A stretch of 64,000 bases of DNA from an uncultured delta proteobacterium. Its GTDB lineage: Bacteria > Myxococcota_A > Polyangia > Fen-1088. The position numbers and the translations under genes are program-made. The first letter of the stretch is position 1. Each line of letters starts with the position of its first letter. This document shows, piece by piece, positions 1 through 64,000 of the stretch. The stretch is taken from positions 2,720,001 through 2,784,000 of the forward strand of contig CAVYGB010000008.1 in NCBI GenBank assembly GCA_963767925.1, read 5' to 3'. The notes under the pieces were generated by a model. That model saw only the letters and a list, made by a program, of their open reading frames with translations, ran no database searches and was not told the origin of the DNA.

Positions 1-245
1 CCCCACCCCCGCCGCCCGTGTCCCCGCCCGCCGCTCCGCCGGTCCCCCTGGCGCCGGCCACGGACACGGCGGCGGCCGCGAACCCCCGCCCGGCGGTGGC
101 CACCAGCAAGAAGTCACCGCCGAGGGCCAAACGTGCCTCGAGCCGCGGGAGCCGGCCCAAGGCACATGCCACCCGGCGGCCGTACCGGGTCATGGCGCCC
201 GAGGCGCGGTCTCGTTCCCAGCCCATCGCCCAGGGTCGGCGCTAA
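1..245 (+). CDS. 3' end of a Pro/Ala-rich protein, truncated by the window edge
   Basis: Open frame from the window start to TAA at 243-245, converging on the HAD gene; low-complexity sequence, no family recognised. Confidence 0.35.
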   Translation, partial: PPPPPVSPPAAPPVPLAPATDTAAAANPRPAVATSKKSPPRAKRASSRGSRPKAHATRRPYRVMAPEARSRSQPIAQGRR

Positions 246-250
246 GCCAC

Positions 251-919
251 TCAGACGATCGCGGGCAGGCCGCCCGGCGCCGGGAGGTCGTGGGTCGGGC
301 CGAGCGCCAGCAGGTCGGCCGGGTCGCTGTAGCCCCAGAGCGCGGCGGCCGAGGCGCACCCCGCCGCCCGGGCCACCTGCAGATCGGGGATCCCGTCGCC
401 GACCATGAGCGCGGCCGCCGGGTCGCAGGAGAACCGTTCGAACAGGGCGCGGGCGGCGGCCGGGTCGGGCTTGCGCGGGAAACCGTCGCCGTCACCGATC
501 GCGGCGTGAAAGAGCCCGTCGATGCCCAGCGCCGCCAGGAGCGGGCGGGTGATCTCGCCCGGCTTGTTGGTGAGCACCGCCAGGCGCCGCGCTGGTTCGG
601 CACGCAGGCTCTGCAGCACTTCGGCTATCCCGGGGTACAGGCGGGACTGCACACAGGGCCTGGCGCGGTACTCGTCGCGCACGAGATCGGCGAGGGCCTG
701 CGCGCGCGCGGCATCCTCGGCGCCGCCCGCGGACGGACGCAGAGCGAGCGCCTTTCCGGCCAGGCGCAACACGCCCTCGCCGACCAGCGCCCGCACCTCC
801 GCCAGGGGAAAAGGGGCAAGCCCGAAGGTGGCCAGACCCTGGTTGAGGGCCGCGCCGATGTCGGGCAGTGAGTCGACGAGCGTTCCGTCGAGGTCGAAGA
901 TCACGAGGCTGTATCTCAC
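251..919 (-). CDS. gph: HAD-superfamily hydrolase, phosphoglycolate phosphatase-like
   Basis: Motif I FDLDGTLVDS, LTNKP, RKPDP, MVGDGIPD. Confidence 0.85.
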   Translation of the reverse strand: MRYSLVIFDLDGTLVDSLPDIGAALNQGLATFGLAPFPLAEVRALVGEGVLRLAGKALALRPSAGGAEDAARAQALADLVRDEYRARPCVQSRLYPGIAEVLQSLRAEPARRLAVLTNKPGEITRPLLAALGIDGLFHAAIGDGDGFPRKPDPAAARALFERFSCDPAAALMVGDGIPDLQVARAAGCASAAALWGYSDPADLLALGPTHDLPAPGGLPAIV

Positions 920-1028
920 GGCCGCCGAGCCTTAGCGCCGAGCCGGGCTCGCGTCAACGCGCGGGGCTCCCCGTACGACCCGACCTTTCCCCGGGCCCCC
1001 GGGTGCGCTACGTTTCCATGTCCGGCGG

Positions 1029-2675
1029 ATGTCGCAAACGGCTACAAAGAATCCGCTGGAGGAGGCGGGAACGGCGATGACGGACGGCGTGCGCGATCGG
1101 ACGCTCTCCGAGCTCCCGCTGCAGCCGGTGTATCGTCCCGGCGAGCTCGAGGGCAGCGGCTGGCAGCCCGAGCAGCGCCTCGGCGAGCCCGGCGCCTACC
1201 CGTACACACGGGGCCCCCACCCCACGATGTACCGGGGGAAGCTGTGGACGATGCGGATGTTCTCGGGCTTCGGCTCGCCCGACGACACCAACCAGCGCTT
1301 CAAGTTCCTGCTCGCGCAGGGGCAGACCGGGCTCTCGACCGCCTTCGACATGCCGACCTTGATGGGCTACGACCCCGACCATCCCCGCTCGCTGGGCGAG
1401 GTGGGCCGCGAGGGGGTCTCGGTGGCGAGCCTCGAGGACATGCGCCGGCTGTTCGCCGACATCCCGCTCGACCAGGTCAGCACCTCGATGACGATCAACG
1501 CGCCTGCCGTGGTGGTGCTGGCGTTCTACGAGGCGCTGGCCGAGGAGCGGGGCATCGCCCCCGATCGCCTGGCCGGGACCGTCCAGAACGACATGTTCAA
1601 GGAGTTCATCGCCCAGAAGGAGTGGATCTGCGGCCTGCGGCCCCACCTGCGCATCGTCAAGGACATGCTCGTGCATTGCACGCGGCGGATGCCCCGGTGG
1701 AACACAATCAGCGTGAGCGGCTACCACATCCGCGAGGCCGGGTCGACGGCGGTACAGGAGCTGGCCTTCACCCTGGCCGACGGGATCGGCTACGTCGAGC
1801 TGGGCCTGGCGGCGGGGCTCGACATCGACGAGTTCGCCCCCCGGCTCTCGTTCTTCTGGGACGTGCACAACGACTTCTTCGAGGAGATCGCCAAGCTGCG
1901 GGCGGCCCGGCGCATGTGGGCCCGCATCATGCGCGAGCGCTTCTCCGCCCGGAACCCGCGCTCCTGGCTGCTGCGGGCCCACGCCCAGACCGCGGGCGTG
2001 TCGCTGGTGGCGCAGCAACCCCTCAACAACGTCGTGCGCACCGCCCTGCAGGCCCTGGCCGCCGTGCTGGGCGGGGTCCAGTCGCTGCACACGAACAGCT
2101 ACGACGAGACCTTCGCCCTGCCCACCGAGGAGGCGGCGTCGCTGGCCCTGCGCACGCAGCAGATCATCGCGCACGAGAGCGGCGTCCCCAACGTCGTCGA
2201 TCCCCTGGGTGGGTCCTATTTCCTCGAGTCCCTGACCGACCAGATGGAGGCGGAGGCGAACCGTTACCTCGAGAAGATCGAGGCCCTGGGCGGCATCGCC
2301 CGGGCCATCGAGGAGGGCTATCCCCAGCGCGAGATCGCCGCCTCCGCCTACCGCTACCAACGTGAGGTGGATGCGAACGAGCGGGTCGTGGTAGGGGTGA
2401 ACAGGCACGTGTCCGAGGACGAGGCCGCCATACCAACGCTGAAGATCGACCTTCGAGCGGAGCAAGATCAGATCGCCCGCGTGCGAGCCTTCCGGATGGG
2501 CCGTTCCAGCGACGCCGCGCAGCGTGGGCTGGAGGCGGTCCGCCGGGCCTGCGAAGGGACCGACAACATCATGGATGCGACCTTGCTCGCCGTGAAAAAC
2601 GGGGCGACTCTGGGCGAGGTCTGCCAGGTTTTCCGTGACGTGTTCGGCGAGCACCGAGACCCCGCTTACCTCTGA
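1029..2675 (+). CDS. icmA: B12-dependent acyl-CoA mutase large (substrate-binding) subunit, isobutyryl-CoA mutase type
   Basis: [39 protein letters not shown]; no B12-binding domain; specificity residues RMFSG (Phe) and IAQKEW (Gln). Confidence 0.8.
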
Positions 2676-2705
2676 AGACCTCTGATGATCGAAGGAGCCC
2701 CGTAG

Positions 2706-3203
2706 ATGCCGACCCCTGGCGTAGGAGACGATATCGAAGACGTGTGCAGCCGGTGCGGCGACACCTGGCACGTCGTCATGGCCAAGGTGGGGGAAAAGAT
2801 TGCCAAAGTCGTGTGCAAACGCTGCGGCGGCCAGCACGGCTACCGGGGCTCGGAAGGCGCCGGCCAGGCGGCGGCCAGCACCGGTGGGGCGGCGAAACGA
2901 ACCGTGCGTCGGCGAACCACCAAGCCGAGTCTCGAGGCGGTCTCCGCCCCGCCCCCCGCGTTCGACCCGGACAAGCCGCCCCGGCCCTATTCGGTCCGTG
3001 ACCTCTACGTCCCCGGCGAGCGGATCGTGCACCCCACCTTCGGGACCGGGATAGTGGCGGCGACGCCGGGACCGGGGAAGGTCGATGTCGTGTTCCCCTC
3101 GGGCAGCCGCACGCTCGCCTGCAACAAGGCAGAGTCCACCCTGGCCCGGCCAGTGGCGGTCTCCAACGTCCCGATCGGCGATCGACCTCCCGACGGGAAA
3201 TGA
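2706..3203 (+). CDS. Zn-ribbon plus C-terminal Tudor/SH3-like domain protein
   Basis: CSRC...H and CKRC...H; GERIVHPTFGTGIV resembles the PcrA/UvrD C-terminal Tudor motif. Confidence 0.65.
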   Translation: MPTPGVGDDIEDVCSRCGDTWHVVMAKVGEKIAKVVCKRCGGQHGYRGSEGAGQAAASTGGAAKRTVRRRTTKPSLEAVSAPPPAFDPDKPPRPYSVRDLYVPGERIVHPTFGTGIVAATPGPGKVDVVFPSGSRTLACNKAESTLARPVAVSNVPIGDRPPDGK

Positions 3204-3880
3204 GCGCCGCTGCCCCCGAAGCCCTGGCTGCCCACCGCCGGGACACGCCGGGGACGGCGGGCCTGTCGGGCGCCCGTTTCCTGGCCTACAAATGGGCGAT
3301 CGGCCTGGCCCTGGCCGGCGTGCAGTCGGCGGTTTACTTCGCGCTGGGCTACCTCGAGCGCACCCGATCGGCGACCCTGCTGGCCCTCCCGCTCGACCGG
3401 GAGGTCCCCTTCCTGGTCTGGACGGTCTGGCTGTACCTGCCGTTTTACGCCGGCATCTTCGCGCTGGCCATCACCGGGCTGCGCCGGATCGACCTGTTTC
3501 ACAGGGCGGTCAAGGGCTTCCTGCTCACGGTGCTGATCGGCGCGCTCGGCCACCTCCTGATCGCCGCCGAATACCCGCGGCCACCCGTCCCGCTGCCGGC
3601 CCGGGGGCTCTCGGAGGCTTTCCTGGCCTGGGTGCAGGCGGTCGACCCGCCGGGTAACGTCTTCCCCTCGTTGCACGTCGCCCACACGACGGCGCTGGCC
3701 CTGGTGCTCCGGCGGGACCGCCGCCGGATGGGCGCGCTGGCCCTGGTGATGGCCCTGCTGCTCGCGCTGTCCACGATGACCACCAAGCAGCACTTCGTCG
3801 TCGACGTGCTGTCCGGCTGGCTGATCGCCTTCCTGGTGAGCCGCTGGATCCTCCGTCCCTTCCCGCGATCGCCCGGATGA
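3200..3880 (+). CDS. PAP2-family membrane phosphatase/phosphotransferase
   Basis: YPRP, NVFPSLHVA, KQHFVVDV motifs; several TM segments; ATGA overlap with the upstream gene. Confidence 0.8.
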   Translation: MSAAAPEALAAHRRDTPGTAGLSGARFLAYKWAIGLALAGVQSAVYFALGYLERTRSATLLALPLDREVPFLVWTVWLYLPFYAGIFALAITGLRRIDLFHRAVKGFLLTVLIGALGHLLIAAEYPRPPVPLPARGLSEAFLAWVQAVDPPGNVFPSLHVAHTTALALVLRRDRRRMGALALVMALLLALSTMTTKQHFVVDVLSGWLIAFLVSRWILRPFPRSPG

Positions 3881-5163
3881 CCGAGCCGGCGGGGGTGGAG
3901 CTGGGGGGGTACCGGCCGACCTGGCGCCGGGCGCTGGTGCTGCTCTGGCTGGGGCAGGTCATGTCCCATCTCGGCGACGCCCTGTTCGCGGTTGGGATCT
4001 TCTTCCTGGCCTTCGAGATCACCGGCTCCAAGGCCGGCAGCGGCCTGCTCATCGCCCTCAACTACCTGCCGGCGCTGGCGCTGGGGCCCTTCGCGGGCGC
4101 CTTCGTCGACCGGCATGACCGCCGGCGGGTGATGTTGACCGCCGAGCTCGTGCGGGGCCTGGCGGTGGGCGCCATCCCCCTGCTCTACGTCACGGGGCAG
4201 CTCACGCCGTTCGCCCTGGGGGCGGCGATGTTCGTCCTCGCGACCGGCACCGCCATGTTCAATCCGGCCCTGAAGGCGCTGGTGCCCGAGGTGGTGCCGC
4301 CGGCCCACCTGACCACCGCCGCTGCGGTCTTCCAGATGTCCGAGTTCGCCGCCCTGGTGGTCGGGCCGGTGGTGGCGGGGCTGGTCATCATCCCGGAGCT
4401 GGGGACGGTCCACCTCTTCACCCTGGACGCCGCCACCTTCGTCGTCTCCCTGCTGTGTGTGCTGGCGCTGGCCCCCATCGCCCGCCAGGCGGCCCACGCG
4501 GCGGTGCAGGGCCCGCTGCCGCCCACCGCCAGCGGGCGGATCCGGCTGCGCACGCCCCCCGGCGTGATCACCGAGGTGCGCTCGGGGATGCGGGCCATGT
4601 TCGCCCGCAGCGAGCTGCGCGCCCTGCTGGTGCTGGTGGCGGCGGACAACCTGCTGCTGACCGGGCTGTCCCAGATCGCCACGCCGCTGCTGATCAAGGA
4701 GACCCTTGGCCTGGGCAACGAGGCCTACGCCGGCGTGCAGAGCTTTTTTTATCTCGGCCTGCTGGTGGCGAGCGGGGGCTTCTGGCTGCTGGGCCGCCGG
4801 GGGCCCAAGAAGCGGACCATCCTGGTCGGCATCGTCCTCGACGGGTTGACCTTCTTGCCGCTGGCGTTCTGCCACACGCTCGGCGAGGTTCAGCTCGCCA
4901 TGTTCTTCCACGCGCTCGCGGTGCCCCTCATCATCATCCCCCGCACCGTGCTGGTCCAGGAGCTGGTCCCGGGGCCCCTGCATGGCCGCGCCTTCGCCCT
5001 GCTCAACGCCACGGTGTTCGGGATGACGGCGATCTCGGTCGGGCTGACCGGCTTCCTCGCCGAGCACCTGTCGCTGCAGACGCTGTTCCTGGGGCTGGGC
5101 GGGCTGGGCACCCTGACCGGCCTGGTCGGCCTGGTCGTGACCCGCACGCGGGCGGCCCGATGA
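3877..5163 (+). CDS. MFS transporter (DHA3-like)
   Basis: About 12 TM segments, motif A GAFVDRHDRRRVM. Confidence 0.88.
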   Translation: MTEPAGVELGGYRPTWRRALVLLWLGQVMSHLGDALFAVGIFFLAFEITGSKAGSGLLIALNYLPALALGPFAGAFVDRHDRRRVMLTAELVRGLAVGAIPLLYVTGQLTPFALGAAMFVLATGTAMFNPALKALVPEVVPPAHLTTAAAVFQMSEFAALVVGPVVAGLVIIPELGTVHLFTLDAATFVVSLLCVLALAPIARQAAHAAVQGPLPPTASGRIRLRTPPGVITEVRSGMRAMFARSELRALLVLVAADNLLLTGLSQIATPLLIKETLGLGNEAYAGVQSFFYLGLLVASGGFWLLGRRGPKKRTILVGIVLDGLTFLPLAFCHTLGEVQLAMFFHALAVPLIIIPRTVLVQELVPGPLHGRAFALLNATVFGMTAISVGLTGFLAEHLSLQTLFLGLGGLGTLTGLVGLVVTRTRAAR

Positions 5164-6518
5164 CGGGCGAGGAGGCGCCCCGGCTGGTGCGGCCGACGGC
5201 CCTCGACGATCAGGGCAGCGGCCTGGCCGAGATCGACGACCTGCGGGTGCACGTGGCCGGCGTCCTGCCCGGGGAGGAGGCCACCGCCCTGATCGAGCAC
5301 GTGTCGTCCCACCGCCGCCCGGACGGCCGGCGCGAGGCCTGGGGACGGGCCCTCGAGGTGCGGGTGCGCTCTCCCGATCGGACGGCCCCGGCCTGCCCGG
5401 CCCACGGCCCCTGCGGCGGCTGTCCGGTGCAGCACCTGGCCTACCCGGCCCAGCTCCGCTGGAAGCGGGAGCAGGTGGCGACGGCCCTGGCCGGGCTGGA
5501 CCGGCTACCGGAGGTGGAGGCCTGCGCGCCCTCCCCTTGCGTCCTCGGCTACCGCAACCAGGGCAAATACGTCTACGGGGCGGTGCTGGCGCGAGGACGG
5601 CCCACTCTGGGCGCCTACGCGCCCCGGTCGCATCAGCTCATCGACCTGCTCGGCTGCCAGGTTGTCGAGCCCCCGATCGACGCCGTGGCCAGCACCTTGC
5701 GAGAGCTGCTGGCCGAACGGGCCGTCGTCCCCTTCGACGAGCGCCGGCGGACCGGACTGCTGCGGTACTGCGTGCTGCGCAGCAACCGGGCCGGCCAGGT
5801 GCTCGTCACGCTGGTGACCGGCAAGCCGGCCTGGAGCGAGGGCCCCGCGCTGGCGGAGGCGCTGCGGGCGGCGCGTCCCGAGGTGGCGGGCGTGCTCTGG
5901 AGCATCAACGAATCGCCGGGCAACGTCATCTTCGGGCCGGAGACGTTCCCCCTGGCCGGCCAGGCCGAGCTGAACGAGACCCTGGCCGGGGTGACCGTCT
6001 CGGTGGGCCCGCGGGTCTTCCTGCAGCTCAACCGGGAGGTGGCGGCCCGCATCTACGCCGAGGTGACCGCGGCCGCCGGGGAGCTGGCTCCGCTCGGCCG
6101 GGTGGTGGAGCTGTACGCGGGCGTGGGGGCGATGTCCTTCGGGGTGGCGGCCCGGGCGGCCGAGGTCGTCGCGATCGAGGAGAATTCCGCGGCCTGCGCC
6201 GCCGGCCGGGACGCGGCGGCGGCGGCCGGGTTGAGCCACGTCCGCTTCGTCACCGCCGACGCTGCCAGCGGCCTGCGCGGGATCGAGGCGGCCGACGCGG
6301 TCATCCTGAACCCACCGCGGGCCGGGCTGGCGCCCGGCCTGGCGGCGGCGGTGGCGAAGCTGCGGCCGCGGCTGTGCGCCTACGTCTCGTGCAACCCGGC
6401 CACGCTGGCCCGGGACCTCGTCGGGCTGACTGCGGAGGGCCTGCGTCCGGTCCGCCTCGCCCCCTTCGACATGCTCCCCCATACCCCCCACGTCGAGGTG
6501 CTGGCGCTGCTGAAGTGA
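5160..6518 (+). CDS. rlmD: 23S rRNA (uracil-C5)-methyltransferase RlmD
   Basis: CPAHGPCGGC Fe-S motif, FLQLN, ELYAGVG, LNPPRAG, YVSCNPATLARD, DMLPHTPHVE; ATG at 5160 overlaps the MFS stop. Confidence 0.9.
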   Translation: MTGEEAPRLVRPTALDDQGSGLAEIDDLRVHVAGVLPGEEATALIEHVSSHRRPDGRREAWGRALEVRVRSPDRTAPACPAHGPCGGCPVQHLAYPAQLRWKREQVATALAGLDRLPEVEACAPSPCVLGYRNQGKYVYGAVLARGRPTLGAYAPRSHQLIDLLGCQVVEPPIDAVASTLRELLAERAVVPFDERRRTGLLRYCVLRSNRAGQVLVTLVTGKPAWSEGPALAEALRAARPEVAGVLWSINESPGNVIFGPETFPLAGQAELNETLAGVTVSVGPRVFLQLNREVAARIYAEVTAAAGELAPLGRVVELYAGVGAMSFGVAARAAEVVAIEENSAACAAGRDAAAAAGLSHVRFVTADAASGLRGIEAADAVILNPPRAGLAPGLAAAVAKLRPRLCAYVSCNPATLARDLVGLTAEGLRPVRLAPFDMLPHTPHVEVLALLK

Positions 6519-6595
6519 GCCCTTTACAGGGCGGGCGGCACCTGGTCTTCTCGCGGCGACGTCGTCACGATCGGGGCCCGGAAGGGGGGCCACCC

Positions 6596-7891
6596 ATGCG
6601 CACAGCCACCACCTCCGCCTCCGCGTTTCGATCCTCAGGACGGTCTGCCGCGCTGGCCGTCGTTCTGGTTGCTCTCCTGGCTGCTCTGCTGGCCCCCGCC
6701 ACCGCGCTCGCCCAGGACCCGCCCCCGAGCCCGCCGGCCGAGCCGGAGCCCGCGCCCGACAGCGAGACGCCGCCGACCGTGCCGCCGCTGCCCCCCGCGC
6801 CGCCGCCGGTCGTGGATCCCTCGGCCCCGCCGCCCATCGACGTGCCGGCCCCCAGCTTCGAATCGTCGCTGCCACCCAGCGTGCTCGCCAACCTCAAGTG
6901 GGAGGGCCTCGTCGACACCTATTACCTCTACAAGGTGACGGGCTCGAACACGGTTGAGGATCCCGAGCGCCGGGTTTACGACACCCTGGGCGGCACCTTC
7001 GCCCTGGCCTACGCCAAGCTGGCCCTGCAGATGGACGCCGACCCGGTGGGCCTGCGCATCGACTTCGGCTACGGCCAGGTGGGGTCGATCATCAACGACA
7101 GCAGCAAGCTGGCCTCCGACCCGGTCGCCGGGACCGCCCTCTACGCGAGCGCCTTCATCGTCCAGCAGGCCTACGCCACCGCACGCCTCGGCATCGCCAC
7201 CCTCGACGCCGGCAAGTTCAACACCACCGCGGGCGCCGAGGTCACCGAGGCCAACCGCAACTGGCTGTACTCCCGCTCGCTGCTGTTCGCCGCCATCCCC
7301 GCCCTGCACACGGGCCTGCGCCTCACCCTCAAGCCGAACGACACGGTCAGCGTGCAGGCCAGCCTGGTCAACGGCGGCATCACGAACAACGACCCCGACA
7401 ACAACGCCTGGAAGACGGTGGGCCTGTCGCTGGGGCTGGCGCCCTCGGCGGCCACCCTGGTGGCGCTCACCGGTTACCTCGGCAAGGAGGGGCCCCCCAT
7501 TGACCAGGGGGAGTTGCAGCTCCTGCTCGACCTCGTGCTGGGCCAGAGCTTCGGCGAGTCGGTGGCGGTCAACCTCAACGTCGACTACTTCAAGAACGGC
7601 AGCGCCTACTGGATCGGGGCGTCGGCCATGGGCCGCTTCGTCCTGACCGAGCTGCTCTACCTCGCGCTCCGCGGAGAGGTCGTCTCGTCCCGGAACGGGG
7701 GGTATGCCGGCATCACCCAGGACATCAACCTGTTCGAGGGCAGCTTGATGGCCGGGCTGCCGGTGGGGACCAACTACGAGATCCGCCTGGAGCTGCGCGG
7801 AGACTTCGGCAACCGGGACATCTTTCACCGGGGGACGGAGACCCGCAGCAACCAGCTCACCGCCCTGGCCGCCTTCCTGGCGGGGTTCTAG
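6596..7891 (+). CDS. Outer-membrane beta-barrel porin (BBP2/OmpL-like) with Pro-rich N-terminus
   Basis: Signal peptide, VQQAYAT, DAGKFNT, NWLYSRS, terminal Phe. Confidence 0.7.
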   Translation: MRTATTSASAFRSSGRSAALAVVLVALLAALLAPATALAQDPPPSPPAEPEPAPDSETPPTVPPLPPAPPPVVDPSAPPPIDVPAPSFESSLPPSVLANLKWEGLVDTYYLYKVTGSNTVEDPERRVYDTLGGTFALAYAKLALQMDADPVGLRIDFGYGQVGSIINDSSKLASDPVAGTALYASAFIVQQAYATARLGIATLDAGKFNTTAGAEVTEANRNWLYSRSLLFAAIPALHTGLRLTLKPNDTVSVQASLVNGGITNNDPDNNAWKTVGLSLGLAPSAATLVALTGYLGKEGPPIDQGELQLLLDLVLGQSFGESVAVNLNVDYFKNGSAYWIGASAMGRFVLTELLYLALRGEVVSSRNGGYAGITQDINLFEGSLMAGLPVGTNYEIRLELRGDFGNRDIFHRGTETRSNQLTALAAFLAGF

Positions 7892-8084
7892 CCGCCGGCG
7901 CCGGTGGCCGGCGCGCGACCGGGCGGCGGCGGCGAGCGCCACCACCAGCGCCAGCCCGGCGGCGGACACCGGACGGGGGGACGCGGCGAGCTGGCAGGCG
8001 CAGCCGGCGGCTTGTCGTGCGCCGCCCTCGGCGGGTGGGGCGCCGTCGGGCCGCCAGCAGGGCCAGGCCGCCGGGGAGGGTCAT
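7888..8084 (-). pseudogene. Small remnant ORF with a MYXO-CTERM-like C-terminal sorting motif
   Basis: ATG at 8084 overlaps the pqqE stop; after a +1 shift near 8048 it reads ...GCACQLAASPRPVSAAGLALVVALAAAARSRAGHRRRR. Confidence 0.4.
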
Positions 8085-9187
8085 GCCACGGTCGGCAGGC
8101 GGCGGTAGCGCAGGGGGGCCGGCCCCGGCTCCTGCTCCGCCTGGGCCCGGGCCTGCTCGACGAGGGCGTGGTCGGGCGAACGCGAGCAGACCGGGTCGGT
8201 GGCGCTGGCGTCGCCAGTGAGCTGGAAGGCCTGGCAGCGGCAGCCCCCGAGATCGAGGGCGCGGCGATCGCAGGTGCGGCAGGTGGGGCTCATCCAGTCC
8301 TCGCCGCGGAAGGCCTGGAAACCCGGCGAATCGCGCCAGATCTCGCCCAGGGGGCGGTCGCGCACGCTCTCGAAGCGCAGCGATCGGATGGTGTGGGCGG
8401 CCTGGCAGGGCAAGGCCGTCCCGTCGGGCGCCACGACCAGGTACCGCTGCCCCCAGCCGGCCATGCAGGTGCGGGGAAAGTCGGCGTGATAGTCGGGCAA
8501 CACGAACAGGACGTCCATCTTGCCGCGCAGGCGCTCGCGAGCGGCGGTCGCCTCCTGGCGGGCGCGCTCGAGGGCGGCCCGGTCGGGCAGCAGCGCCGCC
8601 CGGTTGAGCAGCGCCCAGCCCAGGTACTGGGTGTTGGCCAGCTCGAGCCGGTCGGCCCCCAGCCGCTCGGCCAGGTCGATGATCTCGGCGGTGCGGGCCA
8701 GGTTCTGGCGGTGCAGGACCACGTTCACCGTGAGCGGGCGCCCGAGCTCGCGCGTCCAGCGGGCCAGGTCGAGCTTCGCCTCCCAGGCGTCGCGCCCGGA
8801 GATCCGCTGGGCCGTCGCCCGATCGACGTCCTGGAAGGAGATCTGCACCGCGTCCAGCCCGCGCCGGCACAGCGCCTCGAGCCGGTCGCGCGTGAAGGGG
8901 ACGCCGCTCGTGATGAGGTTGCTATAGAGCTCGAGGCGCCGGGCCTCCCCCACGATCTCCTCGAGGTCGTCGCGCAGGGCCGGCTCGCCGCCGGTGAAGT
9001 TCACCTCCAGCACGCCGAGCTGATCGGCCTCGCCCAGGACGCGGCACCAGGTGGCGGTGTCGAGCTCGCGCCCGGTCGCCGACACCTGCACCGGGTTGGA
9101 GCAATACAGGCACTGGAGCGGACAGCGGTAGGTCAGCTCCGCGACGAGCGTGTAAGGCCGGTAGCCGGCGCTCAGGGGGTCTGCCAT
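8081..9187 (-). CDS. pqqE: PqqA peptide cyclase PqqE (radical SAM/SPASM)
   Basis: AELTYRCPLQCLYCSNP, LELANTQYLGWA, CMAGWG, GGCRCQAF. Confidence 0.96.
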   Translation of the reverse strand: MADPLSAGYRPYTLVAELTYRCPLQCLYCSNPVQVSATGRELDTATWCRVLGEADQLGVLEVNFTGGEPALRDDLEEIVGEARRLELYSNLITSGVPFTRDRLEALCRRGLDAVQISFQDVDRATAQRISGRDAWEAKLDLARWTRELGRPLTVNVVLHRQNLARTAEIIDLAERLGADRLELANTQYLGWALLNRAALLPDRAALERARQEATAARERLRGKMDVLFVLPDYHADFPRTCMAGWGQRYLVVAPDGTALPCQAAHTIRSLRFESVRDRPLGEIWRDSPGFQAFRGEDWMSPTCRTCDRRALDLGGCRCQAFQLTGDASATDPVCSRSPDHALVEQARAQAEQEPGPAPLRYRRLPTVA

Positions 9188-9453
9188 GTGATGAGCCCCC
9201 GCTCCGCGAGCTGCGCGAGCAGCGCCTGCACGTCCGCGGTGATCATCGCCGGCTCGCCGCCCGTGCGGGCCACCAGCGCCGCGGCGATCTCGGCGACGGT
9301 GCGGCGGGCGTCGCACAGCTCGAGGATGGCGGCGGCGCTGGCGCTGAGGACCAGCCCCCGCTCGGGATAGAGCAGGACGGTCTTGCCCGACAGGCGGTCG
9401 GCGCGCAGGCGGGCCTTCGCCGCCAGGGCCGGCCGCCCCTGCAGCGGAATCAC
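9172..9453 (-). CDS. pqqD: PqqD peptide chaperone
   Basis: VLLYPERGLVLSASAAAILELCD; lies between pqqC and pqqE; GTG overlaps the pqqC stop. Confidence 0.92.
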   Translation of the reverse strand: MIPLQGRPALAAKARLRADRLSGKTVLLYPERGLVLSASAAAILELCDARRTVAEIAAALVARTGGEPAMITADVQALLAQLAERGLITWQTP

Positions 9454-10172
9454 CGGGCCCCGCCCCCTCCGGCGGCGGCCATCGTCACGCAGTCGAGCAG
9501 GTGCCAGAGCACCTCGGTCTTGCGCACGAGGGCGGCGAGGCAGGCCTCCTGCAGCTCGCGGGTGGTGGCCTGGGCGGTCACGAAGGCCACCGCCTCCTGC
9601 GAGTCCTGGCGAGCCCGGGTCACCCGGGCCCGGAAGTAGTCCAGGCCCTCCCGGGCGACCCAGGGGTAGTGTTTCTCCCAGGCCTCGATCCGCCGGGCCA
9701 TGAGATCGGGGGCGAAGAACTCGGTCAGCGACGAGGCCACCGCCACCGGCAGAGGGCTGTGGCGGACCAGCTCGACGTAGCCGTCGCAGGCGAAGCGCAC
9801 GCCGGGCAACACCCCCCGGCAGGCGGCGACCTCCCCGGGATCCAGCCCCACCGCGCCGGCCAGCCGCAGCCAGTGGGCGAGACCGCCCGGGTGCCCGCTG
9901 TCGTCGGCGATGCCGTCGTGGTCCTGGATGCGCCGGATCCACATGCGCCGGAAGGCGGGGTCCTCCGACTTGGCGAGGATGAGCGCGTCCTTGATGGGGA
10001 TGCGCGTCTGGTAGTAGTAGCGGTTGGCCACCCAGCGCTGGATCTCCTCGCGCGACAGCTCCCCGTCGTGCATGCGCCGGTGAAACGGGTGGGCGTCGTG
10101 GTAGCGGCTGGCGCCTTCCTGGCGCAGGCGATCGACGAGCTGCTCGGGGGTGAGGGCGGGACCCGCGCTCAC
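9450..10172 (-). CDS. pqqC: Pyrroloquinoline-quinone synthase PqqC
   Basis: YHDAHPFH, WVANRYYYQTRIPIKDA, RRIQDHDG, SSLTEFFAP. Confidence 0.96.
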   Translation of the reverse strand: MSAGPALTPEQLVDRLRQEGASRYHDAHPFHRRMHDGELSREEIQRWVANRYYYQTRIPIKDALILAKSEDPAFRRMWIRRIQDHDGIADDSGHPGGLAHWLRLAGAVGLDPGEVAACRGVLPGVRFACDGYVELVRHSPLPVAVASSLTEFFAPDLMARRIEAWEKHYPWVAREGLDYFRARVTRARQDSQEAVAFVTAQATTRELQEACLAALVRKTEVLWHLLDCVTMAAAGGGGAR

Positions 10173-11089
10173 AGGGTGATCTCCAGGCCGTCCTCCGCCA
10201 CCTCCACCCCGGCCGCCGCCAGGACCGCTCGCTCGGGCGCGTCGTCGCGCAGGAGCGGGTTGGTGTTGTTGAGATGAATGAGGACCTTGCGCCGGACGGA
10301 CAGGCCCCGCAGGACCTCCAGGCTGCCGTCGGGTCCACCGACCGGCAGGTGGGCCATCTGGCGGCCGCGGCGATCGCCGAGGCCCTCCTTGATCAGCTCG
10401 TCGTCCGACCAGAAGGTCCCGTCGACGAACAGGCAGTCCGAGGCGGCCAGCGCCTCGCGCACGGCGGGCGTGATGGCGGCCAGCGCCGAGTAATAGGCCA
10501 GCCGCCCGCCCGTTCGGGCGTCGCGGATGTGCAGCCCGACGTTGTCCCCGGCCGCGGGCGCCCCGCTGCCCTCCAGGTGGAGTGGGCGCTTGCCTGGCGC
10601 CGGCAGGGCGGTCACGAAGAGCCCGCTCGGCTGCCCTTCCCCGAGCAGCAGGGGTTGCTCCACGCCGAGCTCGAACGGCCGCCAGGTCAGGTGCCCGGGG
10701 AACCGCTCCAGCGTCCGGTAGACGGCGTTGCCCTCGGTGAAGCCACGCTGGACCTCGGCGGTGGCGTGCACCACCAGCGGCTGCGACTCACGCAGGCAGA
10801 GCAGGCCCAGGCAATGATCGAGGTCCCCGTTGGTCAGGAGGAAACCGGCGATGGGCGTGTGCCGCGGGCGCTTCGGCCACAGCGGCGGGAAGCTCTCGAT
10901 CTGCCGGCGGACCTCGGGACTGGCCTGCAGGAGGAACCAGTGCTCACCGTCCGCGCTCAGCGCGACCGACTCCTCGAGCCGGGGTCGCGTCGCGCTGTGC
11001 TGGGCCCGGGCGGCGCGACAGTTGCCGCAGCCGCAGTTCCACTGCGGAAACCCTCCGCCCGCCGCGGACCCCAGGACCCTCAGGATCAC
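10169..11089 (-). CDS. pqqB: PQQ biosynthesis protein PqqB
   Basis: VLGSAAGGGFPQWNCGC, DGTFWSDDE, IHLNNTNP. Confidence 0.96.
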   Translation of the reverse strand: MILRVLGSAAGGGFPQWNCGCGNCRAARAQHSATRPRLEESVALSADGEHWFLLQASPEVRRQIESFPPLWPKRPRHTPIAGFLLTNGDLDHCLGLLCLRESQPLVVHATAEVQRGFTEGNAVYRTLERFPGHLTWRPFELGVEQPLLLGEGQPSGLFVTALPAPGKRPLHLEGSGAPAAGDNVGLHIRDARTGGRLAYYSALAAITPAVREALAASDCLFVDGTFWSDDELIKEGLGDRRGRQMAHLPVGGPDGSLEVLRGLSVRRKVLIHLNNTNPLLRDDAPERAVLAAAGVEVAEDGLEITL

Positions 11090-11238
11090 TCGGTCGGGCT
11101 CGAATCCCCCGCGGGCGTCTCCTCTCGCACGGTCGAGCGAGGTGGCGCTCCACCTCCGCGGTCGTCCGAGTCACCCTGGTAACCGCCGATCTCGGCGTTC
11201 ATGTCGATCTCCTCGAAGGTCGGGGTCTCCCAGCGCAT
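11086..11238 (-). CDS. pqqA: PQQ precursor peptide PqqA (50 aa, C-terminally extended)
   Basis: Manual translation MRWETPTFEEIDMNAEIGGYQGDSDDRGGGAPPRSTVREETPAGDSSPTE*; E-x3-Y core; AGGAGG RBS; stop overlaps the pqqB GTG. Confidence 0.9.
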   Translation of the reverse strand: MRWETPTFEEIDMNAEIGGYQGDSDDRGGGAPPRSTVREETPAGDSSPTE

Positions 11239-11274
11239 CAGCGGCCTCCTCTGTGAGTGTCTCGAAGCTAAGAT

Positions 11275-11303
11275 CGTCTAATCCCGGCGACAACCACCGT
11301 CAA
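11275..11303 (-). promoter_or_regulatory. Possible sigma70 promoter of the pqq operon
   Basis: TTGACG-N17-TAGACG upstream of pqqA; the -10 box is imperfect. Confidence 0.3.
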
Positions 11304-11356
11304 GGCAAGCCTGCCGACACGGTGCGCTTTTTACCCCTCCTCCCGAGGGTCATCCC

Positions 11357-12343
11357 TCAGGGACCGATCTCGGCCTGATATTCCGCCCAGGCGGCGTCGA
11401 TGGGCTTGCCCGTGACCTCTTGCACCAGCGCCGGATAGCTGAAGCCCCGGTTCTTCATTCCCATGTTGACCTTGTAGCCGAAGTCCTTGTCGTATTTCTC
11501 CTCGAGCCAGACGATGAAGAAGCCGCCGGTCGTGTAAGGGTCCGACCAGTTGCCGCCGCGGCGCCGGCGGGACAGGCGATCGAACCCGACCTTGTAGCGG
11601 GTGTAGTCGGCCATGGCCTCGACCAGCGCGCCGCCGCCACCCTGGTTGCTCTGCCACAGGTGGGTCACCTCGTGGACCAGGACCCCGTTGATCTCGAAGG
11701 CCTGGGCGGCCGCGTTGCCCCCGATGCGGCCGATATATCCGGAGCCGAAGTGGATCTCACCCCCGCCGGCGTAGGCCACGCCGTCGTAGGCGCTGTCGAT
11801 GATCACGCGGATTGTCGCGTTCCGGCGCACCTCCTCCGGCTTGCGGTAGATGAGGGCGCACACCGCCCGCGAGTGCTTCTGCATGGTCGCCACCGGATCG
11901 GGGACATGCTGATCGAAGCGCATGCCACCGGCGCTGGTGGGCGCCTGGTTGACGAGCTGGATCATCGGGGTGCAGACCTCGTCGAGGGCGGGGTTGGCGG
12001 CGGGCCCGCCGTCGACCGAACCACCGCCCGCGTCGGCGCGGACGCCGCTGTCGCGCGGGCGATCGGCCGGCCGCGCGTCCGGTGTGCGGCTGCCACCCGA
12101 GCCAGCGCTGCCGCCCGAGCCTCCGGCGCCCCCGGCACCAGCCTGGCCCCCACCCGCGCCGGCCCCTCCGGCCGCGCCGCCGGTTCCGGCCGCGCCGCCG
12201 GTTCCGGCCGCGCCGCCGCCACCCGCGCCGCCGGTCGCCGGCGGCATCTCCGGCAAGCTCTCGTCACAGGCGGCGAGCTGCAACAGCAACATCCCGCCAG
12301 CAGCCAGGGCCTTGATCGTTCGCAGCGTCGGGTCGACCTTCAT
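11357..12343 (-). CDS. Lipoprotein with BSP (basic secretory protein) zincin peptidase domain
   Basis: LAAC lipobox, Gly-rich linker, GVAYAGGGEIHF, LVHEVTHLWQ (HExxH), EAMADY. Confidence 0.82.
   Translation of the reverse strand: MKVDPTLRTIKALAAGGMLLLQLAACDESLPEMPPATGGAGGGGAAGTGGAAGTGGAAGGAGAGGGQAGAGGAGGSGGSAGSGGSRTPDARPADRPRDSGVRADAGGGSVDGGPAANPALDEVCTPMIQLVNQAPTSAGGMRFDQHVPDPVATMQKHSRAVCALIYRKPEEVRRNATIRVIIDSAYDGVAYAGGGEIHFGSGYIGRIGGNAAAQAFEINGVLVHEVTHLWQSNQGGGGALVEAMADYTRYKVGFDRLSRRRRGGNWSDPYTTGGFFIVWLEEKYDKDFGYKVNMGMKNRGFSYPALVQEVTGKPIDAAWAEYQAEIGP
12167..12218. repeat. 18-bp tandem repeat (~2.9 copies) encoding a GGAAGT linker
   Basis: TCCGGCCGCGCCGCCGGT x2 plus a 16-nt partial copy. 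Confidence 0.85.
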
Positions 12344-12380
12344 CGGGCTCTCCTTGGGTAGTGCTTTCTACTCGCGACGG

Positions 12381-12408
12381 TACACGGAGGACCCCGGTCC
12401 TTTGTTCC
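12381..12408 (-). promoter_or_regulatory. ECF-type promoter for the BSP peptidase gene
   Basis: GGAAC-N17-CGTGTA on the minus strand, 38 nt before ATG 12343. Confidence 0.7.
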
Positions 12409-12454
12409 AGATCGTCTGCCGACTCCGCCGCACCGGGCCGGCGGGCGCTCGGCC

Positions 12455-12481
12455 GGAACAAACTGGCCCCCGATCCGTGTA
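12455..12481 (+). promoter_or_regulatory. ECF-type autoregulatory promoter
   Basis: GGAAC-N16-CGTGTA, 11 nt before ATG 12493. Confidence 0.72.
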
Positions 12482-12492
12482 ATTCGCCAGGC

Positions 12493-13086
12493 ATGGACTG
12501 GCCCGTGGTCACACCGCAGAGGTCCGACGAGCGCGCCGACCTCGACGAGCTGACCCTGGCCCGCGCCCAGCGCGGCGACCGGGACGCGCGCTCCGCCCTC
12601 ATCTCCCGCTATCAGCGTCCGGTCTTCGCCCTGCTCTCCCGCATGCTCAGCCGGCAGCCGACCCTCGTCGAGGACATGGCCCAGGAGACCTTCCTGCGGG
12701 TGTTGCGGGCCCTGCCCACCTACGACGCCCGCGGTCCCGCCCGGCTCGGCACCTGGATCCTGACCATCGCCACCCGCCTGGCGCTCGATCATTTCCGCCG
12801 GCGGCCCGACCACCTCCAGGATCTGGAGGCGGCTGGCGCCATCCCGGCGGCTCTGCCCCGCCCCGATCAAGGCGTGGATCGCCGAGCCCTGGCCCTCGAG
12901 CTGCTGCGGGCGGTGGAGGAGCTGCGGGCGCCCTTCCGGGCGGCTTTCCTGCTGCGCGAGGTGCACGACCTGAGCTACGAGGAGATCGCGAACGTGCTCG
13001 AGATCGACATCGGCACCGTCAAGTCGCGGCTGTCGCGGGCGCGGCGCGCGCTGCAGGGCGCCCTGGCCGAGATGCACGAGGCGTGA
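12493..13086 (+). CDS. ECF RNA polymerase sigma factor
   Basis: EDMAQETFLRV, TWILTIATR, LSYEEIA..L.I.IGTVKSRLSRAR. Confidence 0.93.
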   Translation: MDWPVVTPQRSDERADLDELTLARAQRGDRDARSALISRYQRPVFALLSRMLSRQPTLVEDMAQETFLRVLRALPTYDARGPARLGTWILTIATRLALDHFRRRPDHLQDLEAAGAIPAALPRPDQGVDRRALALELLRAVEELRAPFRAAFLLREVHDLSYEEIANVLEIDIGTVKSRLSRARRALQGALAEMHEA

Positions 13087-13101
13087 GGGCAGGCGGGAGA
13101 C

Positions 13102-14421
13102 ATGGCGGGTGAGAACATCGTCGATGAGCTATGGCCGGTGCTCGATCCACCGGCCGACTTCGGCCTGCGGGTGCTCGACGCGCTCGAGAAGCTGCCCGCG
13201 CGGGAGCCGCTCGGCGGCGCGCCCCCCCAAGGCCACACCGCCCCGGCGCGCGCGCGCCGGCGGGTGACCGGCGGCCGGCTGGCCTGGCTGGCAGCGGGGG
13301 TCTGCGCCGGGGCGCTGGGCGCCGCCGGCCTGGTCCAGCTCTGGCCTGCCGCCGGGACGCCACCGGATCCGGCCACCTCGTCCGGTCATCTCATCGCCGA
13401 CATCCGCCAGACCTTGCCCATCGGGGACCGGGGGCTGGCGGTTGTCGAGCGGGGGGCCGAGCTGGGCTGGTTCGTGGTGGCCGGCAACCCCCGGGTCGAT
13501 CAGCCCCGGGGCAGCGTGTTTTACCGGATCGACAGGGGCGGGCCGTTCGCGGTGGCCACTCCGGTGGGCGACGTGCGGGTCACCGGCACCTGCTTCCGGG
13601 TGTCGGTCGAGCCCGACCTGGACGACCGCCCCAGCGTGGTGGTGCTGGTCGAGGTGCTCGAAGGCTCGGTGCTCCTGGCCGGCGAGCGCGGCCAGGTCAC
13701 GCTGAACGCCGGAGAAAGAGGGCGGATGTCCCGCTACGCCCCGCCCCGGCGGCTGGATCCGGCGGACGGCCCGGCCGCCCGCCGCCGCCCCGAAGTGGAG
13801 ACCCGCGTGCGCCAGCTCGAGCAGGCGCTGGCCGAGACCCGCAAGGCGGCGGCCGAGGACGACCCGCCTCGTGACAAGTACTACGACCTCACGCCCGACG
13901 ACCTGCGGGCCCTCGCCCGCCGCTGCGAGATGCGGTACTACCTGCCCCGGCACGTGACCTCCCTCGACGCGCCCACCCTGGACGACGCGCCGGGGTTGAC
14001 CGCCGAGCAGCGGAGCGCCGTCCTCCGGCTCATGGAGGAGCAGCGGTCGCACTACATCGCCACGCTCCAGGCCCTGTACGCCGAGGTGACGGGCGATCGG
14101 GCCATCGCCGGCCGGCTGGCCCCCAAGAGCCTGCAGGAGGACCTCTTCGCCAAGCTCGACCCCCAGGAGCTCAAGGAGGCCCGCCGCCGGATCCTCGAGG
14201 AATGGGCCCAGGGCGGGCCGCTGCCGGCGCGAGGGCCCCGGGGTCCGGCCGAGCGGTTCATGCGCCTCGTGTCGGGAGCGGGCGACGGGTTCTTCCAGAA
14301 GGTCGTCGACCTGGTCGGGCCGGAGCGGGCCCGCCAGATCCGCGACAGGACCACCAGCGACATCCTCTCGTTTTCGCCCGCCTTCGAATGTGGACGTCCG
14401 TCGCCACCCGCCGGCCGCTGA
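13102..14421 (+). CDS. FecR-domain membrane anti-sigma factor
   Basis: Directly after the ECF gene; single TM; FAVATPVGDVRVTGTCFRV and VEVLEGSV FecR-like strands. Confidence 0.75.
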   Translation: MAGENIVDELWPVLDPPADFGLRVLDALEKLPAREPLGGAPPQGHTAPARARRRVTGGRLAWLAAGVCAGALGAAGLVQLWPAAGTPPDPATSSGHLIADIRQTLPIGDRGLAVVERGAELGWFVVAGNPRVDQPRGSVFYRIDRGGPFAVATPVGDVRVTGTCFRVSVEPDLDDRPSVVVLVEVLEGSVLLAGERGQVTLNAGERGRMSRYAPPRRLDPADGPAARRRPEVETRVRQLEQALAETRKAAAEDDPPRDKYYDLTPDDLRALARRCEMRYYLPRHVTSLDAPTLDDAPGLTAEQRSAVLRLMEEQRSHYIATLQALYAEVTGDRAIAGRLAPKSLQEDLFAKLDPQELKEARRRILEEWAQGGPLPARGPRGPAERFMRLVSGAGDGFFQKVVDLVGPERARQIRDRTTSDILSFSPAFECGRPSPPAGR

Positions 14422-14449
14422 GCGAGAAAAATGCGACCATGGGTGCCAG

Positions 14450-15850
14450 ATGGCACCCCGCAGACATCGGCTCATCGAGATCGACTGGCCCCGGCTCGAC
14501 CCGGCGCCCCGCCCCCCGGTGGCGCCCGCCGCCGAATTCCGCCGCCGGATCGAGGCGGCCCGGGCGGGCATGGAGGCGCGCGGCCTGACCCACCTGGTTG
14601 TCTATGGCGACCGCGAGCACTTCGCCAACCTGGCCCACCTGACCAACTTCGACCCCCGTTACGAGGAAGCGCTGCTCGTGCTGACGCAGGCTCAGCCGCC
14701 CCTCGTGCTGGTGGGCAACGAGTGCGAGAACTACCTGCCGATCAGCCCCCTTTACCAGGAGGGGTCGCTGCGCAAGGAGCGCTACCAGCCGTTTTCGCTG
14801 CCCGACCAGCCACGCGAGCACAGCCGCCTGCTGCGCACCATCCTGCAAGACGAGGGGATCGGGGCGGGCGCGCGGGTCGGCTGCGTCGGCTGGAAGGTCT
14901 TCTCCGAGCGCGAGCATCCGGGGGCCCGCCACGCCATCGAGCTGCCCGCCTTCATCGTCGATACCCTGCGCGACCTCTGTGGCCACGAGGCGGTCGTCAA
15001 CAGCACCGACCTGTTCATCCGCGCCGACGGGGGCCTGCGGACCAGCGCCTCGGTCTGGGACATCGCCCTCTGTGAATACGCCAACGTGATCGCCTCGGAG
15101 GGCGTCCGCCGCATCCTGTTTCACATCGAGGAGGGGCGTCGCGACGACGAGCTGGCCACCCACGTCCAGTACGACGGCATCCCCCTGGGGGCCCACATGA
15201 CCGTGCGCACCGGGCAGACCATGATCTCGCTGTCCAGCCCCTCGGGCGCCGTGGTCCGCCGGGGCAACCGCTTCTCCTGCAGCCTCTGCTTCCGGGGGGC
15301 CAACGTCTGCCGCGCCGGCTGGGTCGCCGCCAGCGCCGCCGATCTGCCGCCGGCCGCCCAGGACTACGTGCCCGCCTTCGCCGGCCCCTACTTCGAGGCC
15401 ATGGCCGCCTGGTACCGGAAGCTGGAGATCGGCACCGCCGCCGGGATCCCGGCGGCGGTCATCGCCGAGCGCCTCCCGGCCAACTTCGGCGTCTTCCTCA
15501 ACCCCGGCCACCTCACCCACCTCGACGAGTGGCTCTGCTCCCCCTTTTACGCCGGCTCCACCCTCCCGCTCCGCTCGGGCATGATCATCCAGTCCGACGT
15601 CATCCCCTCGTCGCCGACCTATTACTCCTCGCGCATGGAGGAGGGCCTGGTCCTCGCCGACTCCAGCTTGCGGCAGGCGCTCGCCGTGACCTTCCCCGAC
15701 CTCCTCACCCGCTGCCAGGCCCGCCGCGACTTCATGACGGAGGTCCTGAACCTCGAGCTGCCCGACGACCTGCTGCCGCTCTCCAACATCCCCGCCCTGG
15801 TCCCCCCGTTCCTCCTGCAGCCCGGCCAGGTGCTGGCCCTCGAGCCTTGA
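14450..15850 (+). CDS. Creatinase/Xaa-Pro aminopeptidase-like (M24 fold) protein
   Basis: VVYGDREHFANLAHLTNFDPRYEEAL, LNPGHLTHLDEW, SRMEEG. Confidence 0.65.
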   Translation: MAPRRHRLIEIDWPRLDPAPRPPVAPAAEFRRRIEAARAGMEARGLTHLVVYGDREHFANLAHLTNFDPRYEEALLVLTQAQPPLVLVGNECENYLPISPLYQEGSLRKERYQPFSLPDQPREHSRLLRTILQDEGIGAGARVGCVGWKVFSEREHPGARHAIELPAFIVDTLRDLCGHEAVVNSTDLFIRADGGLRTSASVWDIALCEYANVIASEGVRRILFHIEEGRRDDELATHVQYDGIPLGAHMTVRTGQTMISLSSPSGAVVRRGNRFSCSLCFRGANVCRAGWVAASAADLPPAAQDYVPAFAGPYFEAMAAWYRKLEIGTAAGIPAAVIAERLPANFGVFLNPGHLTHLDEWLCSPFYAGSTLPLRSGMIIQSDVIPSSPTYYSSRMEEGLVLADSSLRQALAVTFPDLLTRCQARRDFMTEVLNLELPDDLLPLSNIPALVPPFLLQPGQVLALEP

Positions 15851-15865
15851 CCGGGACGCGCCCGC

Positions 15866-16635
15866 TCAGGCGCGGCGGACCTCGTCGATTGTCGCGTTCT
15901 TCACCGCGTAGGGAAACGGCGGGTCGCCGATGCGGGCCGCGCCAAACGCGCCCGACCGGGCCAGCGCCACCAGCGCGGCGGGGACCCGGTAGCCCTTGGC
16001 CTCGATCCGGGCCAGCGCGCGGACACAGGCCGCGGTCGGCGAAAGGCCCTGCCGCATCAGCTCCACCGCGTGAGCCGCCGGGGCAAACCGCATCATGACG
16101 TCGCCGTTGCCGGTCGCCGCCACACCGCCGACGTCGTTGTCGACGTAGGCCCCCGCCCCCGGGACGGCGACGTCCCCCACCCGCCCCTTGATCTTGAACC
16201 CCAGCCCGCTGGTCGAGATCCCCACGCAGAGATCTCCCGCCCGATCGATCGCCACCATGCCGATGGTGTCGTGGTTTCCCTCGCTCCAGCTCAGGGAGCG
16301 CTTCGGGTCGGCCTTCCAGGCCTCCCACCGGCTGCGCGCCTTCGCGGTCAACAGGGAAGCCGGCTCCTCCTGGAAGCCGACCTTGCGGGCAGCCCGCCGA
16401 AGCCGACGCTGAGGTTGTCCGGGTCCAGCTCCACCAGGTTCACCCCCCGCTCGACCGCGTCGAGCGCGCTGCCCCCGGCGGCCAGCGCCTTCCAGGCCTC
16501 CGCGTTGGCCGCCTGCCCGAACGCCCAGGTGCTGATCACCGCCGGCACCACCCGCTCGCTCCGGCCCCGGCAGGCCATCCCGGCGCCCAGGCTGGCCGCC
16601 GCCCCGAAAAATCGCCTCCGTGTCAGCGTGATCAT
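15866..16635 (-). pseudogene. Tat-exported N4-(beta-N-acetylglucosaminyl)-L-asparaginase, disrupted by an internal deletion and frameshift
   Basis: TRRRFF Tat signal, ALDAVERG...SVGFGGLP joined out of frame to ARKVGFQEE..LLT; HDTIG autocleavage site, STSG, GRVGD, ATGNGD. Confidence 0.8.
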
Positions 16636-16684
16636 GCTGGTCTCCTCTCGGGTCCTGCTCGCGGGTGGCGGCGCCCGGCCTCCT

Positions 16685-19033
16685 TCAGGGCAGGGTGAAG
16701 GCCACGACCTGCGACCCGGCCGCTACCGCCACGTATTGCCGGCCGTCGAGCTGGTAGGTCATGGGGGACGCCTTCCAGGCGGCGTTGAGATGAAAATGCC
16801 AGAGCGGACGCCCCGATCGAGCGTCTACCGCGGCGAACGCCCCGCTGTCGTCCCCGAAGAACACGAGGCCCCCCGCGGTCGACAGCACGCCGCCCCAGGT
16901 GTCGGCGGGTCCGATCTGGGGATACTCCCAGGCGATGCGGCCGGTCCGGATGTCGATCGCGCGCAGGACCTTCCGGGGCACCTCGTCGGCGACCCGGCGG
17001 GTGCCGCCGCCGTAGAACGACTTGCCCGGCTCGAACCAGGCCGAGGACTGGTAGTAGATCGTGCACTTCTCCAGGGCCATCACGTAATAGAGGCCGAGCC
17101 CGGGGTGAAACGCGGTCGACATCCAGTTGGTGGCCCCCTCGACGGCGGGGCAGCTCTTGGTGCCCTGGGGCGTGGGGTCGTTGTCGGGCAGGAGCTTGGG
17201 CCGCCCATCGGGGCCGATGCCGCTCGCCCAGGTGAGCTTCTCGACGAAGGGTCTGGCCAGCAGCAGCTCGCCCTTCAGGCGATCGAGCAGGTAGAAGAAG
17301 CCGTTGCGGTTGGCCTGGGCCAGCAGCTTGCGCGGGCGGCCTCCGAAGGTGGCGTCGATCAGCATCGGGGTCTGGGCGGCGTCCCAGTCGTGCAGATCGT
17401 GGGGAGTGTACTGGTAATACCAGCGGAGCTTGCCGGTAGCGGGGTCGAGGGCGACGACCGAGTTCGAGTAGAGGTTGTCGCCCTTGCGCTCCTCCCCGTT
17501 GTAGTCGGGGCAGGGATTGCCGGTGGTCCAGTAGAGGAGGTCGGCCTGGGGATCGTAGGTCCCGGTCAACCAGGGCGCCGCGCAGCCGTACTGGATCGCC
17601 CGCCCGACCCAGGTCTCGGACAGCGGCTCGCCCGGGGCGGGCATGGTCCAGAAGCGCCACACCCGCTCGCCGGTGGAGGCCCGGTGGGCCGAGACGAGCC
17701 CGCGCGCCCCCTCGTCTCCACCGGAGGTGCCGGTGATGACGAGGTCCTTGACCACCAGGGGGGCCGAGGTGGTGCCGTAGTGCTGCTTGTAGTCGGCCAC
17801 CTCCACGTCCCAGAGCAGCCGGCCGGTGGCCCGGTCGAGGGCGATGAGGTGGGCGTGGTCGGTCACCATGAACAGCCGGTCGCCGAGCAGGGCCATCCCG
17901 CGGTTGATGCCGCCGGCGGCGTCGCCGATCACCCCCTTGGTGAGCGGGCGGGAGTAATGCCAGATCTGCCGGCCGGTGCGGGGGTCGAGGGCGAGGGCCT
18001 GGTTCGCGGCGGTCACGTACATCACGCCGTCGGCGACCAGCGGGGTCACCTCCAGGCGCCGGCCGTTGGGGACGGGGAAGATCCAGCGGGGGGCCAGGCG
18101 CGCGACGTTGGCCTTGTTTATCGCCTGCAGGGGGCTGTGGCGGTTGCCGCCGAGCTGGCCGTGGTAGGTGGGCCACTCCCCGGGCCGTGGGCGCGCCACC
18201 TGGGCGAAGGCGTCTGCCGCCGTAGCAGCGGCGCCGCCCGGGGCGGCCGCCACCGCGGGCGCGCCGTCGAGGCGGCTCAGGTAAGCCAGCAGGTCGCGGG
18301 TCTCCTCGGGCGTCGCCGACAGCGCGGGCATCAGCGAGCCGGGCTCGCGCACCTGCCGGCGGATCTGCCCCCGCGGGGTCAACACGGGCCGGCCCTCCAG
18401 GCTCACCACCTGGACGTCGTAGTTGCTCTCGTTCTTGAGCAGCCCGCGCACCCGGCGCCCGTCGCGCAGCTCGAGGGTCACGACGCCGTAGCCCGGCTGC
18501 TTGCGGGCGCCCGGCTGGCGCAGGGCCTGCTCGATGCGGCGCAGGCCGCGCTCGCGGCCCACCCGCGACAGATCCGGGGCCAGCAACCCGCCCCGACCGC
18601 CGACCGCGTGGCAGCGGGCGCAGTCGCCCTTGCCGAAGAAGAAGCGCTCCCCGCTGCGGGCGTCGCCCGGCGGCGGGTGGGCGATGGCGGGCGCGATGAG
18701 GGCGGCGACGTAGCCGGCGAGGGCGTCGAGGTCGGCGTCGGGCAGCGGAAAGGCCGGCATGCCGGCGCCGGGGATGCCGTCGCGGATCAGGAGGCGCAGG
18801 TCGGGCCGCGCCCGCGAGCGCCCGCTGCGCGACTCGACGATGCCGGGCCCCTTCTCCCCGCCCTCGCCATCGCCGCCGTGGCAGGGGGCGCAGCCAGCTT
18901 CATAGAGCCGCCGGCCCGGGTCCGACGGCTGCGCCCCGGCCGGCGCGGTCCCGAGCGAGGCGATGAGCGAGGCGACGAGAATATCGGCGACTAAAACGAT
19001 ACAGCAGCGCACCACCGCGCGACCATCACCCAA
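16685..19033 (-). CDS. PQQ-dependent dehydrogenase-family beta-propeller fused to two N-terminal cytochrome c domains
   Basis: CAPCH and CARCH haem motifs; WPTYHG, GNPCP, TPHDLHDWDA, ANRNGFFY, ASPMTY...GRQYVAV; exact start uncertain. Confidence 0.88.
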   Translation of the reverse strand: MGDGRAVVRCCIVLVADILVASLIASLGTAPAGAQPSDPGRRLYEAGCAPCHGGDGEGGEKGPGIVESRSGRSRARPDLRLLIRDGIPGAGMPAFPLPDADLDALAGYVAALIAPAIAHPPPGDARSGERFFFGKGDCARCHAVGGRGGLLAPDLSRVGRERGLRRIEQALRQPGARKQPGYGVVTLELRDGRRVRGLLKNESNYDVQVVSLEGRPVLTPRGQIRRQVREPGSLMPALSATPEETRDLLAYLSRLDGAPAVAAAPGGAAATAADAFAQVARPRPGEWPTYHGQLGGNRHSPLQAINKANVARLAPRWIFPVPNGRRLEVTPLVADGVMYVTAANQALALDPRTGRQIWHYSRPLTKGVIGDAAGGINRGMALLGDRLFMVTDHAHLIALDRATGRLLWDVEVADYKQHYGTTSAPLVVKDLVITGTSGGDEGARGLVSAHRASTGERVWRFWTMPAPGEPLSETWVGRAIQYGCAAPWLTGTYDPQADLLYWTTGNPCPDYNGEERKGDNLYSNSVVALDPATGKLRWYYQYTPHDLHDWDAAQTPMLIDATFGGRPRKLLAQANRNGFFYLLDRLKGELLLARPFVEKLTWASGIGPDGRPKLLPDNDPTPQGTKSCPAVEGATNWMSTAFHPGLGLYYVMALEKCTIYYQSSAWFEPGKSFYGGGTRRVADEVPRKVLRAIDIRTGRIAWEYPQIGPADTWGGVLSTAGGLVFFGDDSGAFAAVDARSGRPLWHFHLNAAWKASPMTYQLDGRQYVAVAAGSQVVAFTLP

Positions 19034-19688
19034 CCCCCCCGGTAAAGTCCATGCCGACCTTGTCGGGCGCGGGCGAGCCGCTCCAGAACCCGGCGGGGAT
19101 CTGCCCGTGCAGGAAGGTGATGGTGTTGGGGGCGCCGGGACGCGAGTCGAGGCTGGCCGGGGTGGGTCCCTCCTTCACCCCTTCGCCCGGCGACCAGCCG
19201 GGGAGCTCACCGGGGCGCAAGCCGTGCAGGCCGCTCTGCCAAGCGCCGATCCGGAAGGTGTGCCCGGCGGCGCGGCACCCGAAGAAGCGCGTCCAGGCGC
19301 GGGCGAAGGTTTGCCCCCGGGCGGTGCCGAAGGTCTCGCAGGTCCGGAACCACCAGAGGGCCTCGCCCCCGGGCGCCAGCCGATCGCGCACGCGCGCCAG
19401 CCGGTCGTGGAGGGGGTGGCCGGGGGCCAGCGCCCGCGCGTCGAGGGTCTCGTCGCCGACGCGCGCCAGCCCCCAGCGCCCGTGCCCCCAGAACTGGATC
19501 TCGTCGATGGGAGCCTCCACCGCGGCCAGCCAATCCAGCGCCTCGCCCCAGCTCGCCACGCCGCGGCTCGCGTCGAGCCGGCCGAGCGCCCGGTAAAGAT
19601 GCCGTCCCGCGCCCCAGACCTGGCTGAGCCCGGGCAAAAACCAGGGACGGGGGCAGCTCCGGTCGTAGATCATCAGGCGCAACGCCAT
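19026..19688 (-). CDS. Conserved hypothetical protein
   Basis: Plausible codon usage; IQFWGHG, WWFRTCETF; TATAAT 6 nt before the ATG. Confidence 0.65.
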   Translation of the reverse strand: MALRLMIYDRSCPRPWFLPGLSQVWGAGRHLYRALGRLDASRGVASWGEALDWLAAVEAPIDEIQFWGHGRWGLARVGDETLDARALAPGHPLHDRLARVRDRLAPGGEALWWFRTCETFGTARGQTFARAWTRFFGCRAAGHTFRIGAWQSGLHGLRPGELPGWSPGEGVKEGPTPASLDSRPGAPNTITFLHGQIPAGFWSGSPAPDKVGMDFTGGVG

Positions 19689-19714
19689 CGCAGCATTATA
19701 GGTAAACTGCGCGC

Positions 19715-20339
19715 GTGAAGCGGACGCGAACCCTCTCCCGGCCGCTGGTGGCCGTCGCTGGCCTCCTGGTCGCCGGGGTGTTCCTGGGCGTCTACCTGCT
19801 CGGGGGAGACCCCAGCCAGGCCGACCCCGTTACCGCCGACCCCGCGCGCGCCTCCGGAGATCCGGCGGTCGCCCGCCACCGTCCCTTCCGCAACCCACGG
19901 GTGCCCCGGCTGCGGGTCGCGCCGCCGCCGGGCGGAGAAGCCGCTCCCCAGGTCTCGGTCCCCGCCCTGGTGCCACCGGCCTCGGCCGCGACCCGGCTCG
20001 CGCCCCTGCTGTCGCAATACCAGAGCTTCCTCGAGCAGACCGAGCTCGACGCCTCGGCGGGGCGGGAGGTGCGGCGCATCCTCCACCAGGCGCAGGCGTC
20101 GATCCTGCGCGCCGAGGAGCTCGCCGCCCAGAAGCTCGGCCGAGCCGGGCAACCGCCAGGCCCGCCGCCAGCGGGCCCTGCTCGAGGTCGAGCGGGCGCT
20201 ACAGGACAACATCCGCCCCGAGGAGGCCGAGCGGGTGCTCGCCCACAGCTTCGTGCAGGAGCTGCTGGCCGGCAACGAGCCGCTGTTCGAGGTGAACGAC
20301 CGCGGGGTGACGAACCTGCGCGAGGACATCCGCCCATGA
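19715..20339 (+). CDS. Hypothetical membrane-anchored protein, frameshifted near 20138
   Basis: N-terminal TM; the +1 frame continues AEPGNRQARRQRALLEVERAL...EDIRP* to 20339. Confidence 0.55.
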
Positions 20340-20354
20340 GCACCACCCCTGCCC

Positions 20355-21545
20355 TCAGCGGCCCAGCAACTCCTGGCGGGTCTGGGCGAACATCTCGACG
20401 GCGAAGGTGAGGTCGTCGCGGGAGTGGGCCGCCGAGACCTGCACGCGGATGCGGGCCTTTCCGAGGGGGACAACCGGGTAGCTGAACCCGACCGCGTACA
20501 CCCCCCGGTCGAGCAGCCGGTCGGCGAAGCGGGTGGCCAGGCTGGCGTCGCCCAGCATGATGGGCACGATCGGGTGAATCCCCGGCCGGATGTCGAAGCC
20601 CCGGTCGGTCATGGCCTGGCGGAAGAAGCGCGTGTTGTCCGCGAGCGTGTCGCGCAGCTCCCGGCTCTCCGACACAAGCTCGATCGCCCGGATCGAGGCG
20701 GCGGCGATGGGTGGAGCCAGGGTGTTGGAGAACAGATAGGGCCGCGAGCGCTGGCGCAGGGTCTCGACGATCTCCTTGCGCCCGCTGGTGTAGCCGCCGC
20801 TGGCGCCCCCCAGGGCCTTGCCCAGCGTGCCGGTCAAGAGGTCGACCCGCGCGCTGACGCCGTGGTGCTCGGGCGTGCCCCGACCAGTCGGGCCCACGAA
20901 GCCGACGGCGTGAGAGTCGTCGACCATCAGCAGGGCGTCGTGGCGGTCGGCGAGATCGCAGATGCCGGGCAGGTCGGCCAGGTCGCCGTCCATCGAGAAC
21001 ACGCCGTCGGTGGCGATCATGCGGAAGCGGGCGTCGGCGCTCTCCTTCAGCTTCTGCTCGAGGTCGGCCAGGTCGGAGTGGCGGTAGCGCAGGCGGCGCG
21101 CCTTGCACAGGCGGACGCCGTCGATGATGCTGGCGTGGTTGAGCTCGTCGGAGATGAGGGCGTCTTCGGCCCCCAGCAAAGTCTCGAACAGCCCCGTGTT
21201 GGCGTCGAAGCAGGAGCCGTAGAGGATGGTGTCCTCGGTCCCAAGGAAGGCGCTGAGGCGACCTTCCAGCTCCTTGTGCACGCCCTGGGTGCCGCAGATG
21301 AACCGGACCGACGACAGGCCGTACCCCCAGCGGGCCAGCCCCTCGGCCGCCGCCCGGGCCAGGGCCGGGTGCTGGGCCAGCCCCAGATAGTTGTTGGCGC
21401 ACATGACGAGCACGGGAGGCGACCCCTCCCCCAGCCGCACCCGGGTGCCCTGGGGCGTGTCGATGGTCCGTTCGTTCTTGTAGACCCCCTCGCCGCGCAT
21501 GCGCGCGAGCTCGGCGGTGAGCGTCTCCTTGATTCGACCGTACAC
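20355..21545 (-). CDS. kbl: Glycine C-acetyltransferase (2-amino-3-ketobutyrate CoA ligase)
   Basis: [47 protein letters not shown]. Confidence 0.96.
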
Positions 21546-21594
21546 CGCGGCTCCTTTCTTCCTGGGCCCGCAGCGGAGGCGGGCCCGGGCCGGC

Positions 21595-22623
21595 TCAGAC
21601 CATCCAGTCGAGCACCACCCGCCCCGACTTGCCCGCCAGCATCGCTTCGAACCCGAGGTTGAAGTCGGTGTAGGGCATGCGGTGGGTGATGACCGGCTTG
21701 ATGTCCAGGCCACACTCCAGCATCACGTTCATCTTGTACCAGGTTTCGTACATCTCCCGGCCGTAGATCCCCTTGATGGTCAACATCGAGAAGATCACCG
21801 TGTTCCAGTCGATGGCCATCTCCCCCTCGGGGATGCCCAGCATGGCGATCTTGCCCCCGTGGGCCATGTTGGCCAGCATGTCGCGGAAGCCGCTGGGGTT
21901 GCCCGACATCTCGAGCCCCACGTCGAACCCCTCGTGCATCTTCAGCTCGCGCTGGACGTCCTTGAGGCTCTGCTTCTGGGGATCGACGGCCCTCGTGACG
22001 CCCACCTTGCGGGCCAGCTCGAGCCGGTAGGCGTTGACGTCGGTGATGACGACGTGGCGGGCGCCGGCGTGGCGGGCGACCGCCGCCGCCATGATCCCGA
22101 TGGGGCCCGCGCCGGTGATCAACACGTCCTCACCGAGCAGGGGGAACGACAGCGCCGTGTGCACGGCGTTGCCGAACGGATCGAAGATGGCGGCCACGTC
22201 CTTGTCGATGCCGGGCGGGTGGACCCAGACGTTGGTCATCGGGAGCGCCAGGTACTCCGCGAAGGCCCCGGGGCGGTCGACGCCGATCCCCTTGGTGCCG
22301 GCGCACAGGTGGCGGCGGCCGGCCAGGCAGTTGCGGCAGCGGCCACAGACCACGTGGCCCTCGCCGCTCACGATCTGCCCGGGCACGAAGTCCACGACGT
22401 TGGTGCCGACCTCGACGATCTCGCCGACGAACTCGTGACCCACCACCATGGGGACCGGGATGGTCTTCCGGGCCCAGCTGTCCCAGCGGAAGATGTGGAC
22501 GTCGGTGCCGCAGATGCCGGTCCGGTGCACCCGGATCAGCACGTCGTTGATCCCCGGCTTCGGGGCGGGCACGTCCTCGAGCCACAACCCGGGCTCTGCC
22601 CGGCTCTTTACCAGTGCTTTCAC
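21595..22623 (-). CDS. tdh: L-threonine 3-dehydrogenase
   Basis: [36 protein letters not shown]. Confidence 0.96.
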
Positions 22624-22952
22624 CTGACTCCCCCTTCTTCCTGGTGGTCTTGCTGGGTCCCGCTGCTTGCTCACCCTGGGGTCCCCTACCTCATCGGCGG
22701 GGTTGAGGTTGTACGCGAATTGTGGACCGAAGTTCCGACAAAAGCGCCCCCCGGCCGCGCCGTGCCGCCGCGGGGGGGCGCCCGGAATGCCTTCAGGTTT
22801 CGCCAGCATGGGCGACCGGCGGCGCCCGGGCGGGCGCCTGCGACGCGATGTTTCCGGCATCGGGGCTCGCCGCTATTGAACTTTGGTCAATGCGCGCGCA
22901 GAATCGCCGCCAGGTAAACGACGTGGATCGCCGGCTGACCTGGGAGGAACCG

Positions 22953-24060
22953 ATGCGCACTATCAGACTCGACCGCAGAGCAGGCACAGCGTTCTTGTTC
23001 GGCGCCGCTCTGGCGCTCTCTGGCTGCGGCTCGGCCGCCAACTCGGAGACTCCGGGCGGCGGGGGGGCCGGCGGCGCGCCGGCCGGCAGCGCGGGCAGCG
23101 GTGGATCCGCCCCCGCCCCCACCGCGGGCGCTCCCGCGGCCGGCAGCCCCGGCTCCGAGGGCAGCGGCGGCTCCGCGGGCTCCGCCGGCAGCCCGGCGCG
23201 GATGGACGCCGCCGTCCGGGGGCCCGACAGCGGCGCTGCCCCCGACGCGGCCGTTGCGCCCGGCGGCTGTCCGACCCGGCCCAACCTCACCCTGGCGGTC
23301 CACATCGTCATGAACGCCACCTGGCCGGGCACCACCTCCGCCGCCACCGGCACCGACAAGATCCACGTCTGGAACCTCACCAAGGTCAACGTGACCGGCA
23401 ACGAGCTGGCCGGTAACCAGACCCGCTCCTGCGGCACGGTGTTGCCCCCCTTCTCGCTGACCGCGGGCGGCCGGCTCGTCACCGGCGGCGAACGCGTCCA
23501 GATCGAGATCCCGTTTTCGATCTGGGAGGCGCCAACCGTACCCCGGCTGAACAGCCGGGGACGCCTGGGGGGCTGGAACCCCGGCAGCAGCTTCGCCATC
23601 GACGGGACGGTGGCCCTGATCGGGCTCACGATGGACGACCCCATGGCGGCCTGGCCCGCCTCGTACACCGGCATCCAGGCGGTGGACGCCGACGGCGACG
23701 GCAAGCCGGGCTTCACCGCGGTCCCCCGCTCGGGCGGCGGCTTCGTGCAGCCCCCCACCGGCCTGGGGCTGTTCGGCTCGGCCCCCTCGGCCGATCAGGT
23801 CTACATCGCCTCCCGATCGGTGATCGGCCTCGACGGCACGGTTCACCTCTTGCAGCGACATTTCGGGCGAGGCCCGGGTCGTCACCTTCGACAGCCACGC
23901 GGTCGGCTGCCATGTCCGCAACGGCGGCGAGTGCAGCGCCAACCAGACCGACTTCGTCGACCAGAACCGCACCATCTACCGGATCACCGGCGGGACCTTC
24001 ACCGCCAAGCAAGTCCCGGACGACGCCTCCTGCGCCGACGTCCGGACCGCCGTGCCTTGA
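22953..24060 (+). CDS. Myxobacterial-type lipoprotein, frameshifted near 23840
   Basis: LSGC lipobox, Gly/Ser linker, DADGDGKPG Ca-binding-like motif; the +1 frame continues FTSCSDISG...VRTAVP*. Confidence 0.7.
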
Positions 24061-24085
24061 TCACCCCGAAAGGAACCACCTCCCG

Positions 24086-25861
24086 ATGACCAGCCCAGCC
24101 CGGGGCGGCAGCTTCCTCGTCGAGGACTGCGCGCCCGAGGACGTCTTCACGCCCGAGGACCTCAGCGAGGAGCAGCGCCTCATCGGCGAGTCCTGCGCCC
24201 GGTGGATGCAGCAGGACGTCTTGCCCCGTCTGCCCCGGATGCTGGCCCTGGACTACGAGGTCATCCGGGCGGCCCTGCGCAAGGCCGGCGAGCAGGGCCT
24301 GCTCGGGATCGAGATCCCCGTCGCCTACGGGGGTCTCGGCCTCGACAAGGTCACCGCCACCGTCGCCGGCGAGCAGGTGTCGCGCGACGCCAGCATGGCC
24401 ACGACCTTCATGGCCCACACCGGCATCGGCACCTTGCCGATCGTCTATTTCGGCAGCGAGGCCCAGAAGCGCAAGTACCTGCCCAAGCTGGCCAGCGGCG
24501 AGTGGATCTCCTCCTACTCGCTGTCGGAGGCGGCCTCCGCCTCCGACGCCCTCAACGCCAAGACCCGGGCGGTGCTCTCGGCCGACGGCAAGAGCTGGGT
24601 CCTCAACGGCGAGAAGATGTGGCTCACAAACTCCGGCTTCGCCGACCTCTACATCATCTTCGCCAAGGTCGACGGCAAGGACTTCTCCGCCTTCATCATC
24701 GAGAAGGGGACCCCGGGGGTGAGCCTGGGGGCGGAGGAGCACAAGCTGGGCATCAAGGGGTCCTCCACCCGGCCCCTCATCCTGGCCGACGCGGTCATCC
24801 CGCGGGAGAACCTGCTCGGCGAGATCGGCAAGGGCCACAAGATCGCCTTCAATGTCCTCAACCTGGGCCGCTTCAAGCTGGGGGCGGGCGTGACCGGGGG
24901 GGCCAAGCTGGTCATCGCCGAGGCGGTCGAATACGCCCGCAACCGCACCGCCTTCGGCAAGCCGATCACCGACTTCGGCCTCATCCGCCACAAGATCGGG
25001 GAGATGGCCATCCTGGCCTACGTGGCCGAGTCCCTGATCTACCGGATCGCCGGCAACATCGACCGCAACCTGGCCGACCTCGATCCCGAGGACACCACCG
25101 GCCAGCTCAAGCGGATCGAGGAGTACGACGTCGAGTGCTCGATGGCCAAGGTCTGGTGCTCCGAGGTGCTCGACTACGTTGTCGACGAGAACGTGCAGAT
25201 CTTCGGGGGCGCCGGCTTCGTCGAGGACTACCCCGCCGAGCGCCACTACCGGGACGCCCGCATCAACCGCATCTACGAGGGGACCAACGAGATCAACCGC
25301 CTGCTGGTGCCGGGGCGGCTGCTCCGCCGGGCCCTCAAGCAGGAGCTGCCGATCTTCGAGAAGGCGATGGCCCTGATGAGCGAGCTGTCCCCCGACGGCG
25401 GGGTGCGGCGCGAGAGCCCCGCCGGGTTCCTGGCGGCCGAGTCCGAGATGGCGGCCGGCGCCAAGAAGGCGGCCCTCATGTGCATCGGGCTGGCCGCCCA
25501 GAAGTACGGCGAGGCGCTCTCCCACGAGCAGGAGATCCTCGGGCACTTCGCCGACATCGCCATGGAGACCTACGCCCTCGAGAGCGCCCTGTTGCGGACG
25601 CGCAAACGGGCGGTTGCCAGGGGGGAAGACCAGACCCGGATCCAGGAGGCGGCCGTGCGCTGCTTCGCCCAGGATGCCCTCGATCGCGTGGAGACCTCGG
25701 CCCGCCGCCTGCTGTCCGCCCTGGCCGAGGGGGAGCCTCTGCGCGGGTACCTGGGAGCGCTCCAGCGCTTCACCCGCCGGGACCCGGCCAACACGGTGGC
25801 GCTGCGGCGCCAGGTGGCGAGCGCGGCCATCGAGGCCGGAAGGTATCCCCTGTCCGATTGA
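24086..25861 (+). CDS. Acyl-CoA dehydrogenase (FadE/VLCAD-like)
   Basis: YSLSEAASASDA, LNGEKMWLTN, EEHKLGIKGSST, QIFGGAG, RINRIYEGTNEINR. Confidence 0.93.
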   Translation: MTSPARGGSFLVEDCAPEDVFTPEDLSEEQRLIGESCARWMQQDVLPRLPRMLALDYEVIRAALRKAGEQGLLGIEIPVAYGGLGLDKVTATVAGEQVSRDASMATTFMAHTGIGTLPIVYFGSEAQKRKYLPKLASGEWISSYSLSEAASASDALNAKTRAVLSADGKSWVLNGEKMWLTNSGFADLYIIFAKVDGKDFSAFIIEKGTPGVSLGAEEHKLGIKGSSTRPLILADAVIPRENLLGEIGKGHKIAFNVLNLGRFKLGAGVTGGAKLVIAEAVEYARNRTAFGKPITDFGLIRHKIGEMAILAYVAESLIYRIAGNIDRNLADLDPEDTTGQLKRIEEYDVECSMAKVWCSEVLDYVVDENVQIFGGAGFVEDYPAERHYRDARINRIYEGTNEINRLLVPGRLLRRALKQELPIFEKAMALMSELSPDGGVRRESPAGFLAAESEMAAGAKKAALMCIGLAAQKYGEALSHEQEILGHFADIAMETYALESALLRTRKRAVARGEDQTRIQEAAVRCFAQDALDRVETSARRLLSALAEGEPLRGYLGALQRFTRRDPANTVALRRQVASAAIEAGRYPLSD

Positions 25862-25866
25862 GCGCG

Positions 25867-25893
25867 GGAACCTTCCCGGAGGGCGGTCGTGTA
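25867..25893 (+). promoter_or_regulatory. ECF-type promoter for the TonB-dependent receptor
   Basis: GGAAC-N16-CGTGTA, with the same -35/-10 as the ECF autopromoter. Confidence 0.7.
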
Positions 25894-25956
25894 ACCGGGC
25901 GGGTGTTTTCTAGGGTACCCTCCCTGGGTCTCGTGCCCCCGGAAAGGACCGCCCGC

Positions 25957-28701
25957 ATGGCGTGGACCGCGCGTTCGATGGTGGGAGTAGCGATGCTGCT
26001 GGCGCCGCTCGCGATGGGAATCCCCCGCGCTGCCGCGCAGAGCGGACAGAACGGGTCGATCCTCGGTTACGTGATGGACCAGAGCGGCACGCCCCTCAAG
26101 GGCGTCCGCGTGCTGGCCGGCTCGGCCACCCAGATCGGCGGCACCCGGACGGTCTACACCAACGAGGAGGGCGCCTTCCGCTTCCTGGCCTTGCAGCCGG
26201 GGCGCTTCGAGGTGCGGGCCTCCGCCCCCCGGCTCAAGACCGTGCTGCTCAAGGACGTCCGGGTGGGCATCGGCGCGCCGGCCGAGGTCAACCTGGTGAT
26301 GGAGGTCGAGACCGCGGCCGAGGAGGTGCAGGTCGTCGAGCGGGCCCCCCTCATCAGCACCAGCTCGGCCAGCGTCAAGGAGGTGTTCGACCTCGAAATG
26401 GTCGAGAGCCTGCCTCACGGCAGCCGCGACAGCGTGCACTCGCAGGTGGTCAACGACGTGGCCGGGGGCATCAACGGACGCATCCGGGGCGGGGCCAGCA
26501 ACCAGACCATCTACACCCAGGACGGCTTCGACATCCGGGGGCAGGTGCCGACCCTCAAGGCCTCCGCGGCCTACGAGGTCAACACGGGCGGCTACGGGGT
26601 CGACAACCCCATGGCTTCGGGCGGGTCGATCAACATGGTGACGAAGTCCGGCTCGAACCGCTTCGAGCTCGAGCTCAACGCCACCGCCGACAGCAACCGG
26701 ATGCGCTTCTTCACCGACGGCACCGACGCGGCCGCCCCTACCTACCTCTACTTCCTCAACCCGCTCATCTCGGGGCCCATCATCAAGGACAAGCTCTGGT
26801 TCCACTTCAACACCGAGGTGTATTTCCAGCAGAACGGCCGGGACCCCGACGTCGAGGGCTATCTGCCCGACCCGGCCACCTACCGCAAGTGGGTCCCCAA
26901 GGGCACCCTCAAGGTCACCTGGCAGGTCAGCCCCCGCAACAAGCTGCAGAGCCTCACCAACTTCGACTTCCCCAACGAGTGGAACCGGCGGGGCGAGCTG
27001 GGGGTCGACGCCCTGGCCCAGGAGAGCCGCCGGGGCCAGCGCGTGTTCCAGGGGCTGATCTGGGAGTCGCTGCTGAAGGACGACGTCATCCTCCGCAGCC
27101 AGATCGGCTTCACCTCGGTCCCCATGCACATCTACCCGGCCCGCTGTGACGACGAGCCGGTGGCCTGCGACCACACCCCGGCGGTCATCCAGCGCTTTCC
27201 CAAGCGGCAAGATCTGCAGAACAACAGCAACCACCAGCGCGACGACCTCTACGCCCTGCAGTTCCAGAACCGGATCGACTGGCTGCTGTCGAGCCGGCGC
27301 TTCGGCGAGCACGCCCTGCAGCTCAAGGACAACTTCTACAGCGAGCAGGACATCCGGCGGGTCTCCCGCCCCGGTGACGCCATCATCGAGCTCAACGGAT
27401 CGGTCCCCGACGCCCGAACGACCTACTACTCCAACGATCCCCGCCTCGAGCCCGAGCGCTTCGGCTGGAACGTCACCAGCACGACCATCGCCCGCCACTT
27501 CGCCACCCTGAGCGACTCCTGGCGCCCCAGCCGCTTCCTCACCGTGACGCCCGCCCTGTCGCACGTCTGGGCCACCGGCTCGAACAGCGCCGGCGACCAT
27601 CTGGTCGCCCAGAACACCTTCGCCCCGGCGGCGGCGCTGGCCTGGGACGCCACCCACGACGGGCGCACCGTGGTGCGGGCCAGCTACAACCACTACGTCG
27701 ACCTCGACGTGGGCGCCCTCTCTCGCCACACGGTGGGGGGCCTCACCCAGATGCGCTGCCGCTGGAACGAGGCGACCCAGGCCTTCGACGGGGCCTGCGA
27801 ATACAGCGGCGGCGCCAGCCGCAACACCTTCGGGCTGGCCTGCGGGCCCACCGGGTTCGACGCCCAGGGGCTGCCCTGCCGGGAGGCGCTGAAGATCCCC
27901 CGCACCATCGAATACACCGCGGGGGCGGAGCGGGAGATCGTCGATGGGGTGGCGCTGGGCCTGGACCTGTTTTACCGGACCTTCCGCCACCTCTACGAGA
28001 CGCAGGAGACCAACCGGGTCTGGTCGAGCACCGGCGCCGGCCTGGTGCCCACCGGCGGCTACCGCAACGGCCGGCGCGAGACCATCAGCGACCTCGGCAC
28101 GCCGGCGGCCGCCCGGCGCCTCTACCGGGGCGCCACGCTCGGGCTGACCAAGCGCGAAGGGCGCCTCAAGATGAAGGCCTCCTACACGCTGTCGAAGCTC
28201 GAGGGCAGCGTCCTCGACGGCACCAACAACGCCTGGGGCGACATCGCCCCCCGCGACGTCTTCCTCTACGGGGACCTGGCCGACGATCACCGGCACGAGC
28301 TCAAGGCCAGCACCACCTATCAGATCTCCCCCTGGCTGTCGGCCGGCCTCCGTTACCGCTATTACTCTGGCCGCCCTTACAACCGCCTGTACCGCAACGA
28401 CGTCACCGGCGCCTTCGACCTCTACCGAGCGCGGGTGGGGGTCAACCCCGGCACCAACATCAACGATCCCGGGGACGATCGCGCCCTCCGCTACCCCGAT
28501 CTGCAGGACGTCAACGTGCAACTCCGGGCCAGCCTGCTCCCCTTGATCGGGCAGCGGCTCGACCTCTACGTCGACGTGCTGAACGTGCTGGGCCTCCGCA
28601 CCACCACCCTGGTGGGGCAGGAGGACGGACGCGACTTCGATGTGGTGCGGGGCCGGCTCGAGCCCTTCCGGATCCGGCTGGGCCTCAATTACCGCTATTG
28701 A
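25957..28701 (+). CDS. Oar-like TonB-dependent receptor with carboxypeptidase-regulatory-like N-domain
   Basis: Signal peptide, GYVMDQSGTPLKG, GGSINMVTKSGSN plug motif, terminal RLGLNYRY. Confidence 0.88.
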   Translation: MAWTARSMVGVAMLLAPLAMGIPRAAAQSGQNGSILGYVMDQSGTPLKGVRVLAGSATQIGGTRTVYTNEEGAFRFLALQPGRFEVRASAPRLKTVLLKDVRVGIGAPAEVNLVMEVETAAEEVQVVERAPLISTSSASVKEVFDLEMVESLPHGSRDSVHSQVVNDVAGGINGRIRGGASNQTIYTQDGFDIRGQVPTLKASAAYEVNTGGYGVDNPMASGGSINMVTKSGSNRFELELNATADSNRMRFFTDGTDAAAPTYLYFLNPLISGPIIKDKLWFHFNTEVYFQQNGRDPDVEGYLPDPATYRKWVPKGTLKVTWQVSPRNKLQSLTNFDFPNEWNRRGELGVDALAQESRRGQRVFQGLIWESLLKDDVILRSQIGFTSVPMHIYPARCDDEPVACDHTPAVIQRFPKRQDLQNNSNHQRDDLYALQFQNRIDWLLSSRRFGEHALQLKDNFYSEQDIRRVSRPGDAIIELNGSVPDARTTYYSNDPRLEPERFGWNVTSTTIARHFATLSDSWRPSRFLTVTPALSHVWATGSNSAGDHLVAQNTFAPAAALAWDATHDGRTVVRASYNHYVDLDVGALSRHTVGGLTQMRCRWNEATQAFDGACEYSGGASRNTFGLACGPTGFDAQGLPCREALKIPRTIEYTAGAEREIVDGVALGLDLFYRTFRHLYETQETNRVWSSTGAGLVPTGGYRNGRRETISDLGTPAAARRLYRGATLGLTKREGRLKMKASYTLSKLEGSVLDGTNNAWGDIAPRDVFLYGDLADDHRHELKASTTYQISPWLSAGLRYRYYSGRPYNRLYRNDVTGAFDLYRARVGVNPGTNINDPGDDRALRYPDLQDVNVQLRASLLPLIGQRLDLYVDVLNVLGLRTTTLVGQEDGRDFDVVRGRLEPFRIRLGLNYRY

Positions 28702-28776
28702 CTACTCGTCGAATAGTGGCGAGAACCGCTCCTCGGCGGTGACCCGTTCGGTGAGCGACAGGTGGAGCGAGGCGCG

Positions 28777-28803
28777 GGAACAAAACCCAGGTGGCGGCGT
28801 AAA
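28777..28803 (+). promoter_or_regulatory. ECF-type promoter for the four-helix-bundle gene
   Basis: GGAAC-N16-CGTAAA; GCGCGGGAAC context identical to that at 25862; AAA after GGAAC as at 12455 and 12408. Confidence 0.55.
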
Positions 28804-28819
28804 ACGGACAAAGGTTCAC

Positions 28820-29161
28820 ATGGCCGCCAATCCGCCGGAGCTGGACGACGTCACTCTACGCTTGGGCGACGCTCTTGCGCGGAGAATGCCACGCGGGTAT
28901 GCGACGTAGCAGGACCAGCTTCGGCGCGCGCTGTTGTCGGCATACCTGGGCATCGCCGAGGCATCCAGCCGAACGGGCGCCGACAGGATCTCACGGTTCC
29001 GCACCGCCAGAGGCGAAGCGTCCGAGGCGGCAGCCGCCTTGGAGGCGGTTGCAATCCTGGGACTTGCTCCCGATACCGAGATCGAAGCGGTGATGTCTCT
29101 GCTCGACCGGCTGTGCGCGATGCTCACTCGGCTCGCCGGCATGCACCGCCACCAACCCTGA
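28820..29161 (+). pseudogene. Four-helix-bundle protein (bAvd-like / 23S rRNA IVP family) with in-frame TAG
   Basis: MPRGYAT*QDQLRRALLSAYLGIAEA...RFRTARGEASEAAAALE...LCAMLTRL; TAG at 28907-28909; visibly less GC-biased codons. Confidence 0.8.
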
Positions 29162-29175
29162 TGACTGCCGCGGCT

Positions 29176-29357
29176 GTCGTGGTCGTGCTCGTGTGCGAGC
29201 GCGTGTTCGAGTTCGTGTCCGTGTGTGGTGAGCGTGTTCGGCCCGCGGGCCTCGGCTCGCGTGATTTACGCGCACCGAGAGCCGCCTGGCCGCTCAACGC
29301 TCGCCCCACACGAACTCGAACACGAACAAGCGCTCGACCACGCCCACGAGCACGCGT
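29176..29357. repeat. ~180-nt imperfect inverted repeat built from NNCG(T/A)G hexamers
   Basis: Perfect 17-bp IR 29202-29218/29308-29324; 10-bp IR 29184-29193/29345-29354; 7-bp IR 29196-29202/29330-29336; inner stems closing on GCGTGATTTACGC. Confidence 0.88.
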
Positions 29358-29459
29358 CCCGGCCTCGATACCTCGTTTCGCCCATCGGCGCAAATTCTCC
29401 ACAGGTTTCAGCGGCTGGCTCTTAGTCGGGTCGGGGACGGGGACGGGGCCTCTGTGGTG

Positions 29460-29996
29460 TCAGGGTGTTGGTTTGCTGGAGAAGAGGCGGAAGAGGTATT
29501 CGCCGGCGAGGCCCAGGAGGGGGGGGACGATCAGGGCGGGGAGGAGGCGGGCGGCGGTGAGGGGCCAGCCGAGGAGGGGGGCCTCGTAGGTGAGCGCGCG
29601 GACGGGGCTTAGGAGGGTTTTTGCCGTCACGAGGGCGATCAGGGCGCCGGGGCTGGCGCCCTTGGCGTGGAGGCCGGCGACGAGGGGGAAGAGGAGGTAG
29701 GGGCCGCCTGGGAGCAGGAGGCCGATGGCCCAGCCGGCGAGGAGGCCGCGACCGGGGGCGTCTCCGCCCAGCCAGCGGGTGAGGGTGGCGGCGGGGAAGA
29801 GGACGTCGACCATGCCGGCCAGGAGGAAGCCCAGGGCGATCTCCAGCCAGACCGAGCCGAGCAGGCGGCCCGAGGCGCGCAGGCCCTGCAGCGGGAGGGC
29901 TGGGTCCCGGTAGAAGGCGACGCCGGTGGCGGCGAGGAGGACGGCCAGCAGGATCAGGAGATTGGCGTTCACGCGGCGGCCTCGGACCGGTTTCAT
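29460..29996 (-). CDS. Predicted permease (DUF318/ArsP-like half)
   Basis: Hydrophobic; LTRWLGG, LLLPGGPYLLFPL, YEAPLLG; start may be GTG 29972. Confidence 0.7.
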   Translation of the reverse strand: MKPVRGRRVNANLLILLAVLLAATGVAFYRDPALPLQGLRASGRLLGSVWLEIALGFLLAGMVDVLFPAATLTRWLGGDAPGRGLLAGWAIGLLLPGGPYLLFPLVAGLHAKGASPGALIALVTAKTLLSPVRALTYEAPLLGWPLTAARLLPALIVPPLLGLAGEYLFRLFSSKPTP

Positions 29997-30014
29997 CGTC
30001 TGGCCCGGGAGCCC

Positions 30015-31472
30015 TCAGGGAATGACCCGGGTGGCGCAGCCAAACAGGAGGTCGAGGCGGGTGGCCGCGTCGGCCTTGAAGCGGGTGCAGCTCGCCGGGC
30101 AGATGATCACCTGGCTGGGCGCGCCGCCCGCGGGATCCACGTCGTAATACCAGCCGCCCGTTACCGGGTCGCAGCGGTCGGCGCGCTCGACGTAGAGGAT
30201 GTCCTGGGCCCCGGCGCTTCCGCTGGCCCGCACGTTGACCTTGCCGAAGTCGACGGCGCCGGTCTGGGGCGGGATGGTGAACGCGCAGGGCAAGGCGGCG
30301 CCCCGGATCTGGTTGAGCGTATCGAGGAACCGCCGGGTCAGATCTTCGGTGGGGGTCAACACGATGGCGCTCCCGGTCCCGCCGGCCATGGCCCAGCGGT
30401 TGACCGCGTCGGTGCCGTTGATCTGGTTCGGGGCGAAGATGGCGATGACGTGGGTCGAGATGGCGGGCGTGGCGGCGGCCGCCGCGGCGATCACGCTCGA
30501 GACCATGCCGACCGTGCCCCCGCTGCACCCGAGCGGCAGACCGTCGGTGAAGAGCACCAGGGCGGCGCGCCGCCCCGGGTTGGCGGCCAGGTGCTGGCGC
30601 AGGTGGTTCAGGGTTCCCTCGACCGCCGGCACGGTCGGGGTGTGGCCGATCGGCTCCTTGCCGAGGATGGTGCCGGTGACCGACGCGGCCACGCCGGGCA
30701 GCTCGGCGATCGGCACCGTCAGCCTCTCGTAGTCCGCGCGCGTGCAGCTCCCGGTGCCGATGTTCTTGCAGTACAGGGGGCGGGCGCCGCACAGGCCCCC
30801 GCCGCCGGGGCAGGCCTGCCCGAGCTGGTAGCAGGGGGCCCCGTTGCCCGCGCAGCGCCCCAGGGTGGTGCAGGTCCCGCCGAACGGGCAGACCGGGTCG
30901 TCCGGGTCGCAGGTGCGGTTCTGGTGCACCGGCTGGCCGCTGGCCGTGCAGACGCTCTTGGCCACGCAGTACCCGTCCCCGGTGACCCCGGGCATCGCGC
31001 AGGCGTCGCCGCTGGTGCAAATCAGGTCGTCGCCGGCGAGGGGAAAGAACTGCAGCCCGATGCCCAGCCCGGCCGAGCGGGGATCCTCGAGGAACAACCG
31101 CAGCGCGTTCTGGGTGAGCAGCCACTTGGTCTGGGCGCCTGCCAGCTCGTACATCGAGCCCGATGTGTCGACGAGCAGGACCAAATCGAGCGGTACCTGC
31201 CTGGCCTCGTGGGTCTCGCTGGCGCAGGCCATGGTCGGCGTGAGCGCGCCCGGCGGCCCGCCGTCGGCGGGTGGCCCGGCGTCGGGCAGGGTGAAGCCGG
31301 GATCGGCCGGCGTGGGCGCCCCGCCCGGACCCGGGCCCGCCCCCGCCGCTCCGCCCGGGCCGGCCTGGGCGCCGATGACCATCGGCTTGCCGCAGGCGGC
31401 GCCGGCACAGAAAAGGACGAGCGCCACCACGCTGGCGCGGACCCGGTCATCGCGAGAACGAGGGCTGGCCAT
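30015..31472 (-). CDS. Cys-rich vWA-domain lipoprotein
   Basis: AAC lipobox, MIDAS LVDTSGSM, TPT, LFTDGLP, GWYYD..ICPASC C-terminus. Confidence 0.82.
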   Translation of the reverse strand: MASPRSRDDRVRASVVALVLFCAGAACGKPMVIGAQAGPGGAAGAGPGPGGAPTPADPGFTLPDAGPPADGGPPGALTPTMACASETHEARQVPLDLVLLVDTSGSMYELAGAQTKWLLTQNALRLFLEDPRSAGLGIGLQFFPLAGDDLICTSGDACAMPGVTGDGYCVAKSVCTASGQPVHQNRTCDPDDPVCPFGGTCTTLGRCAGNGAPCYQLGQACPGGGGLCGARPLYCKNIGTGSCTRADYERLTVPIAELPGVAASVTGTILGKEPIGHTPTVPAVEGTLNHLRQHLAANPGRRAALVLFTDGLPLGCSGGTVGMVSSVIAAAAAATPAISTHVIAIFAPNQINGTDAVNRWAMAGGTGSAIVLTPTEDLTRRFLDTLNQIRGAALPCAFTIPPQTGAVDFGKVNVRASGSAGAQDILYVERADRCDPVTGGWYYDVDPAGGAPSQVIICPASCTRFKADAATRLDLLFGCATRVIP

Positions 31473-31628
31473 GGACGGCCGGTAGTCTAGAGCACCCCTC
31501 CGGCAGGGGGGTCAAGGATTCCGCCGGCGACCGCAGTTCCCGCGCCGCGTCCGCCGCCACCAGAGTAAGCCGAATACCAGAGACCTCCGCCGGCGCGAGC
31601 GGGGCCGCCCGCGCCCAGCCGCTCGCGC

Positions 31629-32351
31629 TCAGGTGAGCCGCAAGCCGACGTCGAACGTGGTGGCGTAGCCGGAGGCCTCCGGCTGCAGCTCCGCGGTGAG
31701 CTCACCGCCTCGCCCGGTCCGGAAGATGGCGTCGCTGGCGTTGAGAGACCGGCCCGGCTTGCCCGAGTAGGGCGCCTGGCGGAAGACCACCTCGTTGATC
31801 GGCTCGGGAAAATAGAGCTGCGAGGTGAAGTCGAAGCTGGCCGAGAGCGCGGTGCGGATCTTGAAATGGATGTGCGCGGGCCGCCCGGCGTACCAGCCGG
31901 GATAGATGGTGAGAAACTCGGTGCGGCCGGCGTCGTCGCTGCGCTGGAACCCCCGCAGGAACCGCTTGCCCTGGGTGTCGAACGCGCCGGTGGGATCGGC
32001 GACCCCCGCGTAGACCCCGCTGGCGTCGCACTGCCAGACGTCGACGATGGCGCCGGCCAGGGGCTGGCAGCCCTGATCGGCGTCGAAGGTCCGCAGGATC
32101 AGGCGTAGCGGCACCCCCGGGCGGATCGAGCCGTCCGAGGGGTCCGAGCGAATGTCGCTGCGTTCGAGCTGCTGGTCGAGGAAATAGGGGCCCTCCGTCT
32201 GCTGCGGGCGCAGCAGGCAGGCGCCCGCGGTCTCCCCGCCGGGCCCGCCAGCGGGCACCCCGTGGCCACACCCCGGCCACAGGCCAGCGGCGCCGAGGGC
32301 AGCGCCGCCGCGTACCAGGTCCCGTCGCGAGAGCCGCGCCGCCATGCCCAC
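31629..32351 (-). CDS. Tat-exported intradiol ring-cleavage dioxygenase-like protein
   Basis: SRRDLV, TEGPYF, VDVWQCDASGVY, FLRGFQ, TIYPGWYAGRPAHIHFK. Confidence 0.88.
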   Translation of the reverse strand: MGMAARLSRRDLVRGGAALGAAGLWPGCGHGVPAGGPGGETAGACLLRPQQTEGPYFLDQQLERSDIRSDPSDGSIRPGVPLRLILRTFDADQGCQPLAGAIVDVWQCDASGVYAGVADPTGAFDTQGKRFLRGFQRSDDAGRTEFLTIYPGWYAGRPAHIHFKIRTALSASFDFTSQLYFPEPINEVVFRQAPYSGKPGRSLNASDAIFRTGRGGELTAELQPEASGYATTFDVGLRLT

Positions 32352-32408
32352 GTGTCGACCGGAGTCTGCTTTTTTGATAACCGGTTCCCTCGCTGCGCTC
32401 GGGCCCGG

Positions 32409-32840
32409 CTAGCCCCCAGGGCCGTCGGCCATGATGTAGCCCTCGAGGCTGTCCACCTTCAGCTCGAGGTCGTTCATGAGGTCGTAAAGCAAATAGCGGA
32501 GCGCGACCAGCCCCAGCAGGTCGCCGTGCTCGTCGACAACCGCGAGGTGGCGGATGTGCCGCTCGCGCATGATCGCCGCCGCCTGGGCCACCGAGGTCGA
32601 GTTGGGGACCGTCTCCACGGGCCGGGACATGACCTCGCGGATGGGGGTCGTGCTGGCGTCCAGCCCGGGATGCACCACGCGTTTCATGAGGTCGCGCTCG
32701 GTGAAGATGCCGGCGATCCGGCGCCCTGAGGTCACCGCGATCGCTCCCACCTGAGCTTCAATCATCACGCGCACAGCCTCCCTGACCGATACGTCAGGCG
32801 AAACCTCGGGCGTTTCCTGAGCCAGCCGCATCAAACCCAT
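32409..32840 (-). CDS. CBS-domain pair protein
   Basis: GIFTERDL, IREVMSRPV, IRHLAVVD; GGAGG RBS. Confidence 0.88.
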   Translation of the reverse strand: MGLMRLAQETPEVSPDVSVREAVRVMIEAQVGAIAVTSGRRIAGIFTERDLMKRVVHPGLDASTTPIREVMSRPVETVPNSTSVAQAAAIMRERHIRHLAVVDEHGDLLGLVALRYLLYDLMNDLELKVDSLEGYIMADGPGG

Positions 32841-32939
32841 GGCCACCTCCACCGGGCAGTCTACCTGTCCGGGAACGCCCGCCAACAGGAACCCGTTTAG
32901 CCCCTGAATTGTGTGGCCGACGCCGCGCGCGATGAGGGT

Positions 32940-33488
32940 CTACGAGGTCGGGGCTGTTCCCGAGAAATGGGGCACGGAGTGGACGACGTAGTGCCGGCGG
33001 GTCCATTCGGCCATGGCGATCCCGGCCGCCACCGTGACCGGAAAGGAGTGGTTGATGCCGTACATCGGGATGGCCACCACCTCGTCGGCCGCCTCGATCA
33101 GGCTGGGGGGCACGCCGTGGGTCTCGCTGCCGAACACCATCAGACATTGCTCGGGCAGTCGGGCCCGCCACAGATCTACCGCCGCCTGCTCGCGCTCGAA
33201 CACCGCCAGCGGCAGCTCGCGCGCGCGGGCCCAGGCGATCAGCTCGCCCTCGTCGGCCAGGTTCACGATGTTCTCGTACCGCTCCATGCCCATCGACGCC
33301 CGCTCGTAGTAGGGCTCGTCGCCCACCAGCACGATGTCGCGCACGAGGAAGGAGTGGGCAGTGCGGATGATGGCCCCCACGTTGAAGGGGTTGTGCGATC
33401 GCAGAACCGCGATGCTGAGCGGCCGCCGGATCCGGTCGAGGCTGGCCCGGATCTCCTCGGCGGGCAGCTCGAAGGCGGGGATCTTCAT
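32940..33488 (-). CDS. TrmH/SpoU-family RNA methyltransferase
   Basis: NPFNVGAIIRTA, VFGSETHGV, IPMYGINHSFPVTVAAGI. Confidence 0.88.
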   Translation of the reverse strand: MKIPAFELPAEEIRASLDRIRRPLSIAVLRSHNPFNVGAIIRTAHSFLVRDIVLVGDEPYYERASMGMERYENIVNLADEGELIAWARARELPLAVFEREQAAVDLWRARLPEQCLMVFGSETHGVPPSLIEAADEVVAIPMYGINHSFPVTVAAGIAMAEWTRRHYVVHSVPHFSGTAPTS

Positions 33489-33958
33489 TTGCGCCAGGCC
33501 CGGAAAAGCAGGCTGCCCAGCACCCCGGCCAGCGCCCCCAGGATCAGCACCCACCAGAACCAGCCGCGGCGGCTGACGACGGTGCCCGGCGGCTGGGAGG
33601 GGGTGAGCTGGGCGCTCGCCATGCCGACGATGCGGGCCTGCATCCGGGTGGCCAGGCCGTTGGCGGGCTCCCGATCGAGGTGGCTCCGGTACATCCGGCC
33701 GGCGGCGGGCAGCCGCCCCACCGTCGAGCAGTGCTTGACGAAGGTGTCGTGGCGGGCCTCGTCGTCCCAGCGCTCGACCAGCTCGGCCCACAGCCGCTGC
33801 CCCTGCTCGTCGAGGGGCTGCAGGGGAGCCGCCCGATCCGGCGACCAGCGCGCGAACATCAGGCCACAGCGGGCGCAGGTCTCGGCGCCCGGGTCGCGCA
33901 GGCGGCCGCACTTGGGGCAATCGGACTGGGTTCCCTGCTCGGTCGGCGTCTCGGTCAT
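33485..33958 (-). CDS. Zn-ribbon protein with C-terminal TM helix
   Basis: CPKCG...CARCG; ATGA overlaps on both sides. Confidence 0.7.
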   Translation of the reverse strand: MTETPTEQGTQSDCPKCGRLRDPGAETCARCGLMFARWSPDRAAPLQPLDEQGQRLWAELVERWDDEARHDTFVKHCSTVGRLPAAGRMYRSHLDREPANGLATRMQARIVGMASAQLTPSQPPGTVVSRRGWFWWVLILGALAGVLGSLLFRAWRK

Positions 33959-34974
33959 GGCGGGGCTCCCGCGGTAGGCGGCGCGGCGGCGCCGATGCTG
34001 TAACGAAGGGGCACGGGCATGAAGATCAGGACGAAGGAGATCGCCACCACCCAGAACAGGGCGATCCGGCTGCGCGGCAGCGGGGTGTAGTCGTCGACCG
34101 GCGGATGGTCCATCCCCCGGGCCATGCGCCCGAGCAGGGCCAGCAGCACGTACCAGACCAGCCAGGCCAGGGCGGCGTTGATGGCGATCAGGAAGGGGGT
34201 CAACCCCTCGGGCAGCGCCTGGCCGCCCGCCTCTCGCTGGGCCAGGCGGTACACCCAGCCGAAGGCCACGAGCGACATCCAGGGCAAGGCCTGGTGGATC
34301 ACCCGGGCGATGCGCCGGTAGCGGTTGCCGAAGTAGGCGGTGGCGATGTGGCCCCCGTCGAGCTGGCCGATGGGCAGCAGGTTGATCATCGTGACGAACA
34401 GGCCGGCCCAGCCCGCCCAGGCCGTCGGATGCAAGATCACGTCGCGGCCGCCGCTCGGCAGCCAGGCGCCCTTCACCGCGTATTTCAGGCTGGCGTAGAG
34501 GAGGGAGTTGCCCTCCTGCATGCCGACGCCGTTGAGCAGCTTCACCTCCGAGAGGTAAAGGCCGTAGGCCAGCACCGGGATGGCCACAACCAGCCCGGCC
34601 AGGGGCCCGGCCGCGCCGATGTCGATCAGCTTGCGGCGGTCGGTGGTGCCGGCCTGGGTGATGACGGCGCCCATGGTGCCGAACAGCCCGAACCCGGGCG
34701 GCAGGGGGATGAAGTAGGGCAGCGAGGCGGGCACCCCGTGCCGGCGGGCCGCGAAGTAGTGCCCGAACTCGTGGCACACGAGGATGGCCAGGAGGGGCAG
34801 GGAATAGGAGAGCCCGTCCTCGAGGGGGAACAGCGAGCGCGGGTGCACGAAGAGGGCCCCGGTCGCGGTGGTGGTGAACAGGGTGACCACGAACAGCAGC
34901 AGGTGCAGCCACAGCCGCGGGGGAGGCTCGTCGAAAGCCGTCGGTTCGGGGGTCGAGGTGTCCCGCTCGTTCAT
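33955..34974 (-). CDS. Site-2 protease (M50)
   Basis: HEFGH, GAAGPLAG, NLLPIGQLDGGH. Confidence 0.92.
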   Translation of the reverse strand: MNERDTSTPEPTAFDEPPPRLWLHLLLFVVTLFTTTATGALFVHPRSLFPLEDGLSYSLPLLAILVCHEFGHYFAARRHGVPASLPYFIPLPPGFGLFGTMGAVITQAGTTDRRKLIDIGAAGPLAGLVVAIPVLAYGLYLSEVKLLNGVGMQEGNSLLYASLKYAVKGAWLPSGGRDVILHPTAWAGWAGLFVTMINLLPIGQLDGGHIATAYFGNRYRRIARVIHQALPWMSLVAFGWVYRLAQREAGGQALPEGLTPFLIAINAALAWLVWYVLLALLGRMARGMDHPPVDDYTPLPRSRIALFWVVAISFVLIFMPVPLRYSIGAAAPPTAGAPP

Positions 34975-36098
34975 CGTTTTCGCTTCCCCGACTCCCGCAA
35001 TTCGGCCGGCTCGGTCCCTGATGATACAACGAGTTTTCGAAAGGCCTCCCGACGCGGCAGCGCGTCCACCGGCAAGCTGGCCTCCAGCCGCCCGAGCAGC
35101 GCGCGGACCTCCGCCGGCAGCACGGTGGGCGTCTCGATGACCACCCGCACGTGGGCGTCCCCCCGCGGCAGACCCCCGGCCCGGGGCAGGCCTTTGCCCC
35201 GCAGGCGAAACACCGCGCCCGACTGGGTCCCCGGCGGGACCTTCATCCGCACGGTCGTGTCGAGCAGGGGCACCTCCACCTCCGCCCCCAGGGCGGCCTC
35301 GGTCGGCGACACCGGCAGCTCACACACGAGGAGACCGGCTTCTTCCCGGTAGAACTCGTGCGGCCGCACCCGGACGTTGACGTAGAGATCGCCCGCGGGC
35401 CCGCCCCGCCGGCCCGGCGAGCCCTCGCCCGCCACCCGCTGCACGCTGCCGGCCACCGACCCGGGCGGGACCCGGACCTGGTAGTCCTTGTCCCGCTCGA
35501 TGAGGCCGGTGCCGCCGCAGGTCCGGCAGCGCGAGCGGGGAACCTCCCCCGCGCCGCCGCAGGCCAGGCACTCCCGCCGGGCCGAGAAGAACCCGGTCCG
35601 CTGCCGGGTGAACCCCTTGCCCGCGCACTTGTTGCAGCCGATGAGCCCGGCCGCCCCCCCCTCGGCGCCGGTGCCGCTGCAAGCCCCGCAGTCCTCCTGG
35701 CGGGTGAAGCGGATGCCCTTTTCGCAGCCGATGGCCGCCTCGGTGAACTCGAGCTCGAGGGTGTAGCGCAGGTCCTGGCCGGCCGCCTTCTTGCGCCCCA
35801 GCCCGAACAGGTCGCCGAAGATGGCGTCGAAGAAGTCGGTCGCGCTCTCGAGATCGGTGCCCACCCCGAAGGCCACGTCGGCGGCCTGGCCGAACCGGTC
35901 GTAGCGGGCGCGCTTGTCCTCGTCGCCCAGCACGGCGTAGGCCAGCGAGACTTCCTTGAAGCGCTCCTCGGCCCGCCGGTCGCCCTGGTTGCGGTCGGGG
36001 TGGAACTTCAGGGCGAGCTTGCGGTAGGCGGCCTTGATCTCGGGCGTGGAGGCAGAGCGCTCGACCCCGAGCACGCCATAGTGATCACCTTGCGCCAT
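34971..36098 (-). CDS. dnaJ: Chaperone DnaJ
   Basis: J-domain HPD; four CxxCxGxG repeats. Confidence 0.93.
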   Translation of the reverse strand: MAQGDHYGVLGVERSASTPEIKAAYRKLALKFHPDRNQGDRRAEERFKEVSLAYAVLGDEDKRARYDRFGQAADVAFGVGTDLESATDFFDAIFGDLFGLGRKKAAGQDLRYTLELEFTEAAIGCEKGIRFTRQEDCGACSGTGAEGGAAGLIGCNKCAGKGFTRQRTGFFSARRECLACGGAGEVPRSRCRTCGGTGLIERDKDYQVRVPPGSVAGSVQRVAGEGSPGRRGGPAGDLYVNVRVRPHEFYREEAGLLVCELPVSPTEAALGAEVEVPLLDTTVRMKVPPGTQSGAVFRLRGKGLPRAGGLPRGDAHVRVVIETPTVLPAEVRALLGRLEASLPVDALPRREAFRKLVVSSGTEPAELRESGKRKR

Positions 36099-36129
36099 GG
36101 CCAGGCCGTCGCCGGTCGCGCCGACGTGG

Positions 36130-37941
<1,812 letters not shown>

Positions 37942-37950
37942 GGTGAACGA

Positions 37951-38583
37951 TCAAGCCTTGTCGGATCCGTCCGCTTCCGCCGAGCCGTTGGCCTGGGGGG
38001 GAGTGGCCGGAGCCGGCGCCACCGCCACCACGACCATCGCCGGGCGGAGCAGGCGCTCGCCGATGCGGTAACCCTTCTGCACCTCGCTGAGCACCGATCC
38101 CGGAGGGGCGTCGCTGCTGGGCACCTGGGAGATGGCGTCGTGCAGGCGGGGATCGAAGGGCTGTCCCTTGGCCTCCAGGGGCTTGACGTCGTACCGCTCG
38201 AGCTTGCTCTGGAACAGGCGCAGGACCAGGGCCACCCCCTGCTCCAGGGCCTTGACGTCGGAGGCCCCCTCGACGGCGGCCGACGCCCGCTCGAGGTTGT
38301 CGGCCACCTCCAGCAGGTCCTTCAGCACGGCCTCCCGCGCCTTGTTCTCGCTATCCGTCTGCTCTCGGCGGACCCGTTTCTTGTAGTTGTCGAACTCGGC
38401 CGCGATGCGGAGCATCCGATCGCGCATCTCCACCCGTTCGGCCTCCAGGGCGACGATCTGGGCCTGGGGATCCCGCTCGCGGCGGGGCTCGCTGGCAGGC
38501 GGGGGCACGGCCACTGGCCCGCGGCCCTCTTCGGGGCCTGCGCCCTCCCCTTCGACGTCCGGATGCTCTTGGTTTTCGCTCAT
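37951..38583 (-). CDS. grpE: Nucleotide exchange factor GrpE
   Basis: AEFDNYKKR, FDPRLHDA, QKGYRIGERLLRPAMV. Confidence 0.95.
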   Translation of the reverse strand: MSENQEHPDVEGEGAGPEEGRGPVAVPPPASEPRRERDPQAQIVALEAERVEMRDRMLRIAAEFDNYKKRVRREQTDSENKAREAVLKDLLEVADNLERASAAVEGASDVKALEQGVALVLRLFQSKLERYDVKPLEAKGQPFDPRLHDAISQVPSSDAPPGSVLSEVQKGYRIGERLLRPAMVVVAVAPAPATPPQANGSAEADGSDKA

Positions 38584-38644
38584 GTCCGAGGAGCTTATTT
38601 TCGCACAGCCTGGCCGACAACTCTGCAAATCGGCCGGTGGCTCC

Positions 38645-39676
38645 CTATAACTTCGGTAGAGCCTCTGTAATCACCTCGGCGGTGAAGTCAACCAAAGGGA
38701 TGACCTTGGAGTAGTTCATGCGCGAGGGACCGATGACCCCGATGGTGCCGAGGGGACGCCCCTCCCCACCATAGGTGGCGGCTACCACCGAGATGTCGGT
38801 GAGGTCGGGTAGGTTGGCTTCCGCCCCGATGAACACGCAGATGCCCGGCGCGGACAGGGTGCGGTCGAGCAGCCGGACCAGGAGGTCCTTCTCCTCCAGG
38901 GCCCGCATCACCCGCTTGGCCCGGTCGACGTCTTCGGTGCCGGTCAGGAGGTTGGACTGCCCGTCCACCAGCAGCACGCTGCCCGCGACCTCGGCAGGAA
39001 CGGCGGCGGCGGCCAGCTCGAGGGCCCGGGCCAGCACCTGATTGTTGGCGATCTTGTCGTCCTCGATCTCCTTGGCGATGCGGGTCCGCATCTCGGAGAG
39101 GGTGAGCCCCGCCACCAGGGTGTTGAGGTAGTTGTTGACCTGGTCGAGATCGCTGCCCGACAGGGAGAACTCGGTGGTGACGAGCTTGTTCTGGATCTGC
39201 CCGCTGGCCGTCGCGATGACGGCGAGCAGGGTGTTCTCCCGCAGCTTGACGAACTCCAGGTGGGAGATGGCGTCGTTCTCGGGGCGCGGCGCCTGCACCA
39301 CCACCGCGAGGTGAGACAGCTCGCGCAGCACCCGGGTGGTACGCTGCATGACCACGTCCTGGAGGTCGGAGGGGGCCACCGCCAGCCGCTCGCGGATGCC
39401 CTCCTTCTCGGTCTGCGAGAGGCTCCGCACGCGCAGCAGGGTGTCCACGTAGTAGCGCAAACCCCGATCGGTCGGGATCCGTCCGGCCGATGTGTGCAGG
39501 TGTCGGAGCAGGCCCTGGTCCTCGAGGTCGCTCATCACCGTGCGTACGGTGGCCGGCGACACGTCGACGCCGTAGCGGCGGGTGACCGTCTCGGAGCCGA
39601 CAGCTTCGCCGGTCGCCAGGTATTCGGACACCACGGCGTGCAAGATTCTCTTCGCCCGAGCGCCGATGTCCGTCAC
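38645..39676 (-). CDS. hrcA: Heat-inducible transcription repressor HrcA
   Basis: SPATVRTVMSDLE, HTSAGRIPTDRGLRYYVD, GVIGPSRMNY. Confidence 0.95.
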   Translation of the reverse strand: MTDIGARAKRILHAVVSEYLATGEAVGSETVTRRYGVDVSPATVRTVMSDLEDQGLLRHLHTSAGRIPTDRGLRYYVDTLLRVRSLSQTEKEGIRERLAVAPSDLQDVVMQRTTRVLRELSHLAVVVQAPRPENDAISHLEFVKLRENTLLAVIATASGQIQNKLVTTEFSLSGSDLDQVNNYLNTLVAGLTLSEMRTRIAKEIEDDKIANNQVLARALELAAAAVPAEVAGSVLLVDGQSNLLTGTEDVDRAKRVMRALEEKDLLVRLLDRTLSAPGICVFIGAEANLPDLTDISVVAATYGGEGRPLGTIGVIGPSRMNYSKVIPLVDFTAEVITEALPKL

Positions 39677-40920
39677 AAGTTGTTGTATTTACCGTATTTG
39701 GCCGGCTGCAGCCACAGCCTGGCGGCCACTTCGTCGGCGAACAGGACACCTTCGTCGGAAAGACGCAGGACCTGGGGCGTCACGTCCAGCCAGCCGCTCG
39801 CCCGGCAACGCTCGGCCTCCCGGCTCCGCTCGGCGCTCTCCAGCGGGTCGGCGCCGAAGCGGCGGCGGTGCGCCTCCCGGTCGATACCGTCGCCAGTCCG
39901 CAGGCCGAGCCAGAGGGCCTCGTTCTCCAGATCGGCCGATGTCCGGCGCTCCACCTTGGCGGGCCGGGGTCCCCCGGCGCGGGCGGCCCCCCGCAGATAG
40001 GTCTCCGTGCTGCGCGGATTGGAGAAGCGCCAGCCGCTGCCGTCGGTGAGGGGCCGGAACGAGGCGGCGGAGGCGCCCACCCCCAGGTACGAGGCCTGGG
40101 TCCAGTAGAGCTGGTTGTGGACGGCACGGAAGCCGTCGCGGGCGTGGCTCGAGATCTCGTAGGCCCGGTAGCCCGCGTCGGCCAGGGCTCGTTTGCCCCA
40201 GCGAAACATCTCCGCCGCCACCTCGTCGTCGGGCCGCTCGAGCCGCCCCCGGCGGTTCAGCGAGGCATAGGCGGTCCCCGGCTCGACGGTGAGCGCGTAG
40301 GCCGAGACGTGCTCGGGGCCGAGGGCGACCAGCTCCTCCACCGATCGCTGCCACAGCGTCATCGTCTGGCCCGGCACGGCGAACATCAGGTCGCAGGTCA
40401 GGTTGGCAAAGCCCGCCCGCCGGGCGGCCTGAAACGCGGTGCGGGCGGCGGCGGCCCCGTGGTTGCGGCCCAGCCGCGTCAGCAGCCCGTCGTCGAGGGA
40501 CTGCACCCCCAGGGAGATCCGGTTGACCCCCGCCGCCGCCAGGGCCACGAACCGCGCCTCGTCCACCTCGCCCGGGTTGGCCTCGACGGTGATCTCCAGG
40601 CTGGCGGCGGGTCCGGCCTGGAAGCAGCGGCGCACGGTCTCGATGACCCGGCCGATCTGGGCCGGAAGCCACAACCCGGGGGTCCCGCCCCCGAAGTAGA
40701 GGCTGCGCAGGGCCGGGAGGGTCCCGCCGCCCCCTCCGAACCAGCTCGCCCGGGCCTCGATCTCGCCGATCACGGCGTCGGCGTAGGCGACGTGGGGGAT
40801 GTCGCTGCGCACGTCGACGGCGAAGTCGCAGTAGGGGCAACGCACGCCGCAGAACGGATAGTGGACGTACACACCGAGCGGGCGCGTCGCATCGAGCTCA
40901 CCGGCGTTCGGATCTTCCAC
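39673..40920 (-). CDS. hemW: Radical SAM haem chaperone HemW
   Basis: YVHYPFCGVRCPYCDF, GGGTP, YEISSHA, HNQLYW; position upstream of hrcA; start GTG 40920 preferred over ATG 40950. Confidence 0.9.
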   Translation of the reverse strand: MEDPNAGELDATRPLGVYVHYPFCGVRCPYCDFAVDVRSDIPHVAYADAVIGEIEARASWFGGGGGTLPALRSLYFGGGTPGLWLPAQIGRVIETVRRCFQAGPAASLEITVEANPGEVDEARFVALAAAGVNRISLGVQSLDDGLLTRLGRNHGAAAARTAFQAARRAGFANLTCDLMFAVPGQTMTLWQRSVEELVALGPEHVSAYALTVEPGTAYASLNRRGRLERPDDEVAAEMFRWGKRALADAGYRAYEISSHARDGFRAVHNQLYWTQASYLGVGASAASFRPLTDGSGWRFSNPRSTETYLRGAARAGGPRPAKVERRTSADLENEALWLGLRTGDGIDREAHRRRFGADPLESAERSREAERCRASGWLDVTPQVLRLSDEGVLFADEVAARLWLQPAKYGKYNNL

Positions 40921-40948
40921 GTCCGACAGGGTAGATTCCGGCGCTCGC

Positions 40949-42121
40949 ATGATCTACCTGGACCACGCTGCTTCCACGCCTCCGGCGCCCGAAGCCCTCG
41001 AGGCCATGACGCAGGTGGCCCGGGACCACTTCGCCAATCCCTCCTCGGCGCACGCCTTCGGCGCCGCCGCCGCCCGCCTGCTCGAGCAGGCCCGCGAGGA
41101 GGTGGCCACCTGGCTGGGGGCTCGCCCGGCCGAGATCCTCTTCGTGAGCGGAGGGACCGAGGCCAACGCGCTCGCTGTCCTCGGCGCCGCCGCCGCGGGC
41201 CGGGGGCGCCACCTGGTGACAACCGCCATCGAGCACCCGGCGGTGCTGCGCTCGATCGAGCTGCTGGCCGGGCGCGGCTTCGAGGTGACCCGGGTGGCCC
41301 CCGCCGGAGATGGCCGGGTGCGGGCCGCCGACGTGCTGGCGGCGGTGCGGCCCGACACCGCCCTGTGCGCGGTCATGCTGGTCAACAACGAGCTCGGCAC
41401 CCTCCAGCCGGTGGCCGAGATCGCGGCCGGGCTCCGGGCGGCCGGCGCGCGGGCCCAGCTCCACTGCGACGCCGTCCAGGCGGCCGGGCTGGTCGCCCTC
41501 GACGTGCGCGAGCTGGGGGTCGATACCCTGGCGGTCTCGGCCCACAAGCTGCACGGTCCCCGGGGGGCGGGCGCCCTCTGGGTGCGCCCGGGGGCGCGGC
41601 TGGCGCCGCTCTGGGAGGGTGGCCGCCAGGAGCGCGGTCTGCGCTCGGGGACGGAGAACCTGCCGGCGCTGGTCGGCTTCGCCCGGGCCGCCACCCTGGC
41701 TCGATCCACGCGCGAGGGGGCGGCCCTGCTCGCCGGTCGGCGCGATCGGCTGGAGCAGGAGATCGCCGCCCGCCTGCCCCGATCCAGCCCCACCGTTCCG
41801 GCGGGCACCCCCCGGGCGCCCCACATCGCCAGCGTGCGGCTGCCCGGCCTGCCGGCCGAGCCCATCCTGCACGCCCTCGAGGCCCGTGGCGTCCAGGCCT
41901 CGGCCGGATCGGCCTGCGCGACCCGCACGCGCGGGCCCAGCCACGTGCTGCAGGCCATCGGCGTGAGCGAAGACGCGGCCGTGCTGCGCTTCTCGCTCGC
42001 CCGCACCACCACCGACGAGGAGGTGGTGGCCGCCGCCCGCGCGCTGGCCGAGGCGGTCGAGGAGGTGGCGGCGGTCGCCCAGACGTTTGCGGGCCGCGCC
42101 CGGAGAGGACAGTCCCGATGA
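40949..42121 (+). CDS. Group I cysteine desulfurase (IscS/NifZ-like)
   Basis: [36 protein letters not shown]. Confidence 0.92.
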
Positions 42122-43317
42122 GCAACCCCATCATCCTGTGTCGGTTCGGCGAGCTGTTCCTCAAGCTGGGGAATCGCCCGCGCTTCGAGCAGCAGCTCCA
42201 GGGCAACATCCGGACGGCCCTGGCCGGACTGCCCGGAGTCGCCATCACGGCCCCCCACGGGCGGGTGCTCGTGCGCGCCACCGACGACACGCTGGCCGAG
42301 GCCTGCGCCCGCCTCGAGCGGGTGTTCGGCCTGGTCTCGATCTCGCCCGGGCGCGAGGTGCTGCCCGACATCGAGGCGATCTCCGCCGCCGCCCTCCTGG
42401 CGGCCGGGACCGCCCTCGAGCGCAATCCCGCCCTCCGGCGCAGCTTCCGCATCGAGGCCCGGCGCTCGGACAAGCGCTTCCCCCTCTCCTCCCAGGAGAT
42501 CGGCGTGCGCCTGGGCGCCGAGGTCAACCAGGCCACCGGCGTCCCGGTCGACCTGGAGAACCCGGCCCTGGTGGTGGGCGTCGAGGTGGGGCGCGAGGCG
42601 GCCTACGTCTTCGTCGAGACACGGGCGGCCCCCGGCGGCCTGCCGGTCGGCAGCTCGGGGAACGCGCTGCTGCTGCTGTCGGGAGGCATCGATTCGCCGG
42701 TGGCCGGCTGGCTGGCGGCCAAGCGCGGCCTCACGCTCGAGGGGATCTACTTTCACTCCCCGCCCTTCGTCGGGGAGAAGTCGCGGGACAAGGTGCTCTC
42801 GCTGGCCCGCGCCCTCGGCCGCTGGCAGGCCCTGCGCGCGCTGCACATCGTGCATTTCACCGACACCCAGAAGCGCCTGCGCGAGGCCGGCCCGGCCGAG
42901 CTGGCGGTGGTGCTCTACCGCCGCATGATGATGCGGGCCGCGGATCCGATCGCCGACCACATCCGGGCGCCGGCCCTGGTCACCGGGGAGAACCTCGGGC
43001 AGGTGGCCAGCCAGACCCTGGTCAACCTCGGCACCATCGAGGCGGCCGCCCGCCGGATCGTGCTGCGCCCGCTCGTGACCTACGACAAGCAGGAGACGGT
43101 CGCTCTGGCCCGCCGCATCGGAACCTACGACCTCTCGATCCTCCCCTACGACGACTGCTGCTCCCTGTTCGTCCCCCCCCACCCCGCCACGAGCGCCCGC
43201 CTGGCCGAGGTCGAGCGGGCCGAGGCGAGCCTGGACCTGGCGGCCGAGGCGACAGCCCTGGCCGCCTCGGTCGAAACGGTCTCCCTGAGCGGGTCGTCCA
43301 CCCCTCACGCCGGGTAG
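42118..43317 (+). CDS. thiI: tRNA 4-thiouridine synthase ThiI (no rhodanese domain)
   Basis: GELFLK, THUMP domain, [29 protein letters not shown]. Confidence 0.93.
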
Positions 43318-43340
43318 TGAACTTGGTTATACTGCCGGAC

Positions 43341-44165
43341 GTGGACGTAGCCGCGAAGCACCAGAAGTTGCGCGAGATCGTCTCGAGGTACGACTCGGCC
43401 CTCGTCTGTTTTTCAGGCGGGGTCGACTCGATGCTGCTCCTGCGCGTCGCCCATGACGTGCTGGGCGACCGCTGCGTCGCCATGACTGCCGTCTCCATCA
43501 CCATGGCCCGCAGTGAGCGGCAGGCGGCGATGGACCTGGCCAGCGGGCTGGGGGTCCGGCACGAGATGGTCGAGTCCAACGAGCTCGAGCGCCCCGGCTT
43601 CGCCCAGAACCCCACCAACCGCTGTTACCACTGCAAGTCGGAGCTGCTCGAGATCGCCGGCCCGGCCGCGCAGCGCCTGGGCCTGCGCGAGATCCTGCTC
43701 GGCACCAACCTCGACGACCTCGGGGATCACCGCCCCGGCCTCGACGCGGCGAAGGAGCGGGGCGCCCGCCAGCCCATGGTCGAGGCCCAGCTCGACAAGG
43801 CCGAGGTGCGCATGTTGTCCCGGGAGCTGGGCCTGCCCACCTGGGACAAGCCGCAGCTGGCCTGCCTGTCGTCGCGCTTCCCCTACGGCACCGAGATCAC
43901 CGCCGAGAAGCTGCAGCAGGTCGACGCCTTCGAAGACGGGCTGCGGGCGCTCGGGTTCCGCCAGCTGCGGGTCCGTTACCACGGCGAGGTGGCCCGCCTG
44001 GAGCTCGAGGCGGGCACCATGAGCCTGGCCCTCGACCCGCAGGTCCGGCCGCGCATCGTCGAGCTGGGGCGCCGCGTCGGCTTCACCTTCGTCGCCCTCG
44101 ACCTGGCCGGGTTCGCCTCGGGGTCCCTGAACCAGCTCATCGGTCTGCGTCGGGCCGGCGGCTGA
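43341..44165 (+). CDS. larE: ATP-dependent sulfur transferase LarE family
   Basis: FSGGVDS PP-loop, NRCYHCK, GTNLDDLGDHRPG, WDKPQLACLSSRFPYG, QLRVRYHG. Confidence 0.9.
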   Translation: MDVAAKHQKLREIVSRYDSALVCFSGGVDSMLLLRVAHDVLGDRCVAMTAVSITMARSERQAAMDLASGLGVRHEMVESNELERPGFAQNPTNRCYHCKSELLEIAGPAAQRLGLREILLGTNLDDLGDHRPGLDAAKERGARQPMVEAQLDKAEVRMLSRELGLPTWDKPQLACLSSRFPYGTEITAEKLQQVDAFEDGLRALGFRQLRVRYHGEVARLELEAGTMSLALDPQVRPRIVELGRRVGFTFVALDLAGFASGSLNQLIGLRRAGG

Positions 44166-44321
44166 GGCGGCGTCAGGCCCGCGCCGCGCCCCGCCGTGGA
44201 TGTGCTCGGTCGGCCTGTGGTTAACTACCAGGTACCCCTCGTTTTTCGCGGGGGCAATTTGCACCGTCGCCGGCTCAATTAAAATCCCCGAAGGGTCGTT
44301 GTCTTCTCCAGAGAGGATGCT

Positions 44322-45038
44322 GTGTTCACCTTACTGGTTCTAGCCGCTCTTCCCCTGTTCCCGCCCTCCCTCAACGAGCTGGAAGTGCTCCCCCTGGCGG
44401 GTGCCCCGGAGCTCTGTGACGTCGCCCTGGTCCGGCGCGCCCCTGGCCGCGAGCTTTCCAAGAAGCAGGCCTGGCTGGAAGAGAAGGGCAGCCGGGTCGA
44501 TGTTCACCTGACCTCTGCCGACTTCCCCAAGGCGCGCACCTCGGGGCGAAAGCCGGCGGGGGCCACCCTGGCCCAGGCGGCGGAGCGGCAGACGCCCGGC
44601 ACGATTGCCATGCCGGTGACGACCCTGTTCAACCTGAGGACGCGCGAGTCGCTGTCGCTGCTCCCGGGGGTGGCGCTGTCCGAGCGCTTCCACGTGTTCC
44701 TCCGCGATCACTTCACCAACCAGGCCACCCGCATGGACGAGCGGCTGGTGCAGGTGCTCACCAACGTCGCCCGCCGCTTCTCCGCCGAGCGGATCGAGGT
44801 GGTCTCGGGCTACCGCTCGCCGAAGTACAACGTGATGCTGCGCAAGAAGGGCCGGGAAGTGGCCCGCACCAGTCAGCACACCGAGGGCAACGCGGTCGAC
44901 TTCCGGCTGCGCGGCATCCCCACCCGCCGCCTGCTCAACTTCGTCCGCTCGCTGAAGATCGGCGGCGTGGGCTATTACCCCCACTCGCAGTTCGTGCACA
45001 GCGACACCGGCCGCGTCCGCTACTGGCGCGGAAGCTGA
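44322..45038 (+). CDS. YcbK/DUF882 (peptidase M15A-like) protein
   Basis: FLRDH, VSGYRSP..N, SQHTEGNAVD, GVGYYP..FVHSDTG.VRYW. Confidence 0.88.
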   Translation: MFTLLVLAALPLFPPSLNELEVLPLAGAPELCDVALVRRAPGRELSKKQAWLEEKGSRVDVHLTSADFPKARTSGRKPAGATLAQAAERQTPGTIAMPVTTLFNLRTRESLSLLPGVALSERFHVFLRDHFTNQATRMDERLVQVLTNVARRFSAERIEVVSGYRSPKYNVMLRKKGREVARTSQHTEGNAVDFRLRGIPTRRLLNFVRSLKIGGVGYYPHSQFVHSDTGRVRYWRGS

Positions 45039-45063
45039 TTCACCGCGGCCGGCCGGCCCCGGG

Positions 45064-46116
45064 CTAGAAGCGACCGCTCGCGCCGAAGACCCAGGCTTGC
45101 TGGGCGACGCGGTCGGTGGTCTCCAGGCTGACCGGGCTGGGAGACATGAAGAACATCACCGCGCCGGTGCCGAGCACCAGCCCACCGGCGCCGAACAGGA
45201 TCCCCGACAGCAGCTCGGTCGAGCGGCGCTCCTCGACGGCGCAGCCGACGTTCGCCCGGTAGTCCAGGCAGCCCACCACCTGGTTGTGGAAGTGCAGGGC
45301 CACGACGCCCGCCCCGACCGCCGCCGCGCCCACCAGCGAGAGGGCCACGGCGGTCAGGCGCGAGGGGCGCCAGCCTCCGATGGCCGCCGCCACCGTCCCC
45401 GAGGGGGCCAGATCGACGGCCAGGTAGCCGTTCATGCCGCTGTCGACGAAGATGTTCCGGTCGGAGATCTGGTAGCCGTCCGCCCGCACCACCATGCGGT
45501 GTGTGCCAGTAGCGACATCCACCGACAGTGGGGTCACGCCGGCGGCCTTGCCGTCGATGGTGACCTCGGCCCCCTGCGGCTTGGACTCGATCGAGAAGCG
45601 GCCCGGCGCGGTGGCTGCCGCCTCCTCCGCCTTGCCCCGCAAGCTCATCACCTGGCGGTCCATCTGGGTGCCGACCTCCTTGATGCCACAGAGCTCGCAG
45701 CGCTCCCGGCTCTGGCCGATCCCCTTGCCGTCCCGTCCCGAGATGAGATCTATCGCGACGTCGTAATTTTTCTTGTCCACCTGCACGTTGCCGGTGACGA
45801 GGTACTCGACGCCGAGGCGCTGCGCGATCTCCTTGTAACAGGCGGGCTCTTTGCACGCCTCGAGCCGGCTGCCTTGCTTCAGGAGCTGCTCGACGGTCAT
45901 CCCGGCAAAGACCTGGAACTCCGCTGCCGCCAGGCCCCCGATGAGCCGCTCGCGGAGGAAGTTCTTGTTGTTGTCGGGCATGTCTTCCTGGAAGACGAGC
46001 CGCAACACGGCCACGCGCCGGTGCGCCGCGCGGGCCGTCGCCGGCGCGAGTAAGACCGAACAAGCTAGGGCGCCCCCCAGGAGGGCGGCGCAAATAGGGG
46101 CACGCAACCTGAGCAT
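45064..46116 (-). CDS. PEGA-domain membrane protein
   Basis: Signal peptide, IESKPQGAEVTIDGK..GVTP, C-terminal TM segments. Confidence 0.82.
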   Translation of the reverse strand: MLRLRAPICAALLGGALACSVLLAPATARAAHRRVAVLRLVFQEDMPDNNKNFLRERLIGGLAAAEFQVFAGMTVEQLLKQGSRLEACKEPACYKEIAQRLGVEYLVTGNVQVDKKNYDVAIDLISGRDGKGIGQSRERCELCGIKEVGTQMDRQVMSLRGKAEEAAATAPGRFSIESKPQGAEVTIDGKAAGVTPLSVDVATGTHRMVVRADGYQISDRNIFVDSGMNGYLAVDLAPSGTVAAAIGGWRPSRLTAVALSLVGAAAVGAGVVALHFHNQVVGCLDYRANVGCAVEERRSTELLSGILFGAGGLVLGTGAVMFFMSPSPVSLETTDRVAQQAWVFGASGRF

Positions 46117-46125
46117 AGCGATCGT

Positions 46126-49716
<3,591 letters not shown>

Positions 49717-49819
49717 CGCGCAGCCGGATGTTTTACGCGCCACCACCCCACCGGTCAACGGCCGGAGCCACCACCGTCGGAGGGGAGAGTGTGCTACACC
49801 TTGGCCGAGGGGCAGCGGC

Positions 49820-51635
49820 ATGGATGGTCGACCAAGCTGGCGGCTCGTCGGATGCGGCCTGGCGCTGAGCCTGGCCCCCGCCTGCGGCGGTGCTCCGGGT
49901 CCGCCCTCGGACGCAGGGCCTCCACCGGGGTTCCAGATCCGCCACAGCGACGAGTCGGTGGCGGTGACCCCCAACGGCAGCCGGCAGCTCGCCTTCTTCC
50001 TCGTCGACGGCCAGCAGCGGCCGGTCCCCAACCAGGTGTTGCAGTTCCAGATCACCGACGCGATGGTGGCCCGCGGCGCGACCCTCTCGATCGACCGGGG
50101 TGTGACCGACGCCCAGGGCATGGTCAGCCTGCAGATCATCGGCGGCCTCAACACCCGCTTCAAGCTGCGGATCTCGGCCGAGCGGGCCCCCCGCCTGGAG
50201 GTGGAGGTGGTGGTCGACTCCCGCAAATACGGACCGGTCGAGGTGGCGCCCACCCTGGTGGGCATCGGGGGGCGAGTCGGTGGCCTCGATCATCGTCTTC
50301 TTTTCCCCGGGCAGCGGCTGCGCCAGCATCTCGCGATCGCGGCCCCCGAGCGACGTCATCCCCGCCCGCACCGTCCTGCCGGGACAGGTCGAGCGCTACT
50401 CCACCGTCAGCATGGAGGGCGGCCACGCCATCGTCGGCCACGGCCTCGACGGCGAAGGAGTGGTGGTGGTGGACGGCTGCGTGGATCTGTCGGGAACCGC
50501 CATCCTGGAAGAGGGGCTGGTGCGGGTGGTGTTGCCCCTCGCCCGCAGCGCCATCTCCCCGGTGGGGCGCTTCCGGGTCACCTCGCAGCTCCAGCTCGCC
50601 CAGATGCCCACCGCGGCGACCGCGCTGGCGGAGGCCTGGAGCGAGCTGACCGCCTGCCCCTCCGACCCGGCCCGCCTCTGGCTCGACTGCACGGTGGACG
50701 CCCTGGCCCCCGAGAGCTCCGAGGACCCCCTCGACTGCGCGCCCAGCGTCGCCGACGACGCCGCCTTCGACCGCAAGCTGGCCGCCCGCCGGGGGCTCCG
50801 CGAGACGACCCCGCCCCCCAGCAGCTACCCCCGCTGCCGGGGGGAAAAAGACGCCGCCGGCGATTTCTCCCTGGAGACCCGGATCGCGGGGATGTTCGCC
50901 GCCCTCAACCCGGCCCTGCGCGCCAACCTGGAGGGCATCTCGCGCGAGACCTCGACCCTGCTGTCCTCGATCGGCGTCCAGTCCTACTTCGAGGTGACGG
51001 CCACCAGCCGGCCCGATCGCTTCCAGGTCGACCACCAGCTCGAGGCGCTCGAGCTGGGCGAGCCGGGGGCCAAGGTCCCGGTCGACCTGTGGAGCCTGGG
51101 GCTCCCCCTGCGGACCGCCCGCCTGGTCCCGGCGGTGACGGTGGCGGGCGACATCGCCTTCGAGCAACACGGGTTCACCATTCGCCTCGGCTCGGCCGCC
51201 CGCCTGGCCACCGAGCAGCGGATCCTCGCCCGCCGGGGATATCCCGGCGAGACGGCGGGGTTCGTCACCAGCGTGTTCGCCGCGGCCACCTACGTCGACC
51301 GGGGCACCACCTACAAGGGCTGTCCGGCCCTGGCGGCGCTGGTCTGTCCGCTGGTGGGGGCTCCCGACGGCTGCCTCGTCGAGGCCTGCCAGGCGGGCGT
51401 GGCGGCGCTGGGCCGCCGGCTGGCCGGCGTCTTCGCCCCCCTCAACGGCAGCGGCCTCGACCTGCACCTCGAGGGGACCGCGCCGCTCATCGAGCGCGAC
51501 GGCGACGGGCGGGCCGACTCCTTCGGCTGGCTGCTGCCCTCGTCGTTCCCGGGCGTCTGGTCGGGCAACCTGCGGGCCGGCGAAGAGCAGCACGCCGTGC
51601 GCGGCATCTTCACCGCCGACCGCGAGCCCCAGTAG
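49820..51635 (+). CDS. Cys-rich myxobacterial lipoprotein, frameshifted in a G run at 50267-50272
   Basis: APAC lipobox, Ig-like N-terminal part; removing one G joins it to ORF 50280..51635. Confidence 0.7.
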
Positions 51636-51722
51636 CCCGCCGCTGCGGGTGACGGTGGCGACCCGGGAGCCAGGGCGACCGGGGCCCTGGTGTCTCGGGC
51701 CGCTTCGGTTTATGAAACCGGG

Positions 51723-52910
51723 ATGCAGCACCGCTTTGCCCCCGTCGCTGGCGTCCTGGCCCTGCTCCTCGGCGCCGCCACCGCCGTCGGGCAGGACGGC
51801 GGCTTCGAGGAGCCCCCGCTGGCGCCCGCCGCGCCCCCGCCGCCGGTGCCGGCGGCCCTGGCCAAGAAGGTGAAGCTCGAGCTCGTCACCTCGGAGACCA
51901 CCGAGGCGCTGGGGCTCGTCACGCCGCCGGGCGAGACCGGCGGGCGGGTCTTCGTCGTCGAGAAGCGCGGCAAGATCCGGATCCTCCGGGGCAAGAAGTT
52001 CGACGCCGCCCCCTTCCTCGATCTGACCGGCAAGGTCTCGCTCGAGCCGCGCGACAGCGGCGAGCAGGGACTGCTGGGTCTGGCTTTTCACCCTGGCTAT
52101 GCCCAGAACGGCCGCTTTTACCTGAACTTTACCGACCCCAAGGGCGACACGCGGGTCGTGGAGAGGAAGGTGGACGCCGCCTCGCCCGATCGGGCCGACG
52201 CGGCCTTCACCCGCGAGCTGCTCTCCGTGCCCCAGCCCTACGCCAATCACAATGCCGGTGACCTCGCCTTCGGTAGCGACGGCAAGCTGTACGTCCTGCT
52301 CGGCGACGGGGGCGCGGGCGACGATCCCCAGAACAACGCGCAGAATCCGCAAAGCCGGCTGGGCAAGGCCCTGCGCCTCGACGTCGACCTGCCCCAGATC
52401 AACGTCGAGGTGGTGGGCAAGGGGCTGCGCAACCCCTGGCGCTACGCCTTCGACAGCAAGACCAAGGACCTGTTCATCGCCGACGTCGGGCAGCGGCAGT
52501 GGGAGTACATCCACGTGTTGCCGGGGGGCAAGCTGGCCGGGCAGAACTTCGGCTGGAAGATCGCCGAGGGCAAACACTGCTTTCTGGCGAAGACCTGCAA
52601 CCGCCGGGGCCTGCAGGCGCCCGTCCTGGAATACAACCACCGCGAGGGCTGCTCCATCACGGGCGGCCAGGTCTACCGGGGCAAGGCCTTTCCCGAGCTG
52701 GCGGGGGCCTACTTCTACAGCGACTACTGCACGGCCATCCTGCGCAGCTTCCGCTTCAAGAACGGGCGGGCGACCGACAGCTGGGACTGGAAGGCCGCCC
52801 TCGATCCGGAGTTCAAGCTGGCCCGCATCGCCGCCTTCGGCCTCGATCAGGACGGCGAGCTGTACCTGGTGAGCCACGAGGGGCCCATCTACAAGCTGGT
52901 CGCGCGTTGA
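51723..52910 (+). CDS. PQQ-dependent sugar dehydrogenase (GSDH/YliI-like)
   Basis: GEQGLLGLAFHP, NHNAGDLAFGSDG, GLRNPWR, SITGG.VYRG. Confidence 0.9.
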   Translation: MQHRFAPVAGVLALLLGAATAVGQDGGFEEPPLAPAAPPPPVPAALAKKVKLELVTSETTEALGLVTPPGETGGRVFVVEKRGKIRILRGKKFDAAPFLDLTGKVSLEPRDSGEQGLLGLAFHPGYAQNGRFYLNFTDPKGDTRVVERKVDAASPDRADAAFTRELLSVPQPYANHNAGDLAFGSDGKLYVLLGDGGAGDDPQNNAQNPQSRLGKALRLDVDLPQINVEVVGKGLRNPWRYAFDSKTKDLFIADVGQRQWEYIHVLPGGKLAGQNFGWKIAEGKHCFLAKTCNRRGLQAPVLEYNHREGCSITGGQVYRGKAFPELAGAYFYSDYCTAILRSFRFKNGRATDSWDWKAALDPEFKLARIAAFGLDQDGELYLVSHEGPIYKLVAR

Positions 52911-53004
52911 CCCCGGGCGCCGGCTGTCCTGTCTCTCACCCGCGCGGCGGCACCGACATCAACGCTCGGGCGTCCTGCTCCGTATTCGTAGACGAAAGCA
53001 CCAC

Positions 53005-54552
53005 ATGGCAACGATGACCGCTCCCCCTCCCAGCACCCGCCCCCCGCGCCCGCGCCCGACCGCCTACCTCACGGCGTCCGCCTGCGCCCTGCTCCTGGCC
53101 ACCTCCGCTCCGGCTGGCGCCGCCGAGCAGCCGCTGACGCTGATGCAGGCGATCGAATACGCCGTCAAGTCCAACCCCGACCTGCGTCGCGAACGGATCG
53201 CCATCGACGTCGCCGACGCCCAGCTCGAGGCATCCCGGGGCGCCTTCGACTTCCTCCTCACCTCGGACCTGATCTTCTCCCGGCGGACCACCCCGGCCAT
53301 CAACAGCCAGGACGTGCAGGGCGGGGTGAACAACAACCTGCTCCTCAACCTGGGGCTCGCCCGCCAGCTCGAGACCGGCGGCGCGGTCAGCCTCAACTTC
53401 CGGAACAACCAGAGCGACACCAACAACCGGCTGCAGTGCGGGACCCTGGCCGGCGCCGCCACCGACTGCACGATCTACGGCAGCGACGTCAACCTGAGCT
53501 TCAACCACCCCCTGCTGCAGGGGTTCGGGTCGGAGATCGCCCAGGCCAACATCCGGCGCGAGCGCATCCAGAAGGACCAGGCCCTGCTCAACCGGCAGAT
53601 GCAGGCGGCCAACGTGGTCCGCGACGTGATCAACACCTACTGGGGTCTGTCCTACGCCACCCAGGACCTGGCCATCCGCCGCTCGGCGGTCGACCTGGCC
53701 AACGAGCAGCTCCGGGTGACCAAGGCCCAGATCGACGTGGGCCGCCTGGCGCCGGTCGACGCCGCCGCGGTCGAGCGGGCCATCGGCGAGCGCATGCAGG
53801 AGGTGCTCGTCTCCGAGCAGGAGCTGCTGTTCCGCACGCTCGAGCTGCGGCGCCTGTTCGGCCAGGGGGGCGACCCCAGCATGCAGGTCTACGGGGCCAA
53901 CGACGCACCCCAGTCGACCGCGCGCGAGGTGGACGTGCCGGGCGAGATCGGCCGGGCCATGGAGAGCAACCCGCAGCTCCGGGCCATCAAGCTCGGCATG
54001 GCCCTCACCGAGGTCGACCTGCAGGTGGCCCGCTCCACCCTCAAGCCGCGGCTCGACTTCGTGGGCGAGGTGGGGGCCACCGGCCGGCGGCCCGACCTGC
54101 CCGACGCCATCGCCCAGGCCTTCGGCCTCGACGAGCTGACCTGGTCGGCCGGGCTGCAGTTCGAGATGCCGCTCGAGAACCGGCAGGCGCGGGGCCAGGA
54201 GCGGGCCGCCCGCCTGGCCTCGGAGCTGTCGCGGCTGAACGCCGGCGACCTCGAGCTCGAGATCCGCAATCAGGTGGTGCGCCTGTCGTCGGTGATCCGC
54301 ACCGCCGCCAAGCGGGTCGACCTGGCCAAGGCCACGGTCGGCTTCGCCACCCAGAACCTGGAGGCCGAGAAGGCGCGCTTCTCGGTCGGCCGCTCGACCA
54401 ACAACGACGTCCTCCTCCGGCAGCAAGAGCTCAAGAACACCGAGATCCAGGTGGTTCGCGCCACCGTCGACCTCCTGGTCGGTGAAAACACCCTCGCCGC
54501 CCTCACCGGCGAGCTCCTCGACCGCTACAAGATCGTCCTCAAAGGGATGTAG
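53005..54552 (+). CDS. TolC-family outer membrane protein
   Basis: LTLMQAIEYAVKSNPDL, two OEP-like repeats, RFSVGRST. Confidence 0.88.
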   Translation: MATMTAPPPSTRPPRPRPTAYLTASACALLLATSAPAGAAEQPLTLMQAIEYAVKSNPDLRRERIAIDVADAQLEASRGAFDFLLTSDLIFSRRTTPAINSQDVQGGVNNNLLLNLGLARQLETGGAVSLNFRNNQSDTNNRLQCGTLAGAATDCTIYGSDVNLSFNHPLLQGFGSEIAQANIRRERIQKDQALLNRQMQAANVVRDVINTYWGLSYATQDLAIRRSAVDLANEQLRVTKAQIDVGRLAPVDAAAVERAIGERMQEVLVSEQELLFRTLELRRLFGQGGDPSMQVYGANDAPQSTAREVDVPGEIGRAMESNPQLRAIKLGMALTEVDLQVARSTLKPRLDFVGEVGATGRRPDLPDAIAQAFGLDELTWSAGLQFEMPLENRQARGQERAARLASELSRLNAGDLELEIRNQVVRLSSVIRTAAKRVDLAKATVGFATQNLEAEKARFSVGRSTNNDVLLRQQELKNTEIQVVRATVDLLVGENTLAALTGELLDRYKIVLKGM

Positions 54553-55356
54553 GAGGGGCGGCGGCCCGGGTGATCGCGGCGAGGTGCTGGCCGGTGCGGG
54601 TTTTGTCGCGGCGGTAGGAGTAGAAGCGGGCGGCGGGGTCGCAGACGGTGCACTCGGGGCCGGCGTCGATGTGGTCGGGGGGGACGCCGAGGGCTTCCAG
54701 CTCGAGGCGGAGAGAGCGTTTGAGGTCGATGTGGGGGCGGCGGGGGCCGTCGACGACGACGCCGAGCGCCCGCGCGCCCGCGTGGCGGGCCTCGAAGGCC
54801 GCCACCACCTCGGGGCCCACCTCGAAGCAGCAGGGGCCGATGGCGGGGCCCAGGGCGATGCGAAGGTCGGCGGGGCGGGCCTGGTAGGCCCTCGTCAGGG
54901 CGGCCACCGTGGCGCCCGCCACGCCCGCGATCACGCCCCGCCAGCCGGCGTGGGCGGCGCCGAAGGCCCCGCTCGTGGCATCGGCGAACAGGACGGGGAC
55001 ACAGTCCGCGGAGAAGACGCCGAGCGCGGCCCCCGGGACGTCGCTGACGAAGGCGTCTCCGCTGCGGCCCTCGAGGCTGTCCGGGGTGTCGCCGGATCGC
55101 ACCTGGACGACGTCGTTGCCGTGGACCTGCTTCATGAGAAAGAGATGATCGGCGCCGAGCGCCACCTGCAGCCGGCGGCGGTTCTCCAGCACGGCGGGAC
55201 GGTCGTCGCCCCAGGCCCGGGCGAAGTTGAAGCTCTCGAACGGTGGGCCGCTCACGCCCCCTTCCCGGGTGGGAAAGCCATGGGCGAAGCCGGGCGGCAG
55301 CAGCGGCGACTGCAGCAGCGGCAGGGGCACGCCGTCGACCATCACCGTGCCCGTGT

Positions 55357-55360
<4 letters not shown>
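54539..55360 (-). CDS. pgeF: Peptidoglycan editing factor PgeF (YfiH)
   Basis: TREGGVS, QVHGND, SADCVPVL, AHAGWRG, GPAIGPCCFEVG, FYSYRR. Confidence 0.92.
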
Positions 55361-56336
<976 letters not shown>

Positions 56337-56340
<4 letters not shown>

Positions 56341-56603
56341 CAGATCTTCGATTTGAGATGACCCTTGGACTTGAGCATCACGTCAACCAGGGCCCGTTCG
56401 TACAGGTTGAGCGAATAGATCTCGGGCGTGACCCGGGACTTGAATAGGGCGCGACCTTCCTCGATCTCATCTTTCATGATGTCGAACAGGATGTCCTTCT
56501 GGATCCCTTCCACGATCTTCGCCTCGTGATAAAGCGTGAGATCGGACGCAATGGCCCGGGCGAGCTGGCGCGCCCGATCTTGCTTGTCGATGAGTGGCGG
56601 CAT
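56337..56603 (-). CDS. Small conserved hypothetical protein (88 aa)
   Basis: ARQLARAIASDLTLYH...EIEEGRALF; stop overlaps the rluD start. Confidence 0.75.
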
Positions 56604-56683
56604 ACCGTAAAAGTTAGCCGATTGCCCGCGCAAGGGGCCAGAGCAAGCTAAGCTTGTCGCCCCACGTTCGACAGGAGGTACCG

Positions 56684-57118
56684 ATGTCGTTTCGCGCACC
56701 GCTTCTCGCCTTGATCGGCGCCGCCGCCCTCACCTTCGCCGCCCCCGACGCGCGCTCGGCCGACGAGCTTCACGAGGTCATCGCGCCGCCGGCTCAGGGC
56801 CGGGTGGGGGCCAAGGGGCGAACCGTGGTCACCCTGACCGGCAAGAACGGATGGCACCTCAACGAGGCGGCCCCTGTCACACTCAAGCTCACCCCCTCGG
56901 CGGGGCTGGCGGTCGACAAGCCGAAGCTCGGGCGCAAGGATCTGGTCGAGGACACGAAGGACCGGGCCCGCTTCGACATCCCCTTCCTCGCCCAGAAGCC
57001 CGGCCGCCAGACCATCGAGGCCGAGGCCAGCTTCGTCGTCTGCCAGGAAGCCGCCTGCAAGCCGGTCAAGGAGAAGGTCACCCTGGCGGTCGACGTCTCC
57101 CCCTCCGCCAAGAAGTAG
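56684..57118 (+). CDS. Secreted protein resembling the DsbD N-terminal Ig-like domain
   Basis: AGGAGG RBS, signal peptide, GWHLN, VCQEAAC.P. Confidence 0.65.
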   Translation: MSFRAPLLALIGAAALTFAAPDARSADELHEVIAPPAQGRVGAKGRTVVTLTGKNGWHLNEAAPVTLKLTPSAGLAVDKPKLGRKDLVEDTKDRARFDIPFLAQKPGRQTIEAEASFVVCQEAACKPVKEKVTLAVDVSPSAKK

Positions 57119-57176
57119 TCGACGACAAGTAGTCAAGAGACAGGCCGCCCCCGCCCCCGGGTGGCGGCCCCTCTCC

Positions 57177-58571
57177 TCACTCGGTCTCGAACTTCTTCAG
57201 CAGCCGCCGGACCTCGGCGGCGATGGCCGGACGCTGGGGGCCCACCGCCACCGCCGTGAGGCGGGAGGGGGAGAACACCCGCGCGGCCACGGCCTGCACG
57301 TCCTCGCTGCGGACGCGCTGCACGCGGCGGGCCCGCTCGACGTGGGAGTAGGGGCGGAAGAAAAGCTCGGTGCCGCCGAACCAGCCGCACAGCCCGTCGA
57401 GGTCGTCGAAGCCCGCCTCGAGGTCGCCGATGTAGCGGCGCTTGGCCTTCTCCAGCTCGGCGGCGGGCACGGCCATGGTGGCCAGGCCCCGCAGGATGCT
57501 GAGGATCTCGGCCACGAGCTGGGCCAGGTTCTCCGGGGAGCAGGCGGCGTCGATCTCGACGAGGGCGGCGTCGTGCAAGGGCTCGAGCCCCGCCGACACG
57601 TGGTAGGCGAGCCCCTTCTGGTCGCAGACCCGGTAGTGCAGCGGGGTGGACATGCCGTCGTCGAGCAAGCGCATCAGGGTGGCCAGCGCCGGGAAGGCCG
57701 GGTCCCACTCGGGAAAGGCGTGGAAGACGAGCTGGAGCTGGACCTGCGAGCCCTCGTCGTTGACGAACTTGATCTGGGGGCCGACCAGGGTGGAGGTCGC
57801 CGCCTGGGGCTCGACCCGGGTCCCGCGCGGGACCTTGGCGAAGGCCTGCCCGGCCAGCCGCCGCACGTCGGCCCGCTTGACCCGACCGGCCACACAGAGC
57901 GCCATGTTGCTGGCGCCGTAGTAGCGGCGGAAGTGCTGGCGCACGTCGCTGGTGGAGAAGCGGCGTACGTTGCGGCTGGGGCCGATGACCGGATAGCCGA
58001 GCGGGTGTCCCCGCCAGGCCACCGCCCGGGAGATGTCGTGGATGTTGACGTTGCGGCCGCGATCGTCGAGGTCCTCGAGGATCTCCTCGAGGATGATCGG
58101 CCGCTCGAGCTCGATGTCGCGGAAGGTGGGCGCGGCGAACAGATTTCCGAGGATGTCCATCGCCACCGCCACGTCTTTGGGCCGCAAGGAGACGTGGTAG
58201 AGCGAATAGTCCCGCCCGGTCTCGGCGTAGAGGGTCCCGCCCCGCTCCTCGATGGCCCGGTTGAGCAGGAACGAGGTCGGGAACCGCTCCGAGCCCCGGA
58301 ACAGCATGTGCTCGACGAAGTGCGAGAGCCCGTTGCTGCGCGGGGTCTCGTAGCGGGCCCCGGCCCGGACATACACCGCCACCACGGCGGAGTGCAGGTG
58401 GGGGGTCTCGACCGTCGACAGGCGCAGGCCGTTGGGCAGCAGGTCGCGGTAGACCCGGTAGGGCGCGGGGGCGACGGCAGAATCGGCCACTCCCTCGCTG
58501 GTGGAAGGAATGGGCCCCTTGGCGGGTCCCAGGGTGTCGGAGATGCGGCGGGCTCGATTTCGGGTGGACAC
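57177..58571 (-). CDS. M16 (pitrilysin-like) zinc peptidase
   Basis: LPNGL, GLSHFVEHMLFRGS (HxxEH), LERPIILEE, HPLG. Confidence 0.92.
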   Translation of the reverse strand: MSTRNRARRISDTLGPAKGPIPSTSEGVADSAVAPAPYRVYRDLLPNGLRLSTVETPHLHSAVVAVYVRAGARYETPRSNGLSHFVEHMLFRGSERFPTSFLLNRAIEERGGTLYAETGRDYSLYHVSLRPKDVAVAMDILGNLFAAPTFRDIELERPIILEEILEDLDDRGRNVNIHDISRAVAWRGHPLGYPVIGPSRNVRRFSTSDVRQHFRRYYGASNMALCVAGRVKRADVRRLAGQAFAKVPRGTRVEPQAATSTLVGPQIKFVNDEGSQVQLQLVFHAFPEWDPAFPALATLMRLLDDGMSTPLHYRVCDQKGLAYHVSAGLEPLHDAALVEIDAACSPENLAQLVAEILSILRGLATMAVPAAELEKAKRRYIGDLEAGFDDLDGLCGWFGGTELFFRPYSHVERARRVQRVRSEDVQAVAARVFSPSRLTAVAVGPQRPAIAAEVRRLLKKFETE

Positions 58572-58721
58572 GTTGGCTACGGCCCTGGATTTTAGCCGGT
58601 TTGAAACTCCGTGCTAGCGGGGTGGGAGTTTGCCCTCCCAGGTGGTCCTCCCGGGTGGGTGGGGGGCGCCGCCGCCCTCCCTATCCGCCGTCGGGCGGTC
58701 CTCTATAATCGGACCGCGCCA

Positions 58722-59586
58722 ATGGATGCCGAGGCCGTAACCACTTCGCTGGTGGTCAATGCTGACGAATTCGGCCTCTCCGAGGACGTCTCGCGAGGAA
58801 TCGTGCAGGCCCACGTCGAGGGGATCGTGAGCAGCACGTCGATCCTGGGAAATTGCCCCACCCTCGAGGCCGCCCGGGCCCTGCTGGCCCAGGCCCCCCG
58901 CCTGGGGGTCGGGGTCCAGCTCACCCTGGTCCGGGGGCGACCGGTGGCCGAGGCGGGCACCATCCGTTCGCTGCTCGAGGCCGACGGGGGGTTCCCCCGG
59001 CAGGTCCGGGACGTCTTCGCCGCCTGGCTGGCCGGACGCCTCAAGCCCGACGAGATCGAGCGCGAATTCGAGGCCCAGGTGCAGCGGACCCTGCAGGCGG
59101 GCCTGCGGCCGGACCACCTCAACACCCAGCACCACATCGGCTTCATCCCACCGGTGGGCCTGGCGGTGGAGGCGGTCGCCCGCCGGCACCGGCATCCCCG
59201 GCCTGCGCAGCGCCGTCGAGGAGCCGACCCTGAACTGGCTCACCGACCTGCCGCGGGGGGCGATGGCGGCGGTGCTGGGCGGGCTGGCCTGGCTGACCCG
59301 CCGCCGCCTGGGGGCCCTCCGCCACGGGCCCAAGACCTGGGGTTACGTCGAGAGCGGGCAGCTCGACGAGGTGCGCATCCTCGAGATCGTGGGGCGGATG
59401 GGGCCGGGCAGCCACGAGCTGATCTGCCACCCGGGCGCCGAGGACGATCAGGCCGCCGGCCTGGGGGCGTTTCCCTCGGGACGTTACCGGCGCGCACGCG
59501 AGCTGAAGGCCCTCACCTCCCCCATTATGCGACATGCGCTCGAGCAGCGGCGCATCCGCCTCTGCCGCTGGGCCGAGCTATTCTGA
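58722..59586 (+). CDS. ChbG/HpnK (YdjC) family deacetylase, frameshifted near 59190
   Basis: VNADEFGL, EFEAQV, DHLNTQHH, then in the +1 frame GIPGLR...ELICHPG...RELKALTSP. Confidence 0.82.
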
Positions 59587-59603
59587 AGGGGCGAGTCCCC
59601 TTT
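59586..59603 (+). terminator. Possible short terminator hairpin
   Basis: AAGGGG-CGAGT-CCCCTT-T at the end of the deacetylase gene. Confidence 0.3.
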
Positions 59604-59639
59604 CGAGCCGAGCCGGATTTGACCCATAATGAGGCGACC

Positions 59640-60359
59640 ATGTCTTCGCCCACCACGCAGGATTACTACGATCGCTTCGCGCCCAGCTACGAGGTGGCCC
59701 GCCACGACGGCTATCACCGCCTGGTGGACGAGCTCGAGCTCGAGCTGATCACCCGCTACGGCGCCGGCCGGGACATCTTCGAGGCGGGCTGTGGCACCGG
59801 CCTGCTGCTGCGCGAGGGGGCGGCGGTGGCCCGCAGCGCGGTCGGGCTGGATCTGTCGCGGGGCATGCTCAGCACCGCCCGCACCCGGGGGCTCAAGGTG
59901 GTGCAGGGCTCGCTGACCGCGGTGCCCTTGCCCGACGCCAGCTTCGACCTGGTCTACAGCATGAAGGTGCTGGCCCACGTGCCGCCCATCCGGGAGGCGG
60001 TGGCCGAGCTGACCCGCCTGTGCCGCCCGGGCGGCCATCTGCTGCTGGAGTTCTACAACCCCTGGTCGCTGCGCTACCTGGCCAAGCGGCTGGCGGGACC
60101 GGGCGCCATCGCCGCCGGCACCGACGAGAGCCACGTCTACACCCGCTTCGACACCCTGGCCCGGGCCCGGTCTTACCTGCCCGACGACCTGGAGTACGTG
60201 GGCGTGCGGGGGGTGCGGGTGGTGACCCCCGCCTCGACAGTCTACAAGATCCCCGCGCTCGGCAACCTGTTCGCCCAGGCCGAGCGCCTGGCCTGCGATC
60301 TGCCCGGGCTGCGGAATCTGGGGGGTTTTCTCATCGTGATCGCGCGCAAGCGCGGCTAG
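59640..60359 (+). CDS. Class I SAM-dependent methyltransferase
   Basis: FEAGCGTG, GLDLSRGML, DASFDLVYS. Confidence 0.88.
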   Translation: MSSPTTQDYYDRFAPSYEVARHDGYHRLVDELELELITRYGAGRDIFEAGCGTGLLLREGAAVARSAVGLDLSRGMLSTARTRGLKVVQGSLTAVPLPDASFDLVYSMKVLAHVPPIREAVAELTRLCRPGGHLLLEFYNPWSLRYLAKRLAGPGAIAAGTDESHVYTRFDTLARARSYLPDDLEYVGVRGVRVVTPASTVYKIPALGNLFAQAERLACDLPGLRNLGGFLIVIARKRG

Positions 60360-60366
60360 GGGGCGT

Positions 60367-61786
60367 ATGGCGGGACTGACCGGGGACATCCTCATCGTCG
60401 ACGACGAGCGCTCCCTGCGGGAGTTTCTCGCGATCTTCCTGCGCCGGAACGGTCACCGGGTGGACGCGGCGGCCGACGCCGACGCCGCCCGCAAGGCGAT
60501 GGCCGAGCGCGAGTTCGACGTCGTGATCACCGACCTCAAGATGCCGGATGCCAGCGGCCTCGACGTGCTGGCCGAATGCAAGCGCCTGCACCCCAACACC
60601 CAGGTCATCGTGGTGACCGCCTTCGCCACCGCGGAGACGGCCATCGCCGCCATGAAGGCGGGGGCCTACGACTACCTCACCAAGCCCTTCAAGGTCGACG
60701 AGGTGGGGCTGGTGGTGGAGCGAGCCCTAGAGCGGCGGGTCCTGCAGCACCAGAACGTCGTGCTGCGCGACGAGATCAAGGGCCGCTACAAGCTCGATCG
60801 GCTGATCGGCAAGTCGCCGGCCATGCACCGCGTGTTCGAGGTGGTGCGCAAGATCGCCTCCGCCCGCACCAGCGTGCTGCTCATCGGGGAGTCGGGGACC
60901 GGCAAGGAGCTGGCCGCGCGGGCCCTGCACGAGCTGTCGGGGCGGGCCGATCACGCCTTCATCGCCGTCAACTGCGGGGCCATCCCCGAGTCGCTCATCG
61001 AGTCGGAGTTCTTCGGGCACGTCAAGGGCTCCTTCACGGGGGCCAACACCGACCGCACCGGGCTGTTCGAGGCGGCCCACGGGGGGACCATCTTCCTCGA
61101 CGAGATCGGGGAGCTGCCCTCCCCCATGCAGGTCAAGCTCCTGCGCGTCTTGCAGGAGCGGAAGGTCAAGCGGGTCGGCGGCGTGCAGGAGAAGGAGGTC
61201 GACGTGCGGGTGGTGGCCGCCACCAACCGGGACCTCGAGACCGAGGTGGAGAAGGGGACCTTCCGGCAGGACCTGTTTTACCGGCTCAACGTCATCCAGC
61301 TCCGCCTGCCTCCCCTGCGCGAGCGCCGGGAGGACATCCCCATCCTCGTCGACCACTTCGTGCGCAAGCTGGCGGCGGAGCACGGGCGGCAGATCACCGG
61401 CGTCGACCCCGACGCCATGTCGGCCCTCATGAGCCACAGCTATCCCGGGCAACGTCCGCGAGCTGGAGAACCTCATCGAGCGGGCGGTCACGCTGGCCCA
61501 GGGGGACCGCATCTCCTCGGACACCTTGCCCATCCTCAACCCGCTCTCGGCGGCCGGCGCCCGGCTGGGCCCCGTCGCCGAGCTGCCCGACGAGGGGCTC
61601 GATCTGGAGAAGGTTGTCGAGGACTTCGAGCGGGGCATCCTGATCAAGGCGCTGGAGCGGACGCGTGGCAACCGCACCGAGGCGGCCCGCCTGCTGGGCG
61701 TCACCTTCCGCTCGCTGCGCTACCGGCTGTCGAAGCTGGGGATCACGGGCGGTGAAGGGGGCGTCGAGGCCACCTCCGAGACATGA
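60367..61786 (+). CDS. Sigma54-dependent response regulator, PilR-like, frameshifted near 61447
   Basis: Receiver domain, GESGTGKE, GSFTGA, YPG|NVRELEN split across frames, Fis HTH LLGVTFRSLRYRL. Confidence 0.88.
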
Positions 61787-61826
61787 GCGCCGCCCGCACC
61801 CCCGCGCTGCCCCCTCCCGCCAGACC

Positions 61827-62687
61827 ATGCTGGTGGTGGCGGTGGCGGCGCTGATCTTCTCGAGCTGCGTCCTGCTGGCCCGGGTGGCGCGCACCCAGGC
61901 CTCCGCCCTGCGGGCCACCTGGCCGGCCGAGGCCGACCTCATGTACCTGCCCCCCTCCAGCACGCTGCGCTGGCTGGCGCTGGGCCACACCGAGCTGGGG
62001 GCTGACCTGGTGGCGGCGCGGGCCAACGTCTATTACGGCACCCAGCTCGCCAGCAAGATCCCCACCAACTGGCTCGACCGCTACGTCCACACGGCGATCG
62101 ATCTGGACCCCCAGTTTCATCGGTTGTATGCCAGCGGAGCGGCCATGGTGCTCTACTACGGGGGCAAGATCACGCCCGACACAGTGCTGAAGGCGAACGC
62201 CATCCTCGAGCGGGGGATCGAAAACTTCCCGGCCGACTGGAACTTCTACTTCCAGCTCGGCTTCAACAAGTTCTTCGAGCTGGCCAACGCCGCCGGACCC
62301 GACGATCCCCGCTTGCCCGCCTGGCGGCAGGAGGGGGTGGAGGCGCTCCGGCTGGCCTCGAACTTCGACGGCGTGCCCTACTGGCTGCCCGGCCTGGCGG
62401 CGCGGCTGCTCACCAAACAAGGGGCCGATGAGCTGGCCGTGCGCCAGCTCGAGCAGGCCTACGCCGTCACCTCGAACGAGCGGACCCGCGAGGAGATCCG
62501 CTTCAAGCTGGAAAGGCTGCAGAACCAGCAGCTCATCCAGCGCATGGAGGAAGGGCGCCGCCAGTTCGAGGCGGACCTGCAGCAGGGCTACCCGTACGCC
62601 GACGAGGCCTTCTCGGTGCTGGTCGGGCCCCGCCGGCCCCGCTGGGTGGACATCGACCCGGCCTCGCCCGCCCCGGCAGGACCCTGA
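61827..62687 (+). CDS. Membrane-anchored TPR-like protein resembling pilus-associated PilG/XapA
   Basis: N-terminal TM, LALGHTELGADL, LDPQF, ILERG, W..YFQLGF; start uncertain (ATG 61783 is out of frame). Confidence 0.6.
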   Translation: MLVVAVAALIFSSCVLLARVARTQASALRATWPAEADLMYLPPSSTLRWLALGHTELGADLVAARANVYYGTQLASKIPTNWLDRYVHTAIDLDPQFHRLYASGAAMVLYYGGKITPDTVLKANAILERGIENFPADWNFYFQLGFNKFFELANAAGPDDPRLPAWRQEGVEALRLASNFDGVPYWLPGLAARLLTKQGADELAVRQLEQAYAVTSNERTREEIRFKLERLQNQQLIQRMEEGRRQFEADLQQGYPYADEAFSVLVGPRRPRWVDIDPASPAPAGP

Positions 62688-62688
62688 G

Positions 62689-63327
62689 GTGGCCCTCTCC
62701 TTCCAGCTCCCGGCGCCCGGCCGGCTGCGGCCCAACAACGCCCGCGACCCCCTGCCCTATTACTACCGGCCGCTGACCGGCTGGCTGTACCGGCACCGCC
62801 TGCAGATGGGGCTCGACCTGCTGCCCCCCGGGGGCCAGCGCGTGCTCGAGGTGGGGGTGGGCAGCGGCATCCTGGTGCCCACGTTGACGGCCCACTTCCC
62901 GGAATACGTTGGCAGCGATCTCGAGCTGGCGCCCGGGCTCGACGCGCTGGTCAGTCCGGGCTGCCGGGCGACCTTCCAGCGGGGCGATCTGCTGGCCGCC
63001 GAGGGCCTGCCGGCGGGGGCCTTCGACGCCGTCCTCTGCTTCTCGGTGCTCGAGCACATCGCCGACGCGGAGCGGGCAGCCGCCGGCCTGGCGCGCGCCC
63101 TGGCGCCCGGCGGGACGCTGGTGAGCGGGTACCCCATGGTCAGCCCCTTGATGACGCGCGCCTTCGCCCTCATCGGGTACCCGAACATCGACGAGGACCA
63201 CGTGAGCCCCCCGGCGCGCATCGCCGCCGCCCTGGGCCGCGTGCTGCGCCTGCGGGGCCGCGCCGCCTTCCCCCCGGGCGCCCCCACCCGGCTGGCCCTC
63301 TACCAGTGCACCGCCTGGAGCCGCTGA
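62689..63327 (+). CDS. Class I SAM-dependent methyltransferase
   Basis: VLEVGVGSG, FDAVLCFSVLEHI, LAPGG. Confidence 0.85.
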   Translation: MALSFQLPAPGRLRPNNARDPLPYYYRPLTGWLYRHRLQMGLDLLPPGGQRVLEVGVGSGILVPTLTAHFPEYVGSDLELAPGLDALVSPGCRATFQRGDLLAAEGLPAGAFDAVLCFSVLEHIADAERAAAGLARALAPGGTLVSGYPMVSPLMTRAFALIGYPNIDEDHVSPPARIAAALGRVLRLRGRAAFPPGAPTRLALYQCTAWSR

Positions 63328-63349
63328 GCGGCGCCGGGGAGCCGCGTTT

Positions 63350-64000
63350 CTAGCGGCGCTCGAGGACGGCGAGCAGGCGAAAGCCGAGGAGGCGGAAGGC
63401 CGCCGCGGGGAGGTGATCCTCGAGCCGCAGCAGGCCCCGCCAGAGCGGCAGGGGCAGCAGCGGCCGGCGGGAGAGGCCGCCCGAGGCGGGATAGGTCGGC
63501 CCGGCCAGGCAGCGCAGCTCGCGCACCACGAGCTCGGGGAAACGCCGGGCGAGCTCGTCCCGCCGGCGGTAGAGCAGCAGGGTGGGCAAGGCCTGGTTGC
63601 CGTCGAACGGGTCGTCGCTGGTGACCAGGTCGTCGCCGAGGGGCTCGGACCGCGAGATCGCACCGCTCCTCGTGAAACAGCTTGTAGACCGGGTAAGAGA
63701 GCGGGCCCACGTAGGGCTCGAGCAGCACGACCCGGCCGCCCACCCGGAGGACCCGCACCGCCTCGGCCAGGAAGCGCCCGGGGTGGCGCAGGTGGTGGAG
63801 CACGTCGAACAGCACCAGCGCGCCGAGCGCGCCGTCGGCGAAGGGCAGCGCCTCGGCGGCGATCTCGTGGTCGTGCCAGGGCGCCTTGACCACGTCGGAC
63901 AGCTCGAGCTCGGGGATGGCCTCCCGGGCGAAGCCGGGCCCCGAGCCCAGCTCGAGCCAGGGGCCGAGCTGCCGGTCGGGCAGCCGCTCCCGGATCTGGC
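63350..64000 (-). CDS. Class I SAM-dependent methyltransferase, 5'-truncated by the window, frameshifted near 63648
   Basis: LELGSGPGF, LPFADG, FDVLHHL, then in the shifted frame DPFDGNQALPTLL...YPASGG. Confidence 0.8.
   Translation of the reverse strand, partial: ARSGSGCPTGSSAPGSSWARGPASPGRPSPSSSCPTWSRRPGTTTRSPPRRCPSPTARSARWCCSTCSTTCATPGASWPRRCGSSGWAAGSCCSSPTWARSLTRSTSCFTRSGAISRSEPLGDDLVTSDDPFDGNQALPTLLLYRRRDELARRFPELVVRELRCLAGPTYPASGGLSRRPLLPLPLWRGLLRLEDHLPAAAFRLLGFRLLAVLERR

Follow-up and report, generated by a model that had tools for sequence, protein, structure and literature searches.

Which genes does an ECF sigma factor control when sites resembling its own promoter recur over 16.4 kb? 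The window, a stretch of 64,000 nucleotides from an uncultured member of the Myxococcota, contains four GGAAC-N16/17-CGT sites that a first-pass annotation had joined into one regulon, comprising the sigma factor gene, a secreted BSP-family peptidase, an Oar-like TonB-dependent receptor and a bAvd-like gene. We found all four sites where they had been placed, and the inventory was incomplete, as a fifth oriented intergenic match at 22736 to 22713 (minus strand) had been missed. We think it probable that the window holds an autoregulated, RpoE/SigW-like locus of the sigma factor ECF-A together with five promoters of its family, one of them left over from another ECF gene (ECF-B) that an IS5-linked repeat cut. 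The relevant features are as follows.

11357 to 12343, minus strand: BSP-family (PF04450) peptidase gene (Pfam BSP, E = 1.9e-36)
12381 to 12408, minus strand: predicted BSP-peptidase promoter (boxes 12408 to 12384), GGAACAAA-N17-TCCGTGTA, 40 nt 5' of the ATG at 12343
12455 to 12481, plus strand: predicted autoregulatory promoter of the ECF-A operon (boxes 12455 to 12478), GGAACAAA-N16-TCCGTGTA, 14 nt 5' of the ATG at 12493
12493 to 13086, plus strand: ECF sigma factor ECF-A, 197 aa, Sigma70_r2 and Sigma70_r4_2
13102 to 14421, plus strand: predicted membrane anti-sigma factor, 439 aa, weak FecR-like domain, starting 15 nt after the ECF-A stop
14450 to 15850, plus strand: third operon gene, possible M24/creatinase-like peptidase (Atlas feature matches only), start uncertain
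21595 to 22623, minus strand: Zn-dependent alcohol dehydrogenase (Zn-ADH; Pfam), first gene of a cluster
22709 to 22736, minus strand: candidate Zn-ADH promoter, the fifth site (boxes 22736 to 22713), GGAACTTCG-N-CGTACAAC, 89 nt 5' of the Zn-ADH start
25867 to 25893, plus strand: predicted ECF-type receptor promoter (boxes 25867 to 25890), GGGAACCTTCC-N16-CGTGTAACC, CGTGTAA, 66 nt 5' of the ATG at 25957
25957 to 28701, plus strand: Oar-like TonB-dependent receptor, 914 aa, CarboxypepD_reg and OMP_b-brl_4
28777 to 28800, plus strand: putative relic promoter of ECF-B, GGGAACAAAA-N16-CGTAAAACG, CGTAAAA, 19 nt 5' of the ATG at 28820
28777 to 28853, plus strand: putative ECF-B relic (promoter, 5' UTR, ATG at 28820 and codons MAANPPELDDV), aligning with the promoter of an ECF gene in the sister genome G001
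28854 to 29430, plus strand: 3' part of a 1.6-kb repeat (IS5 plus four-helix bundle) containing the bAvd-like ORF (repeat homology)

The ECF-A gene starts at the ATG at 12493 and not at 12495 as annotated before. Its product has the composition of an ECF (group 4) sigma-70 factor, with regions 2 (Sigma70_r2, E = 9e-18, residues 36 to 104) and 4 (Sigma70_r4_2, E = 5.1e-16, residues 135 to 187) in about 200 aa and no region 3, and its best solved relatives are RpoE (1or7, 1.5e-21), SigW (5wuq) and SigE of M. tuberculosis. The 439-aa single-pass protein encoded next is the predicted cognate anti-sigma factor, and homologous ORFs also follow the ECF gene in paralogous and related loci. Its FecR match is weak (E = 0.0021, 18.9 bits, against a Pfam cut-off of 24); the three homologous anti-sigma factors scanned reached 28.7, 27.9 and 20.8 bits against the same cut-off. 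The third operon gene had no match in Pfam, and its Atlas feature matches at 0.98 to Creatinase_N/Peptidase_M24 clusters are a lead only.

RpoE and SigW consensus promoters have 'AAC' in the -35 and 'CGT' in the -10 element. Like the RpoE, SigW and SigE systems, the locus combines a two-domain sigma factor (regions 2 and 4) with an own promoter of this type and an anti-sigma gene next in the operon. Unlike in these systems, the -10 element of the ECF-A family is extended to CG(T/A)G(T/C)AA, the anti-sigma factor has a FecR-like outer domain followed by a C-terminal part of roughly 200 aa that matches nothing in Pfam or PDB, and the start codon allowed by the open frame lies only 9 to 16 nt past the CGT box in 20 of the 22 rows of the family (19 of 21 distinct homologue loci). 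That ECF-A should control its own gene, as proposed earlier, is supported by the site at 12455 to 12478 and by the matching box pair before 20 homologous ECF genes. The analogy to FecI/FecR/FecA drawn at the same time is not supported. It could draw on the weak FecR-family match in the anti-sigma factor and on the presence of a TonB-dependent receptor gene under one of the sigma factor's promoters; however, 12.9 kb separate the receptor from the intact ECF gene, the relic being all that it adjoins, and Pfam finds no N-terminal signaling domain in it or in its G001 orthologue, only CarboxypepD_reg and the barrel. To our knowledge, FecI-type sigma factors are usually not autoregulated. ECF-A is predicted to be RpoE/SigW-like and autoregulated, not FecI-like. 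A passage of Casas-Pastor et al. (2021, PMC7826278) places the canonical FecR-regulated sigma factors in clade ECF239-243.

The promoter code of the family is conserved beyond the window. In line with the earlier reading of the sites as promoters, the box pair is common to all 20 of the homologue upstream regions collected, which carry (G/C)GAAC-N16/17-xGx-RNAA, and the extended family motif is GGGAAC-N16/17-CG(T/A)G(T/C)AA. These 20 regions, from foreign genomes and two paralogues of the same genome, were the source of a weight matrix (PWM2) that includes none of the window's sites; the script that picked the sites favored the family pattern among GGAAC candidates. In the 9.3-Mb genome the receptor site scores 26.2 and ranks second, the best untrained match; the relic site (20.9), the ECF-A site (17.7) and the BSP site (17.4) rank 5, 18 and 22. 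An order-3 Markov model with 324 Mb of simulated sequence served as the null, in which the maximum was 23.6 and nothing reached 23.7; the numbers expected per genome at or above the four scores are 0, 0.95, 7.8 and 9.2. The scores of the ECF-A and BSP sites alone are thus not significant genome-wide, and their weight comes from their position. At 17.4 or more there are 22 matches in the genome, of which 14 are intergenic against an intergenic fraction of 16.9% (binomial p = 1.2e-6; the labels rest on a rough in-house gene caller covering 83% of the genome) and 4 fall within 12000 to 29000 of the window, where 0.04 would be expected in 17 kb (Poisson p = 1e-7). As the first-pass annotation had foreseen, paralogues that could read these sites exist: the genome encodes three (C8:183324, C8:1563058 and C8:1774635), which have 51 to 62% identity and a near-identical promoter consensus. 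Their own sites rank 1, 3 and 6; C8:1774635, with the site at rank 6, was untrained and serves as a positive control. The rank-4 match (22.7, C8:3152525) points toward no gene; therefore, high PWM2 scores also arise in nonpromoter contexts. That the four sites serve as promoters for a stress-type (ECF) sigma factor family of the ordinary kind is a well-supported prediction.

Both the secreted peptidase and the receptor carry matching predicted promoters, as was claimed before. The BSP match is full length (profile positions 6 to 207 of 207), a HEVTH motif is visible in the translation, and the predicted peptidase carries a lipoprotein-like signal at its N terminus as well as a Gly-rich linker; a homologue in another genome (G012) likewise has GGAACaaa-N17-CGT, 83 nt upstream. 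The receptor fits the Oar-like class, with an N-terminal CarboxypepD_reg domain (PF13620, E = 1.4e-14) and a large outer membrane barrel (OMP_b-brl_4, PF25183, E = 1.4e-13) and no Plug-domain match listed in Pfam at E ≤ 0.01. Of the Oar-like paralogues compared, the window's receptor alone carries a site; the remaining 18 rows score at most 10.6. In G001 the -35 and -10 boxes of the receptor site are kept and the spacer has diverged. The same holds for the fifth site, which scores only 13.0 in PWM2, a value at which about 101 matches are expected per genome: both boxes are identical in G001, the spacer has diverged, and the Zn-ADH orthologue is 90% identical. The minus-strand cluster headed by Zn-ADH continues with an aminotransferase, a PQQ dehydrogenase-cytochrome c and a split asparaginase.

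The fourth site, before the bAvd-like ORF, probably differs in origin. Its promoter and UTR align to the ECF promoter of G001, where the contig reads acyl-CoA dehydrogenase (80.6% identity), site, receptor (74.9%), site, CotH/LamG lipoprotein, site and ECF (57.8%); in G001 an ECF gene persists downstream of the receptor, 2.8 kb from it, with the CotH gene between them. The visible first residues of the gene after this ECF are unlike the window's anti-sigma family. A search of 18.7 M six-frame residues gives the pattern [DE]LD[DE][VIL]TL 5 times: at three ECF N termini, in the relic and at one unrelated place. The last two residues of ELDDVTL are encoded by bases that BLAST gives to the repeat, and the 5-residue form (ELDDV) lies entirely in unique sequence, with a probability of about 8e-5 of arising by chance in an 11-aa peptide. 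The repeat begins at 28854, and homology to its other copies (more than 20 in the genome, with 93 to 99% nucleotide identity) starts within codon 12 of the fused ORF. Leftward of the junction, the other copies run on with unrelated, mutually identical sequence; many copies have the 3' end in common and differ at the 5' end. The full 1.6-kb repeat encodes an IS5-type transposase (DDE_Tnp_1 and DUF4096 ORFs), whereas the copy in the window has neither the transposase nor the N terminus proper to the four-helix-bundle ORF. With the in-frame TAG at 28907 to 28909 read as X, a position at which other copies have Leu, the bAvd-like ORF matches 23S_rRNA_IVP (PF05635) over residues 30 to 103 only, scoring 37.4 bits where the cut-off is 33.8; taken by itself, the stretch following the stop gives 26.1 bits. 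The element resembles both IS5 and the 23S rRNA intervening-sequence proteins, but differs in that the four-helix-bundle ORF travels with the IS as one 1.6-kb unit. The fourth site is predicted to be the surviving promoter of another ECF gene that a mobile element destroyed.

We propose that ECF-A (12493 to 13086) is co-transcribed with a single-pass anti-sigma factor bearing a FecR-like outer domain and that members of this myxococcotal ECF family read GGGAAC-N16/17-CG(T/A)G(T/C)AA. Five such promoters would lie within 16.4 kb, before ECF-A, the divergent BSP peptidase, the receptor, the Zn-ADH/aminotransferase/PQQ-dehydrogenase cluster (weaker but conserved) and the ECF-B relic. ECF-B presumably once stood close downstream of the receptor, as an ECF gene in G001 does today, and its coding sequence after codon 11 would have been replaced by the fragment of the IS5-associated repeat with the four-helix-bundle ORF. 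Because of this relic, the receptor may ancestrally belong to the lost ECF-B rather than to the ECF gene at 12493. The paralogy of ECF-A and ECF-B is something we infer, since the ECF-A region of G001 is unassembled. What the analysis shows directly is the sites, with their conservation and rarity across the genome, and the junction with the repeat. An envelope signal may free ECF-A from the anti-sigma factor and switch on the peptidase and its own operon. With ECF-B gone, the receptor and ADH promoters may likewise be read by ECF-A, acting singly or together with the three paralogues.

The reader of the receptor, ADH and relic promoters could be ECF-A or a paralogue. That these promoters are read by C8:183324, C8:1563058 and/or C8:1774635, or are silent, and that ECF-A controls only itself and the BSP peptidase, seems to us rather unlikely. 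The paralogues have the same promoter consensus and high-ranking sites of their own, the ancestral neighbor of the receptor would be ECF-B rather than ECF-A, and the box wording differs, with GGAACAAA/TCCGTGTA at both ECF-A sites against GGAACCTTCC/TCGTGTAACC at the receptor. However, these box differences fall inside the spread of the ECF family's own promoters, and ECF-A is not only nearest in position but also closest to the receptor-linked ECF of G001 (57.8% identity against 55.6, 48.9 and 36.2% for the paralogues).

Our preferred reading, with ECF-A as an autoregulated sigma factor beside an ECF-B relic, invites a bolder extension, which we regard as doubtful. Two ECF paralogues with the same code would have bracketed a 17-kb block, of which one was recently lost to an IS5-linked repeat. 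The surviving ECF-A may have taken over the orphaned receptor promoter and the ADH/PQQ cluster, and may also transcribe the ECF stub fused to the four-helix-bundle ORF. If true, this takeover would exemplify how regulons merge in nature when a paralogue is lost. The receptor and the BSP peptidase might also be an export pair similar to Oar and PopC, with the receptor not acting as an importer. The window's receptor is likened to Oar by domain make-up, a CarboxypepD_reg N-terminal domain and a large barrel, and it has its type of promoter in common with a secreted-type peptidase; export of the BSP peptidase by the receptor is pure speculation. In Myxococcus xanthus, secretion of the protease PopC requires Oar, a TonB-dependent transporter (PMC6434023).

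It is quite improbable that one ECF (12493) and its anti-sigma factor govern a designed 'degrade and import' regulon of four genes, with the bAvd-like gene as a true target. The four sites do fit one consensus within 16.4 kb of the ECF gene, and the BSP peptidase, the M24-like third gene (a lead only) and the receptor suit the theme. However, the bAvd-like ORF is a 5'-truncated, stop-bearing piece of a repeat that is present more than 20 times, its promoter and first 11 codons resemble the 5' end of an ECF gene, and the receptor of G001 has a different ECF copy 2.8 kb away. The bAvd-like gene is not supported as a designed regulon member. The case illustrates how a mobile element can put an apparently flawless promoter before a gene that was never targeted, which calls for caution in reading regulons from motifs only.

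As an ordinary ECF regulon, the locus is a well-supported prediction. It offers a testable promoter code, GGGAAC-N16/17-CG(T/A)GTAA, for an uncharacterized ECF family of uncultured Myxococcota and a small predicted target set (the BSP peptidase, a single Oar-like receptor out of about 18 and perhaps the ADH/PQQ cluster); knowledge of how ECF systems work is unchanged by these results.

It is extremely unlikely that a short GC-compatible motif gave these matches by chance, even with 624 bare GGAAC-N16/17-CGT copies across the genome (490 falling in coding sequence by the rough gene calls made for the analysis) against 472 to 490 in five order-3 Markov genomes, and 9 in the window against 4.09 ± 1.80 expected, a number reached in 2 of 100 shuffles, because the independent matrix speaks against it through its scores and the position and clustering of its matches, as do the retention of both boxes in G001 while the spacers diverged and the conservation of the motif before 20 homologous ECF genes. 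The enrichment over randomized sequence that the earlier reading implied was slight for the bare motif, which is barely above chance; it was strong for the family-specific matrix from which the window's sites were excluded, and the extended, family-derived form is far above chance.

The window, positions 2720001-2784000 of its contig (C8), encodes an RpoE/SigW-like sigma factor, ECF-A, next to a membrane anti-sigma factor. The gene is preceded by a predicted autoregulatory promoter conserved across its family, and matching, conserved predicted promoters stand before a BSP lipoprotein peptidase gene and one Oar-like receptor gene; a weaker, also conserved one precedes an ADH/aminotransferase/PQQ-dehydrogenase cluster. 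The first-pass annotation had proposed that one ECF with an anti-sigma factor resembling FecR controls the peptidase, the receptor and a bAvd-like four-helix-bundle gene. Its four GGAAC-N16/17-CGT sites are all present, and a fifth, intergenic match points at the Zn-ADH gene. Of its interpretation, the autoregulated ECF and the promoters of peptidase and receptor stand, whereas the analogy to Fec systems and the bAvd-like target do not.

ECF-type sites in the window, with score and genome rank under the 20-site weight matrix and, in parentheses, the number of matches at or above that score expected per genome from Markov sequence.
12408..12381, minus strand: BSP peptidase site, GGAACAAAGGACCGGGGTCCTCCGTGTA; score 17.4, rank 22 (9.2)
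12455-12481, plus strand: ECF-A's own site, GGAACAAACTGGCCCCCGATCCGTGTA; score 17.7, rank 18 (7.8)
22736..22713, minus strand: site before Zn-ADH; score 13.0, low in the ranking (101)
25867-25893, plus strand: receptor site, GGAACCTTCCCGGAGGGCGGTCGTGTA; score 26.2, rank 2
28777-28803, plus strand: fourth site of the first-pass annotation, GGAACAAAACCCAGGTGGCGGCGTAAA; score 20.9, rank 5 (0.95)

Pfam assigns the peptidase to PF04450 (E=1.9e-36), finds Sigma70_r2 and Sigma70_r4_2 in ECF-A (ATG at 12493) and CarboxypepD_reg plus a barrel domain in the receptor, and gives the anti-sigma factor, a 439-aa ORF, a weak FecR match (18.9 bits versus a cut-off of 24). None of the 6 window proteins scanned with NCBIfam was assigned to a family, the ECF query being out of frame.

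The bare GGAAC-N16/17-CGT pattern alone is a weak signal. The window holds 9 matches versus 4.09 ± 1.80 in shuffles (at least 9 in 2 of 100), and the source genome (9.34 Mb, 71% G+C, 13 contigs, 84% complete) holds 624 versus 472 to 490 in five order-3 Markov genomes; 490 of the 624 are coding according to rough gene calls that cover 83% of the genome. Only 35 are intergenic with a gene within 250 nt ahead, and 4 of these lie in the window (BSP, ECF, receptor and Zn-ADH sites); the site at 28777 is labeled "other" because the rough calls have no gene there.

A protein search of 41 genomes with ECF-A gave matches at E≤1e-30 in 8, the best foreign one 57% identical. Conservation upstream of ECF homologues, which the first-pass annotation had suggested as a check, was borne out: the box pair recurs there, including before further Myxococcota homologues. 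A two-block weight matrix was built from 20 such upstream regions, none from the window and with two duplicate loci left out. Its consensus is yyCgGGAACc ... CG(T/A)-G-(T/C/A)-A-A, in whose −10 tail the second A occurs in 20/20 regions and the first in 16/20, in genomes of ~70% G+C; the −10 block is somewhat favored by construction, because, of the few GGAAC candidates in each region, the site-picking script preferred those with that tail. A first, 9-site matrix, which gave the ADH site 7.2, was dropped because its flanking columns were overfitted.

In the genome scan, two own-genome training sites took ranks 1 and 3, and the receptor site was the top untrained match. The rank-6 site lies upstream of a fourth paralogue and serves as a positive control because this paralogue was outside the training set. 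Across 324 Mb of order-3 Markov sequence the maximum score was 23.6, and only the receptor site is significant from its score alone. The case for the other sites rests on where they lie and how they cluster: 14 of the 22 matches scoring ≥17.4 are intergenic, compared with an intergenic fraction of 16.9% (p=1.2e-6). The enrichment for which the first-pass annotation had proposed a test is unimpressive with the bare motif and well above chance with the extended one. Window positions 12000-29000 hold 4 of the 22, with 0.04 expected (p=1e-7). The fourth-best match (22.7; 0.14 expected per genome at that score) counts against over-reading the matrix: located on the same contig at 3152525-3152548, minus strand, between two plus-strand genes, it points at no gene but faces the 3′ end of a convergent one, and could be antisense or chance. 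The plus-strand gene downstream encodes another Oar-like receptor. Eighteen other entries for Oar-like paralogues in the genome score ≤10.6, leaving the window's receptor as the only one with a site.

Comparison with a sister genome of the same genus (G001) shows which parts of these upstream regions are kept. Its receptor orthologue lies on a 9.1-kb contig arranged as follows.

Order of features on the 9.1-kb contig of the sister genome.
1st: acyl-CoA dehydrogenase gene, 80.6% identical to window 24086-25855
2nd: ECF-type site, score 28.5
3rd: receptor gene, 74.9% identical versus ≤55% for ~18 paralogues
4th: ECF-type site, score 21.5
5th: CotH/LamG lipoprotein gene, absent from the window
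6th: ECF-type site
7th: ECF gene, 57.8% identical to ECF-A

Upstream of the receptor, the two genomes match exactly in CGGGAACCTTCCC and CGTGTAACC; divergence, including indels, marks the spacer and the other intergenic sequence. Upstream of Zn-ADH (orthologue 90% identical), they match exactly in CGGAACTTCG and CGTACAAC but not in the spacer; in the sister genome a second site lies another 52 nt upstream. Its BSP orthologue has its upstream region interrupted by a contig end, and in a genome of another genus a BSP homologue (55% identical) has GGAACaaa-N17-CGT 83 nt upstream; a second BSP homologue there is followed by a further site. Within 10 kb on either side of 7 foreign ECF homologues, only the autoregulatory site reached ≥14, the sister genome's contig excepted; the link to peptidase and receptor is confined to the source genome, its sister and, for BSP, the other genus. 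Two contigs of the sister genome (C87 and C747) were considered as abutting on the ADH side, an idea rejected because the 1.5 kb immediately before its ADH gene cannot be aligned to the window. A 21-nt imperfect palindrome, CATTGACCAAAGTTCAATAGC, at ~22872-22892, some 150 nt upstream of the ECF box on the ADH side, is identical in both genomes amid diverged surroundings and may serve a different regulator as its operator. A 250-aa ORF of the sister genome aligns piecewise to window 23307-24057 (plus strand), with 23307-23843 in one frame and 23839-24057 in another; one of the two genomes has a frameshift.

What, then, does the fourth site control? The ORF that follows it starts with the ATG at 28820 and is interrupted by an in-frame TAG (28907-28909), a position at which copies elsewhere encode Leu, and window 28854 to ~29430 is repeat DNA with >20 genome-wide copies at 93-99% identity. 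The full unit, ~1.6 kb long, encodes an IS5-type transposase (DDE_Tnp_1, DUF4096) on its opposite strand. Left of the junction, other copies run on with their own, mutually identical sequence, and it is there that the true N terminus of the four-helix-bundle protein is encoded; this part is absent in the window. The 77 nt unique to the window (28777-28853) comprise a promoter, a 5′ UTR and the codons for MAANPPELDDV. Promoter and UTR align with the receptor-linked ECF gene of the sister genome (GGGAACAAAA..CGTAAAACG..GGTTCnCATGG), and the peptide bears the N-terminal signature of the ECF family (consensus ELDExTLARA). In six frames of the genome, [DE]LD[DE][VIL]TL occurs 5 times, in 3 ECF N termini, this relic and 1 unrelated place. 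In the relic, BLAST counts the bases for the last two residues of this pattern as part of the repeat. The 5-residue form is encoded entirely by unique sequence and has a chance of ~8e-5 in an 11-aa peptide. We consider it likely that the site belongs to a second ECF gene, ECF-B, as its autoregulatory promoter, and that a rearrangement involving the repeat removed the gene's body. A search of 28700-32500 for what might remain of an ECF or anti-sigma gene beyond the repeat gave no credible match (best E-values, 0.06 to 0.41). In the sister genome, the orthologues of the anti-sigma factor (62%) and of BSP (72%) both end at contig ends facing the expected place of ECF-A, which is no more than compatible with the genus having had both paralogues. 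The instructive twist is that the "unexpected" bAvd-like target is, on this evidence, a mobile-element fragment joined to what is left of a vanished sigma paralogue's gene.

One full repeat copy, at 2215923-2217533 of the same contig, contains an internal inverted-repeat region besides the minus-strand IS5-family transposase gene and the 23S_rRNA_IVP four-helix-bundle ORF. Full copies number at least 4 and partial ones >20 (93-99% identity), the partial ones sharing a 3′ end and having many different 5′ starts. The sole Rfam match of the full repeat, to a plant microRNA, was below threshold and dismissed.

The regulon prediction is well supported and ordinary in kind. Among sequencing runs searched for this DNA, none of RNA matched, and one DNA run matched a small share. 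The best solved relatives of ECF-A are RpoE (1or7), SigW and SigE, and the locus would work like a classical autoregulated ECF/anti-sigma pair: by inference from established systems, an envelope signal would inactivate the anti-sigma factor, and the freed sigma factor would raise its own operon and the targets. It differs from FecI/FecR/FecA in that the sigma factor is RpoE-like and the receptor has no detected signaling domain and is not adjacent to the intact sigma gene. The receptor, ADH and relic promoters may be read by ECF-A or by another paralogue, or may now be idle; paralogous ECFs that could read the same sites, anticipated in the first-pass annotation, do exist in the genome, with three at 62, 60 and 51% identity. 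By the Oar-PopC precedent, such a receptor may export instead of import (PMC6434023). Our literature search turned up no publication describing this ECF family or ECF-controlled BSP peptidases.

A common functional theme is plausible from gene content: the secreted peptidase, an M24-like third operon gene (an Atlas lead only), a split asparaginase, an aminotransferase and the adjoining pqq genes. The pqqA-E operon (8081-11238, minus strand) lies directly downstream of the BSP gene, its pqqA (11238..11086) having an E-x3-Y motif. The 118-nt gap between BSP gene and pqqA showed no terminator-like site on the minus strand, so read-through from the ECF-type promoter into pqqA-E is possible. A PQQ-dependent dehydrogenase-cytochrome c is encoded at 16685-19015 (minus strand). 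The Asparaginase_2 homologue (15866-16635, minus strand) is split between ORF 16348-16635, which covers profile positions 27-68, and ORF 15866-16351, which covers positions 152-288; it is probably a broken gene. Elsewhere on the contig, at 181325-185313, a secreted-type M28 peptidase gene precedes the 62% ECF paralogue and its FecR-domain anti-sigma gene, a second peptidase pairing with this ECF family; the peptidase gene's own site, GGAACAAA-N13-CCGT, scored only 11.9 with the first matrix.

Among the ECF homologue loci surveyed (L019-L049), a start codon is possible only 9-16 nt after the CGT box in 20/22 entries (19/21 distinct loci), a figure that is an upper bound on shortness because the first possible start was taken. 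This spacing, 14 nt in ECF-A (12478-12493), suggests that the mRNAs are leaderless or nearly so.

Follow-up and report, generated by a model that had tools for sequence, protein, structure and literature searches.

Proteins of the PF05635 family are common, and to our knowledge no function is known for them outside DGRs; likewise, we know of no explanation, since the early 1990s, for their link to rRNA intervening sequences. Xcc0516 of Xanthomonas campestris (2GSC) is a pentamer of four-helix bundles for which no function is known. In eukaryotic transposons subterminal repeats are bound by element-encoded proteins, as for the hexamers of Ac and for TNPA of En/Spm. The subgroup of the IS5 family having a two-frame transposase and a 3-bp TNA duplication is named IS1031/IS427. 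Intervening sequences (IVSs) of 23S rRNA carrying an S23p/PF05635 open reading frame (ORF) are described for Leptospira and Coxiella, and a Coxiella paper offers two ideas: the IVSs are transposition remnants, or they are mobile elements with an ORF that aids mobility (PMC4990558). A search of the literature found no paper linking PF05635 or S23p genes with insertion sequence (IS) transposases.

We analyzed a 64,000-nt stretch of DNA (the window) from a 9.3-Mb soil Myxococcota genome. An earlier note on this DNA had described a four-helix-bundle (4HB) gene coupled to a long hairpin as a small dispersed module. The module is indeed dispersed and the window copy non-autonomous, having neither transposase nor left end, but the module is not free-standing. 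Its vehicle is a 1599-bp IS of the IS5 family, and window positions 28854-29421 are a dead, 5'-truncated right-end fragment of that IS (probability about 0.85, a figure that covers the identity and architecture of the element and excludes the function of the module). The features of the locus are as follows.

28820..28853, plus strand: flank DNA with a chance in-frame ATG, outside the element and the family gene and absent from all other copies.
28854..29421, plus strand: IS fragment, positions 1034-1599 of the 1599-bp reference, without the transposase gene and the left end.
28854..29161, plus strand: 4HB (PF05635/TIGR02436) pseudogene fragment, from which codons 1-21 and a portion of codon 22 are missing.
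28907..28909, plus strand: in-frame TAG nonsense codon, TTG (Leu40) in other copies (21-copy alignment).
29176..29354, plus strand: subterminal hexamer-array hairpin, with a G/T-rich (NNCGWG)n arm at 29178-29235 and a C/A-rich arm at 29297-29354.
29322..29323, plus strand: site of a 2029-nt group II intron in other copies (reference 1502/1503), empty in the window.
29400..29421, plus strand: right terminal inverted repeat CACAGGTTTCAGCGGCTGGCTC, identical in 13 of 15 two-ended copies and with one substitution in the other 2.
29422..29424, plus strand: target-site triplet TTA abutting the right end, its left duplicate gone with the left end.

Over its 568 nt the fragment shares 98.9% identity with the reference copy (G000:C2:283916-285514), and homology to every other copy begins at 28854. 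The 64-kb window contains no piece of this IS beyond 28854-29421, and the flank at 28702-28853 has a single 42-nt match elsewhere in the genome. The ORF at 28820-29161 (plus strand) reads MAANPPELDDVTLRLGDALARRMPRGYAT*QDQLRR... and ends with a TGA stop at 29159-29161. Because homology begins at 28854, the 11 initial codons of this ORF (28820-28853) derive from the flank and are in frame with the gene only by chance, and thus the window 4HB gene is 5'-truncated as well as nonsense-mutated. Copies that span codon 40 read CGTTGCAGG, except that copy t reads CGTTACAGG and the window CGTAGCAGG. When the nonsense codon was given as X, the window ORF matched PF05635 (23S_rRNA_IVP) with E 3.2e-9 and 37.4 bits (cut-off 33.8), the match spanning only profile positions 31-105 of 106. 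The family assignment of the earlier note holds; the first 11 codons of the ORF do not belong to the gene. The window copy is unable to move or to make the 4HB protein, and the locus is to be annotated as an IS pseudogene fragment rather than as a gene.

The neighbors of the window copy are an outer-membrane receptor gene on one side and a permease gene on the other. Its compositional distinctness, remarked on earlier, is only modest (66.7% G+C versus 71.4% for the window). As the copy sits at a synteny breakpoint, its left half was probably lost by rearrangement; the left junction shows no recognizable mechanism. In a same-genus genome (G001) the two flanks of the window are on different contigs with different neighbors, and hence an empty site could not be demonstrated there. 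No Rfam model matched within 28000-30500 (E<=1). Part of the stretch was present in 20 of 24 listed sequencing runs (14 studies), soil and root metagenomes being the best. Among the listed runs one is recorded as RNA and another is guessed to be RNA, both with small shares, and runs X19 and X20 yielded few short contigs plus one chimeric 197-nt contig.

About 30 copies or fragments of the IS are present in this genome, in keeping with the claim that gene and hairpin are dispersed together. The 30-element inventory consists of 4 full-length elements, 11 two-ended elements with internal deletions, 11 having only the right end (the window copy among them), 1 having only the left end and 3 internal pieces. 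The repeat reaches 1.6 kb in four copies, which are 99.1-100% identical. The intact IS is composed, in order, of a left inverted repeat, a minus-strand two-frame DDE transposase, a divergent gene encoding a 123-residue 4HB protein, the hexamer hairpin and a right inverted repeat. The two transposase frames overlap and meet at a conserved A4G6 slippery run. OrfA matched PF13340 (E 4.6e-23) and the OrfB frame matched DDE_Tnp_1 (PF01609, E 6e-17), and of the IS5-family model NF033580, OrfA covered positions 4-105 and OrfB positions 102-257 (133 bits for OrfB, cut-off 110). The terminal inverted repeats are 22 nt, begin with GAG and match at 20 of 22 positions, the right repeat being the inverse of the left end GAGTGAGCCGCTGAAACCTGTG. 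Insertion occurs at CTWAG with a 3-bp TWA duplication, and in 12 of 15 two-ended copies the same triplet, TAA or TTA, is found on either side. The intact copies thus have the DDE transposase, inverted repeats and target duplication of the IS5 family; the window copy does not have both ends plus a transposase. Four 609-bp copies have a single deletion in common yet occupy different genomic sites, and transposase-less derivatives are mobilized in trans.

An 886-bp plain relative of the IS, found in genome G016, aligns to reference positions 1-865 with its last 45 nt aligning to 1555-1599, and it has the same A4G6 motif. Compared with this plain form, the extra DNA, about 700 bp that separates the transposase start from the right repeat, consists of the 4HB gene plus hairpin module. 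Such conserved 4HB plus hairpin cargo next to the end of an IS5-family IS is unusual. The IS is bona fide and recently active, and in this genome the 4HB gene decays freely while the IS stays active. All four full-length copies carry a common 2-nt frameshift in the 4HB gene and are at different sites, indicating that the gene is dispensable in cis. Moreover, an intact 4HB frame was found in only 2 of the 19 examined copies that cover part of the gene, and thus the protein is under no visible selection in this genome.

The intact 123-residue form (L012:839-1207) matched PF05635 with E 3.1e-10 (40.6 bits) and TIGR02436 with E 1.7e-11 (44.3 bits, cut-off 24). Its AF2 model (pLDDT 91.3) has four helices. 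Xcc0516 (2GSC) is the best match by sequence (E 1.3e-5) and by fold (Foldseek TM 0.78-0.88, 30-31% identity), and the Avd chains of 4DWL and 8UB7 gave TM values of 0.73-0.84 at 12-13% identity (0.73 and 0.83 for 4DWL alone). The protein has a pI of 9.47 with 17 Arg and no Lys residues, and Arg accounts for 9 of the 37 invariant columns. The family motif is given as GxxRxxxSxxxNxxE (PMC3936711). In our alignment (A1) R47, S51 and E58 of this motif are kept, the Asn position is a near-invariant Gly55 and the first Gly is Gln44.

The array GTCGTG GTCGTG CTCGTG TGCGAG CGCGTG TTCGAG TTCGTG TCCGTG begins at 29176, 14 nt past the TGA stop. TRF located period-6 arrays at 29177-29240 and 29308-29328. 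The hairpin arms are 58 nt each and 81% complementary, and the fold-back of about 180 nt with a perfect 17-bp stem was confirmed, the stem core pairing 29202-29218 with 29308-29324. As plus-strand RNA the hairpin has a minimum free energy of -122.5 kcal/mol (z -7.91), with none of 200 shuffles folding equally. It folds equally well as plus-strand RNA, as DNA (z -7.72) and as minus-strand RNA (z -9.23). Homologous hexamer arrays are present in relatives. The second array noted earlier, TCGGGG ACGGGG ACGGGG, is exactly at 29431-29448; it lies 10 nt outside the repeated element, and the flanks of the other copies are unrelated. Covariation in one hairpin subgroup (8 sequences with little variation) is thin, a double change being seen in 3 of 66 pairs. 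Mismatches of the G·U and A·C types numbered 124 and 198, respectively, an asymmetry uninformative on sense RNA versus antisense RNA or DNA given the skewed composition of the arms and alignments that extended through the loops.

Homologues of the 4HB protein numbered 454, the best 120 of which have at least 69% identity. As related loci we took the best 80 among 192 metagenome matches, a choice that biases the set to intact genes. Arrays do co-occur with homologous genes elsewhere: of the 70 related loci that could be evaluated, 45 have in-phase hexamer runs within 300 nt downstream, whereas such runs were seen in 0 of 70 shuffled controls and in 1 of 41 windows taken far downstream. The 25 loci lacking a run are mostly those of distant homologues, including those linked to IS1182. 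By strict Smith-Waterman self-complementarity a long hairpin or flanking stem was detected in only 42 of 77 related loci; as this method misses imperfect stems that RNAfold pairs, the hexamer-run count is given alongside.

A 470-residue IS5_1/ISNCY-like transposase, differing from that of this IS, lies upstream and on the opposite strand in 43 of 93 related loci (orientation 43 of 43; the survey query was the in-frame transposase of L067). It is full length in 13 of the 43, all 13 of which have an uninterrupted 4HB frame. These elements are about 2.2-2.3 kb and have CTAG duplications where both ends were found. A transposase of the IS1182 family associates with the 4HB gene alone, arrays being absent. 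The 4HB clade is thus tied to three transposase types, always at the same position beside an end. In 14 transposase-less loci the arrays are on both sides of the gene, and in 12 of these a G-type arm is upstream and a C-type arm downstream, such that the ORF is in the loop of a long stem. Thirteen of the 14 keep the 4HB protein. At L015, between clpP and clpX, the arms are 53 nt, 92% complementary and 476 nt apart. The dN/dS ratio of the 4HB protein is 0.07-0.20, which denotes purifying selection. A tblastn search with OrfA and OrfB of this IS against 14 genome loci gave no match. More distant paralogues adjoin housekeeping or defense-type genes, GmrSD being an example.

What the module does can be addressed only tentatively. 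Our analysis favors, at odds well short of even, a trans-acting accessory role for the 4HB protein at the subterminal hexamer arrays. The two-frame DDE transposase moves the element into CTWAG sites with the 3-bp TWA duplication; the 4HB protein would be a dispensable accessory of the element supplied in trans. A putative 4HB oligomer may bind the hexamer arrays beside the element end, as DNA or RNA, and such binding could modulate use of the end or expression of the transposase, a logic comparable to that of element-encoded proteins that bind subterminal repeats. A rather doubtful alternative is an IVS-like insulator acting at the RNA level, in which the stem is a terminator or RNase III site that blocks outside transcription from the transposase or the end and limits polar damage in operons, the 4HB protein having no part in transposition. 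In its favor, the ORF is positioned within a stem loop in most transposase-less relatives, as with the nearly complementary arms of L015, and the architecture is that described for RNase III-cut 23S rRNA IVSs (PMC4990558). Moreover, the hairpin, which can fold on either strand, separates the right end from the transposase start, and the orientation of the group II intron within it, in the 4HB sense, gives a weak hint of transcription. However, the hairpin is not followed by a T-run, and when the whole IS was scanned for promoters and terminators, no promoter-like site emerged and there was no hit 3' of the hairpin. An insulator also leaves unexplained the purifying selection on the protein and its retention in transposase-less elements.

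Purifying selection also speaks for another reading, in which the 4HB gene would be host-directed cargo that aids the host or fights other genetic elements, the IS being its vehicle and the hairpin a terminator or stabilizer. The reported occurrence of PF05635 genes inside CRISPR-cas loci, and the reported standing of the family as the commonest beside DGR reverse transcriptases (RTs) (PMC3936711, PMC10053308), point in this direction, as do the neighbors of the distant paralogues. We nevertheless regard host-directed cargo as unlikely: the same clade is tied to three transposase types at a constant position beside an end, and this genome has an active IS in which the gene is decaying freely. 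The main reading of the earlier note, a free-standing protein-plus-target module and no transposon, agrees with the lack of an adjacent transposase in the window and at L015, L016 and L017. It has become very improbable, since the homology of the window copy leads to a complete IS that has a transposase, inverted repeats and target duplications, and since L065 and L027, the transposase-less relatives examined, have IS-type inverted repeats at their own ends. A DGR remnant, avd without its RT, would account for the similarity to the Avd fold, but this is scarcely credible. The genome has 7 RVT_1 matches, all of them on contigs other than that of the window (C8), in agreement with the earlier note's statement that no RT is nearby, and the RTs adjoining other IS copies are group II intron proteins (RF02005 and RF00029 matches). 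Direct repeats in 28700-29500 do not exceed 10 nt, no template/variable repeat pair is present, and the nearest structure is Xcc0516 rather than Avd. We rejected DGR identity on both the RT and the template/variable repeat. Identity as a 23S rRNA IVS was also rejected, again as the earlier note had held: of 124 related loci, none adjoins 23S rRNA or matches the 23S rRNA of this genome, the 23S gene of this genome is free of IS pieces, and in the window both arms are downstream of the ORF.

Returning to the accessory role, a joint reading, speculative when taken as a whole, would have the 4HB gene and hexamer stem be a portable accessory module of DDE transposons exchanged among at least two, perhaps three, lineages: the IS5_3 type found here, the 470-residue IS5_1/ISNCY-like type of many soil and peat metagenomes, and the IS1182 family, with the gene only. 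The module would persist under purifying selection even without a transposase, its putative Avd-fold oligomer binding the arrays, and the transposase-less ORF-in-stem form could be the long-postulated mobile progenitor of the ORF-bearing 23S IVSs. A PF05635 gene and long stem inside a recently active IS give this protein family a concrete vehicle and, in the hexamer arrays, a partner that can be tested; IS5-type elements would in turn gain a conserved accessory gene other than the transposase.

Comparison with described systems places the element as follows. The 23S IVSs share its protein family and long stem, with the ORF inside the stem-loop in most transposase-less relatives, whereas the present elements are outside rRNA, those examined have IS-type repeats, transposase-bearing relatives with both ends show CTAG duplications, and both window arms are 3' of the gene. 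The bAvd protein (4DWL, 8UB7) is likewise a four-helix, basic-surfaced accessory protein of a mobile element, but identity is only 12-13%, the partner here is a DDE transposase rather than an RT, and template and variable repeats are lacking. Xcc0516 is the closest match in both sequence and fold, and differs in that its accessible description gives no mobile-element context. The likeness to Ac and En/Spm, short repeats in both orientations near the ends plus a small element-encoded protein, is one of logic only; there is no sequence or fold relation, and array binding is putative here. The IS5 family (NF033580) shares the two-frame DDE transposase, short GAG repeats, TWA duplication at CTWAG, occurrence in many copies and MITE-like deletion derivatives, and this IS differs from it in the extra DNA that nearly doubles the plain form.

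The pairing of a four-helix-bundle (4HB) gene with a hexamer-built hairpin, described in the earlier note, is real and meaningful; the copy in the window is merely a decayed fragment of an IS5-family insertion sequence (IS). The features of this locus are as follows.

28820-29161, + strand, open reading frame (ORF) with an in-frame TAG at 28907-28909
29178-29235 and 29297-29354, arms of the fold-back, 58 nt each and 81% complementary
29400-29421, right repeat, followed by TTA

With X placed at the stop, a profile search matched the ORF to PF05635 (E 3.2e-9; profile positions 31-105 of 106 only). The hexamer array starts at 29176, 14 nt past the ORF stop, and is mirrored downstream by a C/A-rich array. 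The perfect 17-bp stem seen earlier was recovered (29202-29218 pairs with 29308-29324), and the RNA fold-back has a minimum free energy of -122.5 kcal/mol (z -7.91), with 0 of 200 shuffles folding as well. An Rfam search of the locus gave no match. The gene had also been called compositionally distinct; the difference is modest, the fragment having 66.7% G+C versus 71.4% for the window. The second short array was exact at 29431-29448; this GGGGAC array lies just beyond the element end, and other short tandem arrays, with units of GGACTC, CCCGAGG or 12-18 nt, lie just outside the ends of other elements (loci L014, ~480-560; L015, 2790-2825; L021, ~1320-1450). Their position may reflect either a target preference or chance.

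BLAST of 28500-29700 against the window's own genome delimited a repeated part from 28854 to ~29425, many copies of which have a common 3' end and differing 5' ends. The genome-wide hairpin search proposed in the earlier note gave dozens of matches in this 9.34-Mb, 13-contig genome. Copies reaching further upstream defined a unit of ~1.6 kb, present in four copies at 99.1-100% identity. The copy at C2:283916-285514 (1599 bp) served as the reference, with the following features.

Left end, left repeat GAGTGAGCCGCTGAAACCTGTG
Minus strand, transposase in two frames, OrfA and OrfB
From position 970, + strand, 4HB gene, divergent from the transposase
1358-1534, hairpin
Right end, right repeat CACAGGTTTCAGCGGCTGGCTC

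OrfA matched PF13340 (E 4.6e-23) and the OrfB frame DDE_Tnp_1 (E 6e-17); the IS5-family model NF033580 matched at positions 4-105 in OrfA and 102-257 of 258 in OrfB, the frames overlapping at CCAAAAGGGGGG. A fitting subgroup name would be IS1031/IS427-like. Identical 3-bp flanks, TAA or TTA within CTWAG, were found in 12 of the 15 two-ended copies, and the element owes its mobility to the action of the DDE transposase on these ends, the terminal repeats.

The window copy corresponds to reference positions 1034-1599 at 98.9% identity. It begins within 4HB codon 22 and carries TTG>TAG at codon 40; the ATG at 28820, like the 10 codons after it, belongs to the flanking DNA outside the element. Its neighbours are an outer-membrane beta-barrel receptor gene upstream, and, downstream, an ArsP_1-type permease gene and a gene that matches VWA weakly. 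In a genome of the same genus (G001) conservation of the receptor gene (80% identity) extends as far as its stop, after which comes a different gene. The receptor and permease sides lie there on separate contigs, C747 (L148) and C490 (L151), each with a different neighbour (query window 28702-29459). The fragment therefore lies at a synteny breakpoint, and no empty site could be shown against G001.

Elements in the window's genome (31 BLAST groups, 30 elements)
Full-length IS copies: 4
Two-ended copies, internally deleted: 11
Right end present, left end missing (the window copy among them): 11
Left end only: 1
Internal pieces: 3

Four 609-bp copies have a common deletion (399-1389) with differing flanks and duplications. 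A single deletion at different sites means that they moved in trans after the deletion, and transposase-less derivatives are therefore mobilised in trans. The 4HB frame was intact from Met1 in two of the 19 examined copies covering part of the gene, a truncated IS (C2:1712970-1713927) and a C9 copy with one extra codon. All four full-length ISs have a common 2-nt deletion that shifts the 4HB frame; among the other copies there is one further frameshift and one without the 3' anchor, the remainder being cut on the 5' side. As the four frameshifted ISs occupy different sites, transposition does not require the 4HB protein in cis. A 1709-nt contig from a soil metagenome run (X3) covers the whole IS (L010:506-2104) at ~97.5% identity; where those ISs have the 2-nt deletion it carries an inserted GC, which restores the 4HB frame.

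The genome holds six further PF05635 genes outside this IS, five of them being 132-aa open frames with full-length profile matches.

C2:1553689-1554000
C2:1079094-1079405
C2:1806139-1806450
C8:639704-640015
C6:354918-355226
C2:1150388-1150681, adjoining a truncated group II intron

A family-level relative (G016) gave five matches, to the transposase part only. One is an 886-bp IS with similar repeats, a TAA duplication and the same A4G6 motif, which aligns to reference 1-865 and, by its last 45 nt, to 1555-1599. Because this plain IS aligns on both sides, the ~700 bp with the 4HB gene and hairpin are an insertion, lying a few tens of bases in from the right end. The short motif GCAAATT.TC is present on both sides, and the insertion may have come about through recombination within a motif that the other IS type also has.

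The earlier note saw neither a diversity-generating retroelement (DGR) nor a 23S rRNA intervening sequence (IVS) here, and both judgements stand. None of the genome's seven RVT_1 matches lies on the window's contig; three adjoin other IS copies but are group II intron proteins. None of the 124 loci holding relatives matched the genome's 23S rRNA, and no IS piece lies inside its 23S rRNA gene. Excerpts of PMC4990558 deal with how IVSs are built, with RNase III and with the old hypotheses that they are transposon remnants or mobile elements. The intron (RF02005, 118 bits; RF00029, 42 bits; 413-aa RVT_1 protein) is inserted at one and the same position in the hairpin's right arm.

Between reference 1502 and 1503 (window 29322 and 29323, unoccupied there), 4HB-sense, group II intron, 2029 nt
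Intron copies and fragments: C2:1846951-1848979 (L144:1352-3380), C2:1094618-1092594, C2:1150388-1148914, C10:486260-485763, C10:1683607-1683408

It is complete in two copies and 5'-truncated in a third, with two further fragments alongside IS pieces. Its homing site seems to be the hairpin.

The intact 4HB protein has 454 homologues; the best 120 all have at least 69% identity and are nearly all named "four helix bundle protein" or unnamed. Some annotated homologue ORFs extend into the arrays, giving tails of TDTDTD or RERSRER. Fourteen related loci were taken from genomes of species, chiefly Myxococcales or "delta" MAGs, and 80 from metagenomes; 93 of these loci have a tblastn match to the 4HB protein. 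The predicted co-occurrence of arrays with homologues was borne out: in-phase runs of at least three hexamers lay within 300 nt downstream in 45 of 70 evaluable loci, versus 0/70 shuffles and 1/41 far-downstream windows.

A different transposase lies upstream in 43 of the 93 loci, on the opposite strand in all 43 and full length in 13. This 470-aa protein matched the ISNCY_1 and IS5_1 models from end to end, below cut-off. Its elements, of ~2.2-2.3 kb, have repeats such as CTAGAGCTTGTCGGGAAATT and, where both ends were found, CTAG duplications. At three places the next element's left repeat directly follows the right repeat with CTAG in common (L083:2870-2900, L105:2290-2320, L099:2250-2280), and these junctions look like abutting or tandem insertions. 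In 14 loci, all lacking a transposase hit, the arrays on the two sides of the gene are complementary (scores 26-107 versus at most 15 in controls). Of these 14, 12 have a run of 6-9 G-type hexamers upstream and one of 4-16 C-type hexamers downstream, so that a long stem encloses the ORF in its loop. One such element (L015) lies between clpP and clpX. In L065 the hairpin-bearing end is duplicated whole and inverted, the element being bounded by IS-type repeats.

The 4HB frame was uninterrupted in 73/93 loci, a sample that leans towards intact genes because its metagenome loci are the 80 best out of 192; it was uninterrupted in 13/13 loci with a full transposase and 13/14 transposase-less loci. 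Against the protein of the window's genome dN/dS was 0.07-0.20, with dS saturated. Arm sequences differ between subgroups with complementarity kept (GCGAGCGCG/CGCGCTCGC versus GCGAGCCCG/CGGGCTCGC), the formal count being small. The module is conserved and, in two transposase lineages, keeps a fixed place beside one element end; its protein is under purifying selection.

Another genome (G034) has two tandem 4HB units, 55-58% identical to the IS-borne gene, each with an IS1182-family transposase directly after it (L020:396-4908, contig C14, same strand; 299 bits versus a cut-off of 270). These units have no hexamer arrays; a short perfect GC hairpin stands in their place. A separate G034 repeat of at least 2.5 kb, in at least six copies (L045, L048, L051, L054, L056, L058, L060-L063), carries two divergent, more distant PF05635 genes and internal repeats, and one copy abuts an IS66 transposase gene. 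Close homologues (70-75% identity) on short contigs of a Thermoanaerobaculia MAG (L014) and an Actinomycetota MAG (L019) could reflect horizontal spread or mis-binning of a repeat.

The point of interest is thus a conserved 4HB and hexamer-stem module carried by IS5-family-type elements. Our main reading, held at a probability of about 0.3, is that the 4HB protein is an element accessory that binds the arrays and would act on these neighbouring hexamers. Since the hairpin's folding is equally good for DNA and for either RNA strand, any of these may be the form that matters. A doubtful reading, ranked next, is that the stem is purely an RNA-level insulator or terminator and the protein's function unrelated. 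That the 4HB gene is host-directed cargo we consider improbable. Our literature search found no paper linking PF05635 or S23p genes to insertion-sequence transposases, and, judged from the titles listed, nothing relevant on accessory genes or subterminal stem-loops in elements of the IS5 family.

AF2 (29-sequence alignment) predicted four helices for the 4HB protein (pLDDT 91.3). The best fold match was Xcc0516 (2GSC; TM 0.78-0.88, 30-31% identity), also the only match in a PDB sequence profile search (E 1.3e-5); others were BT_0352 (2RLD) and the Avd chains of 8UB7 and 4DWL (TM 0.73-0.84, 12-13% identity). The protein is basic (pI 9.47; 17 Arg, 0 Lys), with Arg in nine of 37 invariant alignment columns. 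At the fold level an Avd-like four-helix bundle therefore has support. The family motif GxxRxxxSxxxNxxE, for which our source is an excerpt of PMC3936711 reporting 18 PF05635 genes in cas loci, reads QxxRxxxSxxxGxxE in the IS-borne clade (alignment A1, residues 44-58 of P0001), a nearly invariant Gly replacing the Asn. Excerpts of PMC10053308 describe PF05635 as similar to Avd and as the family most often found near DGR reverse transcriptases. By analogy with Avd and Xcc0516, as portrayed in the excerpts of PMC10053308 and PMC4990558, the 4HB protein may likewise bind nucleic acid.
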